In this document: in pieces, positions 1-64,000 of the stretch
Layout: each line of letters begins with the position of its first letter
Position numbering within the stretch: position 1 is the first letter of the stretch
Assembly (NCBI GenBank): GCA_963827955.1
Contig: CAWHDJ010000018.1
Span: forward strand, 1,245,297-1,309,296
Direction: 5' to 3'
Origin: an uncultured delta proteobacterium
Lineage (GTDB): Bacteria; Myxococcota_A; Polyangia; Polyangiales; Polyangiaceae
DNA: 64,000 nucleotides
The notes under the pieces: generated by a model
What the model was told of the DNA's origin: nothing
The model's input: the letters and a program-made list of their open reading frames with translations, nothing else
The model's database searches: none
Program-made: the position numbers and the translations under genes

Positions 1-901
1 GGGTCGGCACCGGCGGTCTGCTGGGAGAACGCCGCCTGGCCCTGCGTGAGGTCCATCGTCGGGACGAGGACCTTCTGCCCGCCGGGATCGACGACGCGCA
101 TCTTCACCAGCCAGTGCGGGTCGTTCGGCTTCTGGACCATGTACACCACGCCGATGCCCATCGGGCCGAACGCCGTGTAGCCGGAGAGCGGCTCGTCGCC
201 CGGGTCGTTCAGCAGGACGTCGCTCGGGAGGAGGCGCTGGAAGGCGCCGTCGAGCTGGTTGAAGAAGAGCTTGTGCCTGCCGGGGTCGTCGACCCAGGTG
301 TAGTCGAGCACGTCGGCGGCCGTGTCGTGGACGAGGTGGCTCCCGAAGGCGATGCCGTCGGTCGCGACGTGGGTGAGCTCGAAGCTCCCGGCGCCGAGGA
401 CGAGCGTCCCCTTCGCCGTCGCCGTCACCTTGCCCCCGGTCTTCGCCTCCGCCACGAGCATGTGGGGGACCGGGTTCGAGCGGCTGGACGTCGACCATCG
501 CGACGTAGCCGTTCGTGTCCTTGGTGGCGGCCGCCGGGGTGCCGTTGTCGATCGTGACGTCGACGCTGTCGGGCGTGGCGCCGAAGACGGCGACGACGAC
601 GGGGATCTGCGGGAAGAGGGCGGTGTCGGCGTAGGCCGCGCCGTGAACGAGCTGGGGTAACGCGAGCGTGGTGGACGTGCTGCCCCCGCCGGTGTCGCCG
701 GACCCGCCCGTGCCCGTGCTGCCGCTCGAGGCCGCGGCGTGCCCGCCCGTGCCGGTGGCGCTGGTGGCCGTCGCGGCCCCGCCGCTCCCGGTCGAGGCCG
801 AGCTTCTGCATCGTCCCGCTGCCGCCGCCGCACGCCGCGGCGAGCGCGATGGCCGAGGCCAGACAGACGACGGGCACGAGGGGACGGCGAAGGCGGGCCA
901 T
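1..901 (-). pseudogene. Secreted lipoprotein gene. N-terminus MARLRRPLVPVVCLASAIALAAACGGG, then a Gly/Ser/Thr linker and a globular domain that runs off the window start. The reading frame changes at least twice, once at a G5 run at about 463-467.
   Basis: Signal peptide with lipobox LAAAC at 899-901 on the minus strand. Good-looking protein (…DTNGYVAMVDVQPLEPG / HMLVAEAKTGGKVTATAKGTLVLGAGSFELTHV…) continues in other frames. The Arg-rich remainder of listed ORF 425..1057 is GC-driven junk. Confidence 0.45.
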
Positions 902-966
902 GATGTGGCGATGGTATCCCCGTGCCAGTAGCCCGGGGGAGCCGAAACAGGCCGCGCGCGCGGAGG

Positions 967-1590
967 TTACTGGGCGAACGTGAGCGGGACGCCCAGCGTC
1001 GCCTGGCCTTGCGGCGGCGCGGAGAAGCGCGCCCGCTGGATCACGCCCGAGAGGCACTTCACGAGATCGGGCGAGAGCCCGGGGCCGCCCTTCGCCGTGA
1101 CGCCGGTCACCGCGCCGTCGACGCCGACCTTCACGTCGAAGCTCACCGCGCCCGCCATGCTCGGATCGTCATCGAGCGCGCGCACGTAGCAGCGCTTGAA
1201 GGCCACCTGGAGGCCGGCGATCACGCGCGACACGTCCGACATCCCCGACGGCACGCGCAGCTCCCCCGTGCCCACCGAGGGCCCCGTCACGCGCGGATGC
1301 GACCCGCTCCTTGCAGCCTCGATGGGATCGACGCCCGTGAGATCCATGCCGCCGAAGAGGTGGAGCGCCGTGGATCGGGGCTCCGGAGGCCCCGATGGAG
1401 CCGCGACCTGGGGCTGCGCGGTCGCCGCCGGGGTCGGCGCAGGTGGCGGGGTGGCGGACGCCGGCGGTGGAGGCGGCGCGGAGACGGCGGGCGCGGGCGA
1501 TGGAGGAGGCGCGGGGAGGGCGGGCGCGGGGAGGGGAGCCGCGCACGCGGTGAGGAGGTTGAGGAGGAGGGCTGCGCCGGCGGTACGCAT
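967..1590 (-). CDS. Pro-rich protein with a TonB/AgmX-like C-terminal domain
   Basis: Internal Met MRTAGAALLLNLLTACAA (signal), PAPAPAVSAPPPPP linker, C-terminal block ending VKCLSGVIQRARFSAPPQGQATLGVPLTF, which resembles a TonB_C fold. Confidence 0.4.
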   Translation of the reverse strand: MRTAGAALLLNLLTACAAPLPAPALPAPPPSPAPAVSAPPPPPASATPPPAPTPAATAQPQVAAPSGPPEPRSTALHLFGGMDLTGVDPIEAARSGSHPRVTGPSVGTGELRVPSGMSDVSRVIAGLQVAFKRCYVRALDDDPSMAGAVSFDVKVGVDGAVTGVTAKGGPGLSPDLVKCLSGVIQRARFSAPPQGQATLGVPLTFAQ

Positions 1591-1694
1591 GGTGGGAGAG
1601 CCCGGGATCCGTCCCATCCTACGCCGTCCATTTCGATTGCGCACCGCGCGTGCCCGGCCGCTCTCCGTGGATGGCGCCGGTGCTCCCGTCGAAG

Positions 1695-2069
1695 CTACCC
1701 CTTCGCGCTCCTGAGCCGTTCGTTCTCGGCCTCGACCTCGCGCAGCCTCCGCTCCGGCTCGGCGATGCGCGCCTCCGCGTCCCGGATCGCTTCTGACTTC
1801 GGGACCTCGGCCGGGAGCATCGCCACCACCTTCGCCCGCTCGGCCGCCGTCATCGCCGCCCACGCTTCCTCGCTGGGTGAGCGTGGATCGGCCGGGTCCA
1901 GCACGTAGCCTCCGGGGAGCCGCCGCGCCATGCCCCACTCTACCACCCCGCGAGGATCGCCGCCCATACGTCGTCCTGGCTCACCCGACACCGTTTCCAC
2001 GGACCGCGAGGGATGGCGCTGGCCGGGCGTGCGGGGCCGCGGCGCCGGGCTATCCGCGCGGCTCGACAT
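1695..2069 (-). CDS. Hypothetical protein. May continue upstream to about 2460 in another frame.
   Basis: ORF with a plausible charged C-terminal half (…AERAKVVAMLPAEVPKSEAIRDAEARIAEPERRLREVEAENERL). No recognisable domain. Confidence 0.25.
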   Translation of the reverse strand: MSSRADSPAPRPRTPGQRHPSRSVETVSGEPGRRMGGDPRGVVEWGMARRLPGGYVLDPADPRSPSEEAWAAMTAAERAKVVAMLPAEVPKSEAIRDAEARIAEPERRLREVEAENERLRSAKG

Positions 2070-2471
2070 TGCCTCCCCGCATGACGGTGTCTTCGTTCAC
2101 TTCCGCGTCCGCGATCTTCGCGGCGACGATGCCCGCGTCCGAGGCGAGCGCCGGCATCGACGGCAGCGTCCCGGCGAGCGGCGGCGCGGTCGCGCGCTTC
2201 GCGTGGAAGTCTGCGACGGTGCGCCGATGATCCGGCGTGACGCGCTCGGGCTCTACACCGTCCAGCGGATGTGGGCGTCGCTGCGAGACGGGCGCCCGCG
2301 GTTCGATGAGCCGCGGCGGAGGATGCGGAGGTGCCCCGCTTCGTCGCTCGCCCGGCCGCTGCCTGAGCCCGGCCGCGGGCTCGGCGGACGGCGGGTTAGC
2401 AGTGGCAGCGGTCGACAACGCGCGCTCGGCTTCCGGCGCGCCCGGGTCGCTCCGCGTGTAGAACACACGCT

Positions 2472-2687
2472 CTAAATCAACGAGCACAATCCTCGTTCAA
2501 GGAGCCGCTGAGCAACGTATGGAACCCCGGGCGTGAGCCCGCGGACCGGAGCCGCATGCGTCAGCACGCGGAGGCCGCGGCACAGCCCCCTGACGTCATG
2601 GTCCCCGCGCTCACGCGCGAGGCTCCGGTCCGCGGGCTCACGCCCGTGGGTTCCATCGTTGTGTCAGGATCGCGCTCGGCCATTTAG
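2472..2687. repeat. MITE-like palindromic element, family 1, copy 1 (about 215 bp). It has terminal inverted repeats and a nested 40-bp stem.
   Basis: Nearly identical to 37373..37585. TIRs ctaaatcaacgagcacaatcct / aggatcgcgctcggccatttag. Inner stem caacgtatggaaccccgggcgtgagcccgcggaccggagcc with its exact reverse complement ggctccggtccgcgggctcacgcccgtgggttccatcgttg. Confidence 0.8.
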
Positions 2688-3069
2688 CGTCCTGCGCGCA
2701 CGCCGTTGTTCGACGTACTGCGCGATCAAGACAGCGACGTCTGCGACGGCTGCAACCTCAAGCACCATGGGCTGCCTCCGCGCGTGCTGCTCGGTCAGCG
2801 GGCTCCGGCGCGGCGTGCCTGGCGCGTACGACGACGGCGACGAGCACGACCGCGAGCGCGAGCGCGATGATCGCGACACGCGAGCGCCGGACCGTGAGGC
2901 GCGCGAGCATCACGCGAGAACGCGACGCCGCCCCGGTGTGGTGTCCGACGATGCGCACGCAGCCCCAGCCGGACCGGGGCGAGCGCCGCCCGAGCGCCGG
3001 GCAGGATGCAAGGCGGCGCCCCGGTGCCGGATGAGGTTTGTAAACAATCCCGGAAAGGCGCCGGCGCGC

Positions 3070-3655
3070 CGGGAGAAGTCACGGGCGCGCTGGGAGAAGT
3101 TACGAGAGGGACGGGAAGAGACAGGAGAGGGTCGCGAAGAGACAGAAGAGGGACGGGAAGAGACAGGAGAGGGTCGCGAAGAGGCAGAGGAGGGTCGCGA
3201 AGAGACAAGAGAGGGACGTGAAGAGGCAGAAGAGGGTCGCGAAGAGACAAGAGAGGGTCGCGAAGAGGCAGAAGAGGGTCGCGAAGAGACAAGAGAGGGT
3301 CGCGAAGAGGCAGAAGAGGGTCGCGAAGAGACAAGAGAGGGTCGCGAAGAGGCAGAAGAGGGTCGCGAAGAGACAGAAGAGGGTCGCGAAGAGACAAGAG
3401 AGGGACGCGAAGAGACAGAAGAGGGTCGCGAAGAGGCAAGAGAGGGTTGCGAAGAGACAGAAGAGGGTCGCGAAGGGACAGAATAGGGTCGCGAAGAGGC
3501 AAGAGAGGGTCGCGAAAAGACAGAAGAGGGTCGCGAGGAGACAGAAGAGGGGCGCGAAGAGACAAGAGAGGGTCGCGAAGAGACAGAAGAGGGTCGCGAA
3601 GAGACAGAAGAGGGACGCGAAGAGGCAAGAGAGGGACGGGACCGCCGGGAGCAGG
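3070..3655. repeat. Tandem array of about 28 copies of a 21-bp unit (consensus gggtcgcgaagagRcaRRaga). It is open in all six frames and encodes heptads whichever frame is read.
   Basis: Directly visible periodicity of 21 bp. On the plus strand it reads EEGREET / KRQKRVA heptads, on the minus strand PLLSLRD / SRPSSVS heptads. No spacers. Confidence 0.85.
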
Positions 3656-3699
3656 AACGGGAGCGACGGGAGACCAGCGCGGGGCGCGCTCCCGCGTGA

Positions 3700-4437
3700 C
3701 CTGTAACCGCCCGCGGTCGCCGTCGGTGGTCCACTCGCGATCGGTGTGGGTACACGGATGGACAGGTCGACGCCCAGACACTCACGCTCTTTGTCGGCGG
3801 CTGCGGCAAGTCCACCCTGCTCGGATGCATCCACCGCGATCTCGACCCCGCCTCGCACCTCGTCGTCTACTCCTCGCTCACGACCCTCGGGCCCTTCGGC
3901 CTGCTCTCCAGCCTCGTCGCCAAGCTCGGCATGCGGCCCCGCCGCTTCGAGGGCGAGACCGCCCAGGACCTCATCGCGCATTTGCGCGGCTCGTCCAAGA
4001 GCGTCGTCCTCGTCCTCGACGAGGCCCACCTCATGCCCGACGCCTCGCTCGACGACCTGCGCCTGCTCACCGCCGACAGCATCGACAAGAAGAGCCCCTT
4101 CGCCCTCGTGCTCGCTGGCCAGCCTCTGCTCCGCGAGCGGCTCGCCGAGCCCCAGCATTATGCGCTCGCGCAGCGCATCACGGTGCGCGTACGCCTGCGG
4201 CCGCTGACCGAGAGCGAGGCCGTGCTCTTCCTCGACAAGCACATGCGCGCCGCCGGCGCCACGAAGAACCTCTTCGAGCCCAACGCCGTCACGCCGCTCT
4301 TCCAGCACAGCCGCGGCATCCCGCGCCTGCTCCAGAACCTCGCCCTCGGCGCCCTGCTCGCCGCCGCCAACGCCAACAAGAAGCTGGTCGACACCGACTC
4401 CGTGCAGCAGTCGTTGCTCGATGCGGAGGCGCCATGA
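3700..4437 (+). CDS. ExeA/TniB-like AAA+ ATPase (AAA_22 type). The N-terminus is truncated: there is no start codon, and the frame opens immediately after the tandem-repeat array.
   Basis: Walker A LFVGGCGKSTLL at about 3790; Walker B VVLVLDEAHLM; C-terminal GIPRLLQNLALGALL, typical of ExeA-like ATPases associated with mobile elements. There is a stop at about 3697 and no ATG/GTG before the P-loop. Confidence 0.6.
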   Translation, partial: PVTARGRRRWSTRDRCGYTDGQVDAQTLTLFVGGCGKSTLLGCIHRDLDPASHLVVYSSLTTLGPFGLLSSLVAKLGMRPRRFEGETAQDLIAHLRGSSKSVVLVLDEAHLMPDASLDDLRLLTADSIDKKSPFALVLAGQPLLRERLAEPQHYALAQRITVRVRLRPLTESEAVLFLDKHMRAAGATKNLFEPNAVTPLFQHSRGIPRLLQNLALGALLAAANANKKLVDTDSVQQSLLDAEAP

Positions 4438-4601
4438 AACACACCACCCACGTCTACGCCGCGCGACTGCCCAATCCCGCTCCGCTGCTCGACATCGCCG
4501 AAGAGCGACCGCTGCCAGCCGAGCACGCGCCCGAGGCCGGAGCGGTGGGCGAGCGCGAATCACCGCGCATGATTCTCGAACAACATCAGGCTGGCCGTTG
4601 A

Positions 4602-5222
4602 TCATGCGGCTTGCTGGATGACAGGCCCTGCGCCGGTAACCCGCCGCCAGACGTACCGGAGGAGGTACGCGCGGGCATTGCCGAGCAGGGCCTTCATGGT
4701 CTTGCAGCGGTGGTTGCGGGTGACATTGGCGTGCAGGTCCTGCCAGACGCGCTCGATGCGGTTCGCGTCGGGGCAGTAGGGCGGCAGGAAGTGCAGGACG
4801 ATGCGACCGCCGAGCTCTTCGAGGGTGCGGCGGGTCATGTGGGCGGAGTGGATGGCGTAGTTGTCGACGACGAGGTGGATGCGCCGGGCGACGGTGCCGT
4901 AGTGCTTGGCGAGATCTCGCAGCAGCGCGCAGAAGAGCGCAGCGTCTTTGCGCGCGAGACCCGTCGTGTGCAGCGTCCCGGTGCGGACGTCGAGGGCGCC
5001 GGCCAGGTAGAACTTCTCGTTCTTGCCCGGCGTGACGACGCGGCGCTGCTGACCGGGGAGCATCCAGTCGCGACCAATCTTCGGGTTGAGGTGGATGTCG
5101 ACTTCGTCGGCGTAGAGCACGGGCTCGGTTGCGCTCGCGCGCTCCTCCAGAGCGCGGATCTCGGTGAGCCGGGCCTGGCGCGGATTGCGCTTCCAGGGGC
5201 AGAGGACGACGGGTTTGGGCAT
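4602..5222 (-). CDS. IS630-family transposase, DDE catalytic part (orfB)
   Basis: …GRIVLHFLPPYCPDANRIERVWQDLHANVTRNHRCKTMKALLGNARAYL, the DDE_3 C-terminal signature. Confidence 0.8.
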   Translation of the reverse strand: MPKPVVLCPWKRNPRQARLTEIRALEERASATEPVLYADEVDIHLNPKIGRDWMLPGQQRRVVTPGKNEKFYLAGALDVRTGTLHTTGLARKDAALFCALLRDLAKHYGTVARRIHLVVDNYAIHSAHMTRRTLEELGGRIVLHFLPPYCPDANRIERVWQDLHANVTRNHRCKTMKALLGNARAYLLRYVWRRVTGAGPVIQQAA

Positions 5223-5229
5223 GCCGAGC

Positions 5230-5485
5230 CGTGCGCCGAGAAGGCACCGTCCGCCTTGGGCCTGCCGTTGCGGTGTCGCTTGTCGTAGAGGCCCGCGACG
5301 CCCTCCGCCACGTACGCGTGCCCCGCGCGCACGACCGTCGAGACGGCGATGGCCAGGATCTCGGCAATCTTGGGGCTACTCATGCCTCGGCCGAGCAAGG
5401 CGACCGCGTAGAAGCGCATCGCCGTGGCAAAGTCGCCGGCCTTGCGGACGATCCGCATCAGAAGGCGGCGCTCCGCCCCGTCCAT
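5230..5485 (-). CDS. IS630-family transposase, N-terminal HTH part (orfA). It is fused to orfB by a frameshift.
   Basis: MDGAERRLLMRIVRKAGDFATAMRFYAVALLGRGMSSPKIAEILAIAVSTVVRAGHAYVAEGVAGLYDKRHRNGRPK, the winged-helix of Tc1/IS630 transposases. Confidence 0.65.
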
Positions 5486-5615
5486 TTGGGGTACGATGTT
5501 CACGCGGGACTCCTGGTCGTTGGGGTGCTTGGCAGCTCCCAAACCGACGAGGGGGCCCGTCTATTTCCATCGAGAAACTACGTGTTGATCGAGATCTCTG
5601 CGCGGTGATTCCAGC

Positions 5616-8028
5616 TCAGGGCGCGTAGCGCACGATCGCTTCCGAGGGGATGAAGCTCCCCGTGTACGGGGGCTGCGGCAGGACCGTCCCCTGGCCGGGG
5701 TCGAACGCGGGGTCGCTGCTCGCGACGACGAGGGCTCCGCAGGCGTCGATACCCGCGAGGTACTGGCCGGTGATGGCGAAATCGCGGCCCCACACGTACG
5801 TGCCCGAGGGCGCGTAGCGGGCGACGACCGTATCGTGGCTGGCCGCCGTGATCGCCCCGCCGCCGAGATCCGCCGTACCGCTCCAGCCCGTCCGGAGGTA
5901 GACGTCGCCTGTTTCCACCACCGTCACCCAGGGGCCCGCGAAGGTGACGCCGGCGCCGCCGAAACGCCTGCCCCAGCGGTAGTTGCCCGCGACGTCGAGC
6001 TTGCCGAGGACGAAGTCCTGACTCCCAATCGGCGCCAGCGGCCCTCCGCCGAAGTCGAACGGCGCCGCGCCGACGAGGCCGCTCACGACCTCGCTGCCCG
6101 CCGAGTCGAGGGCGACGGCGAGCCCGGGCGCCGGCAGGGACGTGCCGAAGACGCAGCTCCCCGAAGGATCGAGGCGCGTGACGAAGGTGCTGCCGCCGGC
6201 CGCCGCCGACGACGCGCCGCAGCCCAAATCGAGGCTCGTGGTCGCGGACGCGCTCACGACCACGCCCTGCGTGTCGGCGACAATCGCGGGGACGGCGGGG
6301 AGGACGTGGCTGAAGATACAGGTCGACGTCGGCCCGAGGTGCGCGACGTAGCCGCTCGTCGATCCGGTGGGGGTCATGGGGCCGCAGCCGAGATCGAGGG
6401 TCGCAGTGAGCGCGCCGGAGACGTACGTGCCGCCCGCCCCGTCGGAGACCGGTGGATAGGATGGAGTCGCGACGATCTGCCCGCTCGGCGTGGAGGCCTG
6501 GGTGGCGAGGAGCCCGCAGCAGTAATCGCCCACGAGGCCCGCGGGACACGACGACACGTTCCCTTGGCTCGGCGCGCCGCCGTTCGCGGGTTGCTCCTCG
6601 AACCAGGCACCCCCGCAGCTCGCCGGGTCGAAGGGGATGCCGCACGACATGCAGCCGCCGATCTGGACGACGAGATCGTTGCCGGGCTGGATCACGAAGC
6701 TTTCGTCAGAGGAGACGCTCTTGATTTCGAAGTCGAGGTTCACCTGCGCGCCCTGCCCCGCGACCTGATAGTACCCCGACATGAGCAAGGCGCCCGAACC
6801 GTTGAACCGCTCGTAAGCGGCGACGTTGGTATTGGTTGGCCCCGCCGGGGGTAGATTGCCACGGCACCCCATGCCGATCGCGACATCGCCGGTGGGGCCG
6901 AGGGCCAGCTTGAACGTCGGCAGCGGGGTGAAGGAGGGCGGCGTGTCGTTACACGCCGCGTCCTGCGCCACCTCGACCCAGAACGATGTCGCCGCCGTTC
7001 TTGGTTGGATCGACCCCGACGCTGCAATCCGCCCAGCTCGTCGTGGGGCCCCCGACCGGCGGCCCTGGGTACGTCCCGCCGCTCGACGACGACGCGGAAG
7101 ACGAGCTGCTCGCGCTCGTGCTGGCGCTCGTGCTCGTGCTCGTGCTCGCGCTGGCGCTCGTGCTCGTGCTCGTGCTCGCGCTGGCGCTCGTGCTCGTGCT
7201 CGTGCTCGCGCTGGCGCTCGTGCTCGCGCTGGCGCTCGCGCTGGTGCTCGCGCTCGTGCTCGCGCTTGTGCTCGCGCTGGTGCTCGCGCTCGTTCCCGTG
7301 CTCGCGCTCGCGCTCGTCACCGCCGCGCCGCCCGCAGCGCCTGAACCCGTGGTGCTCGCCGTCGCGGCGCCGCCCATCCCACCCGAACCCACCGTGGCTC
7401 CACTCGCGGCGCCGCCCATCCCCGTCCCCGCGCTCGTGCTCGTTCCCGTGCTCGTGTTCGTTCCCGTTCCCGTGCTCGCGCTCGTCACGGTCGCGCCGCT
7501 CGCAGCGCCCGAACCCGTGGTGCTCGCCGTCGCGGCGCCGCCCATCCCACCTGAACCCACCGTGGCCCCACTCGCGGCGCCGCCCATCCCCGTCCCCGTT
7601 CCCGTGCTCGCGCTCGTGCTCGCTCCCGTGGTCGTGCTCGTTCCCGTGCTCGCGCTCGTGATCGTTCCCGTTCCCGTGCTCGTGCTCGTCACGGTCGCGC
7701 CGCCCGCAGCGCCCGAACCCGTGGTGCTCGCCGTCGCGGCGCCGCCCATCCCACCTGAACCCACCGTGGCCCCACCCCCGGCGCCGCCCATCCCCGTCCC
7801 CGTGCTCGCGCTCGTGCTCGTGCTCGTGGTCGTTCCGGTGCTCGTGCTCGTGCTCGTTCCGGTGCTCGTGCTCGTTCCCGTGCCCGCGCCGGTGCTCGTC
7901 CCCGCGCCCGTGCTCGTGCTCGACGCCCCGCCGGCGCCTTCTACGGTGCCCGAGCTGCACCCCCCTCCCACGCACGCCACCAGCACGAGCGGCAGCCCCA
8001 CGGCACGAAGCAACGGTCTGCGTCCCAT
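5616..8028 (-). CDS. Secreted lipoprotein: signal peptide, a roughly 300-aa Ser/Thr/Gly/Ala low-complexity linker, and a C-terminal SBBP-type beta-propeller repeat domain. There is a frame break near 6975-6990.
   Basis: MGRRPLLRAVGLPLVLVACVGGGCSSG at 8028. STGTGTSTS… repeats. C-terminal repeats AGNYRWGRRFGG / SGTYVWGRDF, typical of the myxobacterial beta-propeller repeat (SBBP). Two ORFs (6949..9144 and 5616..6971) overlap in different frames. Confidence 0.6.
7090..7960. repeat. Imperfect short tandem repeats (gctcgtgctcgc / gcgctggcgctc units) that encode the S/T/G/A linker of the lipoprotein
   Basis: Visible periodic GCT-CGT-GCT repeats. The antisense frame reads LALVLVLAL…. Confidence 0.6.
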
Positions 8029-8184
8029 CACGGTGTCGTTCAAGTGAAGCTCCTCTCTCGGCGACAGTTCGATGCACGAGCCCGGCGCCGCATTCACTGT
8101 CATTCTCGCACACCGTCGTCGCCGGGTCGTCGCCGCGTCCGAAAACGGCCAGACACCCCCCCGACGGCGCGTTACAAAGAGGGC

Positions 8185-8394
8185 GTGCAGCTCGATGGGG
8201 ACACCTGCTACCGCGCCCTCGAGGCGCGCGACGCGCGCTTCGACGGCGTGTTCTACGTGGGCGTGGCGACGACCGGCGTCTATTGCCGCCCCGTCTGCCG
8301 CGCCCGCACCCCCCGGCGCGACCGCTGCGCCTTCTACCGCACCGCCGCCGAGGCCGAGCACGCCGCGTTCCGCGCCTGCTTCCGCTGCCGGCCG
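8185..8394 (+). pseudogene. ada: N-terminal Zn-binding domain of an Ada-like methylphosphotriester-DNA methyltransferase. The gene is truncated by an IS630 remnant.
   Basis: VQLDGDTCYRALEARDARFDGVFYVGVATTGVYCRPVCRARTPRRDRCAFYRTAAEAEHAAFRACFRCRPEL matches the Ada metal-binding domain (FxYAVxTTGIYCRPSC…FRPCKRC). The ORF then reads directly into IS630 transposase sequence. Confidence 0.6.
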
Positions 8395-8627
8395 GAGCTC
8401 GGCGGTCGCATCGTCCTGCACTTCCTGCCGCCCTACTGCCCCCGACGCGAACCGCATCGAGCGCGTCTGGCAGGACCTGCACGCCAATGTCACCCGCAAC
8501 CACCGCTGCAAGACCATGAGGGCCCTGCTCGGCAATGCCCGCGCGTACCTCCTCCGGTACGTCTGGCGGCGGGTTACCGGCGCAGAGCCTGTCATCCAGC
8601 AAGCCGCATGATCAACGGCGCCGCTCC
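8395..8627 (+). mobile_element. IS630 remnant: the 3' end of the transposase gene plus the terminal repeat. It is inverted relative to the copy at 4597-5560.
   Basis: …GGRIVLHFLPPYCP-(C5 frameshift)-DANRIERVWQDLHANVTRNHRCKTMRALLGNARAYLLRYVWRRVTGAEPVIQQAA. It is about 95% identical to the 3' end of the orfB reverse complement, and the shared end is gcctgtcatccagcaagccgcatgatcaacgg. Confidence 0.75.
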
Positions 8628-9359
8628 CTACCAGGGGAAGTAGTACGCGTGGTACGCGTAGCGCGGGAGCAGGTTCTCGAACATCGCCCGCTCCTCCGGG
8701 TGCGCCGCGAGGCGCGAGTGCCAGTGCTGGTGGAGCGCCTGGAGCGAAACGACGCTCGGCACCCCGTATCGGATCCGGATCGCGTCGACCGTGTGCCGCC
8801 ACGCTCTGAGCTCGGCGCAGATTGACGCGTACGTCGTGAGATCCACGTCGCGGACGTAGACGGTGGCCGTGGCGCCCGCGCCCTCGAAGGGCGTCGCCGC
8901 GACGATCTTCTGGAGGCTCTCGTCCCCGAGGGGGAGCGTCTCGCCCCACGTGCTGCGCATCACCGGGATCTTCTCCGTCAGCGCGCAGCGCTTCTGCGGC
9001 GGCAGCTGGTCCTTCGACACGAAGGGGAGCTTGCCGCGCTCGCGCCAGGCCTCGGGCGAGAGGTCGAGGGCCATCGCGGTGCTCGCGAGGCCCGCGGGCG
9101 GGGGCGCGACCGCAGGCGATGGCACCGGCTCGGGCACGGGGCATGCCGGCGCCTCGTGGGCCTGCGGCGCGGCACCCTCGCCCCCGTTGTCCTTTACGCC
9201 GCCCGCCGCGCTCGCGCGGAGGCGCGCGAGGATGGCGCGCTCCATGCGCTCTTCGTCCTCCGACGCCTCCGGCTCGGCCTGGTCCTCGGCGCCGAGCAGC
9301 TCCCGGACGATCCTCGGCTGGGGGCCGCCGTGGTGGATCCAGAGATCGAGGTCGTTCAT
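8628..9359 (-). CDS. Hypothetical protein (243 aa)
   Basis: Start MNDLDLWIHHGG at 9359. The C-terminal half (…TVYVRDVDLTTYASICAELRAWRHTVDAIRIRYGVPSVVSLQALHQHWH…) looks globular. The N-terminal 800 aa of listed ORF 8628..11816 is antisense junk. Confidence 0.45.
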   Translation of the reverse strand: MNDLDLWIHHGGPQPRIVRELLGAEDQAEPEASEDEERMERAILARLRASAAGGVKDNGGEGAAPQAHEAPACPVPEPVPSPAVAPPPAGLASTAMALDLSPEAWRERGKLPFVSKDQLPPQKRCALTEKIPVMRSTWGETLPLGDESLQKIVAATPFEGAGATATVYVRDVDLTTYASICAELRAWRHTVDAIRIRYGVPSVVSLQALHQHWHSRLAAHPEERAMFENLLPRYAYHAYYFPW

Positions 9360-9623
9360 GTGGCCTCGCCTCCCCGCGCCTCGAGCTGCCGGATGAGCTC
9401 CCCTGAGCCTCTCCCTCGCCCAGCCGAGGTGCCGCTTGAAGGTCCCGAACGGGATGCCCAGGACGCCCGTCCCCAGCCCGAAGACGATTTCGAAAAAAAG
9501 TTCGCCGGAAGCGATCCGTTTTGGAGGCGACCTCCGACTAACTCTACAGAGGCGGAGATCGCCGCCTCGCACGGACCCCGGCAACGGGGTTCTGGACCTG
9601 CTCGTCCACGAAAGGAGAAGCCC

Positions 9624-10292
9624 ATGAGTACCGCCAGCGATGCGGCGAGGGTGGATCTGCCCCTCCCGAACACCATCAACGCCAAGGAAGTCGTCACGAC
9701 GTGCACCGCCCAGTCGGGCGTCATCAAGCAGTGCGCCGCCTACGCGAGCACGCCGACCGTGCAGGCCACGGTCGTCGACAGGGACAACGCCGTCGCCGCG
9801 CTCGCGACGACCGACGGCAAGATCGACAACCTGGAGGCCCAGGTCCGGACGCTGAAGACGACGCGCGTGCAGCAGATCTCCACCGTCCGTCTGAAGCACG
9901 ACAACGTTGAGGCGGCGCTCAACACCGCCAGCAACGGCGATCCGGCCGCCGCTCAGGCCTGGGTGGGGAAGACCAAGGCGCGCGCCAAGCCCGTCCCCGT
10001 GACCCAGGACGTGACGCCGCCCACGGGCGCGAGCCTCCGGTCCCTCAAGAAGCAGCACGGCGTGGTGATGGCCCGCTGCAACCCCGAGCCCAGCGCCGAG
10101 GGCTACCTGTTCCAGACGGGCGGCGACCCGAACCACCCGGAGACCTGGCCGGCCCCGGCGTTCAGCAAGGGCCACACGTTCAAGCTCAGGAACCAGCCGA
10201 TCGGGGCGACCGTCAACCTGCGCATCGCCATCGTCCGCCGCGGCTCCGTGCAGTCGCAGTACACGCAGGTGCTCCAGGTGGTCGTCACCTGA
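9624..10292 (+). CDS. Hypothetical protein (222 aa) with a central coiled-coil and a beta-rich C-terminal domain
   Basis: Strong SD (aaggagaag) 6 nt before the ATG at 9624. Coiled-coil segment IDNLEAQVRTLKTTRVQQISTVRLKHDNVEAALN. No signal peptide. It is divergent from the 8628-9359 gene. Confidence 0.55.
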   Translation: MSTASDAARVDLPLPNTINAKEVVTTCTAQSGVIKQCAAYASTPTVQATVVDRDNAVAALATTDGKIDNLEAQVRTLKTTRVQQISTVRLKHDNVEAALNTASNGDPAAAQAWVGKTKARAKPVPVTQDVTPPTGASLRSLKKQHGVVMARCNPEPSAEGYLFQTGGDPNHPETWPAPAFSKGHTFKLRNQPIGATVNLRIAIVRRGSVQSQYTQVLQVVVT

Positions 10293-10391
10293 GCGCGGCG
10301 GCAGGAGAGCGCCCGCGCCCTCACGCCCCAGGTCGGGCGTGACGGGCGCGGGCCAAGCTCCTCCCGCCCCTCGGGTCTCAGCTCCCGCCCC

Positions 10392-11918
10392 ATGCGCGCG
10401 CCCCCCAAGCTCCTCCTCGCCTCCCTCGCCCTGGCCGCCTGCGCCGAGCGCCCGCTGCCGCCTCCGCCCGAAGCGCCCTCGCAGCCGCAGCCGCAGCGCG
10501 TCGAGCGAGCCCCGGTCCCTGAGGTCGTCGCCGACGACGGGCCTCCCCCCGGCGCGACGCCCGTGGTCCTCCGTGGCATCCCGCACGTGCGGCAGAAGCC
10601 CGACTTCTGCGGCGAGGCGTGCGCCGAGATGGTCCTCGCCTGGATGGGTCGGAAGGGGACGCAGGACGATGTGTTCGACCTGTCCGGCATCGACCCGGCG
10701 CTCGGCCGCGGGGCCATCACGCCGGAGCTGAAGCGGGGTCTCACGCGCCTCGGCTTCCGGGTCGGCGACGTGTGGTACCCCGTCCAGGCGGCGCACGCCC
10801 CTGCGGAGCTGTCGCGGCAGTTCGCCGCGGTGTACGCCGACCTCGCGCGCGGCGTGCCCTCGATCGTGTGCATGCACTACGACGAGACCCCGCACACGAC
10901 GGAGCACTTCCGCCTCGTGGTCGGCTACGACCCGGCGACGGACGAGGTGATCTACCACGAGCCGGCGGAGGACCACGGCGCCTACCGGCGGATGAAGCGC
11001 GCGCGCATGCTCCGCCTCTGGCCGCTGAAGTACGACCCGGCGCGCTGGACGCTCATCCGGTTCCGCCTCGATCTCGACCCCGCCGCCGCGCGCGCCGCGG
11101 GCCCTCCCGAGCGGGAGCTGAACCACGGCCACACGGCCGCCGAGTACGCGCAGCACGTGCTGGCGCTCCAGCGGCGCCTGGGGCCCGGCTTCACCGTGCG
11201 GCTGGAGCCGCCCTTCGTCGTCGCGGGCGACGAGCCGGAGGACATGGTGCGCGCCCGGACGGTGGAGGTCGTGCGCTGGGCCGCGGCGAAGCTCCGGGCG
11301 GACTTCTTCGAGAAGGAGCCCGCGCGCATCCTCGACGTCCTGCTCTTCAAGGACGCGCGCAGCTACCGCACGCGGGCCATCGACCTGTTCCACAGCGAGC
11401 CCACGACGCCCTACGGCTACTACACGTCGGAGAACGGGGCGCTCGTGATGAACATCGCGACGGGCGGCGGCACGCTCGTCCACGAGATGGTCCACCCGTT
11501 CGTCGAGGCCGACTTCCCGGACGCGCCGCCGTGGCTCAACGAGGGGCTGGGCTCGCTCTTCGAGCAGTCCGATGAGCGCGACGGGCACATCGTCGGCCTC
11601 ACCAACTGGCGCCTCGCCGGCCTCCAGCGCGCCATCGCCGAGCACCGCGTGCCGCCCATCGAGGGGCTGCTCCTCGCCGACGCCCACGCGTTCTACGACG
11701 AGGACCAGGGCACCAACTACGCGGTGGCACGCTACCTCTGCTACTACCTCCAGGAGCGCGGCCTGCTCGTGCGCTTCTACCATGAGTTCAGGGCGCACGC
11801 GGCGAGCGACCCGCACGGGATCGCGACGCTGAAGGGCGTGCTCGAGGAGACGGATCTCGCCGACTTCCAGCGGCGCTGGGAGGGGTACGTGGCCCGGCTG
11901 CGCTTCCCGCAGCGCTAG
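10392..11918 (+). CDS. Secreted lipoprotein with an N-terminal C39-like cysteine peptidase domain and a C-terminal HExxH zincin-like domain (DUF1570-like)
   Basis: Signal LLLASLALAACAE. Peptidase_C39_2 motifs: catalytic Cys in PDFCGEACAEMVLAWMG, and His in TTEHFRLVVGYDPATDEVIYHEP. C-terminal LVHEMVHPF…NEGLGSLFE, a zinc-metalloprotease-like motif. Confidence 0.7.
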   Translation: MRAPPKLLLASLALAACAERPLPPPPEAPSQPQPQRVERAPVPEVVADDGPPPGATPVVLRGIPHVRQKPDFCGEACAEMVLAWMGRKGTQDDVFDLSGIDPALGRGAITPELKRGLTRLGFRVGDVWYPVQAAHAPAELSRQFAAVYADLARGVPSIVCMHYDETPHTTEHFRLVVGYDPATDEVIYHEPAEDHGAYRRMKRARMLRLWPLKYDPARWTLIRFRLDLDPAAARAAGPPERELNHGHTAAEYAQHVLALQRRLGPGFTVRLEPPFVVAGDEPEDMVRARTVEVVRWAAAKLRADFFEKEPARILDVLLFKDARSYRTRAIDLFHSEPTTPYGYYTSENGALVMNIATGGGTLVHEMVHPFVEADFPDAPPWLNEGLGSLFEQSDERDGHIVGLTNWRLAGLQRAIAEHRVPPIEGLLLADAHAFYDEDQGTNYAVARYLCYYLQERGLLVRFYHEFRAHAASDPHGIATLKGVLEETDLADFQRRWEGYVARLRFPQR

Positions 11919-11957
11919 TACTCCTGCGTCATTGGCCCCATAGACATAAGCGAATCA

Positions 11958-12047
11958 ACCTACCGAACCGGAAGCGGCAGCGCCCGGCCGCGAGCGGTAG
12001 CGAGCCGGCTCGCTTCCGCTCGCGGCCGGGCGCTGCCGCTTCCGGTT
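11958..12047. terminator. 90-bp near-perfect palindrome between convergent genes. It is a bidirectional terminator or REP-like hairpin.
   Basis: ccgaaccggaagcggcagcgcccggccgcgagcgg…agcgagccggctcgct…ccgctcgcggccgggcgctgccgcttccggttcgg. The arms are exact reverse complements, and the centre (agcgagccggctcgct) is itself palindromic. Confidence 0.6.
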
Positions 12048-12123
12048 CGGATGGCTGTACCTGACCCTGGAGGAGGGCGCGGGCGAGCGCGACGGCGGTA
12101 CAGTGACGCAGTGATGCTGGGGA

Positions 12124-12576
12124 TCAGCCGCTGGTGACGGGCGTGCGGGTGGCTTCGTCGACCGAGACGTCGGCGTCGATCGAGATCGCGCCCGCGGTGT
12201 CGATGGTGACCTGGTAGTGCTGGAGCGGGGAGCTGGCCGGTCCGCGGAGGACGTTGCCGTTCGCGTCGAACTGGCTTCCGTGGCAGAAGCAGGCGATGCC
12301 CTGCGGCGAGACGGATCCCTGGCCGTTCATCTCGCAGCCGGCGTGCGTGCAGACGAGCGACATCGCGTAGACGCCCTGCGCGTCGCGGCCGACGGCGAGC
12401 GGCGCCGACGAGAGCGCGGTGAGCGACCCGACGGGGACGCTGCTCACGTTGCCCCCGTCGTACGTGCCGCTCAGCGCGCCTCCGCAGCCGACGCCGAGCG
12501 ACGCTGCGCCGGCGAGCACGCTGCCGCCGGCCACGACCTGGAGGAAACGACGCCTGTGACAGACTTGGCTCGACAT
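12124..12576 (-). CDS. Tat-exported Rieske [2Fe-2S] protein
   Basis: Twin-arginine signal SQVCHRRRFLQVVAGG. Rieske boxes CTHAGC…CFCHGSQF. Confidence 0.75.
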   Translation of the reverse strand: MSSQVCHRRRFLQVVAGGSVLAGAASLGVGCGGALSGTYDGGNVSSVPVGSLTALSSAPLAVGRDAQGVYAMSLVCTHAGCEMNGQGSVSPQGIACFCHGSQFDANGNVLRGPASSPLQHYQVTIDTAGAISIDADVSVDEATRTPVTSG

Positions 12577-12687
12577 GAGGAAGCTACTCCTTGGAAGCGC
12601 CCGGCGTGGGCCCGGGCTGGCTTGCATGCGTCCTTCGCCCCGGCGCCGAGGATCCTTCAGGCGCCGGACGGGGCAAGCCGTCCCCGC

Positions 12688-13558
12688 TCAGCTACGGTAC
12701 CGCTCCTCCCATGCGCGCCGCCCGTCGAAGCCGAGGCGGGTGAGCCGCGGGAGCGCGACCCCCTCGATCGCCTGGTAGAAGGCGTCGACGCGCAGCTCGG
12801 GTGGGATCACGCCGAGCTCGACCAGCGCGGGGTCGACCGCGCCGTCACCTGCTTCGAGCCTTCGGAGCGCGGGCAGCGCGGCGCCCTGCTCGAACGCGCC
12901 GAGGCTCCGCGACAAATCGCGCTGGAGCAGCTCGCGCACCTCGTCCGAGCACTCCGGCACGAGTTCGACGGCCGCGTGCCAGCAGAGCGTGGCGTGGCGG
13001 GCCTCGTCCCGCAGGATGGCGGAGAGCGCCGCGCGCGTGCAAGGCTCCCGGGCGCCGCGCCGGCCGGCGCGGAAGAGCCCGACCAACACGGTCTCGCCGA
13101 CCGCGCCCTCGAAGAGCAGGAGCGAGAGCGCCTGCCTCCCACGGTCGCCCGCGTGCGCAGAGAGCCTCGCGCGGACGCGCTCGAGATTCCGCCGCAGGTG
13201 GGGGCGCGCCGAAGCGGACCGAGAGGTCGAGGCAGAGGGTGGCGTGGGCGATCTCGTCGCGCACGACGCGCTCGAGCGCGGCGGTGAGGTCGAGCGGGGC
13301 GCCGAGGTGGAGGCAGCCCGCGACGATCTCGGCGAACACCGCGGCCGAGCGGTACTCCTCCTCGGCCTTCAACGTCCAGGCGCGCGCGGCGAAGGCGACG
13401 TGGGCAGGGTCGTAGCGCGAGACGTCGGGCGGCGGGAGCGCGCTGGAGAGCGAAGGGCCGCCCCGGCGGGCGAGGTAAGAGGAGGCGGTGCGGCGGAGTG
13501 GCTTCACGGTCCGGGGGACAGGATACGGGACTTCGCGCCGGCGGGCCCGGGTAGCCAC
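12688..13558 (-). CDS. Ferritin-like diiron-carboxylate protein (two ExxH half-sites). It has a +1 frameshift at the G5 run at 13197-13201.
   Basis: VRDEIAHATLCLD and LRDEARHATLCWH (duplicated four-helix-bundle halves). Removing one base from the G5 run joins ORFs 12845..13558 and 12688..13089 into one clean reading (…LSVRFGAPHLRRNLERVRARLSAHAGDRGRQALSLLLFEGAVGETVLVGLFRAG…). Confidence 0.6.
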
Positions 13559-13574
13559 CGGCGAAGCTCCTCGC

Positions 13575-13808
13575 TCACTTCGTGCAGTAGTCGCTGCAGA
13601 TGACGCCCACGCCGCCGCACGCGGCCGCGACGGCGACGACGCAGGGGATGCCCGCCACGCCGAGGGTCAAGAGGGTTCCGGCCGCGCACATCGTGGTGGT
13701 CACGGTGCACCCGGCGGCCGTCGCGGCCGCGCACGCGACGAGGCACGGGAGATGAGAGCGCTCGTGCTGCGGGGTTGGCGCGGTCGCCGGCGCGTGCCGC
13801 GGCTTCAT
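13575..13808 (-). CDS. Small hydrophobic Cys-rich protein (about 77 aa, 8 Cys). It is the first gene of an apparent operon with the ferritin-like and Rieske genes.
   Basis: MKPRHAPATAPTPQHERSHLPCLVACAAATAAGCTVTTTMCAAGTLLTLGVAGIPCVVAVAAACGGVGVICSDYCTK. Third-position GC is above 90%, consistent with coding. Its stop lies 17 bp upstream of the ferritin-like start. Confidence 0.35.
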   Translation of the reverse strand: MKPRHAPATAPTPQHERSHLPCLVACAAATAAGCTVTTTMCAAGTLLTLGVAGIPCVVAVAAACGGVGVICSDYCTK

Positions 13809-13978
13809 GGGGTGGGAATTTTCCGGTGCGTCGGCGCTGTCCAGGCCGGCCATGGGGAGCGTGCACGGGATGGATAGCGAAAGCGCGGCGACGAGGTGAC
13901 GCATGCCCCCTCCTGTCTGTCGCGGTCATGCGTTGCGAGATCCGCGCCGCGGCCGGGCTGAGCAAGGAGGGGGCAGCC

Positions 13979-14689
13979 TCAGGTGTGCGCGGCCAGCGCC
14001 GCGTCGACGATCTCCACCGCCAGCCTCACCTCTTCTTCGCCCAGCGCCGCGTCGTCCCCCTGGCTCGCCGCGAGCAGCCGCTCGCGCCTCTCACCGCGCA
14101 GGAGCAGGCGCGCGCCGCCGCACGCTCGGCAGATCAGCCCGCCCTCGCCCGGGTCGAGGTAGGCGCTCGCGCCGGGCTCGCACGGCTTGCCGCAGCGGAC
14201 GCAGCGCGCGAGGTCCATGCCCCAGCCGACGGCGATCAGGAGCCGGAGGCCCATGCCCGCGACGAGGGCGTCGGGGGATGGGTCGGCCTCGGGGGCGTCG
14301 AGGCGGTCGAGCAGGGCGTTGATCTCGAGCCAGAGCGCCGGCTCCGGGGTGTGCGGGGGGGCGGCGCGGCGGACCCAGCGCAGGGCACGGCCGGCGGCCT
14401 CGAGGCGGTCGAGGCTCGCCGTGAGGCCGAGGCGGGGGCGGACGAGGGTGCTCTCGACCAGGAAGGCGACGTCGCCGGCGACGCGCTCCTCCAGCCCCAC
14501 GCGGAGCAGGTGCATCGGCTCCAGGGCGGGGAAGCGGTGGCGGGAGCGGCGCGCCGAGCGGGCGACCGCGGCGAGGACGCCCTTGGCCTCGGTGAAGAGG
14601 GTGACCATGGCGTCGGCGTCGCCGAACGGGACGCTACGGACGAGCAGGGCCTCCGTGCGGAGGCGCTCGCGGGCGGTCCTGGACGCCAT
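13979..14689 (-). CDS. recO: DNA repair protein RecO
   Basis: RecO N-terminal OB fold (LRTEALLVRSVPFGDADAMVTLFT) and C-terminal zinc finger CVRCG…CRACGG. Confidence 0.8.
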   Translation of the reverse strand: MASRTARERLRTEALLVRSVPFGDADAMVTLFTEAKGVLAAVARSARRSRHRFPALEPMHLLRVGLEERVAGDVAFLVESTLVRPRLGLTASLDRLEAAGRALRWVRRAAPPHTPEPALWLEINALLDRLDAPEADPSPDALVAGMGLRLLIAVGWGMDLARCVRCGKPCEPGASAYLDPGEGGLICRACGGARLLLRGERRERLLAASQGDDAALGEEEVRLAVEIVDAALAAHT

Positions 14690-14799
14690 CCCGTCAAGCC
14701 ATAGCACCGCCCCTCCCAAACAGGACCGGTCCCGATGGGGGGAGACCCCCATACCCCCCGGATCAGATGGTGAGCCGTTCTACCAGGGGCGGGCGTCAG

Positions 14800-15237
14800 T
14801 TAGACCAAGGTGGTAACGCTCACGCTCACGGCCTGCGACAGCTCCGGGGGCATGTCGTGCCCTTCGCCCTTCCGCGGGCGGAGGACGATGCTCAGCGCGA
14901 GCGTGAACAGGATGAGCAGGACCACGAAGGCGATGGCCACGCCGAAGCGCTTGCCCGAGGAGCGGCGCGCCGGCGCCGCGATGGGGAGCGGGGTGACCCA
15001 GGCGACGCGGCGGCTGGCCGTGTACCGGGCGAGCACGTCGTCGACCGAGAGCGAGACGGCCCGCGCGTACGCCTTCAAGAACCCTCGGACGAACACTTCG
15101 CCGGGCAGGTCGTCGAAATGGTCCGCCTCGATCCTGTCGATCGAGGTGACGGGGATGCGCGTCGCGCGGGAGACCTCCTCCACGCTCATCGCCCTCGCCT
15201 CTCGGGTTCGCTTCAGGTAGCGGCCGATCGAGTCCAT
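14800..15237 (-). CDS. HTH (XRE-type) membrane-anchored protein, RodZ-like
   Basis: N-terminal HTH GRYLKRTREARAMSVEEVSRATRIPVTSIDRIE, one TM segment FGVAIAFVVLLILFTLALSIV. Confidence 0.6.
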   Translation of the reverse strand: MDSIGRYLKRTREARAMSVEEVSRATRIPVTSIDRIEADHFDDLPGEVFVRGFLKAYARAVSLSVDDVLARYTASRRVAWVTPLPIAAPARRSSGKRFGVAIAFVVLLILFTLALSIVLRPRKGEGHDMPPELSQAVSVSVTTLV

Positions 15238-15366
15238 TTCCTTCCTAGTCGTCCGTCGTCGTTCAAGGGGTTGAGGTCGTGGAGCCGCTGAGCGTTCCTT
15301 CCGTTCGCTGCGGTCGCGACGCGCTGCTGACTGCCGGAGCGGCAGGCCGGCTCGCGCCGCGCAAAG

Positions 15367-16252
15367 TTACTGATAAGCGCCGGCTGGGCCGGGGGTATGG
15401 GGGTCTCCCCCATCGTTGTTAAGCTGGGCCGCGCACCTCTGGCCCGTCAGCGTCTGCGCGCTGATGTCGCGGCAGCGCTCCAGGTCGCCACGCGCCTCGT
15501 CCTTGAAGCCTTGCCGCTGGAGGACGCGTGCCCGAGCGCTGTAAGCGTCCTGCAGCCTCTTGCACTGCGGCGCGTCGGTGTCCACCGCCTTCGTCAACGA
15601 GTCGCGGGCGAGGAGCGAGATCCCCACGCTTCTCGTAGGCGAGGCCGAGGCGGTAGCGGCCGACGCAGAAGAGCGGTTGCACGGCGACGGCGCGGCTCAG
15701 GGCGTCGATCGCCTCGGCCGTGCTGCCGCGCTCGAGGTACGCCCAGCCGAGGTTGCCCCACGCGTTCTCGGGGCTCGCGTAGACGAGATCCTCCGTGAGC
15801 GGCTTGAGGACGGCGATGGCGTCGTCGTAGCGCTGCTCGTGGACCAGGATGACGCCGAGCGCGTTCTTGGCGTCGCGGTGATCGGCGTCGATCTCGAGCG
15901 TCCGCCGGGCGTAGGACTCGGCCTCCTTCAAGCGGCAGTCGGGCGACGTCTCGTCGTAGGCGCAGAGCTGGAGCAGGACCATCGCCCCGAGGTACGTGGC
16001 GGCGGAGTTGTCCGGGTTGAGCTTCAGCGCGCGCTGGACGTGATCGTACGCCTCGCGCGCGCGGCCGCGCTGGAGCGCGTCGGCGGCGAGGTCCTGCTCG
16101 GCGCGGGATCGCGCCTCCTCCTGGCTGGTCGGGCCGCGGGCGAAGCAGCTCGTGAGGCTGGTGACGCTCGTCACGGCGAAGACGGCGACGGAGTAGGCCG
16201 CGGCTCGCCGCGCCCTCCGTGCTCGTCCTGCGCCGTGTCGTCCGTCTGCCAT
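15367..16252 (-). CDS. TPR-repeat lipoprotein. It has a frameshift at a G4/C4 run near 15630.
   Basis: Signal and lipobox SVAVFAVTSVTSLTSCFA. TPR-like helices (AYDHVQRALKLNPDNSAATYLGAMVLLQL…). ORFs 15419..16390 and 15367..15627 join at …GLAYEKRG/…. Confidence 0.6.
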
Positions 16253-16556
16253 CGGCTCCCTGTCCAGGGCGCGCTTGCCCCCGTTCGGCTTCGCTGTCCA
16301 GTCCGAAAGACCCCGGGAGGGGCGTCGGCGGCACAGCCGAGCCGAGCCCTGGGGTGACCCCTGGGTAACCGAGATGGTCCGCATCGTCAACCCGCGTCAG
16401 GCTCGAACGATGCTCTTTTTCACGTGTAGGATGATGAGGGTGTTGCGGCAGCGCCACGGTGCGGATACGCTCGACGCGCGCGGCACGCGTGTTCTCTCCG
16501 CGAAGACTGGTCACACGGCGTGGTCGCCGCGGTGACCGGAGGAGAGCGTCACGCTG

Positions 16557-17234
16557 TCACGCTTGGCTCTCCGCGCGGATCTCGTCCTTCACGCCGAGCA
16601 GCCCGTAGAGCTTGCGGAGCGCGTCGATGTCCGGCACCTCGAGCCGGCCCTCGGAGACACGCAGGTACTGCCCCTCGCGGAGCTGCTGGACGGTGCGCTT
16701 CACCGTGTCGACGTCGAGGCCGACGCGCGCCGAGAGCTCCATCGGCGACATCGCGAACGAGGCGCCGGCGCCTTCTCCCCGCTCCTTGTGCGCGAGCTTG
16801 AGCAGCGCCGCGACCACCTTGGACTGGGTGTCGCTGAGCATCATGATCTCAATCTGGTCCTCGGCCTCGAGCACGCGGAGCGAGAGCTGCTCGACCATCC
16901 GCGCCGCCGCGGCCGGGTCGCGCTCGAGGAGGCGCGGCAGGATGCGCGGATCGATGACGCGCGCGAGGCCGTAGGTGAGCGCGACCGCGGTCGTGGGACG
17001 CGGTGTGCTCGGGACGAGCGCGGACTCGCCGAAGAGGTCGCCGGGCTTGAGGACGGAGAGGCTGCGCCCCTCGCCGCGCACCTTCTTGACGAGGCGGACC
17101 GAGCCCTCCTCGAGCAGGTAGGCCTCCGAGCCCGGGTCGCCCTGGCGGAAGATCACCTCGCCCTGCTGGAAGCCGCGCACCGCGGTGGACAGGGGCGCGG
17201 GCGGTTCGGACGTCGGGTCGGGCACGTGGCTCAT
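16557..17234 (-). CDS. Crp/Fnr-family transcriptional regulator
   Basis: cNMP-binding beta-roll (GEVIFRQGDPGSEAYLLEEGSVRLVK…GDLFGESAL) and a C-terminal HTH (MSPMELSARVGLDVDTVKRTVQQL). Confidence 0.8.
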   Translation of the reverse strand: MSHVPDPTSEPPAPLSTAVRGFQQGEVIFRQGDPGSEAYLLEEGSVRLVKKVRGEGRSLSVLKPGDLFGESALVPSTPRPTTAVALTYGLARVIDPRILPRLLERDPAAAARMVEQLSLRVLEAEDQIEIMMLSDTQSKVVAALLKLAHKERGEGAGASFAMSPMELSARVGLDVDTVKRTVQQLREGQYLRVSEGRLEVPDIDALRKLYGLLGVKDEIRAESQA

Positions 17235-17414
17235 CGGCCCCGGAGTCTACTCCCAGGCGGCCGGCGTTTTTCAAAGGCTGCCAGGGTCGGGTGGGGATCG
17301 GGGAATCCAGCGATGGATCCTCGAAGCACCATGTCCGCCACGGGAAAGCCCGCGAGACACAGCGGTGGCGTACATTTCTAGCCTGGGTCCAAAAATTGCT
17401 TGGCGGGCGCGCGC

Positions 17415-20085
17415 ATGCGTCCCTTTCTAATCCCCCTGGTCGCCACGTTTGCCGTTCTCGCCGCCGCAGCGAGCTGCGGATCCTCGGGAGCCACGCACCT
17501 GACCGGCGCCGGAGCCTCGTCGATGGGTGGATCGACATCGAGCCAGGGGGGGCACGGCGGATCCAGCTCGTCGGGCATCACCCTGGACGACGGCGGCGGC
17601 ACGGGCGGGGCGACCTGCTCCGGCGCCACGACCTGCGAAAAGCAGGGCGTGGACTGCGGGCCGATCGGGGACGGCTGCGGCGGCATCCTCCAGTGCGGCG
17701 ACTGCTCGTCGGGCCTGACCTGCGGGGGCGGCGGGAAGCCCGGGGTCTGCGGCGCGCCCACGTGCACGCCCAAGACCTGCACGGACCTCGGCGCCACCTG
17801 CGGGCCCATCGGGGACGGCTGCGGCAACCAGATCAACTGCGGCGGCTGTCAATCCGGCCAGACCTGCGGCGGCGGCGGAACCCCGAGCGTGTGCGGTTCG
17901 GGCGGGAGCTGTACGCCCCTGACCTGCGCGCAGCAGGCGGTGAACTGCGGTCCCATCGCCGACGGGTGCGGCAACATCATCCAGTGCGGCTCGTGCCCGA
18001 CGGGCCAGACCTGCGGTGGAGGCGGCGTCTCCAGCGTCTGCGGCGCGCCCAAGTGTACGCCCAAGACCTGCGCCGCCGGTGAGTGCGGGCCCGTCAGCGA
18101 CGGCTGCGGCGGCTTGCTCCAGTGCGGCGGCTGCAACCAGCCCGACACCTGCGGGGGCGGCGGTACCGCGAGCGTGTGCGGCGTTCCCTCGAGCTGCACC
18201 GGCCTCTGCCTCCAGCAGGTCACGTGCTCGAACCCGGCGGTCACGACGACGCTGACGGGCACCGTCTTCGCGCCCAACGGAATCCGACCCGCTCCCGAAC
18301 GCGCTCGTCTACGTGCCCAACGCGGCCGTCCAGCCGTTCGCCCCCGGGGTCTCCTGCGACAACTGCGCGAGCACCGTCTCGGGCTCGCCGCTCGTGAGCA
18401 CGGTCACCGCTGTCGACGGCACCTTCACGCTGACCAACGTCCCGGTGGGCGCGAGCATCCCGCTCGTGATCCAGCTCGGCCGCTGGCGCCGCCAGGTGAC
18501 CATCCCGAGCGTGCCCAAGTGCCAGACCACGCCCGTGGCGGCGACGCTCACGAACATGCCCCAGTGCAGCACGACGAACCCGAGCTGCCCGGCGGGCAAG
18601 GCGCGCGGCGACATCCCGCGCATGGCCTTCTCCACGGGCGTCGTCGACGCGCTGGAGTGCGTGATGCTCAAGATCGGCATCGACCAGAGCGAGTTCACGA
18701 TCCCGAGCGGCACCGGGCGCATCAACCTCTACGAGGGCCTCGTGGACAACTCGATCCCCGAGGGCGCGGAGGGCGGCGCGACCCTGCCGGGCGCGCCCAC
18801 CGAGGACCAGCTCTGGAGCACGCAGGCGGCGCTGAACCAGTACGACATGGTGCTCTTCCCCTGCCAGCAGAACCAGACGACGCGCAGCGCGACGGTGCAG
18901 CAGAACCTCATCAAGTACGCGAACGCCGGCGGCCGCATCTTCGCGACGCACTTCAGCTACGTGTGGCTCAACGACGACGCGCCCTTCAGCCAGACCGCGA
19001 AGTGGGACCCCGAGCAGCACCCGTCGCCGGCGGACCAGACCGGCTACATCGACACGAGCTTCCCCAAGGGGCTCGAGCTCGCGCAGTGGCTCGTCGTCGT
19101 CAACGCCTCGAACCAGTGCACGGTCAACCTCCAGTGCGGCATCGGGGGAACGTGCACGAACGGCCAGTGCCTCGGGCAGATCTCGCTCAGCGTCATCCGT
19201 CACGACTTCGACAACGTCGTCGCGCCCTCGCAGTCGTGGATGACATCAAGGACTCGACCTTCCCCGGGCGCGATCATGCACTACACGTTCAACACGCCCG
19301 TCGGGGCGCCGGCCGACCAGCAGTGCGGCAGGGTGCTCTTCGACGACTTCCACGTGGAGAACGTCGGCGACAGCTACCAGCAGATCTTCCCGGCCGAGTG
19401 CGTCATCGGGCAGAAGATGTCGCCCCAGGAGAAGCTCCTCGAGTTCATGATCTTCGACCTCTCGTCCTGCGTCACGCCGGACACCCCGCCCCCCTGCATG
19501 CCCAAGACCTGCGCCGAGGTGGGCGTCCAGTGCGGCCCCGCGGGCGACGGCTGCGGGAACGTCATCCAGTGCGGCACCTGCCCCGCCGGCAAGACGTGCG
19601 GCGGCGGCGGCACGCCCAGCGTCTGCGGCGCCCCGCAGTGCACGCCCGAGACCTGCGCGGAGCAGAACATCCACTGCGGCCCCGCGGGCGACGGCTGCGG
19701 CAACGGGATCGAGTGCGGGGCGTGCCCTTCCGGTCAGACGTGCGGCGGCGGCGGGATGCCCGGCGTCTGCGGAACCCAGACCTGCACCAAGCAGACCTGC
19801 GCCGGTCTCGGCGTCGCGTGCGGCCCGGCGGGCGACGGTTGCGGCGGGCTCCTCCAGTGCGGATCGTGCCCCGCGGGCCAGACCTGCGGCGGCGGCGGCA
19901 AGCCCGGCGTCTGCGGGAGCATGCCCTGCGTTCCGCGGACCTGCGCGCAGCTCGGCGCCAACTGCGGTCCGGTCGGCGATGGCTGCGGCAACGTGATCCA
20001 GTGCGGCAACTGCTCGCCGCCGCAGACGTGCGGCGGCGGCGGGACGGCGAGCGTGTGCGGCGGGAGCGGGCCGCAGACGACCTGA
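17415..20085 (+). CDS. Large secreted lipoprotein with 6 N-terminal and 5 C-terminal Cys-rich repeats of about 40 aa (C..CGPxGDGCGxxxQCGxC..GQTCGGGG.P.VCG). A CarbopepD_reg-like domain and a domain of unknown function lie between the repeat blocks. There is a frameshift near 18285.
   Basis: Signal MRPFLIPLVATFAVLAAAASCGSSG. The repeats are directly visible and resemble the Myxococcus cysteine-rich repeat. ORFs 17400..20561 and 18313..20085 are the two frames of one gene. Confidence 0.65.
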
Positions 20086-20091
20086 CGGGGC

Positions 20092-20766
20092 TCAGCGCGC
20101 GGGCGTTGCGTCGGGGGCGCGGACGTAGAGCGGCTCCACCTCGTCCGCGTGCCCCGGCGGGTCCACGCGCGCCGCTGCGATCCGGGCGACCCAGCCCGCG
20201 TCCGGCAGGTCCAGCGCCGGCCCGCGCGCGAGGCGCGCGCCCGCGGGCAGCGCAATCCCATCCGCGACCTCTCCGACGACGACCAGGCGCCCGCCGGCGG
20301 GCGGCTCCAGCGCGAACGCCTCCGGGCCCAGGGGGCGCGCGCAGGGGGCGAGGCGCGTGGCGCCGTCGTGCTCGTACGCTGCCAGGAAGACCTCGCCCTT
20401 CTTCGCGTCGATCGCGGCGAGCACCAGGTCCCCGGGCCCGGCTTCGCCGGCCCCGAACGCCGCGGCCGCCATCGCCGAGAGCGAGACCACGCCCGAGAGC
20501 GGCAGCCCGAGGCCGAAGGCGATGCCCTTGGCCGACGCGACGCCGACGCGCACCCCCGTGAACGACCCCGGGCCCACGTCGCACGCGATCGCGTCGAGCG
20601 TGCTCCGCCGCTCGCCCGCCTGCGCGAGCACGGCGTCGATGGCCTGGAAGATGCGCTCCGCGTGCCCCTGGAGGTCGACGTACGGGACCGTGGCCACGGC
20701 CTCGCCATCGCGGACGAGCGCGGCGCTCCCGCGCGGCGTGGAGGTGGAGACCGCGAGGATTTTCAC
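20092..20766 (-). CDS. tsaB: tRNA threonylcarbamoyladenosine biosynthesis protein TsaB (YeaZ)
   Basis: MKILAVSTSTPRGSAALVRDGE…CDVGPGSFTGVRVGVASAKGIAFGLGLPL, the YeaZ/Kae1-like fold without the metal site. Confidence 0.8.
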   Translation of the reverse strand: MKILAVSTSTPRGSAALVRDGEAVATVPYVDLQGHAERIFQAIDAVLAQAGERRSTLDAIACDVGPGSFTGVRVGVASAKGIAFGLGLPLSGVVSLSAMAAAAFGAGEAGPGDLVLAAIDAKKGEVFLAAYEHDGATRLAPCARPLGPEAFALEPPAGGRLVVVGEVADGIALPAGARLARGPALDLPDAGWVARIAAARVDPPGHADEVEPLYVRAPDATPAR

Positions 20767-20835
20767 CGTGGGGCCCCCGGAACTACGGGCGCGAGTCGCT
20801 GTCGCGGTCTTCGTGACGGATCTGCGGAGCCTGGC

Positions 20836-21788
20836 ATGAGGGGCGTACTATCCTCGAAGCGCGTGATGCGGAAGGCCCTGGTGCTCTCGATCGGCCTCCA
20901 CGCCGTCCTCTTCGGCGCCGTCCGCCCGCTCGCCCTCCACGCCGCCGCCGCCGCGCCGGCCGCAGAGGACCACTGGACGGGACAGACCGCCAGTTCCCGT
21001 CCCCGGCCCTCACGGGCGCCGTCTACGACGTCTCCATCGACACGCCCGCGCCCTCCCCCGCGGCGCCGCCCGCGGTGGACCCCGTCTCGGCTCCCCCGGC
21101 ACCTCCGCCGGCGCTTCCTGCCCCGGCTCCCGTCCAGGTGCACGCCGCCGTCGCCGCCGAGAATTCGCACGCCCCCGCGCTCCCGACGAATCCCGCCCCC
21201 AGGCCCTCGCCGAAGGCGCCCCCGGCGGTGTCCGCTGCCGCCGGCGTGGCCGCCGAGGGTTCCTCTGCCTCGCCCCCGAAACGCCGGCACGCTTCTTCTT
21301 CTCCTGCGCGATCCTCCGCCGGCTCGGCCGGTGCCTTCGGGGCGGAAGGGCCGCCTTCCGTCCGCAGCCTCGGCCGCGCGTTCCTCCGCGCCATCCCCGT
21401 GGCCTCGCAGCAGGATCCCGCGTGGGCCTCGGTGGCGCTCGGCGACACGGGAAAGCTCACCGCGGTGGTCCACGTGGACGAGGGCGGGCACGTCACCTCC
21501 GCGGAGCCCCGAGGCCTCGACCGGCCGAAGCCGCTCGTGAGCCTCGTCCGCCGCACGATCCCCCTGCTCGAAGCAGGGACGTTCGCGATCCGCGACGGCG
21601 CCGTCACCGCGGGGGACGAGGTGCTGGAGATCCGCGCGACGGTCAGTCAGGTCGACGCGGACGGGGTGGGCGCGGGCAGCCCCGTCAGCCTCTCGCACGA
21701 CCCCGACAAGGGCACGGCGGCGTTCACGCAGGCGAACGGTCGTCACGTGGATGTGGCGGTTCGGGTGCTCCACGTCGACGCGCGCTGA
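20836..21788 (+). CDS. Pro-rich membrane-anchored protein (TonB-like architecture). It has a frameshift near 20985.
   Basis: N-terminal TM RKALVLSIGLHAVLFGAV, a long Pro/Ala-rich linker, and a C-terminal beta domain (…KLTAVVHVDEGGHVTSAEP…). Confidence 0.4.
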
Positions 21789-21872
21789 GGCCACGGGGGC
21801 GACGGCGGGCTACGGGCGCTCCCGAGGGGTTGCGGGTGGCTCCCGCTTGGCGTTGGAACGTCTCGGATTCAC

Positions 21873-23303
21873 GTGACCCTCGTGAGTAGCCCGATCTCCG
21901 CCGTCGCGTCGCGCCTCGCGCTGTTGCTCCCTCTTTCCATCCTCGCGGGCGCCTGCCGCGGCGAACCCCCCGCGCAGCCACGCCTCGGGTTCAGCACGAC
22001 GCAGCCGGGCGGGCTCCGCACCGCGCACCCGCGCGGCTTCGGCGTCGGGGTGTCCCGTTCGCTCGACCGCGAGGCCGGCCCCGAGGCCGGCGCGAGCTCC
22101 ACGGTCGTCGACCGCGCGCGAGAGAGCGTCGTCAGCGTGATCGCCGGGCACCCGGCGGGGCCGCACGGCACCGTCACCGAGAAGGGATCCCCTCCGCGCG
22201 AGCACGCGCTCGGCTCCGGCTTCGTCCTCACGTCCGACGGGCTCGTGATGACGAGCCGCCACGTCATCGACGGCGCGGACGACGTCAGCGTGCAGCTCGA
22301 CGACGGGCGGTTCTTCCCCGCGGCGATCGTGGCGCGCGACGCGCTGCTCGACATCGCGCTGCTCAAGCTCTCGGGCGCGCACGAGCTGCCCGTCGCCACG
22401 CTGGGCGACAGCGGCGCGATGCGCGTGGGCGACCCCGTGATCGCGATGGGCAACCCCTTCGGCCTCGGGCCCAGCGTCCGGCGCGGGATCCTGAGCGCGC
22501 AGGCGCGGGAGGTCGACGAGGGCCCGCCGGGCGAGTTCCTCCAGACGGACGCGGCCGTGAACCCCGGCGACAGCGGCGGGCCGCTCCTCGACGCCGGGGG
22601 GCGGGTCATCGGCATCGACACGGCAATCGTGGAGCACGGCCAGGGCCTGAGCTTCGCCATCCCCATCGACGACGTGCGCGTCGTGCTCGACGAGCTCGGT
22701 CCACCGGCCGCGTGGCCCGCGGCCACGTCGGCGTCACCTACCAGGCGGTGGACGCGGCCCTGGCCCGCGCGCTCTCGCTCCACTCCCCGGAGGGCGCGCT
22801 CGTGACGGAGGTCGAGAGCGGCGGCCCGGCCGACCACGGCGGCCTGCGCCCCGGCGACCTCATCACGTCCATCGACGCGGTGCCCGTGAAGACCCCGGGC
22901 GACCTGTCGCACGACCTCGAGCGGCGCAAGCCGGGCGAGGCCATCCTCCTCGGCGTGCTGCGCGCCGGCACCCCACCGCGGGCTCGGCTTGCTGCTCGAC
23001 CGGATGCCCAACAAGGACGGCGACGCCGAGGGGAAAGCGCCGCCGGCTCACCTCTCCGGGGGCGCGGACGGGATCCGGCTCGTCGACGCCGACGGAGGGG
23101 TGCGTGTCGACGCGCTCGACGCGAGCACCACCGCCGCTGACGGCCTCCGGCCCGGCGACGTGGTGCTGGAGGTGAACCACAAGCCGGTGCGGCGCGCGGC
23201 GGAGGCGCTGAAGCAGATCTCGTCGACGCCGCGGCCTGGGGCGGCGCTGCTCCGGGTGAAGCGGGACGGGGAGTTCCTCTACGTGGGGATCGATGTGAGC
23301 TAG
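21873..23303 (+). CDS. htrA: HtrA/DegP-family serine protease with two PDZ domains. The frame breaks at least twice.
   Basis: Catalytic triad context HVIDGADDV… DIALLKL… GNPFGLG…GDSGGPLLD. PDZ1 (GALVTEVESGGPADHGGLRPGDLITSIDAVPV) and PDZ2 (LRPGDVVLEVNHKPVRRAAEALKQI) lie in different frames. Confidence 0.75.
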
Positions 23304-23313
23304 CGCAGCTTCT

Positions 23314-23352
23314 CGAGCCCGAGCCCGTTTCGCTGGATTTCGGGCTCGGGCT
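23314..23352 (+). terminator. GC-rich hairpin downstream of htrA
   Basis: gagcccgagccc-gtttcgctggatttc-gggctcgggctc is a perfect 12-bp stem. There is no T-run, as is usual in high-GC genomes. Confidence 0.45.
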
Positions 23353-23453
23353 CGGGCTGGGGGAACGGAGACGAGTCACCGACGGGCGTTCAGGCGGATT
23401 CTCCCCCAGATCTCCCTGGAGCGGAGCCGCCGCCGCGGTATGGAGCGGGGCCG

Positions 23454-24627
23454 ATGACTTCGAAGACCTCCTCCCTCCCCGGCTTCCGCGACCTCGACCT
23501 CGCCGCGAGGCGCCGTGTGCTCGGCGAGCGCGGTCCGAATCCCGGCGGGCGAGCTCGACGCGGCGCTCGAAGGCGGCGGCCTCTCCCCGGAGACGGCCGA
23601 CAAGATGATCGAGAACGCCATCGGCACCCTGGCGCTCCCCTTCGGCGTGGCGCTGAACGTCCGCGTCAACGGCGCCGACTACCTCGTGCCCATGGCCATC
23701 GAGGAGCCGAGCGTCGTCGCCGCCGCCTCCCACGCCGCGAAGCGGGTGCGCGCGGGCGGAGGGTTCACGGGCGTCGCGGCCGAGCCGCTCATGGTCGCGC
23801 AGATCGAGGTGCACGACGTGGCCGATCCGGCGGGCGCGGTGGCGCGCATCGGCGTGGCGCGGGCGGGCTCCTGGAGATGGCGGCGCGCGCGGTGCCGGGG
23901 ATCGTCGAGCGCGGCGGCGGGCCGAGGGAGATCGCCGCGCGTGACCTGGGCGAGGGCTTTGTGGTGGCGGAGGTGCTGGTGCACGTCTGCGACGCGATGG
24001 GCGCGAACACGGTGAACACGGTCGCCGAGGCGCTCGGCGAGCGGGTGGCCGAGCTCGCCGGGGGCACGCTCGGGCTGCGCATCCTCAGCAACCACTGCGA
24101 CCGGCGCGTCACCTGCGTGACGGCGCGCGTCCCCGTCGCGGAGTTCGGCTGCCGGCGCGCCGCCGGGGCCGAGGCCGCCGCCGGCGTGGCGAGCGCCTCG
24201 CGCTTCGCCGAGCTGGATCCGTACCGCGCCGTCACCCACAACAAGGGCATCATGAACGGCGTGGACGCCGTGGTGATGGCGACCGGCAACGACTGGCGCG
24301 CTGTCGAGGCGGCGGCCCACGCGTACGCGGCGCGCAGCGGCGTCTACCGCCCGCTCGCGACGTGGCGTGTCGTCGAGGGCGGCGCGGTGCTCGAGGGGCG
24401 GATCGAGAATCCCGCTCCCGCTCGGCACGGTGGGCGGCGCGCTCCGCGTGCACCGCGGCGCCCGGCTCGCGCTCGAGCTGCTCGGCATGCCCTCGGCCGC
24501 CGAGCTCGCGATGGTTGCGGCGGCCACCGGGCTCGCCAGCAACCTGGCGGCGCTCCGCGCGATGGCCACGGAGGGCATCCAGCGCGGCCACATGGCCCTC
24601 CACCACCGCACGACGACGGCTCCGTGA
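23454..24627 (+). CDS. mvaA: Class II (bacterial-type) HMG-CoA reductase. It spans three frames.
   Basis: ENAIGTLALPFGVALN…, CDAMGANTVNTV, THNKGIMNGVDAVVMATGNDWRAVEA, GHMALHHR: the conserved HMGR motifs. Confidence 0.75.
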
Positions 24628-24660
24628 GCGCGCAGCCCCCGCCCTGAGCCGGGGCAGGGC

Positions 24661-24840
24661 AAACAAACCGAACCGCGCCCGGAGCGAGCCGCCGTTCACG
24701 GCGGCTCGCGGAGGAAGCGGGTGCCCGGGCCCTGCAAGACGGCCCCTGTCTTTCCAGAGGCAGGATGGCTAAAGCTGAGGCCCCCGCTTCCTCCGCGAGC
24801 CCGCCTTCGGCTTGCTCGCTCCGGGCGCGGTTCGGTTTGT
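24661..24840. repeat. Nested palindromic intergenic element, family 2, copy A (about 180 bp). It abuts the start codon of the next gene.
   Basis: 27-bp TIRs acaaaccgaaccgcgcccggagcgagc / gctcgctccgggcgcggttcggtttgt. Inner inverted repeat cgcggaggaagcggg…cccgcttcctccgcg. The central region is unique. Confidence 0.7.
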
Positions 24841-26142
24841 ATGCGTCCTCGTGTCCTCCTCGCCCTGCCGCTAGCCCTCCTCCTCGCGCCGCGGTCCGCG
24901 CGCGCCAACATGGCCAAGGCCGTCATCGAGGGCGAGCGCGCCGGTGTCATCGCCCCGGAGAAGGCCACCGCCGTGCGCGTCGACCGGGAGACGCTCGACT
25001 TCGTGGCCGGGCCCGACCTCGCCTCGGCGGCGGTGACGGCCCGATACTGGCTCACCAACGCCGGCGCCTCCCCTGATGGCGTCGACGTCGCCTTCGTCTA
25101 TGTGCGGTCGGAAGAGGCCGGCGGCTTGGGCCTGGGCGACCACGCCGGCGTCGCGCTCGACGACGGCGCGCAGAATCCCGTTCCGCGCGGTCACCGACGT
25201 GGACCTGCTCCGAAATCGGCTCTCGGCGTGGCTCAAGGCGCACCCCCTCGTCGACGGAGCCCTGCCTGCGGCCGAAGCGAACGACGCCGCTGCAGGGGCC
25301 GAGCTGGCGCGGAACGTCGAGGCGGCCGGCGGCCGTTGCGACGGGCCCTGCCCGGGCCTCGTCCGGTGGTACCGCGACACCGACACCAATCAGCCGCCGC
25401 TGGTCGACGAGGCCGAGGTCCGCGGCGCCGCGCGCGAGGCCATCCCTGGCGCCGAGGACGACATCGCGCGCGGCTGGTCCACAATCCCGGGCGCGCGCCT
25501 CGGCTTCCTCTTCTTCCACCTCGACCTCCCGCCCGGGGCCATGCGCAGCGTCGTCGTCCGCTACCGGCAGCGCGCCTCGGTCGACCGCGCCGCGCACGTC
25601 AACCCGACGTACCGCTTCGACTACCTGCTCTCGCCGGCGAAGCGCTGGGCCGCCTTCGGTCCGATCGACGTCACCGTCCGCGTGCCGGAGGACGCGCGCT
25701 TCGCGTCGACGCTCCCGTTCCACGCCGAGGGCGGCGTCCAGCGCGCCGAGCCCCAGGCTTGCCGGAGGGCGAGCTCTCCTTCGAGGCGATGTCCATGCGG
25801 GGCCTCTGGCTCGGGATGACCGAGCCGCGCGGCTACTGGATCATCCTGATGATCGCGATGGCGGCGGTGACGGCGCTCGTCGGCGCCGCTGCCGGGTATT
25901 TGGCGCGCGCGCGATCCGGGTGGCGGCGGGTGGCCCTGCCGATCGTGACGGCGGGCCCGCTCGCCGCGGTGTGCAACGTCGCGGTGCTCGTCCTGCTCCT
26001 GGCGGCGTTCCCGCCCGCCGGGCTGGGGTTCGGCTACGCCGGCCTGATCGGCGGCGTGCTGCTCGTCCTGATCTCGGTCCCCGTCGGGGCCGTCGCCGGC
26101 GCTGTCTCGGCGGCCAGGGGCGCAAAGCAGCCGGCGGATTGA
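24841..26142 (+). CDS. Hypothetical secreted protein with C-terminal transmembrane helices. It spans three frames.
   Basis: Signal MRPRVLLALPLALLLAPRSARA. C-terminal TM segments (WIILMIAMAAVTALVGAAAGYL…). Confidence 0.45.
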   Translation: MRPRVLLALPLALLLAPRSARANMAKAVIEGERAGVIAPEKATAVRVDRETLDFVAGPDLASAAVTARYWLTNAGASPDGVDVAFVYVRSEEAGGLGLGDHAGVALDDGAQNPVPRGHRRGPAPKSALGVAQGAPPRRRSPACGRSERRRCRGRAGAERRGGRRPLRRALPGPRPVVPRHRHQSAAAGRRGRGPRRRARGHPWRRGRHRARLVHNPGRAPRLPLLPPRPPARGHAQRRRPLPAARLGRPRRARQPDVPLRLPALAGEALGRLRSDRRHRPRAGGRALRVDAPVPRRGRRPARRAPGLPEGELSFEAMSMRGLWLGMTEPRGYWIILMIAMAAVTALVGAAAGYLARARSGWRRVALPIVTAGPLAAVCNVAVLVLLLAAFPPAGLGFGYAGLIGGVLLVLISVPVGAVAGAVSAARGAKQPAD

Positions 26143-26182
26143 AGTTGCCGAGCGCGGTCACAAGAGCGTACCTCTCGGGGCC

Positions 26183-26786
26183 ATGCGCACCCTGCTCCCG
26201 CTCGGCGTCGTCCTCGCCGCCCTCACGGGTGGCTGCGCCATGAGCATCCCGCAGGCCACGCCGTATCCCAGGGCGCCTTCGCCGGCGGAGCCCGCACCCG
26301 GCCGCTCCTTGTGCGAGCGGACGGCCGTCGCCGCCCGGAGCCTCTCCAGCGCGCAGGCCGCCGGCGGGTGGACGTTCGGCGCCATCGGCGTCGCCGCGAC
26401 CGGCACCGGCGTCATCGCGACCGTGGTGAACGACCAGCAGCCGCGCCTGATGGCGGCCGCAGGGCTCACCCTCGGCGGCGTCGCGCTCGGCATCGTCGCT
26501 TACCATCTCTTCCTCCGAATCCGCCGCCTCCGCCCGCCTCGGCCAGGCGGCGGACCTCGCCTTGCTCGACAAGAACGACCACCGCGCCTTCGAAACGTGC
26601 GTCCGCGCCAAGGCGGCGTGGGAGGTGTCGAAGGCGGACCCGGACGGGATCACGCGCGAGATGCTGGACCAGGAGGAGCGCGAGAACCGGAAGCTGCGGG
26701 AGGAGGTCGAGCGGCTCAAGCGGCAGGTGGGCGAGGCAGGCCCAGGGGAGGGTCAGGCGCCGGCGGTGACAGCGCCTGCGCGCTGA
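26183..26786 (+). CDS. Hypothetical lipoprotein. It has a frameshift near 26520.
   Basis: MRTLLPLGVVLAALTGGCAMS lipobox. Charged coiled C-terminus (EERENRKLREEVERLKRQV). Confidence 0.45.
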
Positions 26787-26842
26787 ATTAGCCCACGGTC
26801 GCCCCCGCCTGCCGCGCCCCCCGGTGCTACCATCCGCGCCCC

Positions 26843-27930
26843 ATGTCGCAGAGCCGCTTCGCGCCGCTCCTCCGGGAGGACCTCGCCGAGCTCCGCTCGT
26901 ACGAGCCACGTGCCGGCGCCTTCGCCGTCCGCCTCGACGCCAACGAGCCCCCGTCCCTGATCTCGCCCGAGGCCTCGGCCGCGCTCGCCCGCGCGATGGT
27001 CCCCCCGGCCTGGAACCGCTACCCCGACGCCCGCGCCACCGAGCTGCGTGCCGCCATCGCCGCCCGCTGCGACGCCTCGCCGGAGGAGGTGCTCGTGGGC
27101 ATCGGGTCGGACGAGGTGATCGCGCTCCTCCTGACGGCGCTCTGCCGCCCGCAGGGGAAGAACCCGGCGCCCGTCGTGCTCGCGCCCACGCCGACCTTCG
27201 TCATGTACCGGCTCAGCGCCCGGGCGCGGGGCTTCAAGGTCGTGGAGGTCCCCCTCGACGCGGCGTGGGACCTCGACGTCCCGGCGATGCGCCGCGCCGT
27301 GGAGCTGATGCGCCCGAACCTCGTCTTCCTGGCCACGCCGAACAATCCGACGGGTCAGCGCATGTCCCTCAATCGGCTGGAGGCGGTCGCCGCCGCCGCT
27401 TCCTCTGCGCTCGTCGTGATCGACGAGGCGTACGTCGACTTCGCCCAACAGAAGCAGATCCACCTCCGCCGCGCGTGCCCCAACGTCGCCGTCCTCCGCA
27501 CCCTCTCCAAGATCGGCTTCGCGTCGCTCCGCGTGGGCTGGATGATCGGGCCGGCGAGCTCGTCGCCGAGATCGACAAGGTGCGCCAGCCCTACAACCTC
27601 CCCGTCCCCGTGCAGCGCGGCGCCCTCCACGTCCTCGAGCACATGGGGGACGAGGTCGCGCGCGCCTGCGCCGCCGTCGTGGCGGAGCGCGAGCGGCTCG
27701 CGGCTGGGCTCGCCGCGCTCGGGCTCGGCGTGACGCCGAGCGACGCCAACTTTCTCTGGGTCGAGACGAAGGGGCCGGCCGGCGACGTCTGCGAGGCGCT
27801 CGCGTCCCGCGGCGTGCTCGTCAAGAGCTTCCACGCGAGCGGCGGCCGGCTCCTCCGGCGCCTGCGCATCACGGTCGGGCTCCCCGCCGAGAACGACCGG
27901 CTGCTCGAAGGAATCGCGCGGTGCGCGTAG
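26843..27930 (+). CDS. hisC: Histidinol-phosphate aminotransferase family (class II PLP aminotransferase). It has a frameshift near 27545.
   Basis: RLDANEPP…, ATPNNPTGQ, LVVIDEAYVDF, LRTLSKIGFASLRVGW (PLP-Lys context). About 360 aa. Confidence 0.6.
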
Positions 27931-29023
27931 CCGCCGCCCTCCTCACGGCCCTCGCGGCGGTCGCGCTCGCCGGCTGCGGCGAGGGCGCCGTGGTGCGCAT
28001 CGTCGACGGCCGGCCCGTGCGCGGGCGCTTCATCCCCGAGACGGCGTACGCGCTCTACGCCCACGGCGCCGAGGCCGAGGCCGCCGGCGACCTGGGCGGC
28101 GCGATCGCCGCGTTCCAGCTCGCCGTCGCCGAGGATCCCGAGAGCCCCGAGATCTGGACCCGGCTCGGCGCGCTCCGGTGCTGGACGGCCCCCGTGGACA
28201 CCGTCCCGCCCGCCGCGGAGGTCGCCTTCGCCCGCGCGGCGAAGCTCGACCCATCCTATGGCCCCGCCCACCGGGAGCGCGCCCGCTGCCTGCTCTCGAA
28301 GAACGGCGCCTCTCCGGAGACCGCGCTCGCCGAGGCCGAGCGCGCGCTCGCGCTAATCCGGACGACCTCGGCACCGCGCTCGTCCGCGCCGCGGCGCTCG
28401 CGCGTGCGCGCCGCGGCGACGATGCGCGCCTCGCGTACCTCGCCGCCGCCGTCCGCCGCCCCGGCGATCGCGAGGCCTGGCGCGCGCTCCTCGACTTCTT
28501 CGCCCGCACACGCGCGGACGTCGCCGCGGTCGTCGGCGCCGAGCACGCCAATCTCCTGGCCCTCCGCCGAGCGGCGCCCCTCGCGCCCGTCGACGCGGCG
28601 CTCCGCGCGGGCGACCTCGCGGAGGCCCGGCGCCTCGCCCTCCGGGCCCGCCTCCCTGCCGGCGAGCTGGCCGTGCGCGCCGCCGCCCTCGGCCGCGCGC
28701 CGCTCGCCCGCGAGCAGGCCGCGCTCGTGATCGGCGCCGACCCTGGAGACGCCTCCGCGCGCATCGCCCTCGCGGCCGCCGCCGACCTCTTCCGCGACCC
28801 CACCGCGCTCGACGCGGCGGTGCGCGGCGTCCCCCGCCGGAGCACGGCCCCCTCACCGCTCGCGCGCCTCCTCTTCGCCGAGGTCCTGGCCCGCCGCGCC
28901 GGCGCCAACGCCGTCCAGGCCTGGCTCGGGCCCACGCTCCCCGCCACCGGCGACGACCCCCTCCTCGCCGCCACCGAAGAGCGCGTCCGCACGGCCATCG
29001 CCGGCAGAGCGCCCGGCCGGTAG
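27921..29023 (+). CDS. TPR-like lipoprotein. It has a frameshift near 28350.
   Basis: MRVAAALLTALAAVALAGCGEG lipobox. Ala/Leu/Arg-rich helical repeats. Confidence 0.45.
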
Positions 29024-29083
29024 CGATCACTCCGGCCCTCACTCCCCAGCCCCATGGGCGTTACCCTGCCGGGAGCGCTCCAC

Positions 29084-29250
29084 AAACGCCATCCTAACCG
29101 CGACCGGAGCGAGCCGCCGAAGGCAGGCTCGCGGAGGAAGCGGGGGGTGCGGCTTCGCATGACGCGCCGTCGAGCAGACCTGCGGCCCCCGCTTCCTCCG
29201 CGAGCCGCCGTGAACGGCGGATTGCGAAGGGCGCGGTTCGGATGGCGGTT
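29084..29250. repeat. Nested palindromic intergenic element, family 2, copy B
   Basis: aaacgccatcctaaccgcgaccggagcgagccgcc…cgcggaggaagcggggggtgcggcttcgcatgacgcgccgtcgagcagacctgcggcccccgcttcctccgcgagccgccgtgaacggcgg… The core is almost identical to 46326..46490. Confidence 0.7.
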
Positions 29251-29378
29251 GTCGAGCGCCCCGGCGGGCTCTCGGCCCGATTGCGCCGGGGCGCGGGCGC
29301 GCAACGCTCGGAGGGCGTGACCAGGGCTCGACGGGCGCACGGCTGCGCCGGCCGGGTGGCCACGGAGAGCGTTGCCCG

Positions 29379-31872
29379 ATGAGCGAGCGAACGGAGCCGG
29401 CGTGGCTCGACTTACTGGGCATCGCTTTGCTCGCAGCGGTCTACCTCGGCCTCGCCCGGCTGGGGCTCGCGATGGACGCCATCGGGGGGTTCGCGACCCT
29501 GGTCTGGGTGCCGTCGGGCATCGCGCTCGCCGTGATCCTGAGGTTCGGGCGTCGCCTGTGGCCCGGCGCCTTGATCGGCTCCTTCATCGCCAACCTGCTC
29601 TCCGCCGCGCCGGTCCCGGTCGCGCTCGCGATCGGCGCCGGCGACGCGATCGAGGTGCTGACCGCCGCCCTCCTGCTCGAGCGCGCCTGCTACCGCCCCG
29701 CGCTCGACCGCCCGCGCGACGTGCTCGCCCTGGTCGCGTTCGCCGCGTTGCTCGCGTCCGCGCTCGGCGCCTCCATCGGGGTGCTCGCCCTGCTCGCCGG
29801 GCGCGTCCTCCCGGCGGCGACCGCCGCCGTCGCCTTTCGCGCGTGGTGGCTCGGCGACGCCGCCGGGATCCTCGTCGTGACGCCGCTCGCGTCCGTCGGC
29901 TGGGCGCACCTCCCCCCGCTCACGGTGAAGCGCGCGCTCGAAGCGGCCGGCGTGCTCGCGGCGCTCTTCGCCGTCGCCGCCTTCGTGTTCTTCGGCCCGG
30001 GCCCGCAGCCCTCGCCGTTCTGGCACCCGTACCTGGTCTACCTCGTGCTCCTCTGGGCGGCGCTGCGCTTCGGCCAGCACGGCGCGACGATGACCGTCTT
30101 CTTCGCCGCGCTCCTGGCCATCTGGGGGACCGCGACGGGCCACGGCCCCGCGCTCCGGCCGACGCTCCACGAGAGCCTCGCCAACCTCCAGCGATTCATG
30201 GTCGTCTTCGCGGTGACGGCCCTCTGCCTCGGCGCCGTCATCGTCCAGCTCCAGCGCGTCTCGGTGGAGCGCGCGGGCCTCCTCGACGCGCAGCGGGAGG
30301 CGCTCGCGCGGATCGGCGCCGCGGAGCAGCGCGGGGCGCTCCTCGCCCTCCTGCTCGACCAGTCGAACGACGCCGTCGTGGTCCGGGAGATCGGGGACGG
30401 CATCGTCTACTGGAACCAGGGCGCGGAGCGGCTCTACGGCTTCTCCGCCGGCGAGGTGCGCGGCAAGACCTCGCGCGCGCTCCTGCACACCGAGCTCCCG
30501 AGCGGGCTCCCCATGTCGAGCGTCGACGCCGCCCTCGTGGCCGACGGGCACTGGGACGGCGAGCTCTTCCAGACGACGCGCGACGGGCGCAGGCGCTGCG
30601 TCGAGAGCCGGCAAGTGCTCAGCCGCTTCGGCGACGGGCCGGCGCTCGTGCTGGTGACGAGCCGCGACGTCACGGCGCGCAAGGAGGCGGAGGCGGAGCG
30701 GGAGCAGCTCCTCGAGAGCGAGCGCGCGGCGCGTGGCCTCGCGGAGCGGGAGGCGCGCAGCAAGGACGAGTTCGTGGCCACGCTCTCGCACGAGCTTCGC
30801 ACGCCCCTCAACGCCATCCTCGGCTGGGCCTCGATGCTCCGCGGCGGGCGGCTCGACGCCGAGGCGTCCGCGCGGGCGCTCGAGACCATCGAGCGCAACG
30901 CGCGCGCCCAGGCGCAGATGGTCGAGGACCTGCTCGACGTGAGCCGGATCGTCTCGGGCAAGCTCCGCGTCGACGTCCGGCAGATGAACCTCTGCGAGGT
31001 CGTCGAGGCCGCGATCGCGTCCCTCCAGCCGGCCGCCGCCGCCAAGCGGATCCGGATTCGAGCGGGTGATCGACCCGCTGGCGTGCGAGGTCGAAGGCGA
31101 CCCGGCGAGGCTCCAGCAGGTGGTGTGGAACCTCGTCGGCAACGCGATCAAGTTCACCCCGAAGAGCGGGCACGTGCGCGTCGTCGTGCAGAGGTCCGGC
31201 TCGTACGCGGAGGTCGTCGTGCGCGACGACGGCCCCGGGATCGCCGCCGAGTTCCTCCCCCACCTCTTCGAGCGCTTCCGCCAGGCCGACGCATCGAGGA
31301 CGCGCCGCCACGGCGGCCTGGGCCTCGGGCTCGCGCTCGTGAAGCACCTCGTGGAGATGCACGGCGGCACCGTCGGCGTGGAGAGCGAGGGCGAGGGGAA
31401 GGGGGCGACGTTCGTCGTCCGCCTGCCGATCTGCCCCGTGGTCTCGCGAGGCACGGAGCCCAGCGCGCCGGCGGTCCGCGAGTCGCTCAAGGGGGTGAAG
31501 GTGCTCGTGGTGGACGACGAGGAGGACACGCGCGAGCTCGTCCGGCGCGTGCTGTCGGAGAGCGAGGCGGAGGTCGTGGCGGTCGGCTCCGCCGCCGAGG
31601 CGCTCGACGAGGTGCCGCGCTTCCGCCCCGACGTGCTCCTCAGCGACATCGGCATGCCGCACCAGGACGGCTACCAGCTCCTCCGCGCGCTCCGGGCGCT
31701 CGGCGAGGACCGGGGCGGCAAGACGCCCGCCGCCGCGCTCACCGCGTACGCGCGCCCCGAGGACCGCCTCCACGCCCTCCGCGCCGGCTACCAAATCCAC
31801 GTCCCCAAGCCGGTCGACGTGACCGAGCTCTGCACCGTGGTGGCGAGCCTGGCGGGGCGCATCTCGACATGA
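29379..31872 (+). CDS. Hybrid sensor histidine kinase (MASE1 membrane sensor, PAS, HisKA, HATPase_c, receiver). It has a frameshift near 31060.
   Basis: Seven or more TM helices at the N-terminus. H-box LSHELRTPLNAILGW. G-boxes in the second frame (DDGPGI…GGLGLGLALV). Receiver with D (VLLSDIGMP) and K (IHVPKP). Confidence 0.75.
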
Positions 31873-31918
31873 GGTCGAAGGGAGAGCGCCGAGGCCGCGC
31901 AAGGTATACGCTTGGGGC

Positions 31919-32350
31919 GTGGACGAAGGGTCTCCCCGCGGAAGCGTGCGCATCTTGGTGGTCGACGACGACGCCGACCATCGCGCCACCCTCTGCAGCG
32001 TTCTGGAGGAGGCCGGCTACCGCGTCGAAGGTGCCCCGCAGGGGCGCGCGGCGCTGGACCGCATGCTCGCCGGCGACTTGCCGGATCTCGTCCTGCTCGA
32101 CATGTGCATGCCGGTCATGGACGGCTGGGCGTTCTCGGCAGAGCTCCACCAGCACCCGCGCCTCTCCCGGATCCCCGTCGTGGTCATGTCCGGACGGGGA
32201 GAGTGCACGCTCAGCGCAGCCCCCGTCTCCGCGGGGTACCTCCTCAAGCCGCTCGATCTGCACCAGCTCCTCGAGATGATCTCCACCTGCCTGTGGAGGT
32301 ACGAGCAGCGGAAGATGGCCAGAGGCGGCGGCGACGAGACGCTCGGCTGA
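31919..32350 (+). CDS. Single-domain response regulator (receiver)
   Basis: VRILVVDDDADHRATL…LVLLDMCMPVMDG…YLLKPLD. Confidence 0.7.
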   Translation: MDEGSPRGSVRILVVDDDADHRATLCSVLEEAGYRVEGAPQGRAALDRMLAGDLPDLVLLDMCMPVMDGWAFSAELHQHPRLSRIPVVVMSGRGECTLSAAPVSAGYLLKPLDLHQLLEMISTCLWRYEQRKMARGGGDETLG

Positions 32351-32370
32351 GAGCGACGCCGGGGGCGCGG

Positions 32371-33501
32371 TCAGGACAGCTCGCCGTCGATCGCCGCGTG
32401 GAGCGCGACGAGCGCCTTCTCGAAGCGCCCGAGGCGCACGCCCGGGTTGTGCCGCACGCCGCGCTGGATGCCCTCGCCGATGGCGAAGTCCTCCTCGAAG
32501 ACGCGCAGCAGGAGGGCGAGGTTCTTCTCCCAGTAGGCGCGCGCCTTGTCGGTCGCCGGCGCGCTCGGCACCAGCATGACCTGATCGATCCACGTCTCGT
32601 CCGTGCCGTGCGGATGGAAGGTGAACAGCACGACGTGGTCGGGCTCGACGAGCACCATCGCGTTCGGGAAGAGGTAGTACACCACCACCGCGTGCGGGCG
32701 TAGCTCCCAGCTCTCTTCGGGCGCGGTGGAGAGGTCCTTGATCGAGCGCCTCGGCGCGACCAGGCGGAGGTTCCGGCCGAACGACTCGAAGAGGCCCGCG
32801 TGGTCGAAGAAGGCCGGGTAAATCGAGTCCCTGTGCGCGACGCGGAGGTGGTAGCCCTCGCAGAACCCTTCGATCGCCACCTTCCAGTTCATCGCCCGGC
32901 GCCAGCGGCGGCGGTCGAAGGGGACGTGGGAGGCGAGCGCGAGGCCGGCGATGTCGTCGCCGAGGGGCGGCTCGTCGCTGGGGGACGGCATCGCGACGGG
33001 CGCGCCCGCCGACGGCGTGACCCAGACGAGCCCGTGGCTCACCTCGACCGGGAGCGGCACGAGGCCGCTCGCGTCGCGCACGAGCGTCGGGAACCCTTCC
33101 TCGTGCGGCACGCCGAGCAGGCGCCCGTCGAGGCGGTAGCTCCAGCCGTGGTAGGGGCAGACGAGGGCGCGCGCCGAGCCGGTCTCCGCCGCGCACAGGC
33201 GCGTGCCGCGGTGCCGGCACACGTTGAGGAAGGCGCGCAGCGCGCCGTCGTCGCCTCGGACCAGGAGGACGGGCAGGCCCCCGGCGTCGATCGAGAGGAA
33301 GTCGCCCGGCCGCGCGACCTCACCGACGTGCGCGATGAGCACGGGGTGCCGGCCGAGGAGCGCCTCCTCGCGGCGGAGGCGCGCTGGATCGTGGTAACGC
33401 CGAGCGTCAATCACGACGTCTTGCTCGGCCATGTCGGTCGTCCGCGCCTCGATCTGGGCAAGGAGGCGACGCACGGTCGCGCGCTGGGTCTCTGGGCGCA
33501 T
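32371..33501 (-). CDS. Rieske non-heme iron oxygenase, alpha subunit-like
   Basis: Rieske CRHRG…CPYHGW. Mononuclear-iron region EGYHLRVAHRDS…; about 375 aa. Confidence 0.75.
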   Translation of the reverse strand: MRPETQRATVRRLLAQIEARTTDMAEQDVVIDARRYHDPARLRREEALLGRHPVLIAHVGEVARPGDFLSIDAGGLPVLLVRGDDGALRAFLNVCRHRGTRLCAAETGSARALVCPYHGWSYRLDGRLLGVPHEEGFPTLVRDASGLVPLPVEVSHGLVWVTPSAGAPVAMPSPSDEPPLGDDIAGLALASHVPFDRRRWRRAMNWKVAIEGFCEGYHLRVAHRDSIYPAFFDHAGLFESFGRNLRLVAPRRSIKDLSTAPEESWELRPHAVVVYYLFPNAMVLVEPDHVVLFTFHPHGTDETWIDQVMLVPSAPATDKARAYWEKNLALLLRVFEEDFAIGEGIQRGVRHNPGVRLGRFEKALVALHAAIDGELS

Positions 33502-33763
33502 GCGCCCCGAGTATACCCGTGGAAGGCCGCCGGCTGGGGAACGCGACCCCCACTGGATCGATCGCCGCCCACCCTCTCGCCGCATGAACACCGCGTTTCT
33601 ACCGCGAAAGTCGGGGTCCGGAGCCTGGCACGCCGCTCGCCAAGGGAGCGGCCATGCTCGACCGGACCCGCTTCGCCGCTGCGACACGTATCCTCCTCGG
33701 CGCCCTCGCCTTCCCCGCGATCCTCGCCGGCTGTATCGGCGTCGAGGACCCGAACGAGCCCCT

Positions 33764-34582
33764 TCACTCCCCCGGGACGATGATCGCTTCCCCGCTCCGC
33801 ATCCGGCCGGGGTTGAACAGGTTCGCCTTCCGGTGGTGGTTCGCGTGCCAGTAGATGCCGTGCCACAGCACGTTGCCGACGCGGTAGTACCCCGTGTTCA
33901 AGTTCACGGGGCGGAAGTCGCGGCTGGGCGAGAACGCGTTGTGCGTCGACCAGTTGAAGTGGATGAGGTGCAGGATCCCGAGGATCGTGGCCGGCACGAA
34001 GAAGCGGAAGAACGCCAGCGGGCCCAGGAACGTGTACCAGCAGGCGAGGAGCGCGAGCATCGTCGAGAAGCTCAGCGCGGCGCGGATCTTCTCGAACCGC
34101 CGCGTCACGGACGAGTTGCCGTAGAGGTCGAAGTAGGCGGCCTGGAGCTGCCGCTCCACGTTCACGAGCGTGAAGACGACGTAGCGCCAGTAGCTCGGCA
34201 TCACCGGGTGCGGGTCCTTGACCGTGTCGTCGGAGTAGCGGTGGTGCCGCTGGTGGATCACCTCCCACGAGGCGAAGCGCGTGAGCACCACGACGCCGCA
34301 GATCTCGCCGACGATCCGGTTGACCGCGCGCGGGAAGTTCCCGTGCGAGCAGTTGTGGATCCAGACGCTGCACAGGATCTGCGCCTGGCAGACGAGGGGC
34401 AGGAGCAGCCAGTAGCGCGCGTCCCACGTCTCGATGAGCGGCCGGTGGCCGGCGTAGCGCATCGCCGCCACGAGCGCGACGCAGAGCACGAAGTAGAAGC
34501 CGTCGTACCAGACGTAGAAGTAGCGGTTCTTCCGGAGCTGCGTGTTGGGGAGCGAGGTCAGCGTGGAGACGATGGCGGTCAC
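33764..34582 (-). CDS. Membrane fatty-acid desaturase-family protein (three His boxes)
   Basis: HNCSHG, HQRHHRY, HGIYWHANHH, with four predicted TM helices. Confidence 0.7.
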   Translation of the reverse strand: MTAIVSTLTSLPNTQLRKNRYFYVWYDGFYFVLCVALVAAMRYAGHRPLIETWDARYWLLLPLVCQAQILCSVWIHNCSHGNFPRAVNRIVGEICGVVVLTRFASWEVIHQRHHRYSDDTVKDPHPVMPSYWRYVVFTLVNVERQLQAAYFDLYGNSSVTRRFEKIRAALSFSTMLALLACWYTFLGPLAFFRFFVPATILGILHLIHFNWSTHNAFSPSRDFRPVNLNTGYYRVGNVLWHGIYWHANHHRKANLFNPGRMRSGEAIIVPGE

Positions 34583-34867
34583 TCGGGGCGCTCCTTCGTA
34601 AGAAACTTCCCGGGGGTGCCTTCGGACTCTCCCGACGCTCCCCCGCAGATCAGCCCGGATATCCTATTTGTCGCGGGCCGTCTACAAAGCCCCGCTCGCT
34701 GGATCAGAGGTTGCTACCGCGAAAACCGCTTCGCGGCGCGACCGCTGCACAGACGCTGAGGGGGACACTGCGAAGCTTGATTCGCGCTTTCCCGATCGAA
34801 TGTGCCGTGTCGGAAGCTCGACGTTGGCGCGTTGTCCGACTGGGGCGATTCTGATAAACGGGGGATC

Positions 34868-35806
34868 GTGACCAAGGCAGAGCCCTGGCTCGTCAAGCAC
34901 CCGGCCGAGTGGCGGCAGATCGGCATCGTCGCCGTGTACCTCGGCCTCCTCGGTGCCATGTACGCCGTGCCGGCCTGCCGCAACGTCGTCTTCCTCGGAG
35001 CTGCCTGCTACTTCAGCTTCCTCAACGCGGTGGTCATCCACAACCACCTGCACCAGGCCATCTTCCGCAGCCGGCGCCTCAACATGCTCTGGCGCTGCGT
35101 GCTCAGCTTCGGCTCGCTCTACCCGGCCTCGGCGAACATCCCCTCGCACAACCTGGTCCATCACCACTTCGACGACGACGGGCAGCCCGACTGGGCCGCG
35201 CCCGAGCACGTCTCGTTCCGGTGGAACCTGCTCAACCTGGTCCACTTCCCCAACGTCGCCGGGCCCAACACCTTCGCCGGCGTCCAGCGCTGGGCCCTGC
35301 TCTCCGGCAAGAAGGAGTTCGTGCGCCAGTACCGCATCGAGCTCGCCTTCGCGTTCGGCCTGACGGGGCTCCTCGCCCTCCACGACTTCTGGACCACGCT
35401 CTTCTTCGTCGTCATCCCGCAGCTCTACGGCGCGCGCGGCATCCTGCGCGTCAACCTGCTCCAGCACGACGGCTGCGACACGCGGAGCGACTGGAACCAC
35501 TCGCGCAACTTCGTCGGGCGCTTCTACAACTGGATCATGTGCAACAACGGCTTCCACACGATCCACCACAACCGCGCGGGCCTCCACTGGTCGACGCTGC
35601 GCGACGCGCACGAGCGCGACGTCGTTCCGCGCGTCGACCCGCGCCTCGACGAGCCGAGCATGGTGCTCTACCTGCTCCGCACCTACGTCTTCAACTTCCG
35701 CCGGCCTGCAGCGTTCGACGTCGCGGCGGCCGAGCGGCGCGGCCCCACGATCGATCTCGCGTCGCGCTCCGTGCGCCGCGCCGAGGCGGAGGCCGCCGGG
35801 GCTTAG
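34868..35806 (+). CDS. Membrane fatty-acid desaturase-family protein (second copy, divergent from the first)
   Basis: HNHLH, HNLVHHH, HTIHHNRAGLH. GTG start assumed at VTKAEPWLVK. Confidence 0.65.
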   Translation: MTKAEPWLVKHPAEWRQIGIVAVYLGLLGAMYAVPACRNVVFLGAACYFSFLNAVVIHNHLHQAIFRSRRLNMLWRCVLSFGSLYPASANIPSHNLVHHHFDDDGQPDWAAPEHVSFRWNLLNLVHFPNVAGPNTFAGVQRWALLSGKKEFVRQYRIELAFAFGLTGLLALHDFWTTLFFVVIPQLYGARGILRVNLLQHDGCDTRSDWNHSRNFVGRFYNWIMCNNGFHTIHHNRAGLHWSTLRDAHERDVVPRVDPRLDEPSMVLYLLRTYVFNFRRPAAFDVAAAERRGPTIDLASRSVRRAEAEAAGA

Positions 35807-35825
35807 GGACATCGAGGGGGGAGTC

Positions 35826-36602
35826 GTGCTGTCGAAGGAAGTCATGGGCGCGCTCGCGCTCGCGATCCTCTGGGTCAACGTGCTGCTCATCGCAGCGGCG
35901 GCCGCCAAGCAGGCCGCTGCGCTCCTCCGCCGCCGCGCGGCGCTCGCCGGCGTGGTGCGCGGGCGCGTGACACGCGGGGCCGGTCCCGGCGGGGCGCTCG
36001 CCGCGTACCGGGTCGAGCAGGTCGGGCGCGCGGCGGGCGAGGACGACATCCTCTTCCACGACCGGCGCGCCGCGGGCGAGGTCTTCGGCGGAGTCGTCGC
36101 GCCCGACGGCGGCGAGCCCGTCACGGTCGTGGCCGCGGCGTCCGCGGAGGTCTGGCTCGACGCCGAGGCGCTCTCGCTCGCGGGGGCGTGCCCCTCGGCG
36201 TCCGAGTTCGCCCGCGCCCACGCGTCGGCGCGCAAGGTCCAGGGCTTCGATCGCACCGTGGTCGCGACGGTCGGCGAGGGGGCCGAGGTCTACGTGAGCC
36301 CGCGCGGCGACGTCCTCGTGGCGACCATGGATCCCCGCGCGCTCCTCGCGCGGAAGGCCGCCCTCTCCGCGGCCTTCGTCGCCGGCGAGATCCTCGCCGC
36401 CGCCGCCTGTACCACGCTGGCCCTCTGGCCCCCGCGCTTCGGCCTCGTGAGCATCGCCGGCGCCGCCCTCTCCCTCGGCTTCTTCCTCGGCGTGCAGCCC
36501 GCGGGCACCGCCGTCCGCGACGCCGTGCTCGTCCCGAGCCGCGCCTTCCTCCGCGGGCGCTGGTCGCGCCCGTCGGCGGCGCCGATCCCGAGCGAGGCGT
36601 AG
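35826..36602 (+). CDS. Hypothetical integral membrane protein
   Basis: N- and C-terminal TM helices (ALALAILWVNVLLIAAAAA; ILAAAACTTLALWPP…AGAALSLGFFLGV). Confidence 0.4.
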   Translation: MLSKEVMGALALAILWVNVLLIAAAAAKQAAALLRRRAALAGVVRGRVTRGAGPGGALAAYRVEQVGRAAGEDDILFHDRRAAGEVFGGVVAPDGGEPVTVVAAASAEVWLDAEALSLAGACPSASEFARAHASARKVQGFDRTVVATVGEGAEVYVSPRGDVLVATMDPRALLARKAALSAAFVAGEILAAAACTTLALWPPRFGLVSIAGAALSLGFFLGVQPAGTAVRDAVLVPSRAFLRGRWSRPSAAPIPSEA

Positions 36603-37277
36603 CTACGCGCGCGCCATCTTCGGCGCGTAGAAGAGCCTGACGAGCAGGCTGTCCCCGCTCGCCTGCACGCCGGCCCGGCTCGGGTCCTCGATCCCGAGAT
36701 CGCGCCGCACCGCGGCGAGCGGCGCGCTCAGGCAGCGCTCGAGCGGCGCGGCCATCACCAGCGCGGCGCGCTCGCCCATCTCGAGGCCCACGCGGACGTT
36801 GTGCAGGATGCGGGGCGCCTGGGTCGGCGAGAGGGCGGCGTAGAGGAGGCTCGCGAAGCGGAGCATCGCGCGCGAGACGGGCGCCGAGCCCTGCCCGACG
36901 TTGAACGCGAGCACGCCCATCTCCCCGGCGAGGCCGGCGTCGAAGCCGGTCAGCACGTGGTGCAGGTCGTGCGTCTCCGTGTACCGGAGCGCGTACACGT
37001 TGCCCCGGAAGCGCTCCCGCACGGAGGCGCTGACGTCGAGCGGGACGATGCCGTTCTCGTCGAGGAAGTGGGCGTACGCGTACCCGAGCGTGCCCTCCGG
37101 CATCCGGCGCAGCGCGGGGAGGTCGGGCGCCAGCGCATCGACGGGCAGCCCCTGCAGCTCGCCGGCGACGGCCGGCGCCGCCTCGGTGAGCGCGTCCATC
37201 TTGAGCACCACGACGTCGCCGAGCGGTGCGCCCGAACGGTAGGCGCGCAGCGCATGGAGCAGCTTGCCGAAGTTCAT
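36603..37277 (-). CDS. Coq4-family protein (ubiquinone biosynthesis COQ4-like, HDxxH metal site)
   Basis: …YTETHDLHHVLTGFD…, the HDxxH…E signature of Coq4. Confidence 0.5.
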   Translation of the reverse strand: MNFGKLLHALRAYRSGAPLGDVVVLKMDALTEAAPAVAGELQGLPVDALAPDLPALRRMPEGTLGYAYAHFLDENGIVPLDVSASVRERFRGNVYALRYTETHDLHHVLTGFDAGLAGEMGVLAFNVGQGSAPVSRAMLRFASLLYAALSPTQAPRILHNVRVGLEMGERAALVMAAPLERCLSAPLAAVRRDLGIEDPSRAGVQASGDSLLVRLFYAPKMARA

Positions 37278-37372
37278 GGCCGAAATGTGGGGACGGGCGG
37301 CGTGCTGTGCAAGTGGACACCTCCCCGGCGCTCCGACGCGGACGGCAGCGTTCAGAAGATGGGGCATTCGCG

Positions 37373-37585
37373 CTAAATCACCGAGCACGATCCTCGTTCA
37401 AGGAGCCGGGAGCAACGTATGGAACCCCGGGCGTGAGCCCGCGGACCGGAGCCGCGCGCGTCAGCACGCGGAGGCCGCGGCACAGCCCCTGACGTCATGG
37501 TCCCCGCGCTCACGCGCGAGGCTCCGGTCCGCGGGCTCACGCCCGTGGGTTCCATCGTTGTGTCAGGATCGCACTCGGTGATTTA
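37373..37585. repeat. MITE-like palindromic element, family 1, copy 2
   Basis: About 97% identical to 2472..2687 over its whole length, with the same TIRs and inner stem. Confidence 0.8.
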
Positions 37586-37595
37586 GCATCCGAGC

Positions 37596-39483
37596 ATGCT
37601 TATCCGACGACGACTGCTTCGCCTCGCGCCGCTTGCCGCGCTCGTCCTCCTCATCCCCGCCGCCTGTGGGGGAACCGCGCAGCAGCAGGAGGGGACGGCG
37701 GGGGCGGGGGGAGCGAGGGGAACGGGGGGAGCGCCGGGGACGGGGGGAACGGGGGGACAGGGGGAGCGTCGCCCTCCGGGGGCGACGGTACGTCCTGCGC
37801 CCACGCGGTCGACATCACCGAGAGGGTCGCCGGAGGCGCCACCTACACCGGTCGGGCGACGGCGGACGGCGACTTCCAGGGACTCTGCGCCTCGCAGAAG
37901 GGCAGCATCGAGTACCTCCGCTTCGACGCGAAGCCCGGCAACTACCGGATCTCCCTCTCCGGCACGAGCGACGACACGGCCCTGACCGCCGTGCTCGACG
38001 TCCGGACCGACTGCGCGTCGTCCGCGAGCGAGATTGGCTGCGACCCCCACGCGGTGTCTCCCCCACCCTGGTCGGCGTGGACGAGGCCGGCCCCGTCTTC
38101 CTCGTGCTCTCGGGCGACTGGTACGGCAAGGGGTACGAGATCCGCGTCGAGCCGGCGATGCCTTGCACCGCCGACTACGACTGCACCCAGAGCTACCCAG
38201 AGACCCTGTGCGACACGACGACCGGGGCCTGCTACGCGCCGCTCGCCTGCGCCGCGGGCACCGCGGACTGCGACGCCAATCCGGACGACGGGTGCGAGAC
38301 CGACACCACCAAGGACACGGCGAACTGCGGCGCCTGCGGCGTCTCCTGCCAGGGCCCGAACGTGAAGAGCGGCACGTGCGCGGCCTCGTCCTGCGCGCTC
38401 ACCTGCGACACCGGCTACGCGGACTGCGACGAGCACCCCACGAACGGGTGCGAGACCTACCTCCTCGGCGACGGCGCGAACTGCGGTGCCTGCGGACACG
38501 ACTGCATGCACGGCGGCTGCGCGGCCTCGATCTGCACCGCGCCCCCGGTCGCGCTCGGCACGACCAGCACGGTGGCCCCGAACGGCCCCGTCGCGCTCGA
38601 CGCCACCAGCGTGTACGTCGCCGGAGAGCTCACCCAGAACATGGGCGGAGTGATCTCCGTCCCCAGGTCGGGCGGCGCCGCCACCCTGCTCGTGAACGAC
38701 GACTGCAACGTCGCATCTCTCGTCGTCGACGCGACGACGGTCTACTGGGCCGGCAGGGACTGCAACACGGTCGACGCGGCGATCAAGTCGGCGCCGGTCG
38801 CGGGCGGCGCGACGACGGTGCTCGCGAGCGACCAGGTCTACGAGCCGGCAGGGCTCCTCGCGGACGCGACCACCCTCTACTGGTACGACGCGGTCATCGA
38901 AGCGATCCTCTCGCTCCCCAAGGCCGGCGGCGAGCCGAGCATCCTCGTGGGCGTGCAGAAGAACGGCGGCGCGGCGGAGATCCTCGGGCTCGCCGCCGAC
39001 GCGACGACGCTCTACTTCACGACCGCGGACGACATCGCGAACACGTGGGAGTCTCCTCCATCCCCAAGTCCGGCGGCGCGCCCAAGACCCTCGCGCCGCT
39101 CCCGCCGGGGTCCTCCGGGCAGCTCGCGATTCTCGGGCACGGACCTCTACGTCGCCACCGACACGAACATCGCCCACATCTCGACCACGGGCGGCTCCCT
39201 CACCCCGTTCACCAGCGCGAACCTGGGGTCGGCCGACCCCTCCTTCACGCCGGCGGTCACCTCGATGGCGATTGCGGGCGGGAACCTCTACTGGTCCGCG
39301 GGCGCCACCAGCGCCATCGCGCTCTGCCCGACCCCCGGAGGCATCTGGAGGATCCCGCTCGCCGGCGGCCCCGCCGTCGGGCTCGCGAGCGACGAGTCCC
39401 CCGGGCCCATCGCGGCCGACGCGAGCGGCGTCTACATGAGCGCGACCTGCTCCGGCGCCGTGGCCCTCCACGCGGGGCCCTAG
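37596..39483 (+). CDS. Secreted lipoprotein, tandem paralog 1. Domain order: PPC-like beta-sandwich, Cys-rich DCD…DGCET repeats, C-terminal beta-propeller. It spans three frames.
   Basis: MLIRRRLLRLAPLAALVLLIPAACGG; …CETDTTKDTANCGACG…; propeller blades ATTVYWAG / ATTLYWYD / GTDLYVATD / GGNLYWSAG. Confidence 0.7.
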
Positions 39484-39502
39484 CGTGCGCTAGCCTCCGA
39501 TC

Positions 39503-41321
39503 ATGTCTTACGGAAAATCCTTTCGCTGCCTCGCTTCGCTGGCCGCGCTCGCCTTCCTCGTCCCCGCCGCCTGCGGGGGCAACGCCAACCAGAACGGGAC
39601 CGGGGGAGGGCCCTCCGGGGGCGACGGCACGTCCTGCGACCAGGCGATTGACATCACCGAGGTGGTCGACCGCGACGGCACCTACTCCGGCCAGGCGACG
39701 GCGACCGGCAGCTTCGACGGACTCTGCGCCTCGCAGAAGGGCAGCATCGAGTTCCTCCGCTTCGACGCGACGCCCGGCAACTACGAGATCACCCTCTCCG
39801 GGTCGCACGACAGCGCGGACGTGAACGCCGTGCTCGACGTCCGGACCGACTGCACGTCGTCCGCGAGCGAGATTGGCTGCGACCCCCACGCGGTGTCTCC
39901 GCCCACCCTGGTCGGCGTGGAGAAGGCCGGCCCCGTCTTCCTCGTGCTCTCGGGCGACTGGTACGGCAAGGGGTACGAGATCCGGGTCAAGCGGTCGCCA
40001 AAGTGTACCGCCGACTACGACTGCACCGCGAGCTACCCAGAGGCCCTGTGCGACACGAAGACCGGGGCCTGCTACGCGCCGCTCGCCTGCGCCGCGGGCA
40101 CCGGGGACTGCGACGCCGACCCGAGCGACGGGTGCGAGACCGACATCACCAAGGACCCGGCGAACTGCGGAAACTGCGGCGTCCACTGCAAGGGCCCGAA
40201 CGCGACGGGCGGCACGTGCGCGGCCTCGTCGTGCGTGCTCGCCTGCGACAGCGGCTACGCGGACTGCGACAAGGACCCCGTGAACGGGTGCGAGACGTAC
40301 CTCCTCGAGGACGGCGCGAACTGCGGCGCCTGCGGAAAGGACTGCGTGCACGGCGGCTGCCAGGCCTCGACGTGCGGCGCGCCCCCGGTCGCGCTCGGCA
40401 CGACCAGCATCGTCTCCTCGAACAGCGGCATCGCGGTCGACGCCACCAACGTCTACGTCGCCGGACAGTTCGACGCGAACACGGGCGGGGTGCTCTCCGT
40501 CCCCAAGGCGGGCGGCGCCGCCAAGGTGCTCGTGAACGACGACTGCGACATCAATTCTCTCGTGGTCGACGCGACGACGGTCTACTGGGCCGGCACGGAC
40601 TGCAACACGGGCAACTCGGCGATCAAGTCGGCGCCGATTGCGGGCGGCGCGACGACGGTGCTCATGGACGACACGACCAACACCCAGTATCCGGCCGGGC
40701 TCATCGCCGACGCGACCACCCTCTACTGGTACGACTCGAACCAGGGCACCATCTACTCGATGCCCAAGACAGGCGGCGGTCCGCAGATCCTCGCGAGCCT
40801 GCAGGGCGGACAGCAGATGCTCGGATTCGCCGCCGACGCGACGACGCTCTACTTCACGAGCGGCGACTACTGCGTGGGCACGGCGGAGCTTCCAATCGGT
40901 GCCCAAGACGGGCGGCAACCCCGAGAACATCGCGCCGCTCCCGGCGGGGTCCTCCGGGCAGCTCGCGATCTCGGGCACGGACCTCTACGTCGCCACCGAC
41001 ACGGACATCGCCCACATCTCGACCACGGGCGGCTCGCTCACCAAGCTCACCAGCGCGCACCTGGGGCCGGCCGACCCCTCCGTCACGCTGACGGTCACCT
41101 CGATGGCGATCGCGGGCGGGAACCTCTACTGGTCCGAGGGCGCCACCAACCCCTCCGTGTTCTGCCCGATCCGGGGAGGGATTTGGAAGATCCCGCTCGC
41201 CGGCGGCGCCGCCGTCGGGCTCGCGAGCGAGGAGTCCCCCGGGCCGATCGCGGCCGACGCGAGCGGCGTCTACATGAGCGCGACCTGCTCGGGCGCCGTG
41301 GCCCTGCGCGCGGGGCCGTAG
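39503..41321 (+). CDS. Secreted lipoprotein, tandem paralog 2 (same architecture). It has one frameshift near 40880.
   Basis: MSYGKSFRCLASLAALAFLVPAACGG. It is about 75-85% identical to paralogs 1 and 3 in the Cys-rich and propeller regions. Confidence 0.7.
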
Positions 41322-41477
41322 CCTGGCAGCCCATTGAAATACGAAAGAAGAGGACCGCAAGGGACGCAAGGGACGCAAGGATTCAGGTCAATTTGCCTTT
41401 CCCTTGCGCCCCTTGCGCCCCTTGCGCCCTTGCGGTCTCTCTCGGGTTTCTTCAGCGAGCTGCGCTAGGCTCCGATC

Positions 41478-43305
41478 GTGTCTTACGGACGATCCTTTCG
41501 CCGCCTCGCTTCGCTTGCCGTGCTCGCGCTCCTCGGCCCCGCCGCGTGTGGGGGCACCGCCAACAAGGAAGGGGGGGCGGGGGGAGGGCCCTCCGGGGGC
41601 GACGGCGCGTCCTGTGCCCAGGCGATTGACATCACCTCGGCGGTCGCCGGCGGCGGCACCTACTCCGGTCAGGCTACGGCGGAGGGCGACTTCCAGGGAC
41701 TCTGCGCCTCGCAGAACGGGAGCATCGAGTACCTCCGCTTCGACGCGGCGCCCGGCAACTACGAGATCTCCCTCTCCGGCCCCCACGACGACGCAGCGGC
41801 GACCGCCGTGCTCGACGTCCGGACCGACTGCGCGTCCTCCGCGAGCGAGCTGCAGTTGCATCCCCCACGCGCCGTCCACCAACATCTTCGTGGGCGTGAG
41901 CAAGCCCGGCGGCGTCCTCCTCGTGCTCTCGGGCGACTGGTACGGCAAGGGGTACCGGCTCCGGATCGAGCCGTGGCCGAAGAGGTGCACCGCCGACATC
42001 GACTGCGCCGGGCGCTTCCCGCAGACGCTGTGCGCCACGAAGACCGGGATCTGCTACGCGCCGCTCGACTGCGCCCCGGGCACGGCGGACTGCGACGCCG
42101 ATCCGGACGACGGGTGCGAGGCCGACACCACCAAGGACACGGCGAACTGCGGCGTGTGCGGCCTCTCCTGCCAGGGCCCGAACGTGAAGGACGGCACGTG
42201 CGCGGCCTCGGCCTGCACGCTCGCCTGCGAGCCCGGCTACGCGGACTGCGACACGAACCCCGCGAACGGCTGCGAGACGTACCTCCAGGGCGACGGCGCG
42301 AACTGCGGCGCCTGCGGAAACGACTGCACGCACGGCGGCTGCGCGGCCTCGAGTTGCACCGCGCCCCCGGTCGCGCTCGGCACCACCACCGCCCCGGACC
42401 CGAACGGCCCCATCGCGCTCGACGCCGCCAACGTCTACGTCGCCGGACAGATCAGCCCGAACATGGGCGGGGTGATCTCCATCCCCAAGTCGGGCGGCCT
42501 CGCCACCATGGTCGTGAGCGACGACTGCAACATCGCATCTCTCGTGGTCGACGCAGGGACGGTCTACTGGGCCGGCGCGGACTGCAATACGCTCACCGGG
42601 GCGATCAAGTCGGCGCCGATCGCGACCGGGGGGACGAAGGTCCTCGCGACCCAGAGCGTCTACAATCCGACCGGGCTCATCGCCGACGCGACCACCCTCT
42701 ACTGGCACGAAACGTCGTTGGGCGCGATCCTCTCGCTCCCCAAGGCCGGCGGCCAGCCGAAGGCCGTGGCGAGGCTGGTGGACAACGGCGTCGAGATGCA
42801 GGTCTCCGGGCTCGCCGCCGACGCGACGAACCTCTACTTCACGGCCAGGGACTACATCACGAGCACCTGGGCGCTCTACTCGGTGCCCAAGTCCGGCGGC
42901 GCGCACGAGGTGCTCGCGACGCTCCCGCCGGGGTCCTCCGGGCAGCTCGCGATCTCGGGCACGGACCTGTACGTCGCCACCGACACGAGCATCGCCCACA
43001 TCTCGACCACGGGCGGCTCGCTCACCACGTTCGCCGGGGCGAACCTGGGGTCCGCCGACCCCACCACCACGCTGGCGGTCGCCTCGCTCGCGATCGCGGG
43101 CGGGAACCTCTACTGGTCGGCGGGCGCGACCAAGGCCATCGCCATCTGCCCGACCCCCGGCGGGATCTGGAAGATCCCGCTCGCCGGCGGCGCCGCCGTC
43201 GGGCTGGCGAGCGACGAGTCCCCCGCGCCGATCGCGGCCGACGCGAGCGGCGTGTACATGAGCCAGACCTGCTCCGGCGTCTTCGCGCTGCGCGCGGGTC
43301 CGTAG
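41478..43305 (+). CDS. Secreted lipoprotein, tandem paralog 3 (same architecture). It has a frameshift near 41850.
   Basis: MSYGRSFRRLASLAVLALLGPAACGG. The C-terminus …GIWKIPLAGGAAVGLASDESPAPIAADASGVYMSQTCSGVFALRAGP is shared with the others. Confidence 0.7.
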
Positions 43306-43351
43306 CCCTATATAAGGAGGGGCGTACAGCGACGCTGGAATCGGCGGCGCG

Positions 43352-43810
43352 GGGGATCGGATCGGACACGCGCGTGATCCGATCGGCGGCACTTCCGATC
43401 GGATCGACGGCACGCTCGATCGGATCGGGGGCGTCCTCGATCGGATCGACGGCGTGCTCGATCCGATCGGAGGCGCGCTCGATCGGATCGACGGCGTGCT
43501 CGATCCGATCGGAGGCGCGCTCGATCGGATCGACGGCGTGCTCGATCCGATCGGAGGCGCGCTCGATCGGATCGGGGGCGTCCTCGATCGGATCGACGGC
43601 GCGCTCGATCGGATCGACGGCGCGCTCGATCGGATCGAGACCGTGTTCGATCCGATCGTGAGCGCGTTCGATCGGATCGGCGACGTCTTCGATCGGATCG
43701 AACGCGCCCCCGATCGGATCGGTGATCTGTTCGATCGGATCGGCGGCATCTTCGATCCGATCGAAGGCGCGACCGATCGGATCGAACACGGTTTCGATCG
43801 CACCTCGCGC
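43352..43810. repeat. Tandem array of about 22 copies of a 21-bp unit (consensus ctcgatcggatcgacggcgcg). It is open in all six frames and rich in CGATCG palindromes.
   Basis: Visible 21-bp periodicity. On the plus strand it reads LDRIDGV / LDPIGGA heptads, on the minus strand DPIERAV heptads. Confidence 0.85.
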
Positions 43811-44105
43811 GCGTGGGCGCACCCTCTGCGCGCTCCGCGCACATCGTCGCCATCGCCGATTCAAATCCGTGATCGGTGACGCGAAAAGCACGTTCCCGAC
43901 GTCGATTTATGGGTGATGGATCTGCGGAGTAAGATTCGGATTCAAATGCAACGAAAAAGCGATGGTCCACCTTGCCGATCGTCCGAGTCGAGCACATAGT
44001 CCAGGGGTCAGGAAGACGAGCGCTGCGCGGAGGGGTCTCGCTCGATTCGCGAGCGGGGCCTTCGTTCATTTCAACCGCGCGCTGCGCTCTCGAAGGGAGG
44101 TCACG

Positions 44106-44750
44106 ATGGCAACCGGTCCGTTGCGCTACCGCGCGATCCTCAACATCCTCATGCTCGATTCGAGCGACGCCGACCGCGACGACTTCGTCAACGGCATCAA
44201 CCAGGTGCTGCCGCAGTCGTCGCTCTACAAGAGCAACCCGGCGATCCAGAGCGCGTTCACGAACGTGCTCTCGACCCTCGCCACGTACAAGACCGCGTCG
44301 AAGACCGCGGCCGGCAGCGCCCAGCAGGCGAGGTCCGACGCCAACGCGGCGCAGGGCGCGAAGAAGGCCAACGACAAGGCGATCGTCTTCTTCAGGGACC
44401 TGGTCGAGAACGACGCGCAGAGCCCGGACGACATCGCCTCCGCGGGGCTGAAGCCGTACCTCGGCAAGCCGCCCCCTCCGCCGCTGGTCCCGCCGGACAC
44501 GATCGACCTCAAGCCCGGGAGGAAGGGGTCGGGCGTCACCACGGCGTCGGTGCGCGAGCCGTCGGGTGTCCGCCGCCGCTACGCCGCCCAGATCAGCCTC
44601 GACGGCACCACCTGGACGGCGCTGGCCGGGGGCGGCAAGTCCCGGAAGCTCGTCGGCAAGAGCGGCGGGACCGCCTGGGTCCGGTTCGCGCTGGTGCGCG
44701 GGCAGTCTCAGTCGGACTGGTCGAGCGCCGTCCCCATCACGTTCCCGTGA
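44106..44750 (+). CDS. Hypothetical protein (214 aa)
   Basis: SD gggagg 7 nt upstream of the ATG at 44106. The promoter region upstream (43880-44100) has unusually low GC. C-terminal beta-strand-rich region. Confidence 0.55.
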   Translation: MATGPLRYRAILNILMLDSSDADRDDFVNGINQVLPQSSLYKSNPAIQSAFTNVLSTLATYKTASKTAAGSAQQARSDANAAQGAKKANDKAIVFFRDLVENDAQSPDDIASAGLKPYLGKPPPPPLVPPDTIDLKPGRKGSGVTTASVREPSGVRRRYAAQISLDGTTWTALAGGGKSRKLVGKSGGTAWVRFALVRGQSQSDWSSAVPITFP

Positions 44751-44754
44751 CAGG

Positions 44755-46308
44755 ATGACAGCCCCCCGAGCGCGCGGCGCCCTTTCGGCGCCGCCGCTCG
44801 GGTGGCATCATTGGGGGGTGAGCTTCCTCCAATCCGAACACACTTGGACACTCGGCCGGGCCATCCTCGCGCGGGTCGCGCTCGCCGGCGCCGTCGCGAC
44901 GGCCGCAGGGTGCGGCGGATCGCCACAGGAACAGCAGCACCAGCCGCCCCCTCCGCCGCCGACGCCGGCGAAGTTCACCGTGACGGTCGCGGCGAACCCG
45001 AACAGCGTGTGCTCGGCGATCGTCACGTTCAGCCTGAAGGGCGCGACGTCGGCGCACGTGGAGGCCACGGGCGGCGAGGATCACCTGACGACGCCGGAGC
45101 AAATGGTCGACGACACCGGCAAGATCTCCGTCCTGGGGCTCGCCGCCAAGACGGACTACGAGTTCGTCGTCGTCGCGAAGGCGGACGGCAAGACCCGGTC
45201 GTCGTCCCCCGTCTCGTTCAAGACGTCGCCGCTCCCCTCGGAGCTCCTGGACGCGCACTTCGTCGTCACCGCGCACAGCGGGAAGCCTTCGCCGACCGGC
45301 TACTACCTCGTCGAGGGCACGGGCCTCAACGTCGTCGCCTTCGACGGCAAGGGCGTCATCCGCTGGTACCGCCAGTTCCACTACTTCGCCGCCGAGACGA
45401 AGATGCAGCCCGACGGCACCTTCACCACCTTCAACGGCGCCACGATGGGCTTCCAGGCCCTCCCCGGCCAGTACGTGCGCTACCACCCCGACGGCACGCT
45501 CATCGGGAACTACCAGGCCGGCTCGCCGGACACGAGCGAGCCGGGCAACCCCACCGTCTACACCGACAACCACGATCTGTTGCTCACCAGCAACGCGGGC
45601 GGGGACCACTTCCACATGATCACGTACGAGATGCGGCCCCTGGCGTCGGCCACCGCCGCCTGGCACATGGTCCAGCGGACGAGCATGGACGGCGCCATCG
45701 AGTTCGAGTGGAAAACCTGGTCGCGCTTCTCGGAGGCCGATCTGACCGACCCGCTCCCCGGGGACGCCGGGCAGGACTTCGACCACATGAACGCGCTCTC
45801 GTTCGACCCGTCCGACGACAACTACATCGTGTCGCTGCGCAACCTCGACGCGGTGGTGAAGGTCGACGCGGGCACGGGCGACGTGCTCTGGCAGATCGGC
45901 GGCAAGCAGTCGACGATGAAGGTGGACAAGGATCCGCTCACGTCCTTCACCGGCCAGCACGACGCGCACCTCTTGCCGAACGGCAACCTCCTGATGATCG
46001 ACAACGGCGTCCTGCACACGCCGCCCGAGAGCCGCGCGGCGGAGTACGCGATCGACACGAAGGCCGGCACCGCGACGCTCGTCTGGGAGTACCGCCACAG
46101 CCCGCCCATCTTCACGTCGGTCCTCGGCAGCGCGACCCGGCTCTCGAGCGGCAACACGCTCGTCGCGTTCAGCTTCATCGGCGTGGTCGACGAGGTGAAG
46201 CCGGACGGCACGCTCGTCTGGGAGGGCAAGGTCGAGGTCGGCACGGCGCCGCTGGAGGCGTACCGGGTGCTGCCGCTGCCGTCGCTGTACGAGTACGCCA
46301 CGCCGTAG
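44755..46308 (+). CDS. Arylsulfotransferase (ASST) family beta-propeller lipoprotein
   Basis: Lipobox AVATAAGCGG. Length and motifs (…YEMRPLASATAAWHM…LWQIGGKQSTMKVD…HDAHLLPNGNLLMIDNG) are consistent with the ASST family. Confidence 0.65.
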   Translation: MTAPRARGALSAPPLGWHHWGVSFLQSEHTWTLGRAILARVALAGAVATAAGCGGSPQEQQHQPPPPPPTPAKFTVTVAANPNSVCSAIVTFSLKGATSAHVEATGGEDHLTTPEQMVDDTGKISVLGLAAKTDYEFVVVAKADGKTRSSSPVSFKTSPLPSELLDAHFVVTAHSGKPSPTGYYLVEGTGLNVVAFDGKGVIRWYRQFHYFAAETKMQPDGTFTTFNGATMGFQALPGQYVRYHPDGTLIGNYQAGSPDTSEPGNPTVYTDNHDLLLTSNAGGDHFHMITYEMRPLASATAAWHMVQRTSMDGAIEFEWKTWSRFSEADLTDPLPGDAGQDFDHMNALSFDPSDDNYIVSLRNLDAVVKVDAGTGDVLWQIGGKQSTMKVDKDPLTSFTGQHDAHLLPNGNLLMIDNGVLHTPPESRAAEYAIDTKAGTATLVWEYRHSPPIFTSVLGSATRLSSGNTLVAFSFIGVVDEVKPDGTLVWEGKVEVGTAPLEAYRVLPLPSLYEYATP

Positions 46309-46325
46309 GTCGCCGGGGCGTCAGC

Positions 46326-46490
46326 AAACGCAATCCGAACCGCGCCCGGAGCGTCCCGCCGAAGGCGGGACGCGGAGGAAGCGGGGGCTGCGGCTTCCAC
46401 GACGCGCCGTCGAGCAGACCTGCGGCCCCCGCTTCCTCCGCGAGCCGCCGTGAACGGCGGCTCGCTCCGGGCGCGGTTCGGATTGCGTTT
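46326..46490. repeat. Nested palindromic intergenic element, family 2, copy C. It lies between convergent genes.
   Basis: Perfect 28-bp TIRs aaacgcaatccgaaccgcgcccggagcg / cgctccgggcgcggttcggattgcgttt. Inner inverted repeat cgcggaggaagcggggg / cccccgcttcctccgcg. Confidence 0.75.
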
Positions 46491-46513
46491 TGTGGAGACT
46501 TGCGGTGCTGCGC

Positions 46514-48302
46514 TCAGCCCCGGCCCTTCAGGTTCAGGAGCGTGAGGCGCTTCTTCAGCGCGCTCGGGGAGACGCGGAGGAGCTTCGCGGTGGCGTCGAG
46601 GTCCCCGCCGGCCTTGGCGCGCGCGCGCGCGATCTCTTCGGCCGTCAGAATCGGTCGCGCGCGGCAGGCCGAGGTCGTCCATCAGCTTGATGAGCGTGGT
46701 GCGCGACGTGCCGAGCGTGGCGGCGACGCCGCTCTGGTTGAAGTCGTGCGCCTCGAGCAGGCGGAGGAGCGCCTCGGCCGCGGCCGCGCGGAGCTTCTTG
46801 GCACGGACCTGATCCTTGGCCCCGTCCACCTCGGCGGCGAGCGCCGCCAGCGCCTCGGCCGGCAAGAGCTTCAGCACCGTCTTCTGGGCCAGGCCGAGCG
46901 TCTCCGAGGCGGCGCGGAGGAGCGCGTCAGGGACCGGGGCCGAGGCGGCGGCGTCTCCCCCTGCGGGAGGCGGGGTGGTGGTGGGCGCGTCGGCGGAGAC
47001 GGGCGCGACCTCTCCCGTGGTGAGTGCGGACGCGGCGGGCGCATCCGGAGCCTGGAAGGCGCCGGGCTGGAGGTTCATCCGCGCGGTGCGCTCCACGTAG
47101 TTCTGAAGCTCGCGGACGTTGCCGCTCCAGGCCCGCCGGATCAGGTCGGCCATGAACCCGATCGGCATCCCCGGCTTCCACGTCCGCCCGCTGTCCCAGA
47201 GCCAGGCGAGCTCGCGGTGCTCGTCCACGTGCCGGCGGAGCATGTGCACGACCAGCTCCGGCACGTCCATGCGGCGCGCGGAGAGCGAGGGCACGTGGAG
47301 GACGTGCGCGGACATGCGGTGGTAGAGATCCTCCCGCAGGCCGCCGTCGCGGACCTGCGCATCGAGGTCGCGGTGGGTGGCGGCCACGACGCGCACGTCG
47401 ATGTGGCGGCCCTCGTGCGCGCCGACCGGGACGACAACGCCGTCCTGGAGCACGCGCAGGAGCTTGGGCTGCACGGCGATCGGCAGCTCGCCCAGCTCGT
47501 CGAGGAAGAGGGTGCCGCCCTCGGCCGCGCGGAAGAGGCCCTTGCCCTCGGCGTCCGCGCCGGTGAACGCGCCCTTTTTGTGCCCGAAGAGGACGGCCTC
47601 GACGAGCGTCTCCGGCAGCGCGGCGCAGTTGACGGCGACGAAGGGGCCCGCGGCCCGCGGGCTCGCCTGGTGGATGGCGCGGGCGACCAGCTCCTTGCCG
47701 GCGCCGGTCGGGCCGATGACGAGCGCGGAGCCGCCGAAGCGCGCGACGCTCCGGATCTCGTCGCGGAGCGCCCACATCGGCTCGCTCTCCCCCACGAGGC
47801 CCATGCGGTCGTCGTCGGGCGCGTGGACGCGGGACAGCTCCAGCCCGAGGAGCACGCGGTCGCCGATGGCGACGACGGCGCCGGGATCGACGATCGTCGG
47901 GCCGGTGATCGGGGTCATGACGGGGGTGTCCGAGCCGGCATGGTCGAGGTCGACGAGCCCGAGCTGGCGGCGCGCGCCGGGGGCCGGCTCGACCTCGAAG
48001 CGCCGGCGGTCGGCGAGGAAGCGGATGCGGAGCTGCTCGCGGCTGACGTGGGGATCGGCGAGCGGGAGGGTGGCGCCGCCGAGGCCGCCGAAGGGGGGGA
48101 CGTTGCGCCCGAAGGTGATCCAGCGGGGGCCGACGGCGCCGGGCATCGAGAGCGCGCCAACGCGGTTGAGATCGCTGTGGTAGAGCAGGCGGACGCGCGC
48201 CTGGAGCTCGTCCTTGTGGTGACCGTACGCCCACGCGGACCAGCCGTCACGGTTGGATGCGTCCCGGGTCTCCGTCTGGATGTGCGTGTCGCCGCTGCCC
48301 AT
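46514..48302 (-). CDS. Sigma-54-dependent transcriptional activator with an N-terminal FHA domain. It has a frameshift near 46680, which hides the true stop.
   Basis: FHA (ITFGRNVPPFGG…REQLRIRF), AAA+ (GPTGAGKE…GAFTGA…), and a C-terminal HTH recovered in the alternative frame (…LKKRLTLLNLKGRG*). Confidence 0.75.
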
Positions 48303-48326
48303 CGCTCCCTGGCAGCGTACCGTACA

Positions 48327-52176
<3,850 letters not shown>

Positions 52177-52180
<4 letters not shown>

Positions 52181-52644
52181 CGAGTGGCCCGCCGGAGCGC
52201 CGGCCGTCGCTCCCCCCTGGATGACGGCAGAGCACGGCCGGCCACGGCCGCCATCGTAGCCAAATCGGAGGGGACCGGCGCGGCAATCGGGCGCCGCGAG
52301 CCGGGGCGCTCAGTCCGCGGATCCGGGGGCTCCCCCACGTACGGTACCGGCGCCCTCGGGAACGTCGTCCGCGTCGCCACGTCCGTCACGGTGAGCGTCA
52401 CGAGCAGGAGGAAGAGGAACACGCCCAGGATGGGCATGACGGCCACCGAGAAGCGCTCCTGGGTGATGTGCATGAAGAAGATCGCGACCAGCGTCGTCTT
52501 CACCACGGCGATGAGGACGGCCACCGCCACGTCGGTCGGGCCGAGGTGCGCGAGCGAGAGCAGGAGCGAGAGGCCCGTCAGCGCGAGGAGGGCGAGCCAG
52601 ACGACGACGAGGCGGAGCGCGGAGGATGTGTGGGCGTGAGCCAT
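52177..52644 (-). CDS. Cytochrome c oxidase subunit IV-like small membrane protein
   Basis: Three TM helices. It lies immediately downstream of ctaE, as in caa3 operons. Confidence 0.5.
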
Positions 52645-52656
52645 GATCGTGCCCCT

Positions 52657-53289
52657 TCAGCGCATCAGGTAGAACATGGGCCAGAGGAAGATCCAGATGA
52701 CGTCGATGAGGTGCCAGTAGAGCGCCACGACCTCGACGTGCACGTTGTTCGCGGAGGAGTACTCGCGGCGGAAGCAGCCGCCGCTGATCCAGAAGAGCAG
52801 GCCCATGCCGATGATGACGTGGATCCCGTGGAGGCCCGTCATCAGGAAGTAGAGCGTGAAGAACATCTTCGCGCCGTAGCTCGGGAGCTCGGCGAAGTGA
52901 TAATGGCCGGCGGGGAAGATCCCCTCGTGGAAGTGCTGGAAGTACTCCACGCCCTTCAGGGTCAAGAAGAGCAGGCCGCAGGCGACGCTGAAGAGCTCGA
53001 GCCACCCGGCCCAGCGCGGCCGCCCGCGGCGCACCTCGTGGAGGGCCAGCGCCACGGTCATGCTCGACGTGAGGAGGATGGCCGTGTTGATGGTGCCGAT
53101 GGCCGTGTTGTCGTGCGCGACGCCCAGGCCGAACTCCGCCGGGTACATCGTGCGATATGCGGCGTAGAGCGTGAACAGCCCGGCGAAGAAGAGCAGCTCC
53201 GTCGCGAGGAAGACCCACATCCCGAGCCGGGCCGCGTGCGCCTGCTTGTCGAGGTCCTCGAACTGCTCATGTAGAAGCGGTGCGCGCAT
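52657..53289 (-). CDS. ctaE: Cytochrome c oxidase subunit III
   Basis: …GMWVFLATELLFFAGLF…HVIIGMGLLFW…YWHLIDVIWIFLWPMFYL. Confidence 0.85.
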   Translation of the reverse strand: MRAPLLHEQFEDLDKQAHAARLGMWVFLATELLFFAGLFTLYAAYRTMYPAEFGLGVAHDNTAIGTINTAILLTSSMTVALALHEVRRGRPRWAGWLELFSVACGLLFLTLKGVEYFQHFHEGIFPAGHYHFAELPSYGAKMFFTLYFLMTGLHGIHVIIGMGLLFWISGGCFRREYSSANNVHVEVVALYWHLIDVIWIFLWPMFYLMR

Positions 53290-54928
53290 GGGCCTCGTCC
53301 TCCGTGAGGTCGTAGTCGTAGGGCCCCCGGTCGATGACCGGCGGCGCCAGGAAATTGTGCGTCGGCGGCGGCGAGGGCGTCTCCCACTCGAAGCTGCGCG
53401 ACCTCCACGGGTTCCTCCCCGCGCGCTCGCCCCAGCGGAGCGCGACGAGGAGGTTCACCACGGTGAGCCCGATCGCGCCCGCGAGCAGGTACGCGCCGCC
53501 GGTGGAGAGGACGTTGAGCCACTGGTACTCGGCCGGGTAGCTGTAATACCGCCGCGGCATCCCCATGTTGCCGAGCCAGAACTGCGGGATGAACGTGAGC
53601 AGGAAGCCCAGGAACACGGCGGCCGAGGTCAGGAGGCCCATCCGCTCGTCGTAGAGCCGGCCGAACATCTTCGGGAACCAGTAGTGCGCCGCGCCGAGGA
53701 AGGCCGTGAGCGAGCCGCCCACCATGATGAAGTGGAAGTGGGCGATGATGAAGTACGTGTCGTGCCAGTGGATGTCGAGCGACTGCGTCGCCAGCGCGAC
53801 CCCCGTCATCCCCCCGAAGACGAAGAGGAAGAGGAACCAGAAGAAGTAGAGCATGGGCGTCTTGAAGGCGACCCGCCCCCTGTACATCGTCGCCACCCAG
53901 GTGAAGACCTTGATGGCCGAGAAGATGGCGACGAACATCGAGAGCCCGCCGAAGAGGCCGGCGTCGACCTCGCTCATCCCAGCCACGAACATGTGGTGTC
54001 CCCAGGTGAAGAAGCCGACGAGCGCGATGCCCACCGTGGCGACGGCGATCGCGAGGTACGAGTTCGGCTGCTTGTGGGAGAAGGTGCACACCGTCTCGCT
54101 GATCACCCCCATCGCGGGCAGGATCATGATGTAGACCGCCGGGTGCGAGTAGAACCAGAAGAGGTGCTGGAAGAGCACCGGGTCACCGCCGAGCGCGGGG
54201 TCGAAGATGCCGAACTTGTAGACGTGATCGATCCCGACCAGGAGGAGCGCCAGGCCGACGACCGGCGTCGCGAGCAGGATGATGATGCTGGTGCCGTAGA
54301 GGGTCCACACGAAGAGCGGGACGCGGGTCCAGGGAATCCCCTTGGCCCGCATGGTGTGGGTGGTGACGATGAAGTTGACGCTCGTCATCATCGACGACGC
54401 GCCCAGGACGAACGCGCCGAGGGTCGAGGCGAACACGGCCGTGTCCGTCCTCGTGCTGTAGGGGGGGTAGAAGGTCCAGCCCGTGTCGAGGCCGCCCCAC
54501 ACCGTGGCCGCGAGCAGCAGCACCGCGCCGACGCAGTAGACGTAGAAGCTGAGGAGGTTCAGCCGCGGGAAGGCCAGGTCCTTGGCGCCGAGCATGATGG
54601 GCAGGACGAAGTTGCCGAAGACCGCCGGGATGGCCGGGATCAAGAAGAGGAAGATCATGACCACGCCGTGGAGCGTGAACATGCGGTTGTAGGTGTCCGC
54701 GCTCATGATGTCCCGGCCCGGGCTGATGAGCTCGGTCCTGAGGAGGAGCGCGAAGAGGCCCCCGAGGCCGAGCATGCACAGGATCAAGACGTAGAACATC
54801 AGCGCGATGCGCTTGTGATCGCGTGTGTTGAGCCACGACCTGATCCCGCGCCCCGCCCGGAGGTAGTCGGGCGGCGGCTCCTCGCCCTCCGGCAGGTCGC
54901 CCGCCCGCTCTTCGTGGACATCGCTCAT
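53267..54928 (-). CDS. ctaD: Cytochrome c oxidase subunit I
   Basis: Heme/Cu ligands HPAVYIMILP…WGHHMF…IAHFHF. 12-TM pattern. Confidence 0.9.
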   Translation of the reverse strand: MSDVHEERAGDLPEGEEPPPDYLRAGRGIRSWLNTRDHKRIALMFYVLILCMLGLGGLFALLLRTELISPGRDIMSADTYNRMFTLHGVVMIFLFLIPAIPAVFGNFVLPIMLGAKDLAFPRLNLLSFYVYCVGAVLLLAATVWGGLDTGWTFYPPYSTRTDTAVFASTLGAFVLGASSMMTSVNFIVTTHTMRAKGIPWTRVPLFVWTLYGTSIIILLATPVVGLALLLVGIDHVYKFGIFDPALGGDPVLFQHLFWFYSHPAVYIMILPAMGVISETVCTFSHKQPNSYLAIAVATVGIALVGFFTWGHHMFVAGMSEVDAGLFGGLSMFVAIFSAIKVFTWVATMYRGRVAFKTPMLYFFWFLFLFVFGGMTGVALATQSLDIHWHDTYFIIAHFHFIMVGGSLTAFLGAAHYWFPKMFGRLYDERMGLLTSAAVFLGFLLTFIPQFWLGNMGMPRRYYSYPAEYQWLNVLSTGGAYLLAGAIGLTVVNLLVALRWGERAGRNPWRSRSFEWETPSPPPTHNFLAPPVIDRGPYDYDLTEDEAHARTAST

Positions 54929-54952
54929 GACACGGCCCCCTCTCGCGTCGAA

Positions 54953-56124
54953 TCAGCGTGGGATTTCGCCCCCCGGCGGCTCCGGCCTCGGCGGGCGATT
55001 CCGCGCGCCGTGGCCCTGCGAGTCGTCCTCCTCCTCGGGCAGCCCGCCGTCCGGCTGCACGGCGAGCGGCGTCCGCGCGCCGGGCAGCGGGCGCACGCTC
55101 CGGAGCGACCTGATGAGCTCGACGATCGCCGCCGTCTCGCCGGCGTCGAGGCGCCCGATGTACGACGGCATCAGGGGCGGGTAGCCCAGGTGGATCTTCG
55201 CGTTCGGATCCATCATCGACTCGGTGAGGTACGCCTCGTCGGCGACGACCTCTCCCCCGCCGGCGAGCGGGACCGTCGACATGAAGAGCCCCGCCCACGT
55301 CGGCCCGATGTGCGGTGATGCCGTCGACCGTGTGGCACCGGAAGCAGCCCTTCTGCGCCGCCACGAGCGTGCCCTGCCGCACGAGGCTCGTGTCCTGTGC
55401 GGGGGCCACGTCGGTGAGCCCGATCCCCGGCTCCTCGTAGCGCGGGCCGGCGATCTCGAGCCTCCCCTCCGTCTTGCCGGCGAGCCACTGCTCGTACTCG
55501 CCGGGCTCCATCACGATCACGTCGGCGCGCATCGGTGGAGTGGCCGGTGCCGCAGTACTGCGTGCAGAGGACGGGGTACGTGCCCGGCGTGACCGCCTGG
55601 AACCAGGCGGTGGTGTAGCGCCCGGGGACCGCGTCCACCTTCATGCGGAAGGCCGGCACGAAGAAGCTGTGGATCACGTCGCGCGACGTGAGGACGAGCT
55701 TCACCGGGCGGCCCACGGGGACGTAGAGCTTGGCGATGGACCGCGCGCCCTCGGGGTAGGCGAACTTCCACATCCACTGCTTCGCCGTCACGTAGACGAC
55801 CATCGACCCTTCGGGCGCGATGCGCATGCGCATGAACTGCCCGAGGCCCACGATCCACCAGAGGACGAACAGGAACATGAGCCCCACCAGCGCGGCGACC
55901 TTGAAGAGAGGGTGCGGGCGCGCGTTCGACTCGGGGTTGGGCGGCTCCATCTCCGGGTAACGGCTCCGGCGATAGCGGATGAGGAAGAACCCGCCGACCA
56001 GCGTCACGAGGATCGCGCCGGCGATGGCCGAGAGGATGAGGGAGTAGTGAAGCTCGTCGAGCGCGCGCGCGTACGTCGAGGCCTGCGGGGGCAGGAAGAG
56101 GAAGCGGCGGAGGAAGCCGTTCAC
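54953..56124 (-). CDS. ctaC: Cytochrome c oxidase subunit II with a fused C-terminal cytochrome c domain (caa3-type). It spans three frames.
   Basis: CuA motif CTQYCGTGHS. Heme c site CFRCH. Two N-terminal TM helices. Confidence 0.8.
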
Positions 56125-56957
56125 GCCCGGCCTCCCTTCCTCCGCCCGGCGAGGGCGGCCGCCGCGACGACGCCCGCGACGGTGACGAGGATGAGGACGC
56201 CGCCGAGGCGGATGAACCCCAGAATGTAAGGCCCATACGCGCGCGAGGCCGGGTCGTAGTGGTAACAGGTCATGATCACCCGGTCGACGATGCTCCCGAT
56301 GTTCCCCTTCCCGGCCTCGAGCAGCGCGAGGCGCAGATCGCGGGCGGCGAACGTCGCGCCGTAGAGGTAGCGAGAGATGCGCCCGTCGGGCGTCAGGACG
56401 ACCAGCGCGGCCGGGTGCGCGTACTCCCCGGTCCTCGCGTCGTAGGCGTAGCGGAACCCGATGTCGTCCGCGAGGGCGGCCGTCGCGTGCGCGTCGCCCA
56501 CGAGGAAGGGCCACTCCGAACAGTGGGCAGGCGCGCGCGAGAGCCCCGCGAGCGTGCTCGTCCGCTTGCGGGCGGCGGCCTCGGGGGTGTCGCGCGGGTC
56601 GAAGCTCACGGTGATCGCGCGGTAGTCGTCGCCGAGCCGGTACGGGAGCTTGCCGAGCCCCTCCACCGCGCTCCGGAGGACGAGGCCGCAGAGCATGGGA
56701 CAGTGGTAGTACGCGAGGATGAGCACCACCGGCTTGCCGCTCCCGAGGGCCTCACCGAGGGTGACCTTCCTCCCCAGCATGTCGGTGAATGGCAGCGAGC
56801 GATCGACGGCCTGGCCGAGGTGCTCCTCGATGTCGACCGCCTGCGCGACGGGCGGGAGCGCCGTCGGGCCCCTCGTCGGCGCGAGCCCCTCGGCCCCGAG
56901 CGCGGCCTCCGGCGCCAGCGCGAGCGCGAGCGCGACGACGATAGCCCTGATCTTCAT
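56121..56957 (-). CDS. SCO1/SenC copper chaperone
   Basis: Thioredoxin-like CPMLC with H (YAHPAALVV); TM anchor. Confidence 0.8.
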   Translation of the reverse strand: MKIRAIVVALALALAPEAALGAEGLAPTRGPTALPPVAQAVDIEEHLGQAVDRSLPFTDMLGRKVTLGEALGSGKPVVLILAYYHCPMLCGLVLRSAVEGLGKLPYRLGDDYRAITVSFDPRDTPEAAARKRTSTLAGLSRAPAHCSEWPFLVGDAHATAALADDIGFRYAYDARTGEYAHPAALVVLTPDGRISRYLYGATFAARDLRLALLEAGKGNIGSIVDRVIMTCYHYDPASRAYGPYILGFIRLGGVLILVTVAGVVAAAALAGRRKGGRA

Positions 56958-57323
56958 GGCCGCCTCCCCGCCGCCACGAGATCGATCGCGCGATCGATCG
57001 GGATCCTGACGACGCCGTGATCCTCGTCGACCCACCCATAGGAGGAGAGGTCCTCGCGCTGCTGCTCGGTCACGGACGCGCGCCCGCGCTTCCCTCCGAA
57101 GATGTCCTGCCGGACCCTGGCCACCGCGTGCCGCGGCCCGAGGTGCCGCTCCGGGAACGCGCCCGAGGGGCGGAGCTCGGCGAAGTGCCTGTTCATGAGC
57201 CAGACGGCCAGGATGACCATGATCACGGCGATCCCGGTCGCGGCCCCCAGACCGATGGCGATGTGCCGGATCTGGACGACGTCCTCTTCCTGGTGCATCT
57301 CCCCGTGGCGAACGCGATACGTC
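56954..57323 (-). CDS. Small single-TM protein between actF and SCO1 (possibly ActG-like)
   Basis: MTYRVRHGEMHQEEDVVQIRHIAIGLGAATGIAVIMVILAVWLM… Position only; no motif. Confidence 0.35.
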
Positions 57324-58512
57324 ATAGGCTCTCGTACCTCCGCGCGTCCGGCAGGAACGGGTCGTTCACCGGCACCATGCGCACGCCGCGCAGCCGGTAG
57401 ACTCCGTAGATGACCGTCGCGCCCCCGACGGCGAGGAGCGCGCCGAGATCGACGAGGCTGACGGGGCTGCCCGTCGGCCGGGCCGGCGGCATCACCGTCC
57501 AGTGCAGGTCGATGTAGTGCGCGGCGAGCACCCACGCGGCGATGGCCGCGAGCGGGCCGCGGCGCCGCTTCAGGTCGTAGCTGAGGAGCAGCAAGAACGG
57601 CAGGACGAACTGCGCGACCACCAGGACGACGCTCTCCACGAGCCAGCCGCCGTGCGCCCGGGCCAGATAGAACGTGATCTCGTCTGGCTTGTTGGCGATC
57701 CACATGAGCATGAACTGGAAGAACTCCGTGTATGCCCAGAAGATGACGAACGCGAGGAGCAGGCGGCCGAGGGCGTAGTAGTGAGAGTCGTTGATCCCCG
57801 GGATGAGCCCGCACCTGTCCGCCGCCGCGGTGAGCACGGTGAGCAGCGCTAGCGCGCCGAGGAACCCGCCGGCGAAGTAGCGGACCGGGAACATCGTCGA
57901 TTGCCACTGTGGCAAGAGCGTCATGATCCAGTCGAACGCGGCGAACGACACGGCGAGCGCGACGAGCGGGAGGAGGACGCCGCTCATCGCGTACATCCGG
58001 TCGCCGACGGCGGGCCCGGCGCCGCGATCCTGCGCGAGCGACCAGCGGCGCAGCCAGTAGCCGACGAAGATCCAGATCACGAGGTAGCCCGCCGCGCGCC
58101 AGAGGAACCAGCCGAGGTTCAGGTACGGTGCGCGGAGGGCGACGAGCGCGCGGGCGTGCTCGTCGACGAGCGTCTCCGGCCGGAGCCACGGGTAGAGGTC
58201 GCGCAGGCCGAGGAGCAGGGGGAAGAAGAGCAGGAGCAGGAACGGGAACGTGGCGACGATCGCCTCGGTCAGGCGGCGCAGGAGCGTCGGCCACGTGGCG
58301 TGCATCGCGTGGCAGATCATCAGGAAGATGAGCGCGCCGGTCACGATGGTCACGACGTAGTTGTACGCGGCGAGGTACGCGAAGAAGATCTGCCGGGGCT
58401 CGACGAACGCCCACGCGATCAGCGTGACGACGCCGACGATCGTCGCCGCGGCGGAGACACGGACGAGCTTGCCCGCCCCGCGAAACTCCGGTGCTTCGAT
58501 CTCGTTCATCGG
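57322..58512 (-). CDS. actF: Alternative complex III subunit ActF (NrfD-like membrane protein)
   Basis: Polytopic membrane protein that starts MNEIEAPEFRGAGKLVRV…, downstream of actE. Confidence 0.65.
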   Translation of the reverse strand, partial: PMNEIEAPEFRGAGKLVRVSAAATIVGVVTLIAWAFVEPRQIFFAYLAAYNYVVTIVTGALIFLMICHAMHATWPTLLRRLTEAIVATFPFLLLLFFPLLLGLRDLYPWLRPETLVDEHARALVALRAPYLNLGWFLWRAAGYLVIWIFVGYWLRRWSLAQDRGAGPAVGDRMYAMSGVLLPLVALAVSFAAFDWIMTLLPQWQSTMFPVRYFAGGFLGALALLTVLTAAADRCGLIPGINDSHYYALGRLLLAFVIFWAYTEFFQFMLMWIANKPDEITFYLARAHGGWLVESVVLVVAQFVLPFLLLLSYDLKRRRGPLAAIAAWVLAAHYIDLHWTVMPPARPTGSPVSLVDLGALLAVGGATVIYGVYRLRGVRMVPVNDPFLPDARRYESL

Positions 58513-59120
58513 AGCTGCCTTTCCGCCTCTCCCCGCACGTCGGGCGGGAGCGCGTCGAGCTTCACCCCCTGGCTGAGCTGGAGGGCGCGGAGGTAGGCCA
58601 CCACGCTCCAGCGCTCCTCGGGCGACACCAGATCTTCCGCGTAGGAGCGCATGAGCCCGTATCCCTCGTCGACGACCTGGTAGATGCGCCCCGACGGAAG
58701 CCTGCGCGCGGCCGACCCGGCGATGGCGGGGGGGCGGCGCAGGTCCATGTTCTCGGCGACGATCGAGACGCCGTCGCCGCGGAGGCCGTGGCAGGCGGCG
58801 CAGTAGATCTCGAACCGCTTCCTCCCGGCGAGGAGGAGATCGCGGGTGACCGGGATGGGGATGTCGTCGACGTAGGCGCCGTGGTCGAGCCCGGTCAGCT
58901 CCGCCGGCGTGCCCGTCGGCGCGCCGCGCGCGACGGTGCCCTCGGGCGGCTCCTGGAGCGCGCGCCCGTCGCGGAAATAACCGCAGCGCTGCCAGGTCGT
59001 GAACCTGTTCTGGTAGATCATCCGCTGGAAATCGATCGGCGGCACGAGCGAGCACGCCGGCAGGAAGGCGGCGAGCCACAGCGCGTTGCGCGCGAGCCGG
59101 AGGCCGCGCGGGCGGCTCAT
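58506..59120 (-). CDS. actE: Alternative complex III subunit ActE (monoheme cytochrome c lipoprotein)
   Basis: Lipobox LAAFLPACSL. Heme motif CAACHG. Confidence 0.7.
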   Translation of the reverse strand: MSRPRGLRLARNALWLAAFLPACSLVPPIDFQRMIYQNRFTTWQRCGYFRDGRALQEPPEGTVARGAPTGTPAELTGLDHGAYVDDIPIPVTRDLLLAGRKRFEIYCAACHGLRGDGVSIVAENMDLRRPPAIAGSAARRLPSGRIYQVVDEGYGLMRSYAEDLVSPEERWSVVAYLRALQLSQGVKLDALPPDVRGEAERQLR

Positions 59121-59649
59121 CGCTCCCTCCGCTTCGCGTAGGCGACCTTGAGCGCGCCGAGCTCGTGGAGGGCGCGCTCGAGGTCCACGGGGTTGTACTG
59201 GGGGTCGCGATCGTCGACGCCCACCCAGAAGCGGTCGATCGAGGCCCGGGCGAAGCCCTCCACGTCGAAGACCGGCGACCAGAGCTGCGGCAGCCCGCAC
59301 AGCATCATGAAGATGACGATGCCGGAGACGGACGCCGAGAGGACGCCGCTCTCGAACGTGATGGGGATGAACGCCGGCGCCGAGTTGAGCGGGCGGCCGC
59401 CCACGTTGAGGGGATAGTCGAACGCGTTGCAGAACCACTGCACGAGGAAGGCGAGCCCGCGCCGCCCAGCGCGATCGGGAACACGATCCAGTTGAGGCGC
59501 GAGCGCGGACGGCCGAGCGCCTGCTCGAGGCCCTTGACCGGGTAGGGAGTGAAGGCGTCGAGATCCCGGTAGCCAAGGCGCCGCAGCTCCACGAGCGCGC
59601 GCACCACCTCCTCCGGCGTGAGGAACTCGGCGACGATGCCTGCGTACAT
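59117..59649 (-). CDS. actD: Alternative complex III subunit ActD. It has a frameshift near 59470.
   Basis: [38 protein letters not shown]… plus a TM helix in the second frame. Its ATG overlaps the actC stop (ATGA). Confidence 0.55.
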
Positions 59650-60998
59650 CAGTGCTCCCCCTTCTCCTTCTGGATCTCGTGCGCGAGCTCCTTGACCTCC
59701 GCGACGGGGATGAAGGGGAAGAAGCGCATGAAGAGCAGGAAGAGGACCATGAAGAAACCCCCCGTCCCGGCGAAGATCCCCCAGTCGACGATGGTGGGGG
59801 CGTACCAGTGCCACTTGGAGGGCAGGTACTCCTGCTGGAGCCCCTGGACGACGATCACGAACCGCTCCGTCCACATCCCGATGTTGACGAAGATCGCGAT
59901 GATCCAGAGGGCGACGGGGCTCGTCCTGAGCCGCTTCGACCAGAGGAGCTGGAGGACGCCGATGTTGCAGATCTGGTTGATCCAGAACACGGCGTTGTTG
60001 GGGCCGAAGGGCCGCGCCATGAAGAACTGGTAGCGCTCGAAGGGAGAGCCCGAGTACCAGGCGACGAAGTCCTCGATGATGTACGAGTAGACGACGATCC
60101 AGCCGGTCGTGAGCAGCATCTTCCCCAGCGCGTCGAGGTGCTTCTCGGTGATGACGTTGTGGAGCTTCCAGAAGTGCCGCGCCGGCATGAGGAGCGTGAC
60201 CACGAGCCCGAAGCCCGAGAAGATGGCGCCCGCGACGAAGAAGGGCGGGAAGATGGTCGAGTGCCAGCCCGGAGTCAGGGCGATGGCGAAATCGGTGCTG
60301 ACGATCGAGTGGACCGAGAGCACGAGGGGCGTCGCCAGGCCGGCGAGCAGGCCGTAGAGCAGGCGGTAGTGGCGGTGGTGGACCGCCGATCCCCGCCAGC
60401 CGAGGGAGAGGATGCCGTAGACGATCCGCTGCGCCCGCCCCGGCGCGCGGTCGCGCAGCGACGCGAAGTCGGGGAGGAGGCCCAGGTACCAGAAGAGGAG
60501 CGAGACGGTGAAATAGGTGAACACCGCCGCGGCGTCCCAGGGGAGCGCGCTCCGGAAATTGGGCCACGTGCGCATCGTCGCCGGATAGGGGACGAGCCAG
60601 TAGAAGAACCACGGCCGCCCGAGGTGCAGGAGCGGGTACATCCCCGCCTGGATGACGGCGAAGAGCGTCATCGCCTCGGTGAAGCGGTTGATGCTCGTCC
60701 TCCACCGCTGCTCGAGGAGCAGGAGGATGGCAGAGATGAAGGTGCCGGCGTGGCCGATCCCGATCCACCAGACGAAGTTGATGATCGCGAACGCCCAGGC
60801 GACGGGGATGTTGTTGCCCCAGAGCCCGATGCCGGTGAAGACGGTCGCGGTAACCCCCACGACCATGATCGAGAAGAAGACACCCGCGATCGCGAGGCCG
60901 AGCCACCACCGGATGGTGCGCGGCGTCCACACCGGCGAGAGGAGCTGCTCGGAGAGCGAGCGGTCGGTCGGCTTGCCGAGGATGACGCCCGGATCCAC
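59649..60998 (-). CDS. actC: Alternative complex III subunit ActC (NrfD/PsrC-like quinol-interacting membrane subunit)
   Basis: 10-TM NrfD-like profile. Intact 449-aa ORF. Confidence 0.85.
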
Positions 60999-61001
60999 GG
61001 C

Positions 61002-63977
61002 TCACCCGATGTCCGGGTTGGGGTTGTCGATGCACGCGAGGTACACCGTGCGCGGGCGCGTCCCGAGCTCGTGCAGCACCGCGAAGGCCCGCGGCTCCTC
61101 GCGCCGCTGTACCATCTTGGTCTCCCGGTGCTTGAGCGATCCGAACTGGATGGCTCCCGTCGGACAGGCCTGCTGACACGCGGTCACCACCTCTCCCGGG
61201 CGGATGGCGCGGCCCTCGACGCGGGCGTGGATCTCCACCTCGCGGATCCGCTGCACGCAGTAGGTGCACTTCTCCATCACCCCGCGCTGGCGCACGGTGA
61301 CGTCGGGGTTGTGCTGGAGCGTGACGGAGCCCTGGTTTGCGGGCTCCCATTCGTTCCAGTCGAACCAGTTGAAGCGCCGCACCTTGTAGGGGCAGTTGTT
61401 CGAGCAGAAGCGCGTCCCGACGCAGCGGTTGTAGACCATCTCGTTGAGCCCGTCGGGGCTGTGCACGGTGGCGTTGACCGGGCAGACGTACTCGCAGGGC
61501 GCCTTCTCGCAGTGCTGGCAGAGCATGGGCTCGTTGACGACCCTCGGGTTGTGCACGTCGCCGTGGAGGTAGGTGTCGATCCGGAGCCAGAGCATCTGCC
61601 GGCCCTTCACGACCTGCTCCTTGCCCACGACGAGGATGTTGTTCTCGGCCTGGCAGGCGACGACGCAGGAGCTGCAGCCGGTGCAGATGGTCGTGTCGAT
61701 GGTCATCGCCCACTGCTCGCCGGTCTCGTCCACGGGCGAGAAGAGCGTGGGCTGGTCGCCGCGCAGCTCGGCCGTGAACTCGGGGTTGTACCGGTACTCG
61801 GCGAGCGTGGCGTGGAGCGCGATGGGGCGCTCGTCCACCGTGGTCAGCTCGAGCTGCGACCGCGCGAGCGCGTAGTGCTCACCCTTGCGCTTGCGGAGCG
61901 AGAGGCCCGGCGCGAACCACGGGGCGCGCGTCGTGCGCAGCAGGTACGCGTCGAACCCGATGGCCCTCTGCGACCGACTCGGCCGCGCCGCGCCGCCCCC
62001 AGCCCAGGTGGAGCGTGGCCGCGTCCTCCGCGTGTCCCGCGACGGTGAGCACCGGCGCGCGCACGCGTCCTCCCCGCGAGATCGAGGTCGACGACGTCCT
62101 CGTCCAGGAGCCCGAGGCGGGCCGCCGTCGCGGGCGCGAGGTGCACCGCGTTGTCCCACGTGAGGTGGGTGAGCGGCTTTGGGAGCTCGATGAGCCAGGC
62201 GTTGTTGGTGAAGCGACCGTCGTACACGTTCGGATCGACCGCGAACGACACCTCGAGCCCGCCGGCCGCCGGCGGCGCCGCGGGCATCTTCGCGAGCGCC
62301 GCGGCGAGCGGGGCGGCGGCGATGTCGTGATCCCTCCTCGGCGCGGCGCTGCCGGCGACGAGCCCACGCCGGAGCGCGTCCTCCCAGCGCGCGTCGAGGT
62401 CGGAGAGGCCTGCGCGGCGCTCCCACGATCGACGGAGCATGCGCCGCGGATCGGGATCGTCCTCTCCCGCGAAGAGCGCGAGCAGCTCCGCCACCGTGCG
62501 GCCCCCGTGAAGGGGCGCGATCAGCGGCTGGACGAGCGACGCCGTGCCGTCGTACGCCCGCGCGTCGGCCCACGACTCGAGGGCGTGCGCGGCGGGGATG
62601 AACCAGCCTGCGAGCGCCGCCGTCTCGTCCTCGTAGTCGCCGAGGTAGACGACGTCCTTCACCTTCGCGACGCGCGCGGCGAACTCGAAATCGGCGGGCG
62701 CGCTGTACGCAGGATTCCCCTGGACGACCACCAGCGTGTCGACGGCGCCGCGATCGATCTCGGCGACGAGATCCCCGAGCTTCCTGCTGCGCTTCGCCCG
62801 CGTCGACGAGCGTCGGGTCGATTGTCCACGCCGTGTCGTGGTTGCCCAGCGCGGCGTTCATCACGTGTCCCAGCGCGTGCACGATCGGGGGTTGCCGCGC
62901 CCCCACGGTCACCACGCTCGCGCCCGCGTGGCGGACGAGATCCTGCGCGATCGCCTGAATCAGAGGCTCGTCGGCGCCGGGCTTGAACCTCCCGAGCGCC
63001 GCCGTGATCTCCTCCGGCACGTGCCTGCCCGAGGCGGCGATGGCGGCAGAGATGCGCGCGGCGACGTGCGCGATCTCGCTCGGCCTCCGCGGGAGGCGGT
63101 GGTCCGCGACGCTGCCGGTCGGCGTCGGCATGGTCTCCACGACGTAGAGCCGGCTCATGTCCGCGTCCGGCGTCGCAGGCCCCCGCCGCTCCGCCCACGC
63201 GCGCGCGTAGGGGATGGAGAACGGGCCCGAGCCGAGGAAGTCGTCGTCGAGCGAGAGGACGCGGTACGCGCGGCGGAAGTCGTGGATCGGCTGCGCGGGG
63301 GCGCCGAAGGCGAGGCGTGCCCCGAGGGCGCGGTGGCCGCCGTCGGCGGGTGAGTGGAACGTGAAGCGCGCCGCCGGAAAGCGCGCGCGGAGGCGGTTCA
63401 CCAGGTCGCCGACGAGCGGGGAGCCGGTCGGCTCGAGGAGGAAGCGGAGCCCCGCGCCCCCGTCCGCGCGCCCGCCGGCGAAGCGCACGGCGAGCCCTGC
63501 CCACGTCGCCGCCGCGCCGCCCGGGGCGCGCATCGCGCGCGCGCGATCCGGGTCGTAGACGCCGAGCGCGGCCGCCTGGTCGAAGGCGGTGGTCGCGCCG
63601 AGGCTCGCCGGGTGATCGGGGTTGCCCTCGATCTTGATGGGCCGCCCGTCGTAGCTCTCGACGAGCACGCCCGTGGCGAAGCCGTCGAGGACGAGGCTCG
63701 TCGCGTAGACGCGGGGGACGCCCGGCAGGATGTCCTTCGGACTCCGCGTGAAGGGCAGGATCTTCTCCCCCCGCATGCGCGTGCAGCCGGCGAGCCCCGC
63801 GAGGGCCATGCTGGCCCCGAGGAGCTTCATCCACGCGCGCCGCGACGGGTCGGCGGGGACGCCCTCGGCCGCGAGCCGGCCGAGCTCGCGGAGGCTCGTG
63901 TTGGGGGCGGGGCCTCCGCCCTCCTCCGCATTATCGGGGCTGCCCACGACAGGGAGCGATTCTGTGTTTGAGGTCAC
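61002..63977 (-). CDS. actB: Alternative complex III subunit ActB (molybdopterin-oxidoreductase-like plus 4Fe-4S ferredoxin fusion). It spans several frames.
   Basis: Tat-like N-terminus (SRRAWMKLLGASMALAGLAGC). FeS clusters CTGCSSCVVACQAEN…CQHCEKAPCEYVCP…CVGTRFCSNNCPYKVRRF…CTYCVQRI…CQQACPTGAI. Confidence 0.8.
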   Translation of the reverse strand: MTSNTESLPVVGSPDNAEEGGGPAPNTSLRELGRLAAEGVPADPSRRAWMKLLGASMALAGLAGCTRMRGEKILPFTRSPKDILPGVPRVYATSLVLDGFATGVLVESYDGRPIKIEGNPDHPASLGATTAFDQAAALGVYDPDRARAMRAPGGAAATWAGLAVRFAGGRADGGAGLRFLLEPTGSPLVGDLVNRLRARFPAARFTFHSPADGGHRALGARLAFGAPAQPIHDFRRAYRVLSLDDDFLGSGPFSIPYARAWAERRGPATPDADMSRLYVVETMPTPTGSVADHRLPRRPSEIAHVAARISAAIAASGRHVPEEITAALGRFKPGADEPLIQAIAQDLVRHAGASVVTVGARQPPIVHALGHVMNAALGNHDTAWTIDPTLVDAGEAQQEARGSRRRDRSRRRRHAGGRPGESCVQRARRFRVRRARREGEGRRLPRRLRGRDGGARRLVHPRRARPRVVGRRAGVRRHGVARPAADRAPSRGPHGGGAARALRGRGRSRSAAHAPSIVGAPRRPLRPRRALGGRAPAWARRRQRRAEEGSRHRRRPARRGAREDARGAAGGRRARGVVRGRSERVRRSLHQQRLAHRAPKAAHPPHVGQRGAPRARDGGPPRAPGRGRRRPRSRGEDACARRCSPSRDTRRTRPRSTWAGGGAARPSRSQRAIGFDAYLLRTTRAPWFAPGLSLRKRKGEHYALARSQLELTTVDERPIALHATLAEYRYNPEFTAELRGDQPTLFSPVDETGEQWAMTIDTTICTGCSSCVVACQAENNILVVGKEQVVKGRQMLWLRIDTYLHGDVHNPRVVNEPMLCQHCEKAPCEYVCPVNATVHSPDGLNEMVYNRCVGTRFCSNNCPYKVRRFNWFDWNEWEPANQGSVTLQHNPDVTVRQRGVMEKCTYCVQRIREVEIHARVEGRAIRPGEVVTACQQACPTGAIQFGSLKHRETKMVQRREEPRAFAVLHELGTRPRTVYLACIDNPNPDIG

Positions 63978-64000
63978 CCACGCTGCATCTCTTTTCTCTG

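Follow-up and report, generated by a model that had tools for sequence, protein, structure and literature searches.

The window, by which we mean the whole 64 kb stretch of DNA analysed here, carries two copies of a G+C-rich palindromic element (copies A and B; Table 1), at essentially the positions given in the original prediction, and no third copy was found in it. Copy B sits in a divergent intergenic region between a Coq4-like gene and a lipoprotein gene, whose start codon at 37596 is 10 nt downstream of the right-hand TA of the element. Copy A directly follows an open frame: the TA on its left and its own first A make up the TAA that closes ORF 1930-2475, the coding status of which is uncertain. 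About 2 kb from the nearer copy lies a defective IS630-family insertion sequence (IS), and beyond it a fragment of a second one. The two copies are 95.2% identical (8 substitutions and 2 one-base indels), their similarity is lost abruptly at the element termini, and the flanks are unrelated beyond the TA. This near-identity had been read as a mark of recent mobilisation, which holds only in part: the copies have diverged by 5% and the termini of copy A are degraded, its right end reading AATGGCC in place of AATCACC. With such ends, copy A may now be immobile.

Table 1. Coordinates of the two element copies and of the IS630-family sequences in the window
Feature	Position	Strand	Remarks
Putative MITE, copy A	2475-2684	.	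210 bp, 68.6% G+C
Left TA of copy A	2473-2474	.	context C-TA
Right TA of copy A	2685-2686	.	context TA-GC
Palindromic core, copy A	2519-2656	.	ATGGAAC...GTTCCAT, 138 bp
Putative MITE, copy B	37376-37583	.	208 bp, 69.7% G+C
Left TA of copy B target-site duplication	37374-37375	.	empty-site comparison
Right TA of copy B target-site duplication	37584-37585	.	empty-site comparison
Left terminal inverted repeat and subterminal region, copy B	37376-37403	+	AATCACCGAGCACGATCCTCGTTCAAGG; 22/28 against right inverted repeat of full-length IS
Right terminal inverted repeat and subterminal region, copy B	37556-37583	-	AATCACCGAGTGCGATCCTGACACAACG (read on -); 20/28 against IS right inverted repeat
Palindromic core, copy B	37419-37555	.	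137 bp
Defective IS630-family IS	4558-5610	-	1053 bp; 93-96% identical to full-length relatives of 1201-1204 bp
IS fragment, 3' part of second copy	8395-8619	+	225 bp, inverted, 99-100% identical to 4594-4817

The element ends begin AATCACCGAGCACGATCC... and form terminal inverted repeats of 19 bp, which match at 17 of 19 positions in copy B and 14 of 19 in copy A, with a similar match in a further copy from a soil metagenome contig (L006); beyond the 19 bp, a looser match extends to about 28 nt. In the core, the two arms pair perfectly over 26 bases (CGGGCGTGAGCCCGCGGACCGGAGCC) and, past a single mismatch, over 9 more, so the perfect 40-bp stem of the original prediction was overstated, although the predicted RNA fold does contain 35 uninterrupted pairs when G-U pairing is allowed. 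This fold reaches -145.8 kcal/mol (z = -12.1 on the + strand and -10.9 on the - strand), and none of 200 shuffled sequences was as stable; both strands fold equally because the DNA of the element is itself a palindrome. The sequence at its centre, TGACGTCA (2591-2598 and 37490-37497), is not conserved: the L006 copy reads CGACGCCA, and the motif is likewise not kept in a solo core described below.

The exact limits of the element were set by comparison with an empty site. Two metagenome contigs from one relative (L009 and L010), whose Coq4 protein is 80% identical, remain collinear with the window on either side of copy B, except that exactly 210 bp are missing at this site, where they carry a single TA in GCTAGC: the empty GGATGC-TA-GCGTGG stands against the filled GGATGC-TA-[208 bp]-TA-GCGCGA in the window. 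Copy B thus represents an insertion of 208 bp that duplicated its 2 bp TA target, the kind of duplication that the original prediction had proposed to look for. This copy B locus is the one empty site found. The flanking pattern C-TA...TA-GC is common to the three full copies that are sequenced (A, B and L006), and inspection of these three by eye found no target duplication longer than 2 bp. No copy was found in the 20-33 kb around the more distant Coq4 orthologues of L011 and L012 (69-70% identical), and the upstream DNA of L016 is too short to inform on the presence of the element. In an independent short-read assembly, made from a strain that is 99.9% identical, the sequence breaks off 30 nt into copy B.

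The choice of target also accounts for where the element lies. CTAG is about 18-fold depleted in the window (9 occurrences against 162 expected, in a genome of 72% G+C), and those sites that remain are mostly TAG stop codons or situated close outside genes, so that insertions fall at gene ends or just upstream of gene starts. This scarcity explains the placement of the copies better than their proximity to accessory blocks, on which the original prediction had remarked. We rejected a functional tie between the element and the neighbouring repeat-rich blocks because the lipoprotein gene is present in the relative without the element.

What, then, could have moved it? The original prediction had suggested looking for a cognate transposase with matching ends, and the IS at 4558-5610 answers to this: its transposase matches NCBIfam IS630 (NF033545, E = 3e-42), Pfam DDE_3 and HTH_29, and its ends (AATCACCGCGCA...) match those of the element. 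Indeed, AATCACCGNGCRNNRTYCT, allowing up to 2 mismatches, occurs 6 times in the window - at the four ends of the element copies and at both ends of this IS - against 0.14 expected. No intact transposase gene was found in the window, where the only IS copy is internally deleted: it has lost about 140 bp (full-length positions about 385-521), and with them its second helix-turn-helix (HTH) domain, its transposase is split between ORFs 4835-5542 (HTH) and 4602-5222 (DDE_3), and it has CG and CC, not TA, at its borders. Three full-length relatives of 1201-1204 bp (L013-L015) have the same ends and transposases that are 93-95% identical, and C-TA precedes all six of their ends. Aligned with their right inverted repeat, the left end of copy B agrees in 22 of 28 positions, or in 90% over 21 nt by blastn. 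In blastn comparisons with these full-length ISs, only the terminal 21-27 nt are common to both and there is no internal similarity; the element is therefore not a simple internal-deletion derivative of the neighbouring IS, an origin that we considered and ruled out.

Across all data searched, only four full copies are known, copies A and B included. The L006 copy is 94% identical, has unrelated flanks and lies precisely at the stop of an HD-domain gene, whilst the fourth is read inside a spurious ORF (P0244). The metagenome scan returned five loci, of which L005 and L006 are real and three (L004, L007 and L008) are chance single-arm matches. In L005, the palindromic core stands alone at 2027-2158, between convergent genes, with 84% identity and without IS630-type ends. 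The exact 21-nt core gave only two chance single-arm matches, in actinobacteria, and no element among 185,579 representative genomes, and nothing was found in viral contigs and plasmids by core scan, terminal-repeat scan or distant blastn. The element encodes nothing. At 208-210 bp, it has stops in five of the six frames of copy B, and the open frame of that copy has no homologue among 5.8 billion proteins; among 1.8 billion representative proteins, the sole meaningful match is P0244, which reads through another copy. Matches to P0243 and P0245 were rejected as unrelated repetitive proteins.

Taken together, we consider the element to be a non-autonomous MITE of the IS630/Tc1-mariner type, a reading to which we would give a probability of nearly 90%. 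This agrees with the original prediction of a MITE-like, non-autonomous element with terminal inverted repeats, which the matching IS ends and the TA duplication support. The family appears to be undescribed, and we found no description of it in the literature; the earlier failure to recognise a described family thus stands for the element, whilst its kind is well known. Such a MITE would consist of two terminal inverted repeats of roughly 19-28 bp (AATCACCGAGCACGATCC...) around a G+C-rich palindromic core of 137 bp, and most likely relies for its movement on a DDE transposase of 349-350 aa, supplied in trans by an IS630-family IS of 1.2 kb with near-identical ends. The N-terminal HTH domains of the transposase would bind both ends of the element, and the enzyme would excise it and reinsert it at a CTAG (here GCTAGC/CTAGC), within the TA, which would thereby be duplicated. 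On insertion into a C-TAG stop codon, the TA and the first A of the element would make TAA and rebuild the stop, so that the protein upstream would be untouched. Effects on neighbouring genes are probably incidental; the lipoprotein gene, for one, may have gained a 208 nt hairpin in its 5' leader.

The extreme stability of the fold on both strands does raise the question of whether such a MITE has been co-opted by its hosts, its long hairpin serving as a terminator, as an mRNA-stabilising or RNase III-processed structure, or as a 5'-leader regulator. Co-option would be compatible with a MITE, and the positions of the copies lend it some colour: copy B separates the lipoprotein start from a conserved block upstream, stop codons immediately precede both copy A and the L006 copy, the solo core of L005 lies between convergent genes, and such roles have been reviewed for other bacterial MITEs, including Correia elements (PMC2229807). 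However, scans of both copies and the adjacent DNA gave no sigma-70-like promoter and no intrinsic terminator, none of the 91 predicted pairs is compensated among the MITE copies and 12 are broken in one copy, the centre of the hairpin varies, and the orthologous locus functions without the element; we therefore regard co-option as unlikely. Much the same evidence speaks against the structured RNA that the original prediction had offered as an alternative, be it a non-coding RNA with its own gene or a cis-regulatory one, present as two paralogous copies. A z-score of -12 and the intergenic position of both copies would suit it, but two strands that fold equally well are what a DNA palindrome is expected to give, no covariation was seen, no promoter-like site was found, and an element flanked by a target duplication is missing from the orthologous site of the relative. 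Nor did Rfam offer a match, either for the whole window at gathering thresholds (0 matches) or for the element, which at E <= 1 gave only weak Acido-Lenti-1 matches on its two arms, at 18-19.5 bits against a cutoff of 37. Such an RNA is, in our view, very improbable.

Two further readings would dispense with a DDE transposase. REP/BIME sequences, which are associated with RAYT enzymes, measure only about 20-40 nt, are imperfect palindromes and leave no target-site duplication as they spread; a palindromic repeat of this or another type, moved by such an IS200/IS605-type enzyme or by recombination, might be considered here: further G+C-rich palindromic repeats in the window lack flanking TAs, and the core of the element exists alone in L005. 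The solo core may have such an origin. For the 208 bp element it is hardly credible, since the demonstrated 2 bp TA duplication at a CTAG site and the ends matching an IS630-family IS fit a DDE cut-and-paste transposase, and to our knowledge target-site duplications are unreported for REP-type elements. As for remnants of a segmental duplication, or gene conversion, without any transposition, two copies 35 kb apart in a paralog-rich region could have suggested as much, but the unrelated flanks, the further copies in unrelated contexts in other organisms and, above all, the precise empty site refute it, and its probability is close to nil.

The preferred reading, a MITE moved by an IS630-family transposase, has clear parallels among known systems. 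Members of the IS630 family target TA and duplicate it on insertion (PMC2170065), and a 1991 paper by Tenzen and Ohtsubo, listed there, names in its title the TA of 5'-CTAG-3' as the preferred site of transposition. A MITE that is linked to an IS630 member by similar ends and by TA as its target has a precedent in RUP of Streptococcus pneumoniae (PMC2229807), for which mobilisation by IS630-Spn1 was proposed (Oggioni and Claverys 1999, as reviewed in PMC2229807); at the time of that review, RUP was named as the only bacterial repeat with a proposed IS partner (PMC2229807). Like RUP, the element described here is small, non-coding and intergenic, has ends that resemble an IS630-family IS of the same genome, inserts at TA and would give a transcript that folds into a long stem-loop. 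Comparing by description, RUP is 107 bp long with 108 copies reported, whereas our element has 208-210 bp and few copies so far; the group of bacterial MITEs to which RUP belongs is mostly A+T-rich, in contrast to about 69% G+C here (PMC2229807); and the long palindromic core, which also exists solo, is a feature of the present element. IS630 of Shigella sonnei and ISY100 of Synechocystis, the members that have been studied in the bacterial IS630/Tc1-mariner family (PMC2170065), share with it the TA target duplication and a preferred CTAG context, which here surrounds each of the three sequenced MITE copies and adjoins each of the six ends of the full-length IS relatives; like its partner IS, they encode a transposase that combines HTH domains at the N-terminus with a DDE_3 domain for catalysis. 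These are, however, autonomous elements of 1-1.2 kb, whereas ours is gene-less and has only about 21-28 terminal nucleotides in common with its presumed partner.

Plant Stowaway MITEs likewise duplicate a TA target, and their short terminal repeats match those of the mariner-type transposase's own element around an unrelated interior, just as here; they differ in being eukaryotic, A+T-rich and present in very high copy number, and we know of no direct sequence relationship. Their mobilisation by Tc1/mariner-like transposases is attributed to Feschotte et al. 2005, as cited in PMC2229807 and PMC2170065. The Correia elements, or NEMIS, of Neisseria (PMC2229807) are similar in their terminal TA, target duplication, long stem-loop transcript and frequent placement beside gene starts and ends, and some carry an IHF-site DNA motif (PMC2229807). 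Unlike them, the element here has an identifiable partner IS. Correia elements also provide outward promoters and RNase III processing sites; neither these nor an IHF motif were found in our element.

Could the core have had a life of its own before it became mobile? It is conceivable, albeit improbable, that the element is a chimera, in which a pre-existing palindromic intergenic module of 132-138 bp, seen solo in the related metagenome organism of L005, was captured between IS630-type ends, so that the MITE would now spread a functional hairpin to CTAG stops and gene starts. If so, the hairpin might act as a terminator, an insulator, an RNA-processing site or a protein-binding cruciform, and the targeting of stops together with their rebuilding as TAA would amount to a near-harmless rewiring of gene ends in a very G+C-rich genome.

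Whilst the element leaves the current understanding of transposition unchanged, it provides a clearly documented pair of MITE and partner IS, with filled and empty site, in the Myxococcota, for which we found no MITE described in the literature. The 72% G+C and the nearest protein relatives, which are labelled Polyangiaceae, Minicystis and Myxococcota, suggest that the source is akin to the Polyangiales and lacks a close reference genome. It also has practical consequences: it breaks short-read assemblies and yields spurious ORFs in gene calls, as with P0244, and its insertion polymorphisms could be used for strain typing. Finally, it illustrates how a TA/CTAG-specific transposon fares in a genome in which CTAG is so strongly depleted: the sites left to it are largely stop codons, and the stop is preserved.

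Copy B of the MITE is a 208 bp insertion, and the TA that it duplicated lay within GCTAGC. It sits between a Coq4-like gene and a lipoprotein gene whose start codon is at 37596. In the public protein collection, the closest homologue of the Coq4-like protein (80% identical) is encoded by the metagenome contigs L009 (Ga0134126_10181417) and L010. The case for insertion with TA duplication rests on these contigs, since both are collinear with the window on either side of copy B, a stretch that takes in the signal-peptide end of the divergent lipoprotein gene, and both lack exactly 210 bp relative to the window and keep a single TA. The empty site reads ...GATCGGATGC-TA-GCGTGGACG..., and the filled site ...GCTCGGATGC-TA-[AATCACC...208 bp...GGTGATT]-TA-GCGCGAATG.... 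The same C-TA...TA-GC flanks surround copy A, the other window copy, and a copy on metagenome contig L006. The two proteins are only 80% identical, yet ~80 nt just before the Coq4-like gene reach ~96% identity to L010. These nucleotides form a conserved non-coding block, perhaps a divergent promoter or leader, and copy B separates them from the start codon of the lipoprotein gene.

The original prediction of an element in two near-identical copies holds: the alignment of copies A and B spans ~212 columns and contains 8 substitutions and two gaps of one base each (95.2% identity); their flanks are unrelated from the exact element ends outward. Whole-window repeat finding recovered the pair and, within each copy, the two arms as inverted repeats of 60 nt. 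Searches that tolerated 3 mismatches, with the core (the palindromic middle of the element) and the terminal repeat as queries, turned up no further copy in the 64 kb window. Across 185,579 species, represented by one genome each, the exact 21-nt core was absent except for two single-arm chance matches. In JGI metagenomes the exact 21-nt core led to the full-length copy in L006 (1906-2113, 208 bp, 94% identical to copy B), whose flanks are unrelated to the window, and a further copy, distinct from these three, is visible as the peptide ITERDPDTTMEPTGVSPRTGASRVSAGTMTSGAVPRPPRADARGSGPRAHA in a spurious 355 aa ORF (P0244, from an exhaustive protein search). For a strain that is 99.9% identical to the window, a short-read assembly stops 30 nt into copy B; DNA that is repeated or palindromic is a common cause of breaks in such assemblies. 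L006, the empty-site contig L009 and a third contig, L005, share one metagenome (Ga0134126); if L006 and L009 came from the same organism, it would be a relative that carries the MITE family but not at the Coq4 site.

A probable partner of the MITE lies ~2 kb from copy A, where two ORFs on the - strand are contained in an IS630-family insertion sequence whose ends match those of the MITE. The IS termini read AATCACCGCGCA... at 4558 and, inverted, at 5610. An end pattern built from the bases common to MITE and IS ends, AATCACCGNGCRNNRTYCT, matches the window six times with up to 2 mismatches (0.14 expected), at the four MITE ends and the two IS ends. The left end of copy B shares 22 of 28 positions with the right inverted repeat of the IS, and blastn gives 90% identity over 21 nt. 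Full-length relatives of the transposase (349-350 aa, 93-95% identical to the window DDE ORF) lie on metagenome contigs L013-L015 within 1201-1204 bp elements that have the same ends, and C-TA precedes all six of these ends, the same CTAG/TA signature as in the MITE. The window copy of the IS is 93-96% identical to these relatives and misses ~140 bp (full-length positions ~385-521); it is defective because what separates the first HTH from the catalytic domain is deleted. Its flanks are CG and CC, unlike the TA at 6/6 ends of the relatives, and together with the inverted second fragment this suggests a possible IS-mediated rearrangement of the intervening segment.

Features of the window discussed here
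Feature	Position	Strand	Remarks
MITE copy A	2475-2684		210 bp
MITE copy B	37376-37583		208 bp
IS630-family insertion sequence	4558-5610	-	1053 bp
ORF	4835-5542	-	HTH_29 match
ORF	4602-5222	-	DDE_3 and NCBIfam IS630 transposase model, E = 3e-42
Second IS copy	8395-8619	inverted	225 bp fragment, 3.6 kb away, 99-100% identical
Coq4-like gene	36603-37277	-	Pfam Coq4
Conserved non-coding block	37283-37362
Second palindromic repeat family	24660-24840; 29095-29250; 46330-46490		~165-185 bp; outer stem CCGAACCGCGCCCGGAGCG / CGCTCCGGGCGCGGTTCGG
Near-perfect palindrome	11956-12057		102 bp, 92% complementary, no spacer
Three tandem lipoprotein paralogs	37596-43600		spacing ~1840 and 1980 bp
21 bp tandem array	3105-3635		unit AGAGGGTCGCGAAGAGACAGA x25
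21 bp tandem array, different unit	43340-43784		unit ATCGGCGGCGCGCTCGATCGG x21

Blastn of the MITE against the full-length ISs gave no similarity beyond the ends, and because the likeness is confined to them, a simple deletion derivative of the IS is ruled out as the origin of the MITE. The core also occurs alone, at 2027-2158 of L005 (Ga0134126_10187843), where it is 84% identical, has the sharp ends ATGGAAC...GTTCCAT and lacks IS630-type termini. Considering this solo occurrence, the 208 bp element looks composite, with IS630-type ends around a palindromic module that also exists independently, although one solo example makes this no more than a lead. The L005 core lies between convergent genes. 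One is an ORF whose end is at 2019; the other, read by eye, is a reading frame on the - strand with its stop inside the palindrome. Four changes in its left arm perfect a local hairpin, GCCGGCC-GTGA-GGCCGGC.

IS630-family transposases excise their elements by double-strand cuts and insert them into TA, which is duplicated (PMC2170065), and the title of Tenzen and Ohtsubo 1991, as listed in PMC2170065, names preferential transposition to the TA of 5'-CTAG-3'. In the MITE, matching ends, a duplicated TA and a CTAG context are all observed, and we posit that the transposase of the 1.2 kb IS would mobilise it in trans; a precedent is RUP of S. pneumoniae, a MITE linked to an IS630 member by the likeness of their ends and by their TA targets (PMC2229807). 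In the window, TA is ~2-fold under-represented (573 vs 1247 expected) and CTAG ~18-fold (9 observed, where base composition predicts 162); of these nine CTAG sites, four or more are stop codons. When the element enters a C-TAG stop, the stop is recreated, as TA plus the first A of the element gives TAA. This is seen beside copy A at ORF 1930-2475, which is of uncertain coding status, and in L006 at an HD-domain gene (974-1906), where TA and the element's first base make up the stop codon, TAG after an A-to-G change. The copies would thus sit at gene ends because CTAG is scarce and often a stop codon that insertion recreates, and a link to neighbouring repeat-rich blocks is not needed to explain their positions.

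Could the two copies have another origin or role? The unrelated flanks, with the precise empty site, exclude segmental duplication, and the TA duplication does not fit a REP-like mechanism. A structured-RNA gene, the original prediction's alternative, would draw on the fold: each window copy is a long imperfect palindrome, and copy A as RNA folds at -145.8 kcal/mol on the + strand (z = -12.1) and -155.1 kcal/mol on the - strand (z = -10.9). Such stability is, however, symmetric between strands, no Rfam entry matches, and none of the 91 predicted pairs changed on both sides while 12 are broken in one copy, a comparison of three full copies that has little power; the reading is not supported. 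The stem itself exists, not as the perfect 40 bp first described but as 26 perfectly complementary bases, one mismatch and then 9 more, and the TGACGTCA placed in the loop is shared by the two window copies without being conserved in others. Scans in or next to either copy found no sigma-70-like promoter or intrinsic terminator. The inserted MITE may also have been co-opted as an RNA hairpin, candidate sites being the lipoprotein gene's 5' leader, where it lies 10 nt before the start codon, and the positions after stop codons.

The window holds other repeats besides. A second G+C-rich palindromic intergenic family, unrelated to the MITE, has no TA flanks and no Rfam match; its two inner hairpins differ between copies in an apparently compensated manner (GAGCCGCCG...CGGCGGCTC vs GTCCCGCCG...CGGGAC). 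The 102 bp palindrome, ~38 nt past the CTAG stop of gene 10392-11918, has ends (CCGAACC...GGTTCGG) similar to those of that family. Reading through the lipoprotein paralogs needs at least one frameshift in each, and paralog 1 uses all three frames within 450 nt of its start. The paralogs are pseudogenes or else contain indel errors in G-runs; away from them, 4.8 kb that overlap an independent assembly show no indels. Every frame of the array at 3105-3635 is open and, if translated, would give heptad peptide repeats such as EGREETE.

The kind of element is textbook. This particular family nonetheless seems undescribed, since it has no Rfam entry and, among the papers searched, none pairs MITEs or IS630 with myxobacteria. 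Whilst bacterial MITEs are described as mostly A+T-rich (PMC2229807), the one here is ~69% G+C, and it is this base composition, together with the apparently composite build and the stop-codon targets, that makes it unusual.

Follow-up and report, generated by a model that had tools for sequence, protein, structure and literature searches.

A family of non-coding palindromes of approximately 165-190 nt, without a conserved ORF, is present in the intergenic regions of an uncultured member of the Polyangia (Myxococcota) and looks like a new sequence family within the familiar class of bacterial miniature mobile repeats. Each of these palindromes is probably a non-autonomous miniature mobile DNA element of the MITE/REPIN kind. 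Counting in favor of mobility are the presence of the element at four unrelated loci in both orientations, the existence of a filled and an empty site, and the lack of both coding capacity and an Rfam family; counting against it, only four copies are known, three in the window (the entire 64-kb stretch of DNA analyzed here) and one, denoted L001, elsewhere.

Copies, anatomy and polarity

A profile search of the 64-kb window with nhmmer yielded exactly three copies (E-values of 4.7e-54, 4.9e-53 and 9.8e-48) and no fourth one, the next match having an E-value of 0.31; together with inspection, this search bears out the three copies and the coordinates proposed in an earlier, sequence-only reading of the region. 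The copies and their parts, along with a simpler palindrome discussed below, are as follows:

46326-46490, plus strand: copy C, best preserved, reference orientation (nhmmer profile and fold)
46326-46353, plus strand: copy C, left terminal inverted repeat (TIR)
46354-46370, plus strand: copy C, hairpin 1 (GAA loop)
46371-46385, plus strand: copy C, left arm of the inner stem
46386-46427, plus strand: copy C, center
46428-46442, plus strand: copy C, right arm of the inner stem
46443-46462, plus strand: copy C, hairpin 2 (TGAA loop)
46463-46490, plus strand: copy C, right TIR
29084-29250, plus strand: copy B, oriented as C (nhmmer profile)
24661-24840, minus strand: copy A, opposite in orientation to B and C (nhmmer profile, inverted-repeat matches and alignment)
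24687-24706: copy A, TGAA hairpin, the first in plus-strand coordinates
24722-24782: copy A, center of 61 nt with a 7-bp hairpin of its own, in a shell like that of B and C
24798-24816: copy A, GAA hairpin, the second in plus-strand coordinates
11963-12050, no strand assigned: near-perfect simple palindrome of 88 bp between convergent genes with stops at 11918 and 12124

Every arm contains the 15-mer CGCGGAGGAAGCGGG once, and these six occurrences are the only exact ones in the window; with up to two mismatches allowed, the 15-mer gives 10 matches against 1.5 expected, a number reached in none of 100 shuffles, and the TIR 19-mer matches five arms against 0.6 expected. The terminal arms comprise 24/26 nt in copy A and 28 nt in copy C, with perfect pairing over 27-28 bp, and the right outer arm of copy B is decayed (TGCGAAGGGC at 29223-29232 vs CGCTCCGGGC in C). 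Homology extends about 12-20 nt past the ends originally given for the element in B, C and L001, where GGNGCGCTCCAC precedes AAACGC; around copy C, this weaker homology spans 46314 to 46502, and the palindrome of copy B reaches outward to approximately 29072-29262. Copies B and C are 90% identical overall and 96% identical in the center.

The two sub-terminal hairpins differ from each other (loops GAA and TGAA) and accordingly endow the element with polarity. Copy A runs in the opposite direction to B and C, as follows from the inverted-repeat matches, the alignment and the strand-specific profile scores (in bits, with the strand given as the sign: C +177/-98, B +174/-83, A -157/+81), and the original alignment of copy A was in the wrong orientation. 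The observation that B and C have a common center whereas A has a different one stands, given that the center of A shows no significant similarity to that of B or C in either orientation; the sizes originally assigned to these centers, about 60 bp (B and C) and about 75 bp (A), are to be replaced with 42 and 43 nt (B and C) and 61 nt (A) between the inner-stem 15-mers. In the distinct, more A+T-rich center of copy A, no promoter was detected by scanning. The swappable central module that had been postulated comes down to one divergent copy, A, and a variable center is not unusual among such repeats: internal length variants occur in both Correia and ERIC. Correia elements are given at ~104-157 bp in Delihas's table (PMC3184786).

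Gene neighborhoods

All three copies in the window are located directly 3' of a plus-strand gene, in agreement with the sequence-only reading, the gap from stop to element being 33 nt in copy A (counted from the true HMG-CoA reductase stop at 24625-24627), 60 nt in copy B and 17 nt in copy C. The abutment of copy A on the next gene is equally real, with the element ending at 24840 and the ATG starting at 24841. Copy C lies between convergent genes, the minus-strand stop being at 46514-46516; an 826-aa ORF running through this copy is mis-called. Frameshifts close to 24400 and 46680 point to indel errors in the sequence, and runs of G and C within the elements could be affected as well. The copies are 4.4 and 17 kb apart and reside among large chromosomal genes (such as those for a 966-aa histidine kinase and HMG-CoA reductase), and their orientation with respect to the upstream gene is mixed: B and C point one way, A and L001 the opposite way.

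Imperfect palindromes with conserved ends and a variable center at gene 3' ends would also be expected if the copies were attC-like recombination sites of an integron, which terminate gene cassettes on the 3' side. Integron core sites have the form RYYYAAC / GTTRRRY, and the ends of B and L001 hold ..CCTAAC / GTTAGG.., which resembles this consensus at six of the seven bases. This explanation is nevertheless hardly credible, being contradicted by the orientation, spacing and stem anatomy of the copies: copy A is inverted with respect to B and C; the intervals of 4.4 and 17 kb are occupied by ordinary large genes rather than a cassette array; the outer stem is continuous over 27-28 bp, without an unpaired central spacer or extrahelical bases; and neither of the two ORFs scanned between A and B (24841-26142 and 26792-27733) showed an integrase, nor was one noted beside any copy. 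A retron msr-msd identity was rejected as well, with no reverse transcriptase noted beside any copy, no array and mixed orientations.

Fold, pairing and possible effects on transcripts

As RNA or, equally well, as single-stranded DNA, each copy is predicted to fold into a four-way junction that consists of an outer stem of 24-28 bp, a pair of side hairpins and an inner stem of 15 bp or more. The RNA fold energies of copies A-C range from -127 to -151 kcal/mol (z -10 to -16); copy C forms a perfect four-way junction, at -151 kcal/mol (z -16) as RNA and -98 kcal/mol (z -13) as DNA. In this structure, 92.3% of the pair cells are paired and eight pairs are changed on both sides, a level of pairing that was reached in none of 500 shuffles and that drops to 39-45% in all slid registers. 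The hairpin loops are invariant in all four copies and the stems of the two hairpins are nearly identical to each other (GAGCCGCC/GGCGGCTC); the change between TC..GA (C and L001) and AG..CT (A and B) falls inside hairpin 1 and supports a local hairpin. Two-sided changes in a palindrome can, however, come from template switching in the hairpin, without selection.

The strong maintenance of the four-helix structure through two-sided changes could suggest that the copies are a family of genes for structured small RNAs whose functional form is the four-way junction. Pointing the same way, the inner stem in B, C and L001 has two G-U pairs that would become A-C mismatches on the opposite strand. 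We regard this possibility as very unlikely. Both strands of the near-perfect palindrome fold equally well (-151.3 vs -151.1 kcal/mol), no promoter-like sites were found by scanning, the orientation relative to the neighboring genes is mixed, and the apical center, the expected seat of a specific function, is replaced in copy A. The search of the window against Rfam gave no match at the gathering threshold and, at E-values up to 10, generic miRNA-hairpin models only, on both strands, the best at 56 bits against a threshold of 168.

A role as terminator or mRNA stabilizer is plausible, and the T-rich tails of the element fit it. All copies are located 17-60 nt past a stop codon, copy C and the 88-bp palindrome fill gaps between convergent genes, and, in a genome with 72% G+C, each strand carries a T-rich tail behind the very stable G+C-rich stem (TTGCGTTTTG / TTGCGTTTGC and TTTGTATGCG / TTTGTTTGCC); moreover, mobile repeats with terminator-like features, SPRITE among them, have been described (PMC3184786). 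Conceivably, then, the element could be a bidirectional terminator or mRNA-stabilizing hairpin that is selected by the host, and spread and kept for its effect on transcripts, its mobility being incidental, but we consider this unlikely. Copy A adjoins a start codon on the same strand, with no promoter-like site found by scanning, which argues against strong obligatory termination because a strong terminator would silence that gene. In a terminator consensus scan, copies A and C were flagged at either end on each strand, whereas copy B, in which the outer arm is decaying, was not; the T tracts are short (3-4 T) and are themselves paired within the outer stem. Finally, the orthologous locus denoted L101 (see below) does without the element and has a small hairpin of its own.

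Occurrence elsewhere and mobility

The fourth copy, L001, is the only true match in a metagenome scan and is located at an unrelated locus of a soil metagenome contig. Over 165 nt, the four copies, from four unrelated loci in two organisms, are 75-91% identical, whereas their flanks are unrelated. L001 lies between genes for PuuD and a desaturase, and its locus has an ortholog, L101, in the same metagenome, with PuuD 87% identical and the N-terminus of the desaturase nearly identical. The region from the PuuD stop codon to a hairpin conserved further downstream is about 219 nt longer in L001, the extra sequence starting directly behind the stop codon and including the element, whereas in L101 this region measures only 106 nt and lacks it. 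The difference in presence at orthologous sites by which mobility of MITEs is judged is thus observed in a single case, this PuuD-desaturase intergenic region. Since the filled and empty organisms are only 87% identical in PuuD, a deletion in L101 instead of an insertion in L001 is possible. Furthermore, copy C is as close to L001 (91% identity) as it is to B (90%), and therefore the copies may be of long standing and passed on by vertical descent, not the product of recent mobility.

Searches of other sequences yielded no further copies. The pattern of the inner-stem pair has no match in 185,579 species genomes, and the TIR 19-mer has at least 94 matching loci in species genomes, all of those listed being single-arm coincidences in coding sequence; an orthologous Sorangium gene is among the matches listed. 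No matches were obtained in viral contigs or, by blastn, in plasmids, and no copy was found in approximately 214 kb, much of it redundant, from the loci of relatives (L097-L113), of which L112 and L113 were judged by gene maps alone (gaps of 3-10 nt next to PuuD) and the others by the profile.

The symmetric-boundary scan of all four copies revealed no target-site duplication in the form of a direct repeat consistent in length or position, and none was seen at the filled and empty junctions of L001 and L101; the ends of the element are ragged, and a duplication of 2-3 bp may have escaped detection. The window yielded neither an autonomous element nor a transposase with matching ends. The only transposase remnant there, of the IS630 type (DDE_3), was dismissed as the parent element, its ends being unrelated. 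A palindrome family at 2513-2661 and 37413-37560 was dismissed as kin, with no significant similarity in the arms.

Under the mobile-palindrome reading, a conserved shell, consisting of the outer inverted repeat of 24-28 bp (longer in some copies), the two sub-terminal hairpins of 17-20 nt and the inner stem of at least 15 bp, would be recognized by an enzyme encoded elsewhere, and the apical center would be free to differ. Insertion would occur into intergenic DNA, from a few to a few tens of bases past stop codons, in either orientation. Once co-transcribed, the stable hairpin or junction with its T-rich tails would probably function as a 3'-end barrier, that is, a weak bidirectional terminator or exonuclease block, and this would help the insertions to be tolerated. 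Transposition in trans, the kind of enzyme involved and the effects on transcripts are what we infer here.

With regard to the enzyme, the element might belong to a REPIN/RAYT or IS200/IS605-derived system, in which the sub-terminal hairpins would be REP-like sites and an HUH tyrosine transposase would cut and rejoin single-stranded DNA without target duplication. The two hairpins with their near-identical stems and invariant loops, predicted to be stable as single-stranded DNA, and the failure to find a target-site duplication are in line with this scheme, as is the start of hairpin 1 of C and L001 with CGTC and its end with GACG. A REPIN consists of two inverted REPs and can fold as a single long hairpin (PMC3337134; PMC3116915). 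In REPs, one end of the palindrome is marked by a conserved tetranucleotide, GTAG or CGTC (PMC3733652), but CGTC/GACG frames hairpin 1 in C and L001 only, with CGAG/CTCG in A and B, and hairpin 2 has neither. Moreover, REPINs and IS200/IS605 feature neither a long, perfect outer TIR nor an inner palindrome, no RAYT or TnpA gene was identified among the window ORFs scanned (28 ORFs without a Pfam match to a Y1 transposase), and myxobacteria go unmentioned in a survey of REPs with GTAG or CGTC tags. To our knowledge, no REP/RAYT systems have been described in Myxococcota, and our literature searches turned up none. On balance, such an origin appears rather improbable.

The 88-bp palindrome had been placed at 11958-12047 and likened to the family. 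It measures 88 bp at 11963-12050 and is not recovered as a family member by the nhmmer profile search; nevertheless, its right terminus with the adjacent flank (12043-12058, ACAGCCATCCGAACCG on the minus strand) matches the right terminus of copy B at 15 of 16 bases, and judging from this match, it may be a relative with a common terminus. One could go further and envisage a modular system in which a putative HUH-type enzyme would move, in single-stranded form, a conserved recognition shell composed of the terminus GCMATCCKAACCG and the two hairpins, and in which this shell could carry different cores, an idea that we hold to be quite unlikely. The window would then contain three core types, namely that of B and C, that of A and the simple palindrome of 88 bp, and the system would be the first of a REPIN/RAYT-like type in Myxococcota, with exchangeable cargo between recognition hairpins.

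Comparison with known repeat families

Small palindromic repeats shape transcript ends, supply recombination sites and mark lineages. In the Polyangia, which have very large, poorly surveyed genomes, no such repeat was found described in the sources searched, and the literature searched contained nothing relevant on REP or MITE families of myxobacteria in general. The element amounts to a new sequence family in a well-known class and opens no new question beyond that. With a defined profile and structure, annotators could mask the family and avoid mis-called ORFs, such as the one through copy C, and the profile provides a handle for finding the enzyme that moves the element.

The element shares with REPINs and BIMEs the short G+C-rich hairpins in inverted pairs that fold locally or as one hairpin, the co-varying arms, the extragenic location and the lack of any visible target duplication; BIMEs, in addition, are mosaics with variable inter-REP motifs. 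Characteristic of REP/REPIN systems are tens to hundreds of copies and a RAYT (Y1/HUH transposase) gene that the repeats flank. Unlike in REPINs and BIMEs, the hairpins, of 17-20 nt with like stems, two placed symmetrically in each copy and, by the profile, never free-standing in the window, are embedded in a unit of 165-190 nt that also has an outer TIR of 28 bp and an inner stem. The original designation of the copies as REP/BIME-like thus holds insofar as they are dispersed intergenic repeats, palindromic and non-coding, of the general REP/BIME/MITE kind near gene 3' ends, with evidence of insertion polymorphism between L001 and L101, but not in the sense of strict REP/BIME membership, as the unit is 165-190 nt rather than 20-40 nt long and has no consistently placed GTAG or CGTC head.

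Compared with a dispersed terminator-like repeat, the element similarly has a G+C-rich stem that is bordered 5' by A-rich and 3' by T-rich sequence on both strands, but its stem is far longer and branched, the tract of 3-4 T is inside the outer stem, and copy A is directly against the downstream start codon.

The build of the element, TIRs around a short core in less than ~400 bp without a transposase gene, is that by which MITEs are defined. MITEs consist of TIRs around a non-coding core and are often found at gene 3' ends, where they are co-transcribed and form long stem-loops (PMC3184786). The bacterial representatives, namely Correia/NEMIS of Neisseria, ERIC of Enterobacteriaceae and Chunjie of Geobacter, resemble the element in their size of 100-200 nt, non-coding nature, TIRs and core, as well as in their intergenic location, often 3' of genes, in both orientations, and in their long hairpins (PMC3184786). 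For the element, presence also varies between related genomes, as L001 and L101 show. The element differs from MITEs in having no visible target-site duplication and no parent IS found in the window, and it is not similar in sequence to any described family; its anatomy is also more elaborate, with a pair of distinct sub-terminal hairpins plus an inner palindrome in addition to the TIR, and these parts together make up a four-way junction.

Three copies of one palindromic repeat and their orientation

A profile built from the copies themselves detects exactly three family members in the 64-kb window (G+C 72%), the best non-member match having an E value of 0.31:

24661-24840, minus strand: copy A (E 9.8e-48)
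29084-29250, plus strand: copy B (E 4.9e-53)
46326-46490, plus strand: copy C, the reference copy (E 4.7e-54)

The inner-stem 15-mer CGCGGAGGAAGCGGG occurs exactly 6 times, once per arm (10 matches with up to two mismatches versus 1.5 expected), the terminal-repeat 19-mer matches 5 arms (0.6 expected), and each copy is predicted to fold as RNA with an energy of -127 to -151 kcal/mol (z -10 to -16 against shuffled sequence). On this evidence, the three stretches that the sequence-only reading had picked out as palindromes with common terminal repeats are real and related. That description was good overall except for the orientation of A, which is inverted relative to B and C: the left 80 nt of A are the reverse complement of the right 80 nt of C (89% identity in the repeat finder), and the profile scores by strand are +177/-98 bits for C, +174/-83 for B and -157/+81 for A. 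The polarity stems from two unlike sub-terminal hairpins, one resembling AGCCGCC-GAA-GGCGGGCT and the other AGCCGCCG-TGAA-CGGCGGCT.

Once A is re-oriented, its shell, that is, the terminal repeats, side hairpins and inner stem, matches that of B and C at 79-85%. The centres of B and C (42-43 nt) are 96% identical, and the 61-nt centre of A, whichever way round it is compared, has no significant similarity to them (130-846 of 2000 shuffles score equally). The different centre previously attributed to A therefore survives the re-orientation, on the basis of one copy; no further copy of this centre is present in any sequence fetched. By hand estimate, it (24722-24782) seems richer in A+T than its surroundings, with about 54% G+C over the A+T-richest 35 nt against 72% in the window. 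It contains a 7-bp hairpin of its own (CCTGTCT/AGGCAGG) and is located some 60 nt ahead of the start codon that A abuts; a consensus scan gave no promoter-like site in or near it.

Predicted fold and gene context

In the reference orientation, copy C consists of the following parts, in order:

left terminal repeat, 28 nt
hairpin 1, 17 nt
inner-stem left arm, 15 nt (the stem can be lengthened to 22 pairs, two of them G-T)
centre, 42 nt
inner-stem right arm
hairpin 2, 20 nt
right terminal repeat, 28 nt

For C, a perfect four-way junction is predicted both for the RNA and for the single-stranded DNA form (-98 kcal/mol, z -13). Complementarity between the side hairpins also allows one long hairpin as an alternative fold. 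When the four copies, including one from a soil metagenome (see below), are aligned on the four-way junction, 92.3% of cells are paired and 8 pairs are changed on both sides, which none of 500 shuffles matches, and all slid registers drop to 39-45% paired; these statistics come from only four related sequences. A compensated change internal to hairpin 1 (TC..GA in C and the soil copy, AG..CT in A and B) accordingly supports the local hairpin. Hairpin-templated repair can produce such co-variation of palindromes without selection. The outer ends of the family are ragged: homology in B, C and the soil copy reaches about 12-20 nt beyond the ends first assigned (GGNGCGCTCCAC preceding AAACGC).

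All genes adjoining the copies are ordinary chromosomal genes, encoding HMG-CoA reductase, a secreted protein and a MASE1 histidine kinase around A and B, and an arylsulfotransferase-like protein and a sigma-54 activator around C. The gap between stop codon and element is 60 nt for B, 17 nt for C, which nearly fills the space between convergent genes, and 33 nt for A, with the reductase C-terminus (…TEGIQRGHMALHHRTTTAP*) in proper frame; the last base of A adjoins the ATG that starts a signal-peptide protein gene. The reductase gene changes frame near its 3′ end (~24400; true stop 24625-24627), as does the activator gene (~46680; true stop 46514-46516), the latter shift resulting in a spurious 826-aa ORF through copy C. 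Both shifts probably stem from assembly indels; failing that, the two genes would be pseudogenes.

On both strands, T-rich tails follow the very stable stem, and a consensus scan flags A and C, an arrangement that would fit a bidirectional 3′-end barrier. That A abuts a start codon, and that the scan gave no promoter-like site near it, argues against strong obligatory termination.

Copies elsewhere and evidence of mobility

The window COX1 is 100% identical to a protein encoded on a 1.78-Mb NCBI/ENA contig, 84% identical to that of metagenome bins and 73-77% to those of Minicystis, Sorangium, Chondromyces and Polyangiaceae; together with the G+C content of 72%, these identities point to an uncultured Polyangia bacterium. 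Among 185,579 species genomes scanned with exact seeds, none matched the paired inner stems; the terminal 19-mer matched at least 94 loci, and among the matches listed all are single-arm coincidences in coding sequence. The viral contigs and the plasmids searched yielded no match. The metagenome scan yielded one true copy, on L001, a 1.6-kb soil contig (Ga0134126). Its identity to C is 91%, which puts it as near to C as B is, and it displays extra compensated changes, e.g., CCTAACC/GGTTAGG. No copy is present in about 214 kb from relatives (identity 77-85% in PuuD or 84% in COX1), so that the family looks lineage-restricted.

The L001 element separates a PuuD-like gene from a fatty-acid desaturase gene and, relative to its upstream gene, is oriented oppositely to B and C. 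The orthologous gene pair on a second contig from the same metagenome, L101 (PuuD 87% identical, desaturase N-terminus nearly identical), is separated by only 106 nt, without the element. The downstream sequence CTTCGCGG…GCTTGTCTTC…GACTTTGCCAAC… is conserved and alignable in both contigs, and the ~219 additional nt in L001 begin right behind the stop codon. The strongest evidence of mobility is this single filled/empty pair.

At three of the four copies, the upstream gene ends in ..GTAG (29021-29023, 46306-46308 and 452-454 of L001). The same GTAG is present at the empty site of L101 (~1186-1188) and hence was not brought by the element; it may reflect chance or hint at a target preference.

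Other repeats and relationship to known elements

An 88-bp palindrome (11963-12050) is not a family member by profile. Its right terminus, ACAGCCATCCGAACCG, equals 15 of 16 bases of the right terminus of B, and against the arms of B just 1-4 of 1000 shuffles score equally; the terminal pattern GCMATCCKAACCG is found at element ends only (5 matches, 0.4 expected). The common terminus may represent a shared recognition end; besides it and copy A, nothing supports a modular organization.

A second nested-palindrome family (2513-2661 and 37413-37560; ~150 nt, 60-nt arms) is unrelated, its similarity to the present one being non-significant. Both copies are part of a longer duplication (at least 220 nt, 96% identical) and thus may have been copied along with the flanking sequence instead of each inserting on its own. 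At 4594-5375 and 8440-8619 the window has a minus-strand IS630-type DDE_3 transposase remnant, whose ends are unrelated to those of the family, and a 180-nt piece that repeats its 3′ end (99% identity) in inverted orientation 3.7 kb distant; the window contains no inverted partner of this end. Long in-frame tandem repeats (21-nt period at two sites, 12/18-nt at one) and three tandem paralogous genes (~1.9 kb each, segments 70-93% identical, without Pfam match) occupy 2943-3719, 43249-43857, 7047-7922 and 37600-43300. A relative with 84% COX1 identity carries a different hairpin repeat of the same clade, a 96-nt palindrome of GCAAAGGC repeats between COX2 and COX1 (L098, 9861-9956).

Rfam gave no match at gathering thresholds and, at relaxed thresholds, generic miRNA-hairpin models only, equally on both strands, and an attC site fits neither the orientation nor the spacing nor the stem anatomy of the copies. 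The evidence best supports reading the element as a non-autonomous mobile palindrome of MITE/REPIN type. The hallmark of MITEs is a non-coding core between terminal inverted repeats; they are frequently found at gene 3′ ends, are co-transcribed, form long stem-loops and in some cases change mRNA stability; SPRITE is a known terminator-like mobile repeat (PMC3184786). Unlike in classical MITEs, the copies are not flanked by any target-site duplication that is consistent in length or placement, which counts against membership in that class. Together with the sub-terminal hairpins, this absence makes us lean towards a HUH/RAYT-like single-strand mechanism (PMC3337134, PMC3733652), although the GTAG or CGTC head that defines it is not consistent across the copies. 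The somewhat elaborate four-way-junction design and the one divergent core merit a genome-wide census and would not surprise a specialist: this is a new sequence family within a known kind of bacterial repeat.

Follow-up and report, generated by a model that had tools for sequence, protein, structure and literature searches.

We have found that a tandem trio of paralogous genes in the window (the whole stretch of 64,000 nucleotides that was analysed) is probably best explained as a set of exported binding-protein genes that arose by an old duplication, have since exchanged segments, are interrupted in the available sequence by assembly indels and were later entered by inserted elements. As a tandem array of paralogs from an uncharacterised family of exported proteins the locus is ordinary, and the duplication is real. 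The genome that holds it is probably that of a myxobacterium with high G+C. Large myxobacterial genomes often contain tandemly duplicated genes for secreted multi-domain proteins, and a tandem array is of little weight by itself. The original prediction had placed three head-to-tail genes with short spacers here, and that is what we observe:

37596-39483, + strand: paralog g1, 628 aa once corrected, with four frame switches
39484-39502, + strand: g1-g2 spacer of 19 nt, CGTGCGCTAGCCTCCGATC, a leader present in all copies and in the relative L004
39503-41321, + strand: paralog g2, 605 aa once one base at ~40893 is removed
41478-43305, + strand: paralog g3, 608 aa once one base at ~41857 is removed, with a GTG start

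The g2-g3 spacer measures 156 nt, as against 19 nt between g1 and g2. Pairwise identity among the three is 82-85% for DNA and 69-73% for protein, and each keeps the same codon-position composition (GC1/GC2/GC3 = 0.6/0.6/0.95). The motifs said to be common to the trio are all found (DCD...DGCE...NCGxCG, ATTVYWAG, GTDLYVATD and GGNLYWS). A close metagenomic relative is known from one short contig, L004 (1630 bp), on which copy number and gene order are incomplete.

Three further features lie at or beside the array, none of them assigned to a strand:

37374-37585: MITE, 208 bp plus TA target-site duplications, a near-perfect hairpin over its whole length
41324-41460: hairpin element, ~137 nt, with three copies of CGCAAGGGA facing three to four of CCCTTGCGC
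43354-43784: palindrome array, 11-nt CGATC(G/C)GATCG at a strict 21-bp spacing (21-bp tandem array called at 43340-43784)

As had been noted, 10 nt separate the end of the MITE from the g1 ATG downstream of it, and a second copy, about 95% identical, is present at 2473-2686; both are flanked by TA. The element is short, non-coding and multicopy, and with its ~208 bp, its terminal inverted repeats and the TA duplication that each copy in the window shows, it resembles MITEs of the IS630/Tc1-mariner type, from which it differs in that its whole length forms one long hairpin (folded as ssDNA, -98.9 kcal/mol, z = -14.8). Excision of the MITE in silico restores a leader, GCGC-TA-GCATCCGAGCATG, that is also present in g2 and g3. 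The hairpin element follows the g2 stop and precedes the leader that g3 shares with the other copies; the g1-g2 spacer has no such element. We suggest that both were inserted later, one (the MITE) in the g1 leader and the other in the g2-g3 spacer. The palindrome array, which corresponds to the tandem-repeat array reported beside the trio, comprises 19 exact copies plus 2 degenerate ones, set apart by variable 10-nt spacers, and falls outside the duplicated unit. An Rfam search of the window found no RNA family.

Each corrected protein consists of a signal peptide, a PPC-like N-terminal domain (N-domain), two Cys-rich modules and a beta-propeller. The approximate layout in g2, together with a repeat peculiar to g1, is as follows:

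aa 1-24 of g2, + strand: signal peptide
aa 43-168 of g2 (nt 39629-40006), + strand: PPC-like N-domain
aa 169-295 of g2, + strand: Cys-rich modules
aa 296-605 of g2, + strand: propeller
37691-37768, + strand: G-rich 9/18-nt tandem repeat in g1 (TRF, DNA alignment)

The g1 repeat encodes a Gly-rich linker that is ~22 aa longer than in g2 and g3 and holds the first frame switch. A positively charged n-region, an h-region and a Cys, which would suit a bacterial lipoprotein (a substrate of SPase II), are present in all copies of the trio and in the wider family. The lipobox that had been reported is there as a Cys-ending, lipobox-like site, but its form (V/I/G-P-A-A-C, with Pro at -3) is not canonical, and P-A-A-C does not fit the PROSITE-type rule ([LVI][ASTVI][GAS]C). 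The products are probably exported and lipid-anchored.

The propeller is modelled with a pLDDT of ~90, and its best Foldseek matches are the YWTD propellers of LRP2, LRP6 and LDLR (E 1e-9 to 2e-11), with a TMt of 0.58-0.64 to the single-propeller entries 1ijq, 1npe and 7nam. It carries seven xxYW/YV/YF motifs of the repeated Y-W-x-D type and is, on the predicted structure, a YWTD (LDL-receptor class B)/DUF5050-like propeller with seven sequence repeats. The propellers of LDLR, LRP2, LRP6 and nidogen are thus its nearest structural counterparts, and in the LDLR family, as in the trio, small disulfide-rich modules adjoin the propeller. YWTD propellers, however, canonically have six blades, whereas the trio has seven Y-W/V/F repeats and ~28 predicted strands; moreover, unlike LDLR-type proteins and DUF5050 (PF16472), the trio gives no Pfam match at threshold and has the predicted context of a bacterial lipoprotein. 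Scans of the corrected proteins against Pfam and NCBIfam yielded no family at threshold, and neither PF00058 nor PF16472 was reported for the trio at all; the only Pfam matches, below threshold and to other families, were SGL (14.4 bits) and Phage_RBD_prop (15.3 bits). An ankyrin-repeat match from an HMM search (P0252) was set aside as spurious.

The N-domain has the beta-sandwich (jelly-roll) fold of the collagen-binding domains (CBDs) of clostridial collagenases ColG and ColH and of PPC domains (PF04151), and is predicted to be a disulfide-containing beta-sandwich of this collagen-binding/PPC type, so that the structure prediction proposed as a check on the original prediction does give a binding-module fold. 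Likeness in sequence is marginal: PF04151 did not reach its gathering score, with one of five N-domain sequences matching at E = 0.05 and no match in the full-length scan, and PDB sequence searches with N-domain profiles found no match. PPC domains are C-terminal to a secreted peptidase, whereas in the trio the domain is N-terminal, coming straight after signal peptide and linker, and no domain of a peptidase is found. The N-domain has four conserved Cys. The Cys-rich modules are 45-54% identical to those of the hundreds of secreted 'DCD-NGCE-NCGxCG' proteins of myxobacteria and Polyangia, which are labelled Stig1 (PF04885) in precomputed annotations and whose lipoprotein-like N-termini and C-terminal propellers also resemble those of the trio. 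These proteins have many Cys-rich repeats, however, whereas the trio has merely two modules plus the N-domain, and neither Pfam nor NCBIfam assigns the trio to this group. Solely from these fold analogies, we infer that the trio encodes multi-domain binding proteins.

Although each paralog had been described as a single open gene of about 600 aa, none is one intact ORF in the given sequence. There are six single-base frame switches across the trio:

~37700-37770, + strand: g1 switch 1, in a G-rich (Gly) tract within the linker repeat
38062, + strand: g1 switch 2, C5 in g1 against C6 in L004
~39052, + strand: g1 switch 3
~39131, + strand: g1 switch 4, an extra T
~40893, + strand: g2 switch, fixed by removing one base
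~41857, + strand: g3 switch, fixed by removing one base

Gene calls made for the source genome itself (708, 468 and 471 aa) show these breaks too. Interruptions in every copy, four of them in g1, the invasion of the locus by a MITE and a hairpin element, and fairly high omega values (0.3-0.7) might be taken to mean that the frameshifts are real and that the array consists of pseudogenes decaying after a burst of duplication. We regard this as improbable. Elsewhere in the window, genes that look indispensable are broken just as often: HMG-CoA reductase is spread over three frames (profile positions 20-114, 124-289 and 300-367), a class I/II aminotransferase lies in two frames, and a DegP-like protease and a histidine kinase are in three and two pieces, respectively, giving 6 breaks in ~5.9 kb of housekeeping-type genes against 6 in 5.6 kb of the trio. 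Against this, a window-wide frame tracker places the trio (~1 switch per 0.93 kb) above the average for the window outside it (~1 per 2.5-3 kb). Six single-base fixes nevertheless leave no in-frame stops, the copies retain 95% GC3, and every Cys residue and blade motif is kept in g1, g2 and g3. The L004 copies, moreover, have intact frames over 325 and 194 codons, and omega is just 0.27 for L004 against g3 and 0.10 for its C-terminal blades against g1.

Even less credible, in our view, is that these are phase-variable contingency genes, turned on or off as short homopolymers and G-rich tracts slip. The g1 linker does hold four G6 runs within its 9-nt repeat, plus a frame switch, and the remaining switches are length changes in runs of 2-6 identical bases; such runs are, however, too short for efficient slippage. 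A phase-variable contingency locus would be expected to have a long simple-sequence tract, in the coding sequence or promoter, whose length variants shift the frame; the tracts of the g1 linker are G6 runs and a 9-nt repeat. Housekeeping genes show the same kind of break, and four breaks within one gene are unlike an on/off switch. The six switches are thus most likely indel errors of assembly, and the genes would be intact in vivo, because a similar density of switches breaks housekeeping genes and the frames of the relative are intact. The assembly has about one indel per 1-3 kb, and claims of pseudogenes, fusions or split genes in this window therefore call for caution.

It had further been proposed that the amplification was recent and perhaps bounded by the MITE, and that a surface-exposed domain, the PPC-like one at the N-terminus, then diversified in the manner of adhesins or polymorphic surface proteins, which we read as positive selection. 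Divergence is indeed uneven along the genes (amino acid identity of 0.52-0.93 in 40-codon windows), the N-domain has a binding-module fold, the MITE is 10 nt from g1, and dN/dS between paralogs by NG86 is 1.1-2.5. We do not take the NG86/LWL85 values, where they exceed 1, as a sign of positive selection: they are an artefact, because such methods ignore the 95% GC3, at which naive dN/dS is badly inflated. Maximum-likelihood (ML) estimates (F3x4) are below 1 throughout, with omega between paralogs of 0.30-0.48 overall, 0.54-0.69 in the central blades and 0.32-0.74 in the N-domain, and positive selection is therefore not demonstrated. Nor is the N-domain the most divergent part; at 70-77% identity it does not exceed the gene average in divergence (signal peptide, 54-77%), and the most divergent are the central propeller blades (59-65% in the first blades). 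In these blades the L004 counterpart of g3 matches g3 at 93% identity, and the divergence of the blades is therefore old and maintained rather than ongoing. The MITE, finally, simply inserted into the leader common to the copies, with TA at either flank, and has no second copy bordering the array; nothing suggests that it drove the amplification. On balance we judge the proposal unlikely.

The amplification is local and tandem, as predicted, and the closest full-length homologs from outside the lineage are just 28-33% identical; it was not, however, altogether recent. The g3-like copy in L004 is 90-95% identical to g3 in blades where the paralogs share just 58-89%, and by this comparison at least one duplication (g3 versus g1/g2) is older than the split from the nearest relative. 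The nearest-relative relationship of the head-to-tail copies also shifts along the gene: ~27 consecutive sites at which g1 equals g2 form one run among otherwise star-like site patterns, and the upstream gene in L004 is g3-like for 600 nt and then g1-like over its last 300 nt. Such mosaic copies point to gene conversion. We envisage that a unit of the 19-nt leader plus the coding sequence was duplicated in tandem to give the array, that segments would later have been exchanged among copies by gene conversion or unequal recombination, so that the blades at the 3' end, and the N-domain in part, were homogenised. The central blades have become paralog-specific yet are conserved between orthologs. 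Their paralog specificity suggests different ligand specificities.

About 20 distant, uncharacterised proteins have the layout of the trio, and distant family members carry PF16472 or PF00058 matches; the nearest full-length homologs beyond this lineage are those at 28-33% identity. A metagenome scan with the propeller returned 76 loci, all 25-39% identical, four of which have two adjacent propeller genes and all of which lack the N-domain, and a scan with the N-domain itself found nothing. For synteny, a scan of genome contigs with the adjacent Coq4-like gene gave only distant cyanobacterial and planctomycete matches. For the exact products of the source gene calls, and for P0121/P0122, look-ups returned no record, and literature searches on DUF5050 returned no functional data.

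The trio represents an unannotated family in which a YWTD-type propeller is combined with Cys-rich modules and a domain of the collagen-binding/PPC fold, and definition of a family for the N-domain, which is without a Pfam model, may be worthwhile. A more speculative extension, to which we assign a low probability, is that the locus is a recombining cassette system in which the paralog-specific central blades, and possibly the N-domain, give different specificities for ligands or prey surfaces, and in which these segments are shuffled among close relatives by gene conversion and unequal crossing-over between copies. The 21-bp palindrome array next to the trio might then bind protein and act on the locus. 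If true, such a system would be a myxobacterial counterpart to the variable gene families of adhesins and receptor-binding proteins.

The original prediction of three tandem paralogs holds: the propeller-protein genes g1, g2 and g3 lie head to tail and share 82-85% DNA identity over their full length, though they must be read through six frame breaks. The identity comes from a three-way DNA alignment, and a search of the window found no paralog beyond them.

37596-39483, + strand: g1, frame-corrected product of 628 aa
39503-41321, + strand: g2, frame-corrected product of 605 aa
41478-43305, + strand: g3, frame-corrected product of 608 aa

The spacers measure 19 nt (g1-g2) and 156 nt (g2-g3), and the G+C content of the sequence is 68-78%. 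Neighbouring genes encode a fatty-acid desaturase, a Coq4-like protein, whose gene is oriented divergently to g1, an arylsulfotransferase-like protein and a sigma-54 activator; the genes adjoining the trio give no clue to its function.

None of the three genes (0 of 3) is a single intact ORF in the sequence as given, and the deposited gene calls (NCBI/ENA) show exactly the same breaks, P0001 being a 708-aa read-through and P0002 (468 aa) and P0003 (471 aa) being N-terminally truncated. By three-frame translation and a codon-usage Viterbi frame tracker we place four switches in g1 (in a G-rich tract at ~37700-37770, at 38062, at ~39052 and at ~39131), one in g2 (~40893) and one in g3 (~41857); at all six, a run of 2-6 identical bases has changed in length. 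In the rest of the 64 kb the tracker detects about 20 more same-strand frame changes without a stop codon, examples lying in 21984-23264, 23539-24615, 26843-27927, 30402-31830, 46521-48303, 48376-52190 and 62064-64000. Translating the pieces per frame and scanning them with Pfam revealed split domains in HMG-CoA reductase (three frames; profile positions 20-114, 124-289 and 300-367), a class I/II aminotransferase (two frames; positions 4-231 and 237-361), a DegP-like protease (trypsin domain and two PDZ domains as three pieces in two alternating frames) and a hybrid histidine kinase (HisKA in one frame, HATPase_c in another). The density of breaks is the same in conserved genes (6 in ~5.9 kb) and in the trio (6 in 5.6 kb). 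A close relative is represented by a 1630-bp JGI metagenome contig (L004, sample 3300010396), on which 325 and 194 codons of two neighbouring copies are read in intact frames and which has C6 at the C5 site of g1. Since conserved genes are equally broken, the L004 frames are intact and all the sites are short-run length changes, the frame breaks of the trio are most likely assembly indel errors, and the assembly appears to contain about one indel per 1-3 kb. We also note frame switches in the C-terminal end of the sigma-54 activator, a Ser/Thr kinase-ATPase and a molybdopterin oxidoreductase.

The putative signal peptide of each product ends in V/I/G-P-A-A-C-G-G, and a Gly-rich linker comes next; canonical lipoboxes occupy the same place in the wider family, and the Pro at -3 in the trio is atypical. 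In g1 the linker contains a G-rich 9/18-nt tandem repeat with four G6 runs (37691-37768), which makes it about 22 aa longer than those of g2 and g3 and adds 65 nt, a non-multiple of three. The N-terminal domain (residues ~43-168), which had been labelled PPC-like, gave no match in Pfam or PDB sequence searches. Searched with a profile, 1.84 billion representatives yielded about 20 proteins, 500-700 aa long, that have the domain in the same place; Cys-rich repeats come after it there, and in most of these proteins a propeller as well. Other family members are labelled Polyangiales, Polyangiaceae, Minicystis and Byssovorax, and these labels together with the G+C content suggest that the sequence is from a Polyangia myxobacterium. 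The family alignment of the domain has four conserved Cys and the motifs IDIT, GNYRI, VRxxC, SExxC and GDWFxxGF, and an AlphaFold model built from it (pLDDT 90.3) has as its top structural matches PliG and the claudin-binding domain of C. perfringens enterotoxin; the label is therefore correct at the level of fold, although the Pfam model itself is unmatched. The Cys-rich region (residues ~169-295) consists of two DCD-NGCE-NCGxCG modules, common to hundreds of Polyangia and myxobacterial proteins. The beta-propeller (residues ~296-605; pLDDT ~90) has seven Y-W/V/F repeats, and its closest solved folds are the YWTD propellers of LRP2, LRP6, LDLR and nidogen. Every part of the protein is of a type typical of extracytoplasmic binding modules. 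Two distant family proteins, P0242 and P0243, are without a propeller and have a C-terminal PPC-like segment (DWFKF...YYLSV...Y.L.I) besides the N-terminal domain, a layout that suggests domain shuffling in the family.

Local amplification with unequal divergence is upheld as a general idea, with amino acid identities among the paralogs of 54-77% in the signal peptide, 70-77% in both the N-terminal domain and the Cys-rich region, 59-65% in the first propeller blades and 74-82% in the last. The N-terminal domain is thus not the most divergent part, contrary to the hot spot that had been proposed there. We find that dN/dS by NG86 and LWL85 is 1.0-1.6 over the gene as a whole and about 2 in the central blades, but dS by these methods is deflated because GC3 is 95%. 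Maximum-likelihood omega values with F3x4 codon frequencies are all below 1, at 0.30-0.48 overall, 0.54-0.69 in the central blades, 0.18-0.37 in the C-terminal blades and 0.32-0.74 in the N-terminal domain. This indicates that the paralogs evolve fast, but it does not demonstrate positive selection.

Four further elements bear on the layout of the locus.

37376-37583 (37374-37585 with TA flanks): MITE in the g1 leader (the short sequence before the gene), TA on both sides, folding as a single 208-nt hairpin
2475-2684 (2473-2686 with flanks): second MITE copy, same orientation, ~210 bp, ~95% identical, TA-flanked
41324-41460: hairpin element, three CGCAAGGGA and three to four CCCTTGCGC, RNA fold -74.9 kcal/mol, z = -4.7
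43354-43784: palindrome array downstream of g3, 11-nt CGATC(G/C)GATCG at strict 21-bp spacing

Deleting the MITE and one TA in silico restores the g1 leader to ...GCGCTAGCATCCGAGCATG, which matches the leaders of g2, g3 and L004 (TGCGCTAGCCTCCGATCATG) at 14 of the last 16 positions. The MITE, taken earlier as a possible amplification boundary, is therefore a simple insertion in the leader of the first copy, and nothing suggests that the amplification was caused or is bounded by it. The g2-g3 spacer consists of the common leader and the ~137-nt hairpin element, which occurs once in the window, is absent from the g1-g2 and L004 spacers, and may represent either a small mobile hairpin or a structure at the end of a transcript. 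The palindrome array, outside the duplicated unit, comprises 19 exact and 2 degenerate copies of a motif found nowhere else in the window, and the other loci compared have no counterpart of it. Most frames through it are open, so it might be coding; its invariant core and variable 10-nt spacers, with G and C variants that are mutual reverse complements, argue for constraint on the DNA and not for a coded heptad. It has the look of an array that acts as DNA, perhaps one of protein-binding sites.

Informative sites among the trio are near star-like (157 for g1=g2, 136 for g1=g3, 102 for g2=g3) and clustered, with for example a stretch of about 27 g1=g2 sites in a row within the latter half of the N-terminal domain. 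The upstream L004 gene is 90-95% identical to g3 over its first 600 nt, including the most divergent blades, where g1, g2 and g3 are only 58-89% identical to one another. Its last 300 nt are mostly nearest g1 (0.94, 0.91, versus 0.85, 0.87 for g3), and its final ~100 nt marginally nearer g2. L004 has a g3-like copy, the same 19-nt leader and then a g1/g2-like copy; the window has g3 last. The last ~35 nt of L004 (1596-1630; CCGTTTTTTTGGAGCGATGCGG...) depart from the homologous Cys-rich region and are probably a chimeric contig end. Of 76 distant metagenome family loci, 4 carry a pair of neighbouring propeller genes, and the N-terminal domain occurs at none of the 76. By the L004 comparison, g3 split from g1/g2 before the window and L004 organisms parted, and the amplification is not recent, contrary to what was originally proposed; the paralog-specific blades are maintained (omega between L004 and g3, 0.27). 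Either some segments have passed from one copy to another or the order and number of copies differ; in both cases the array is a recombining tandem one. The locus belongs to a known kind of feature, an array of tandem paralogs with gene conversion, here from an uncharacterised family of probably exported proteins.
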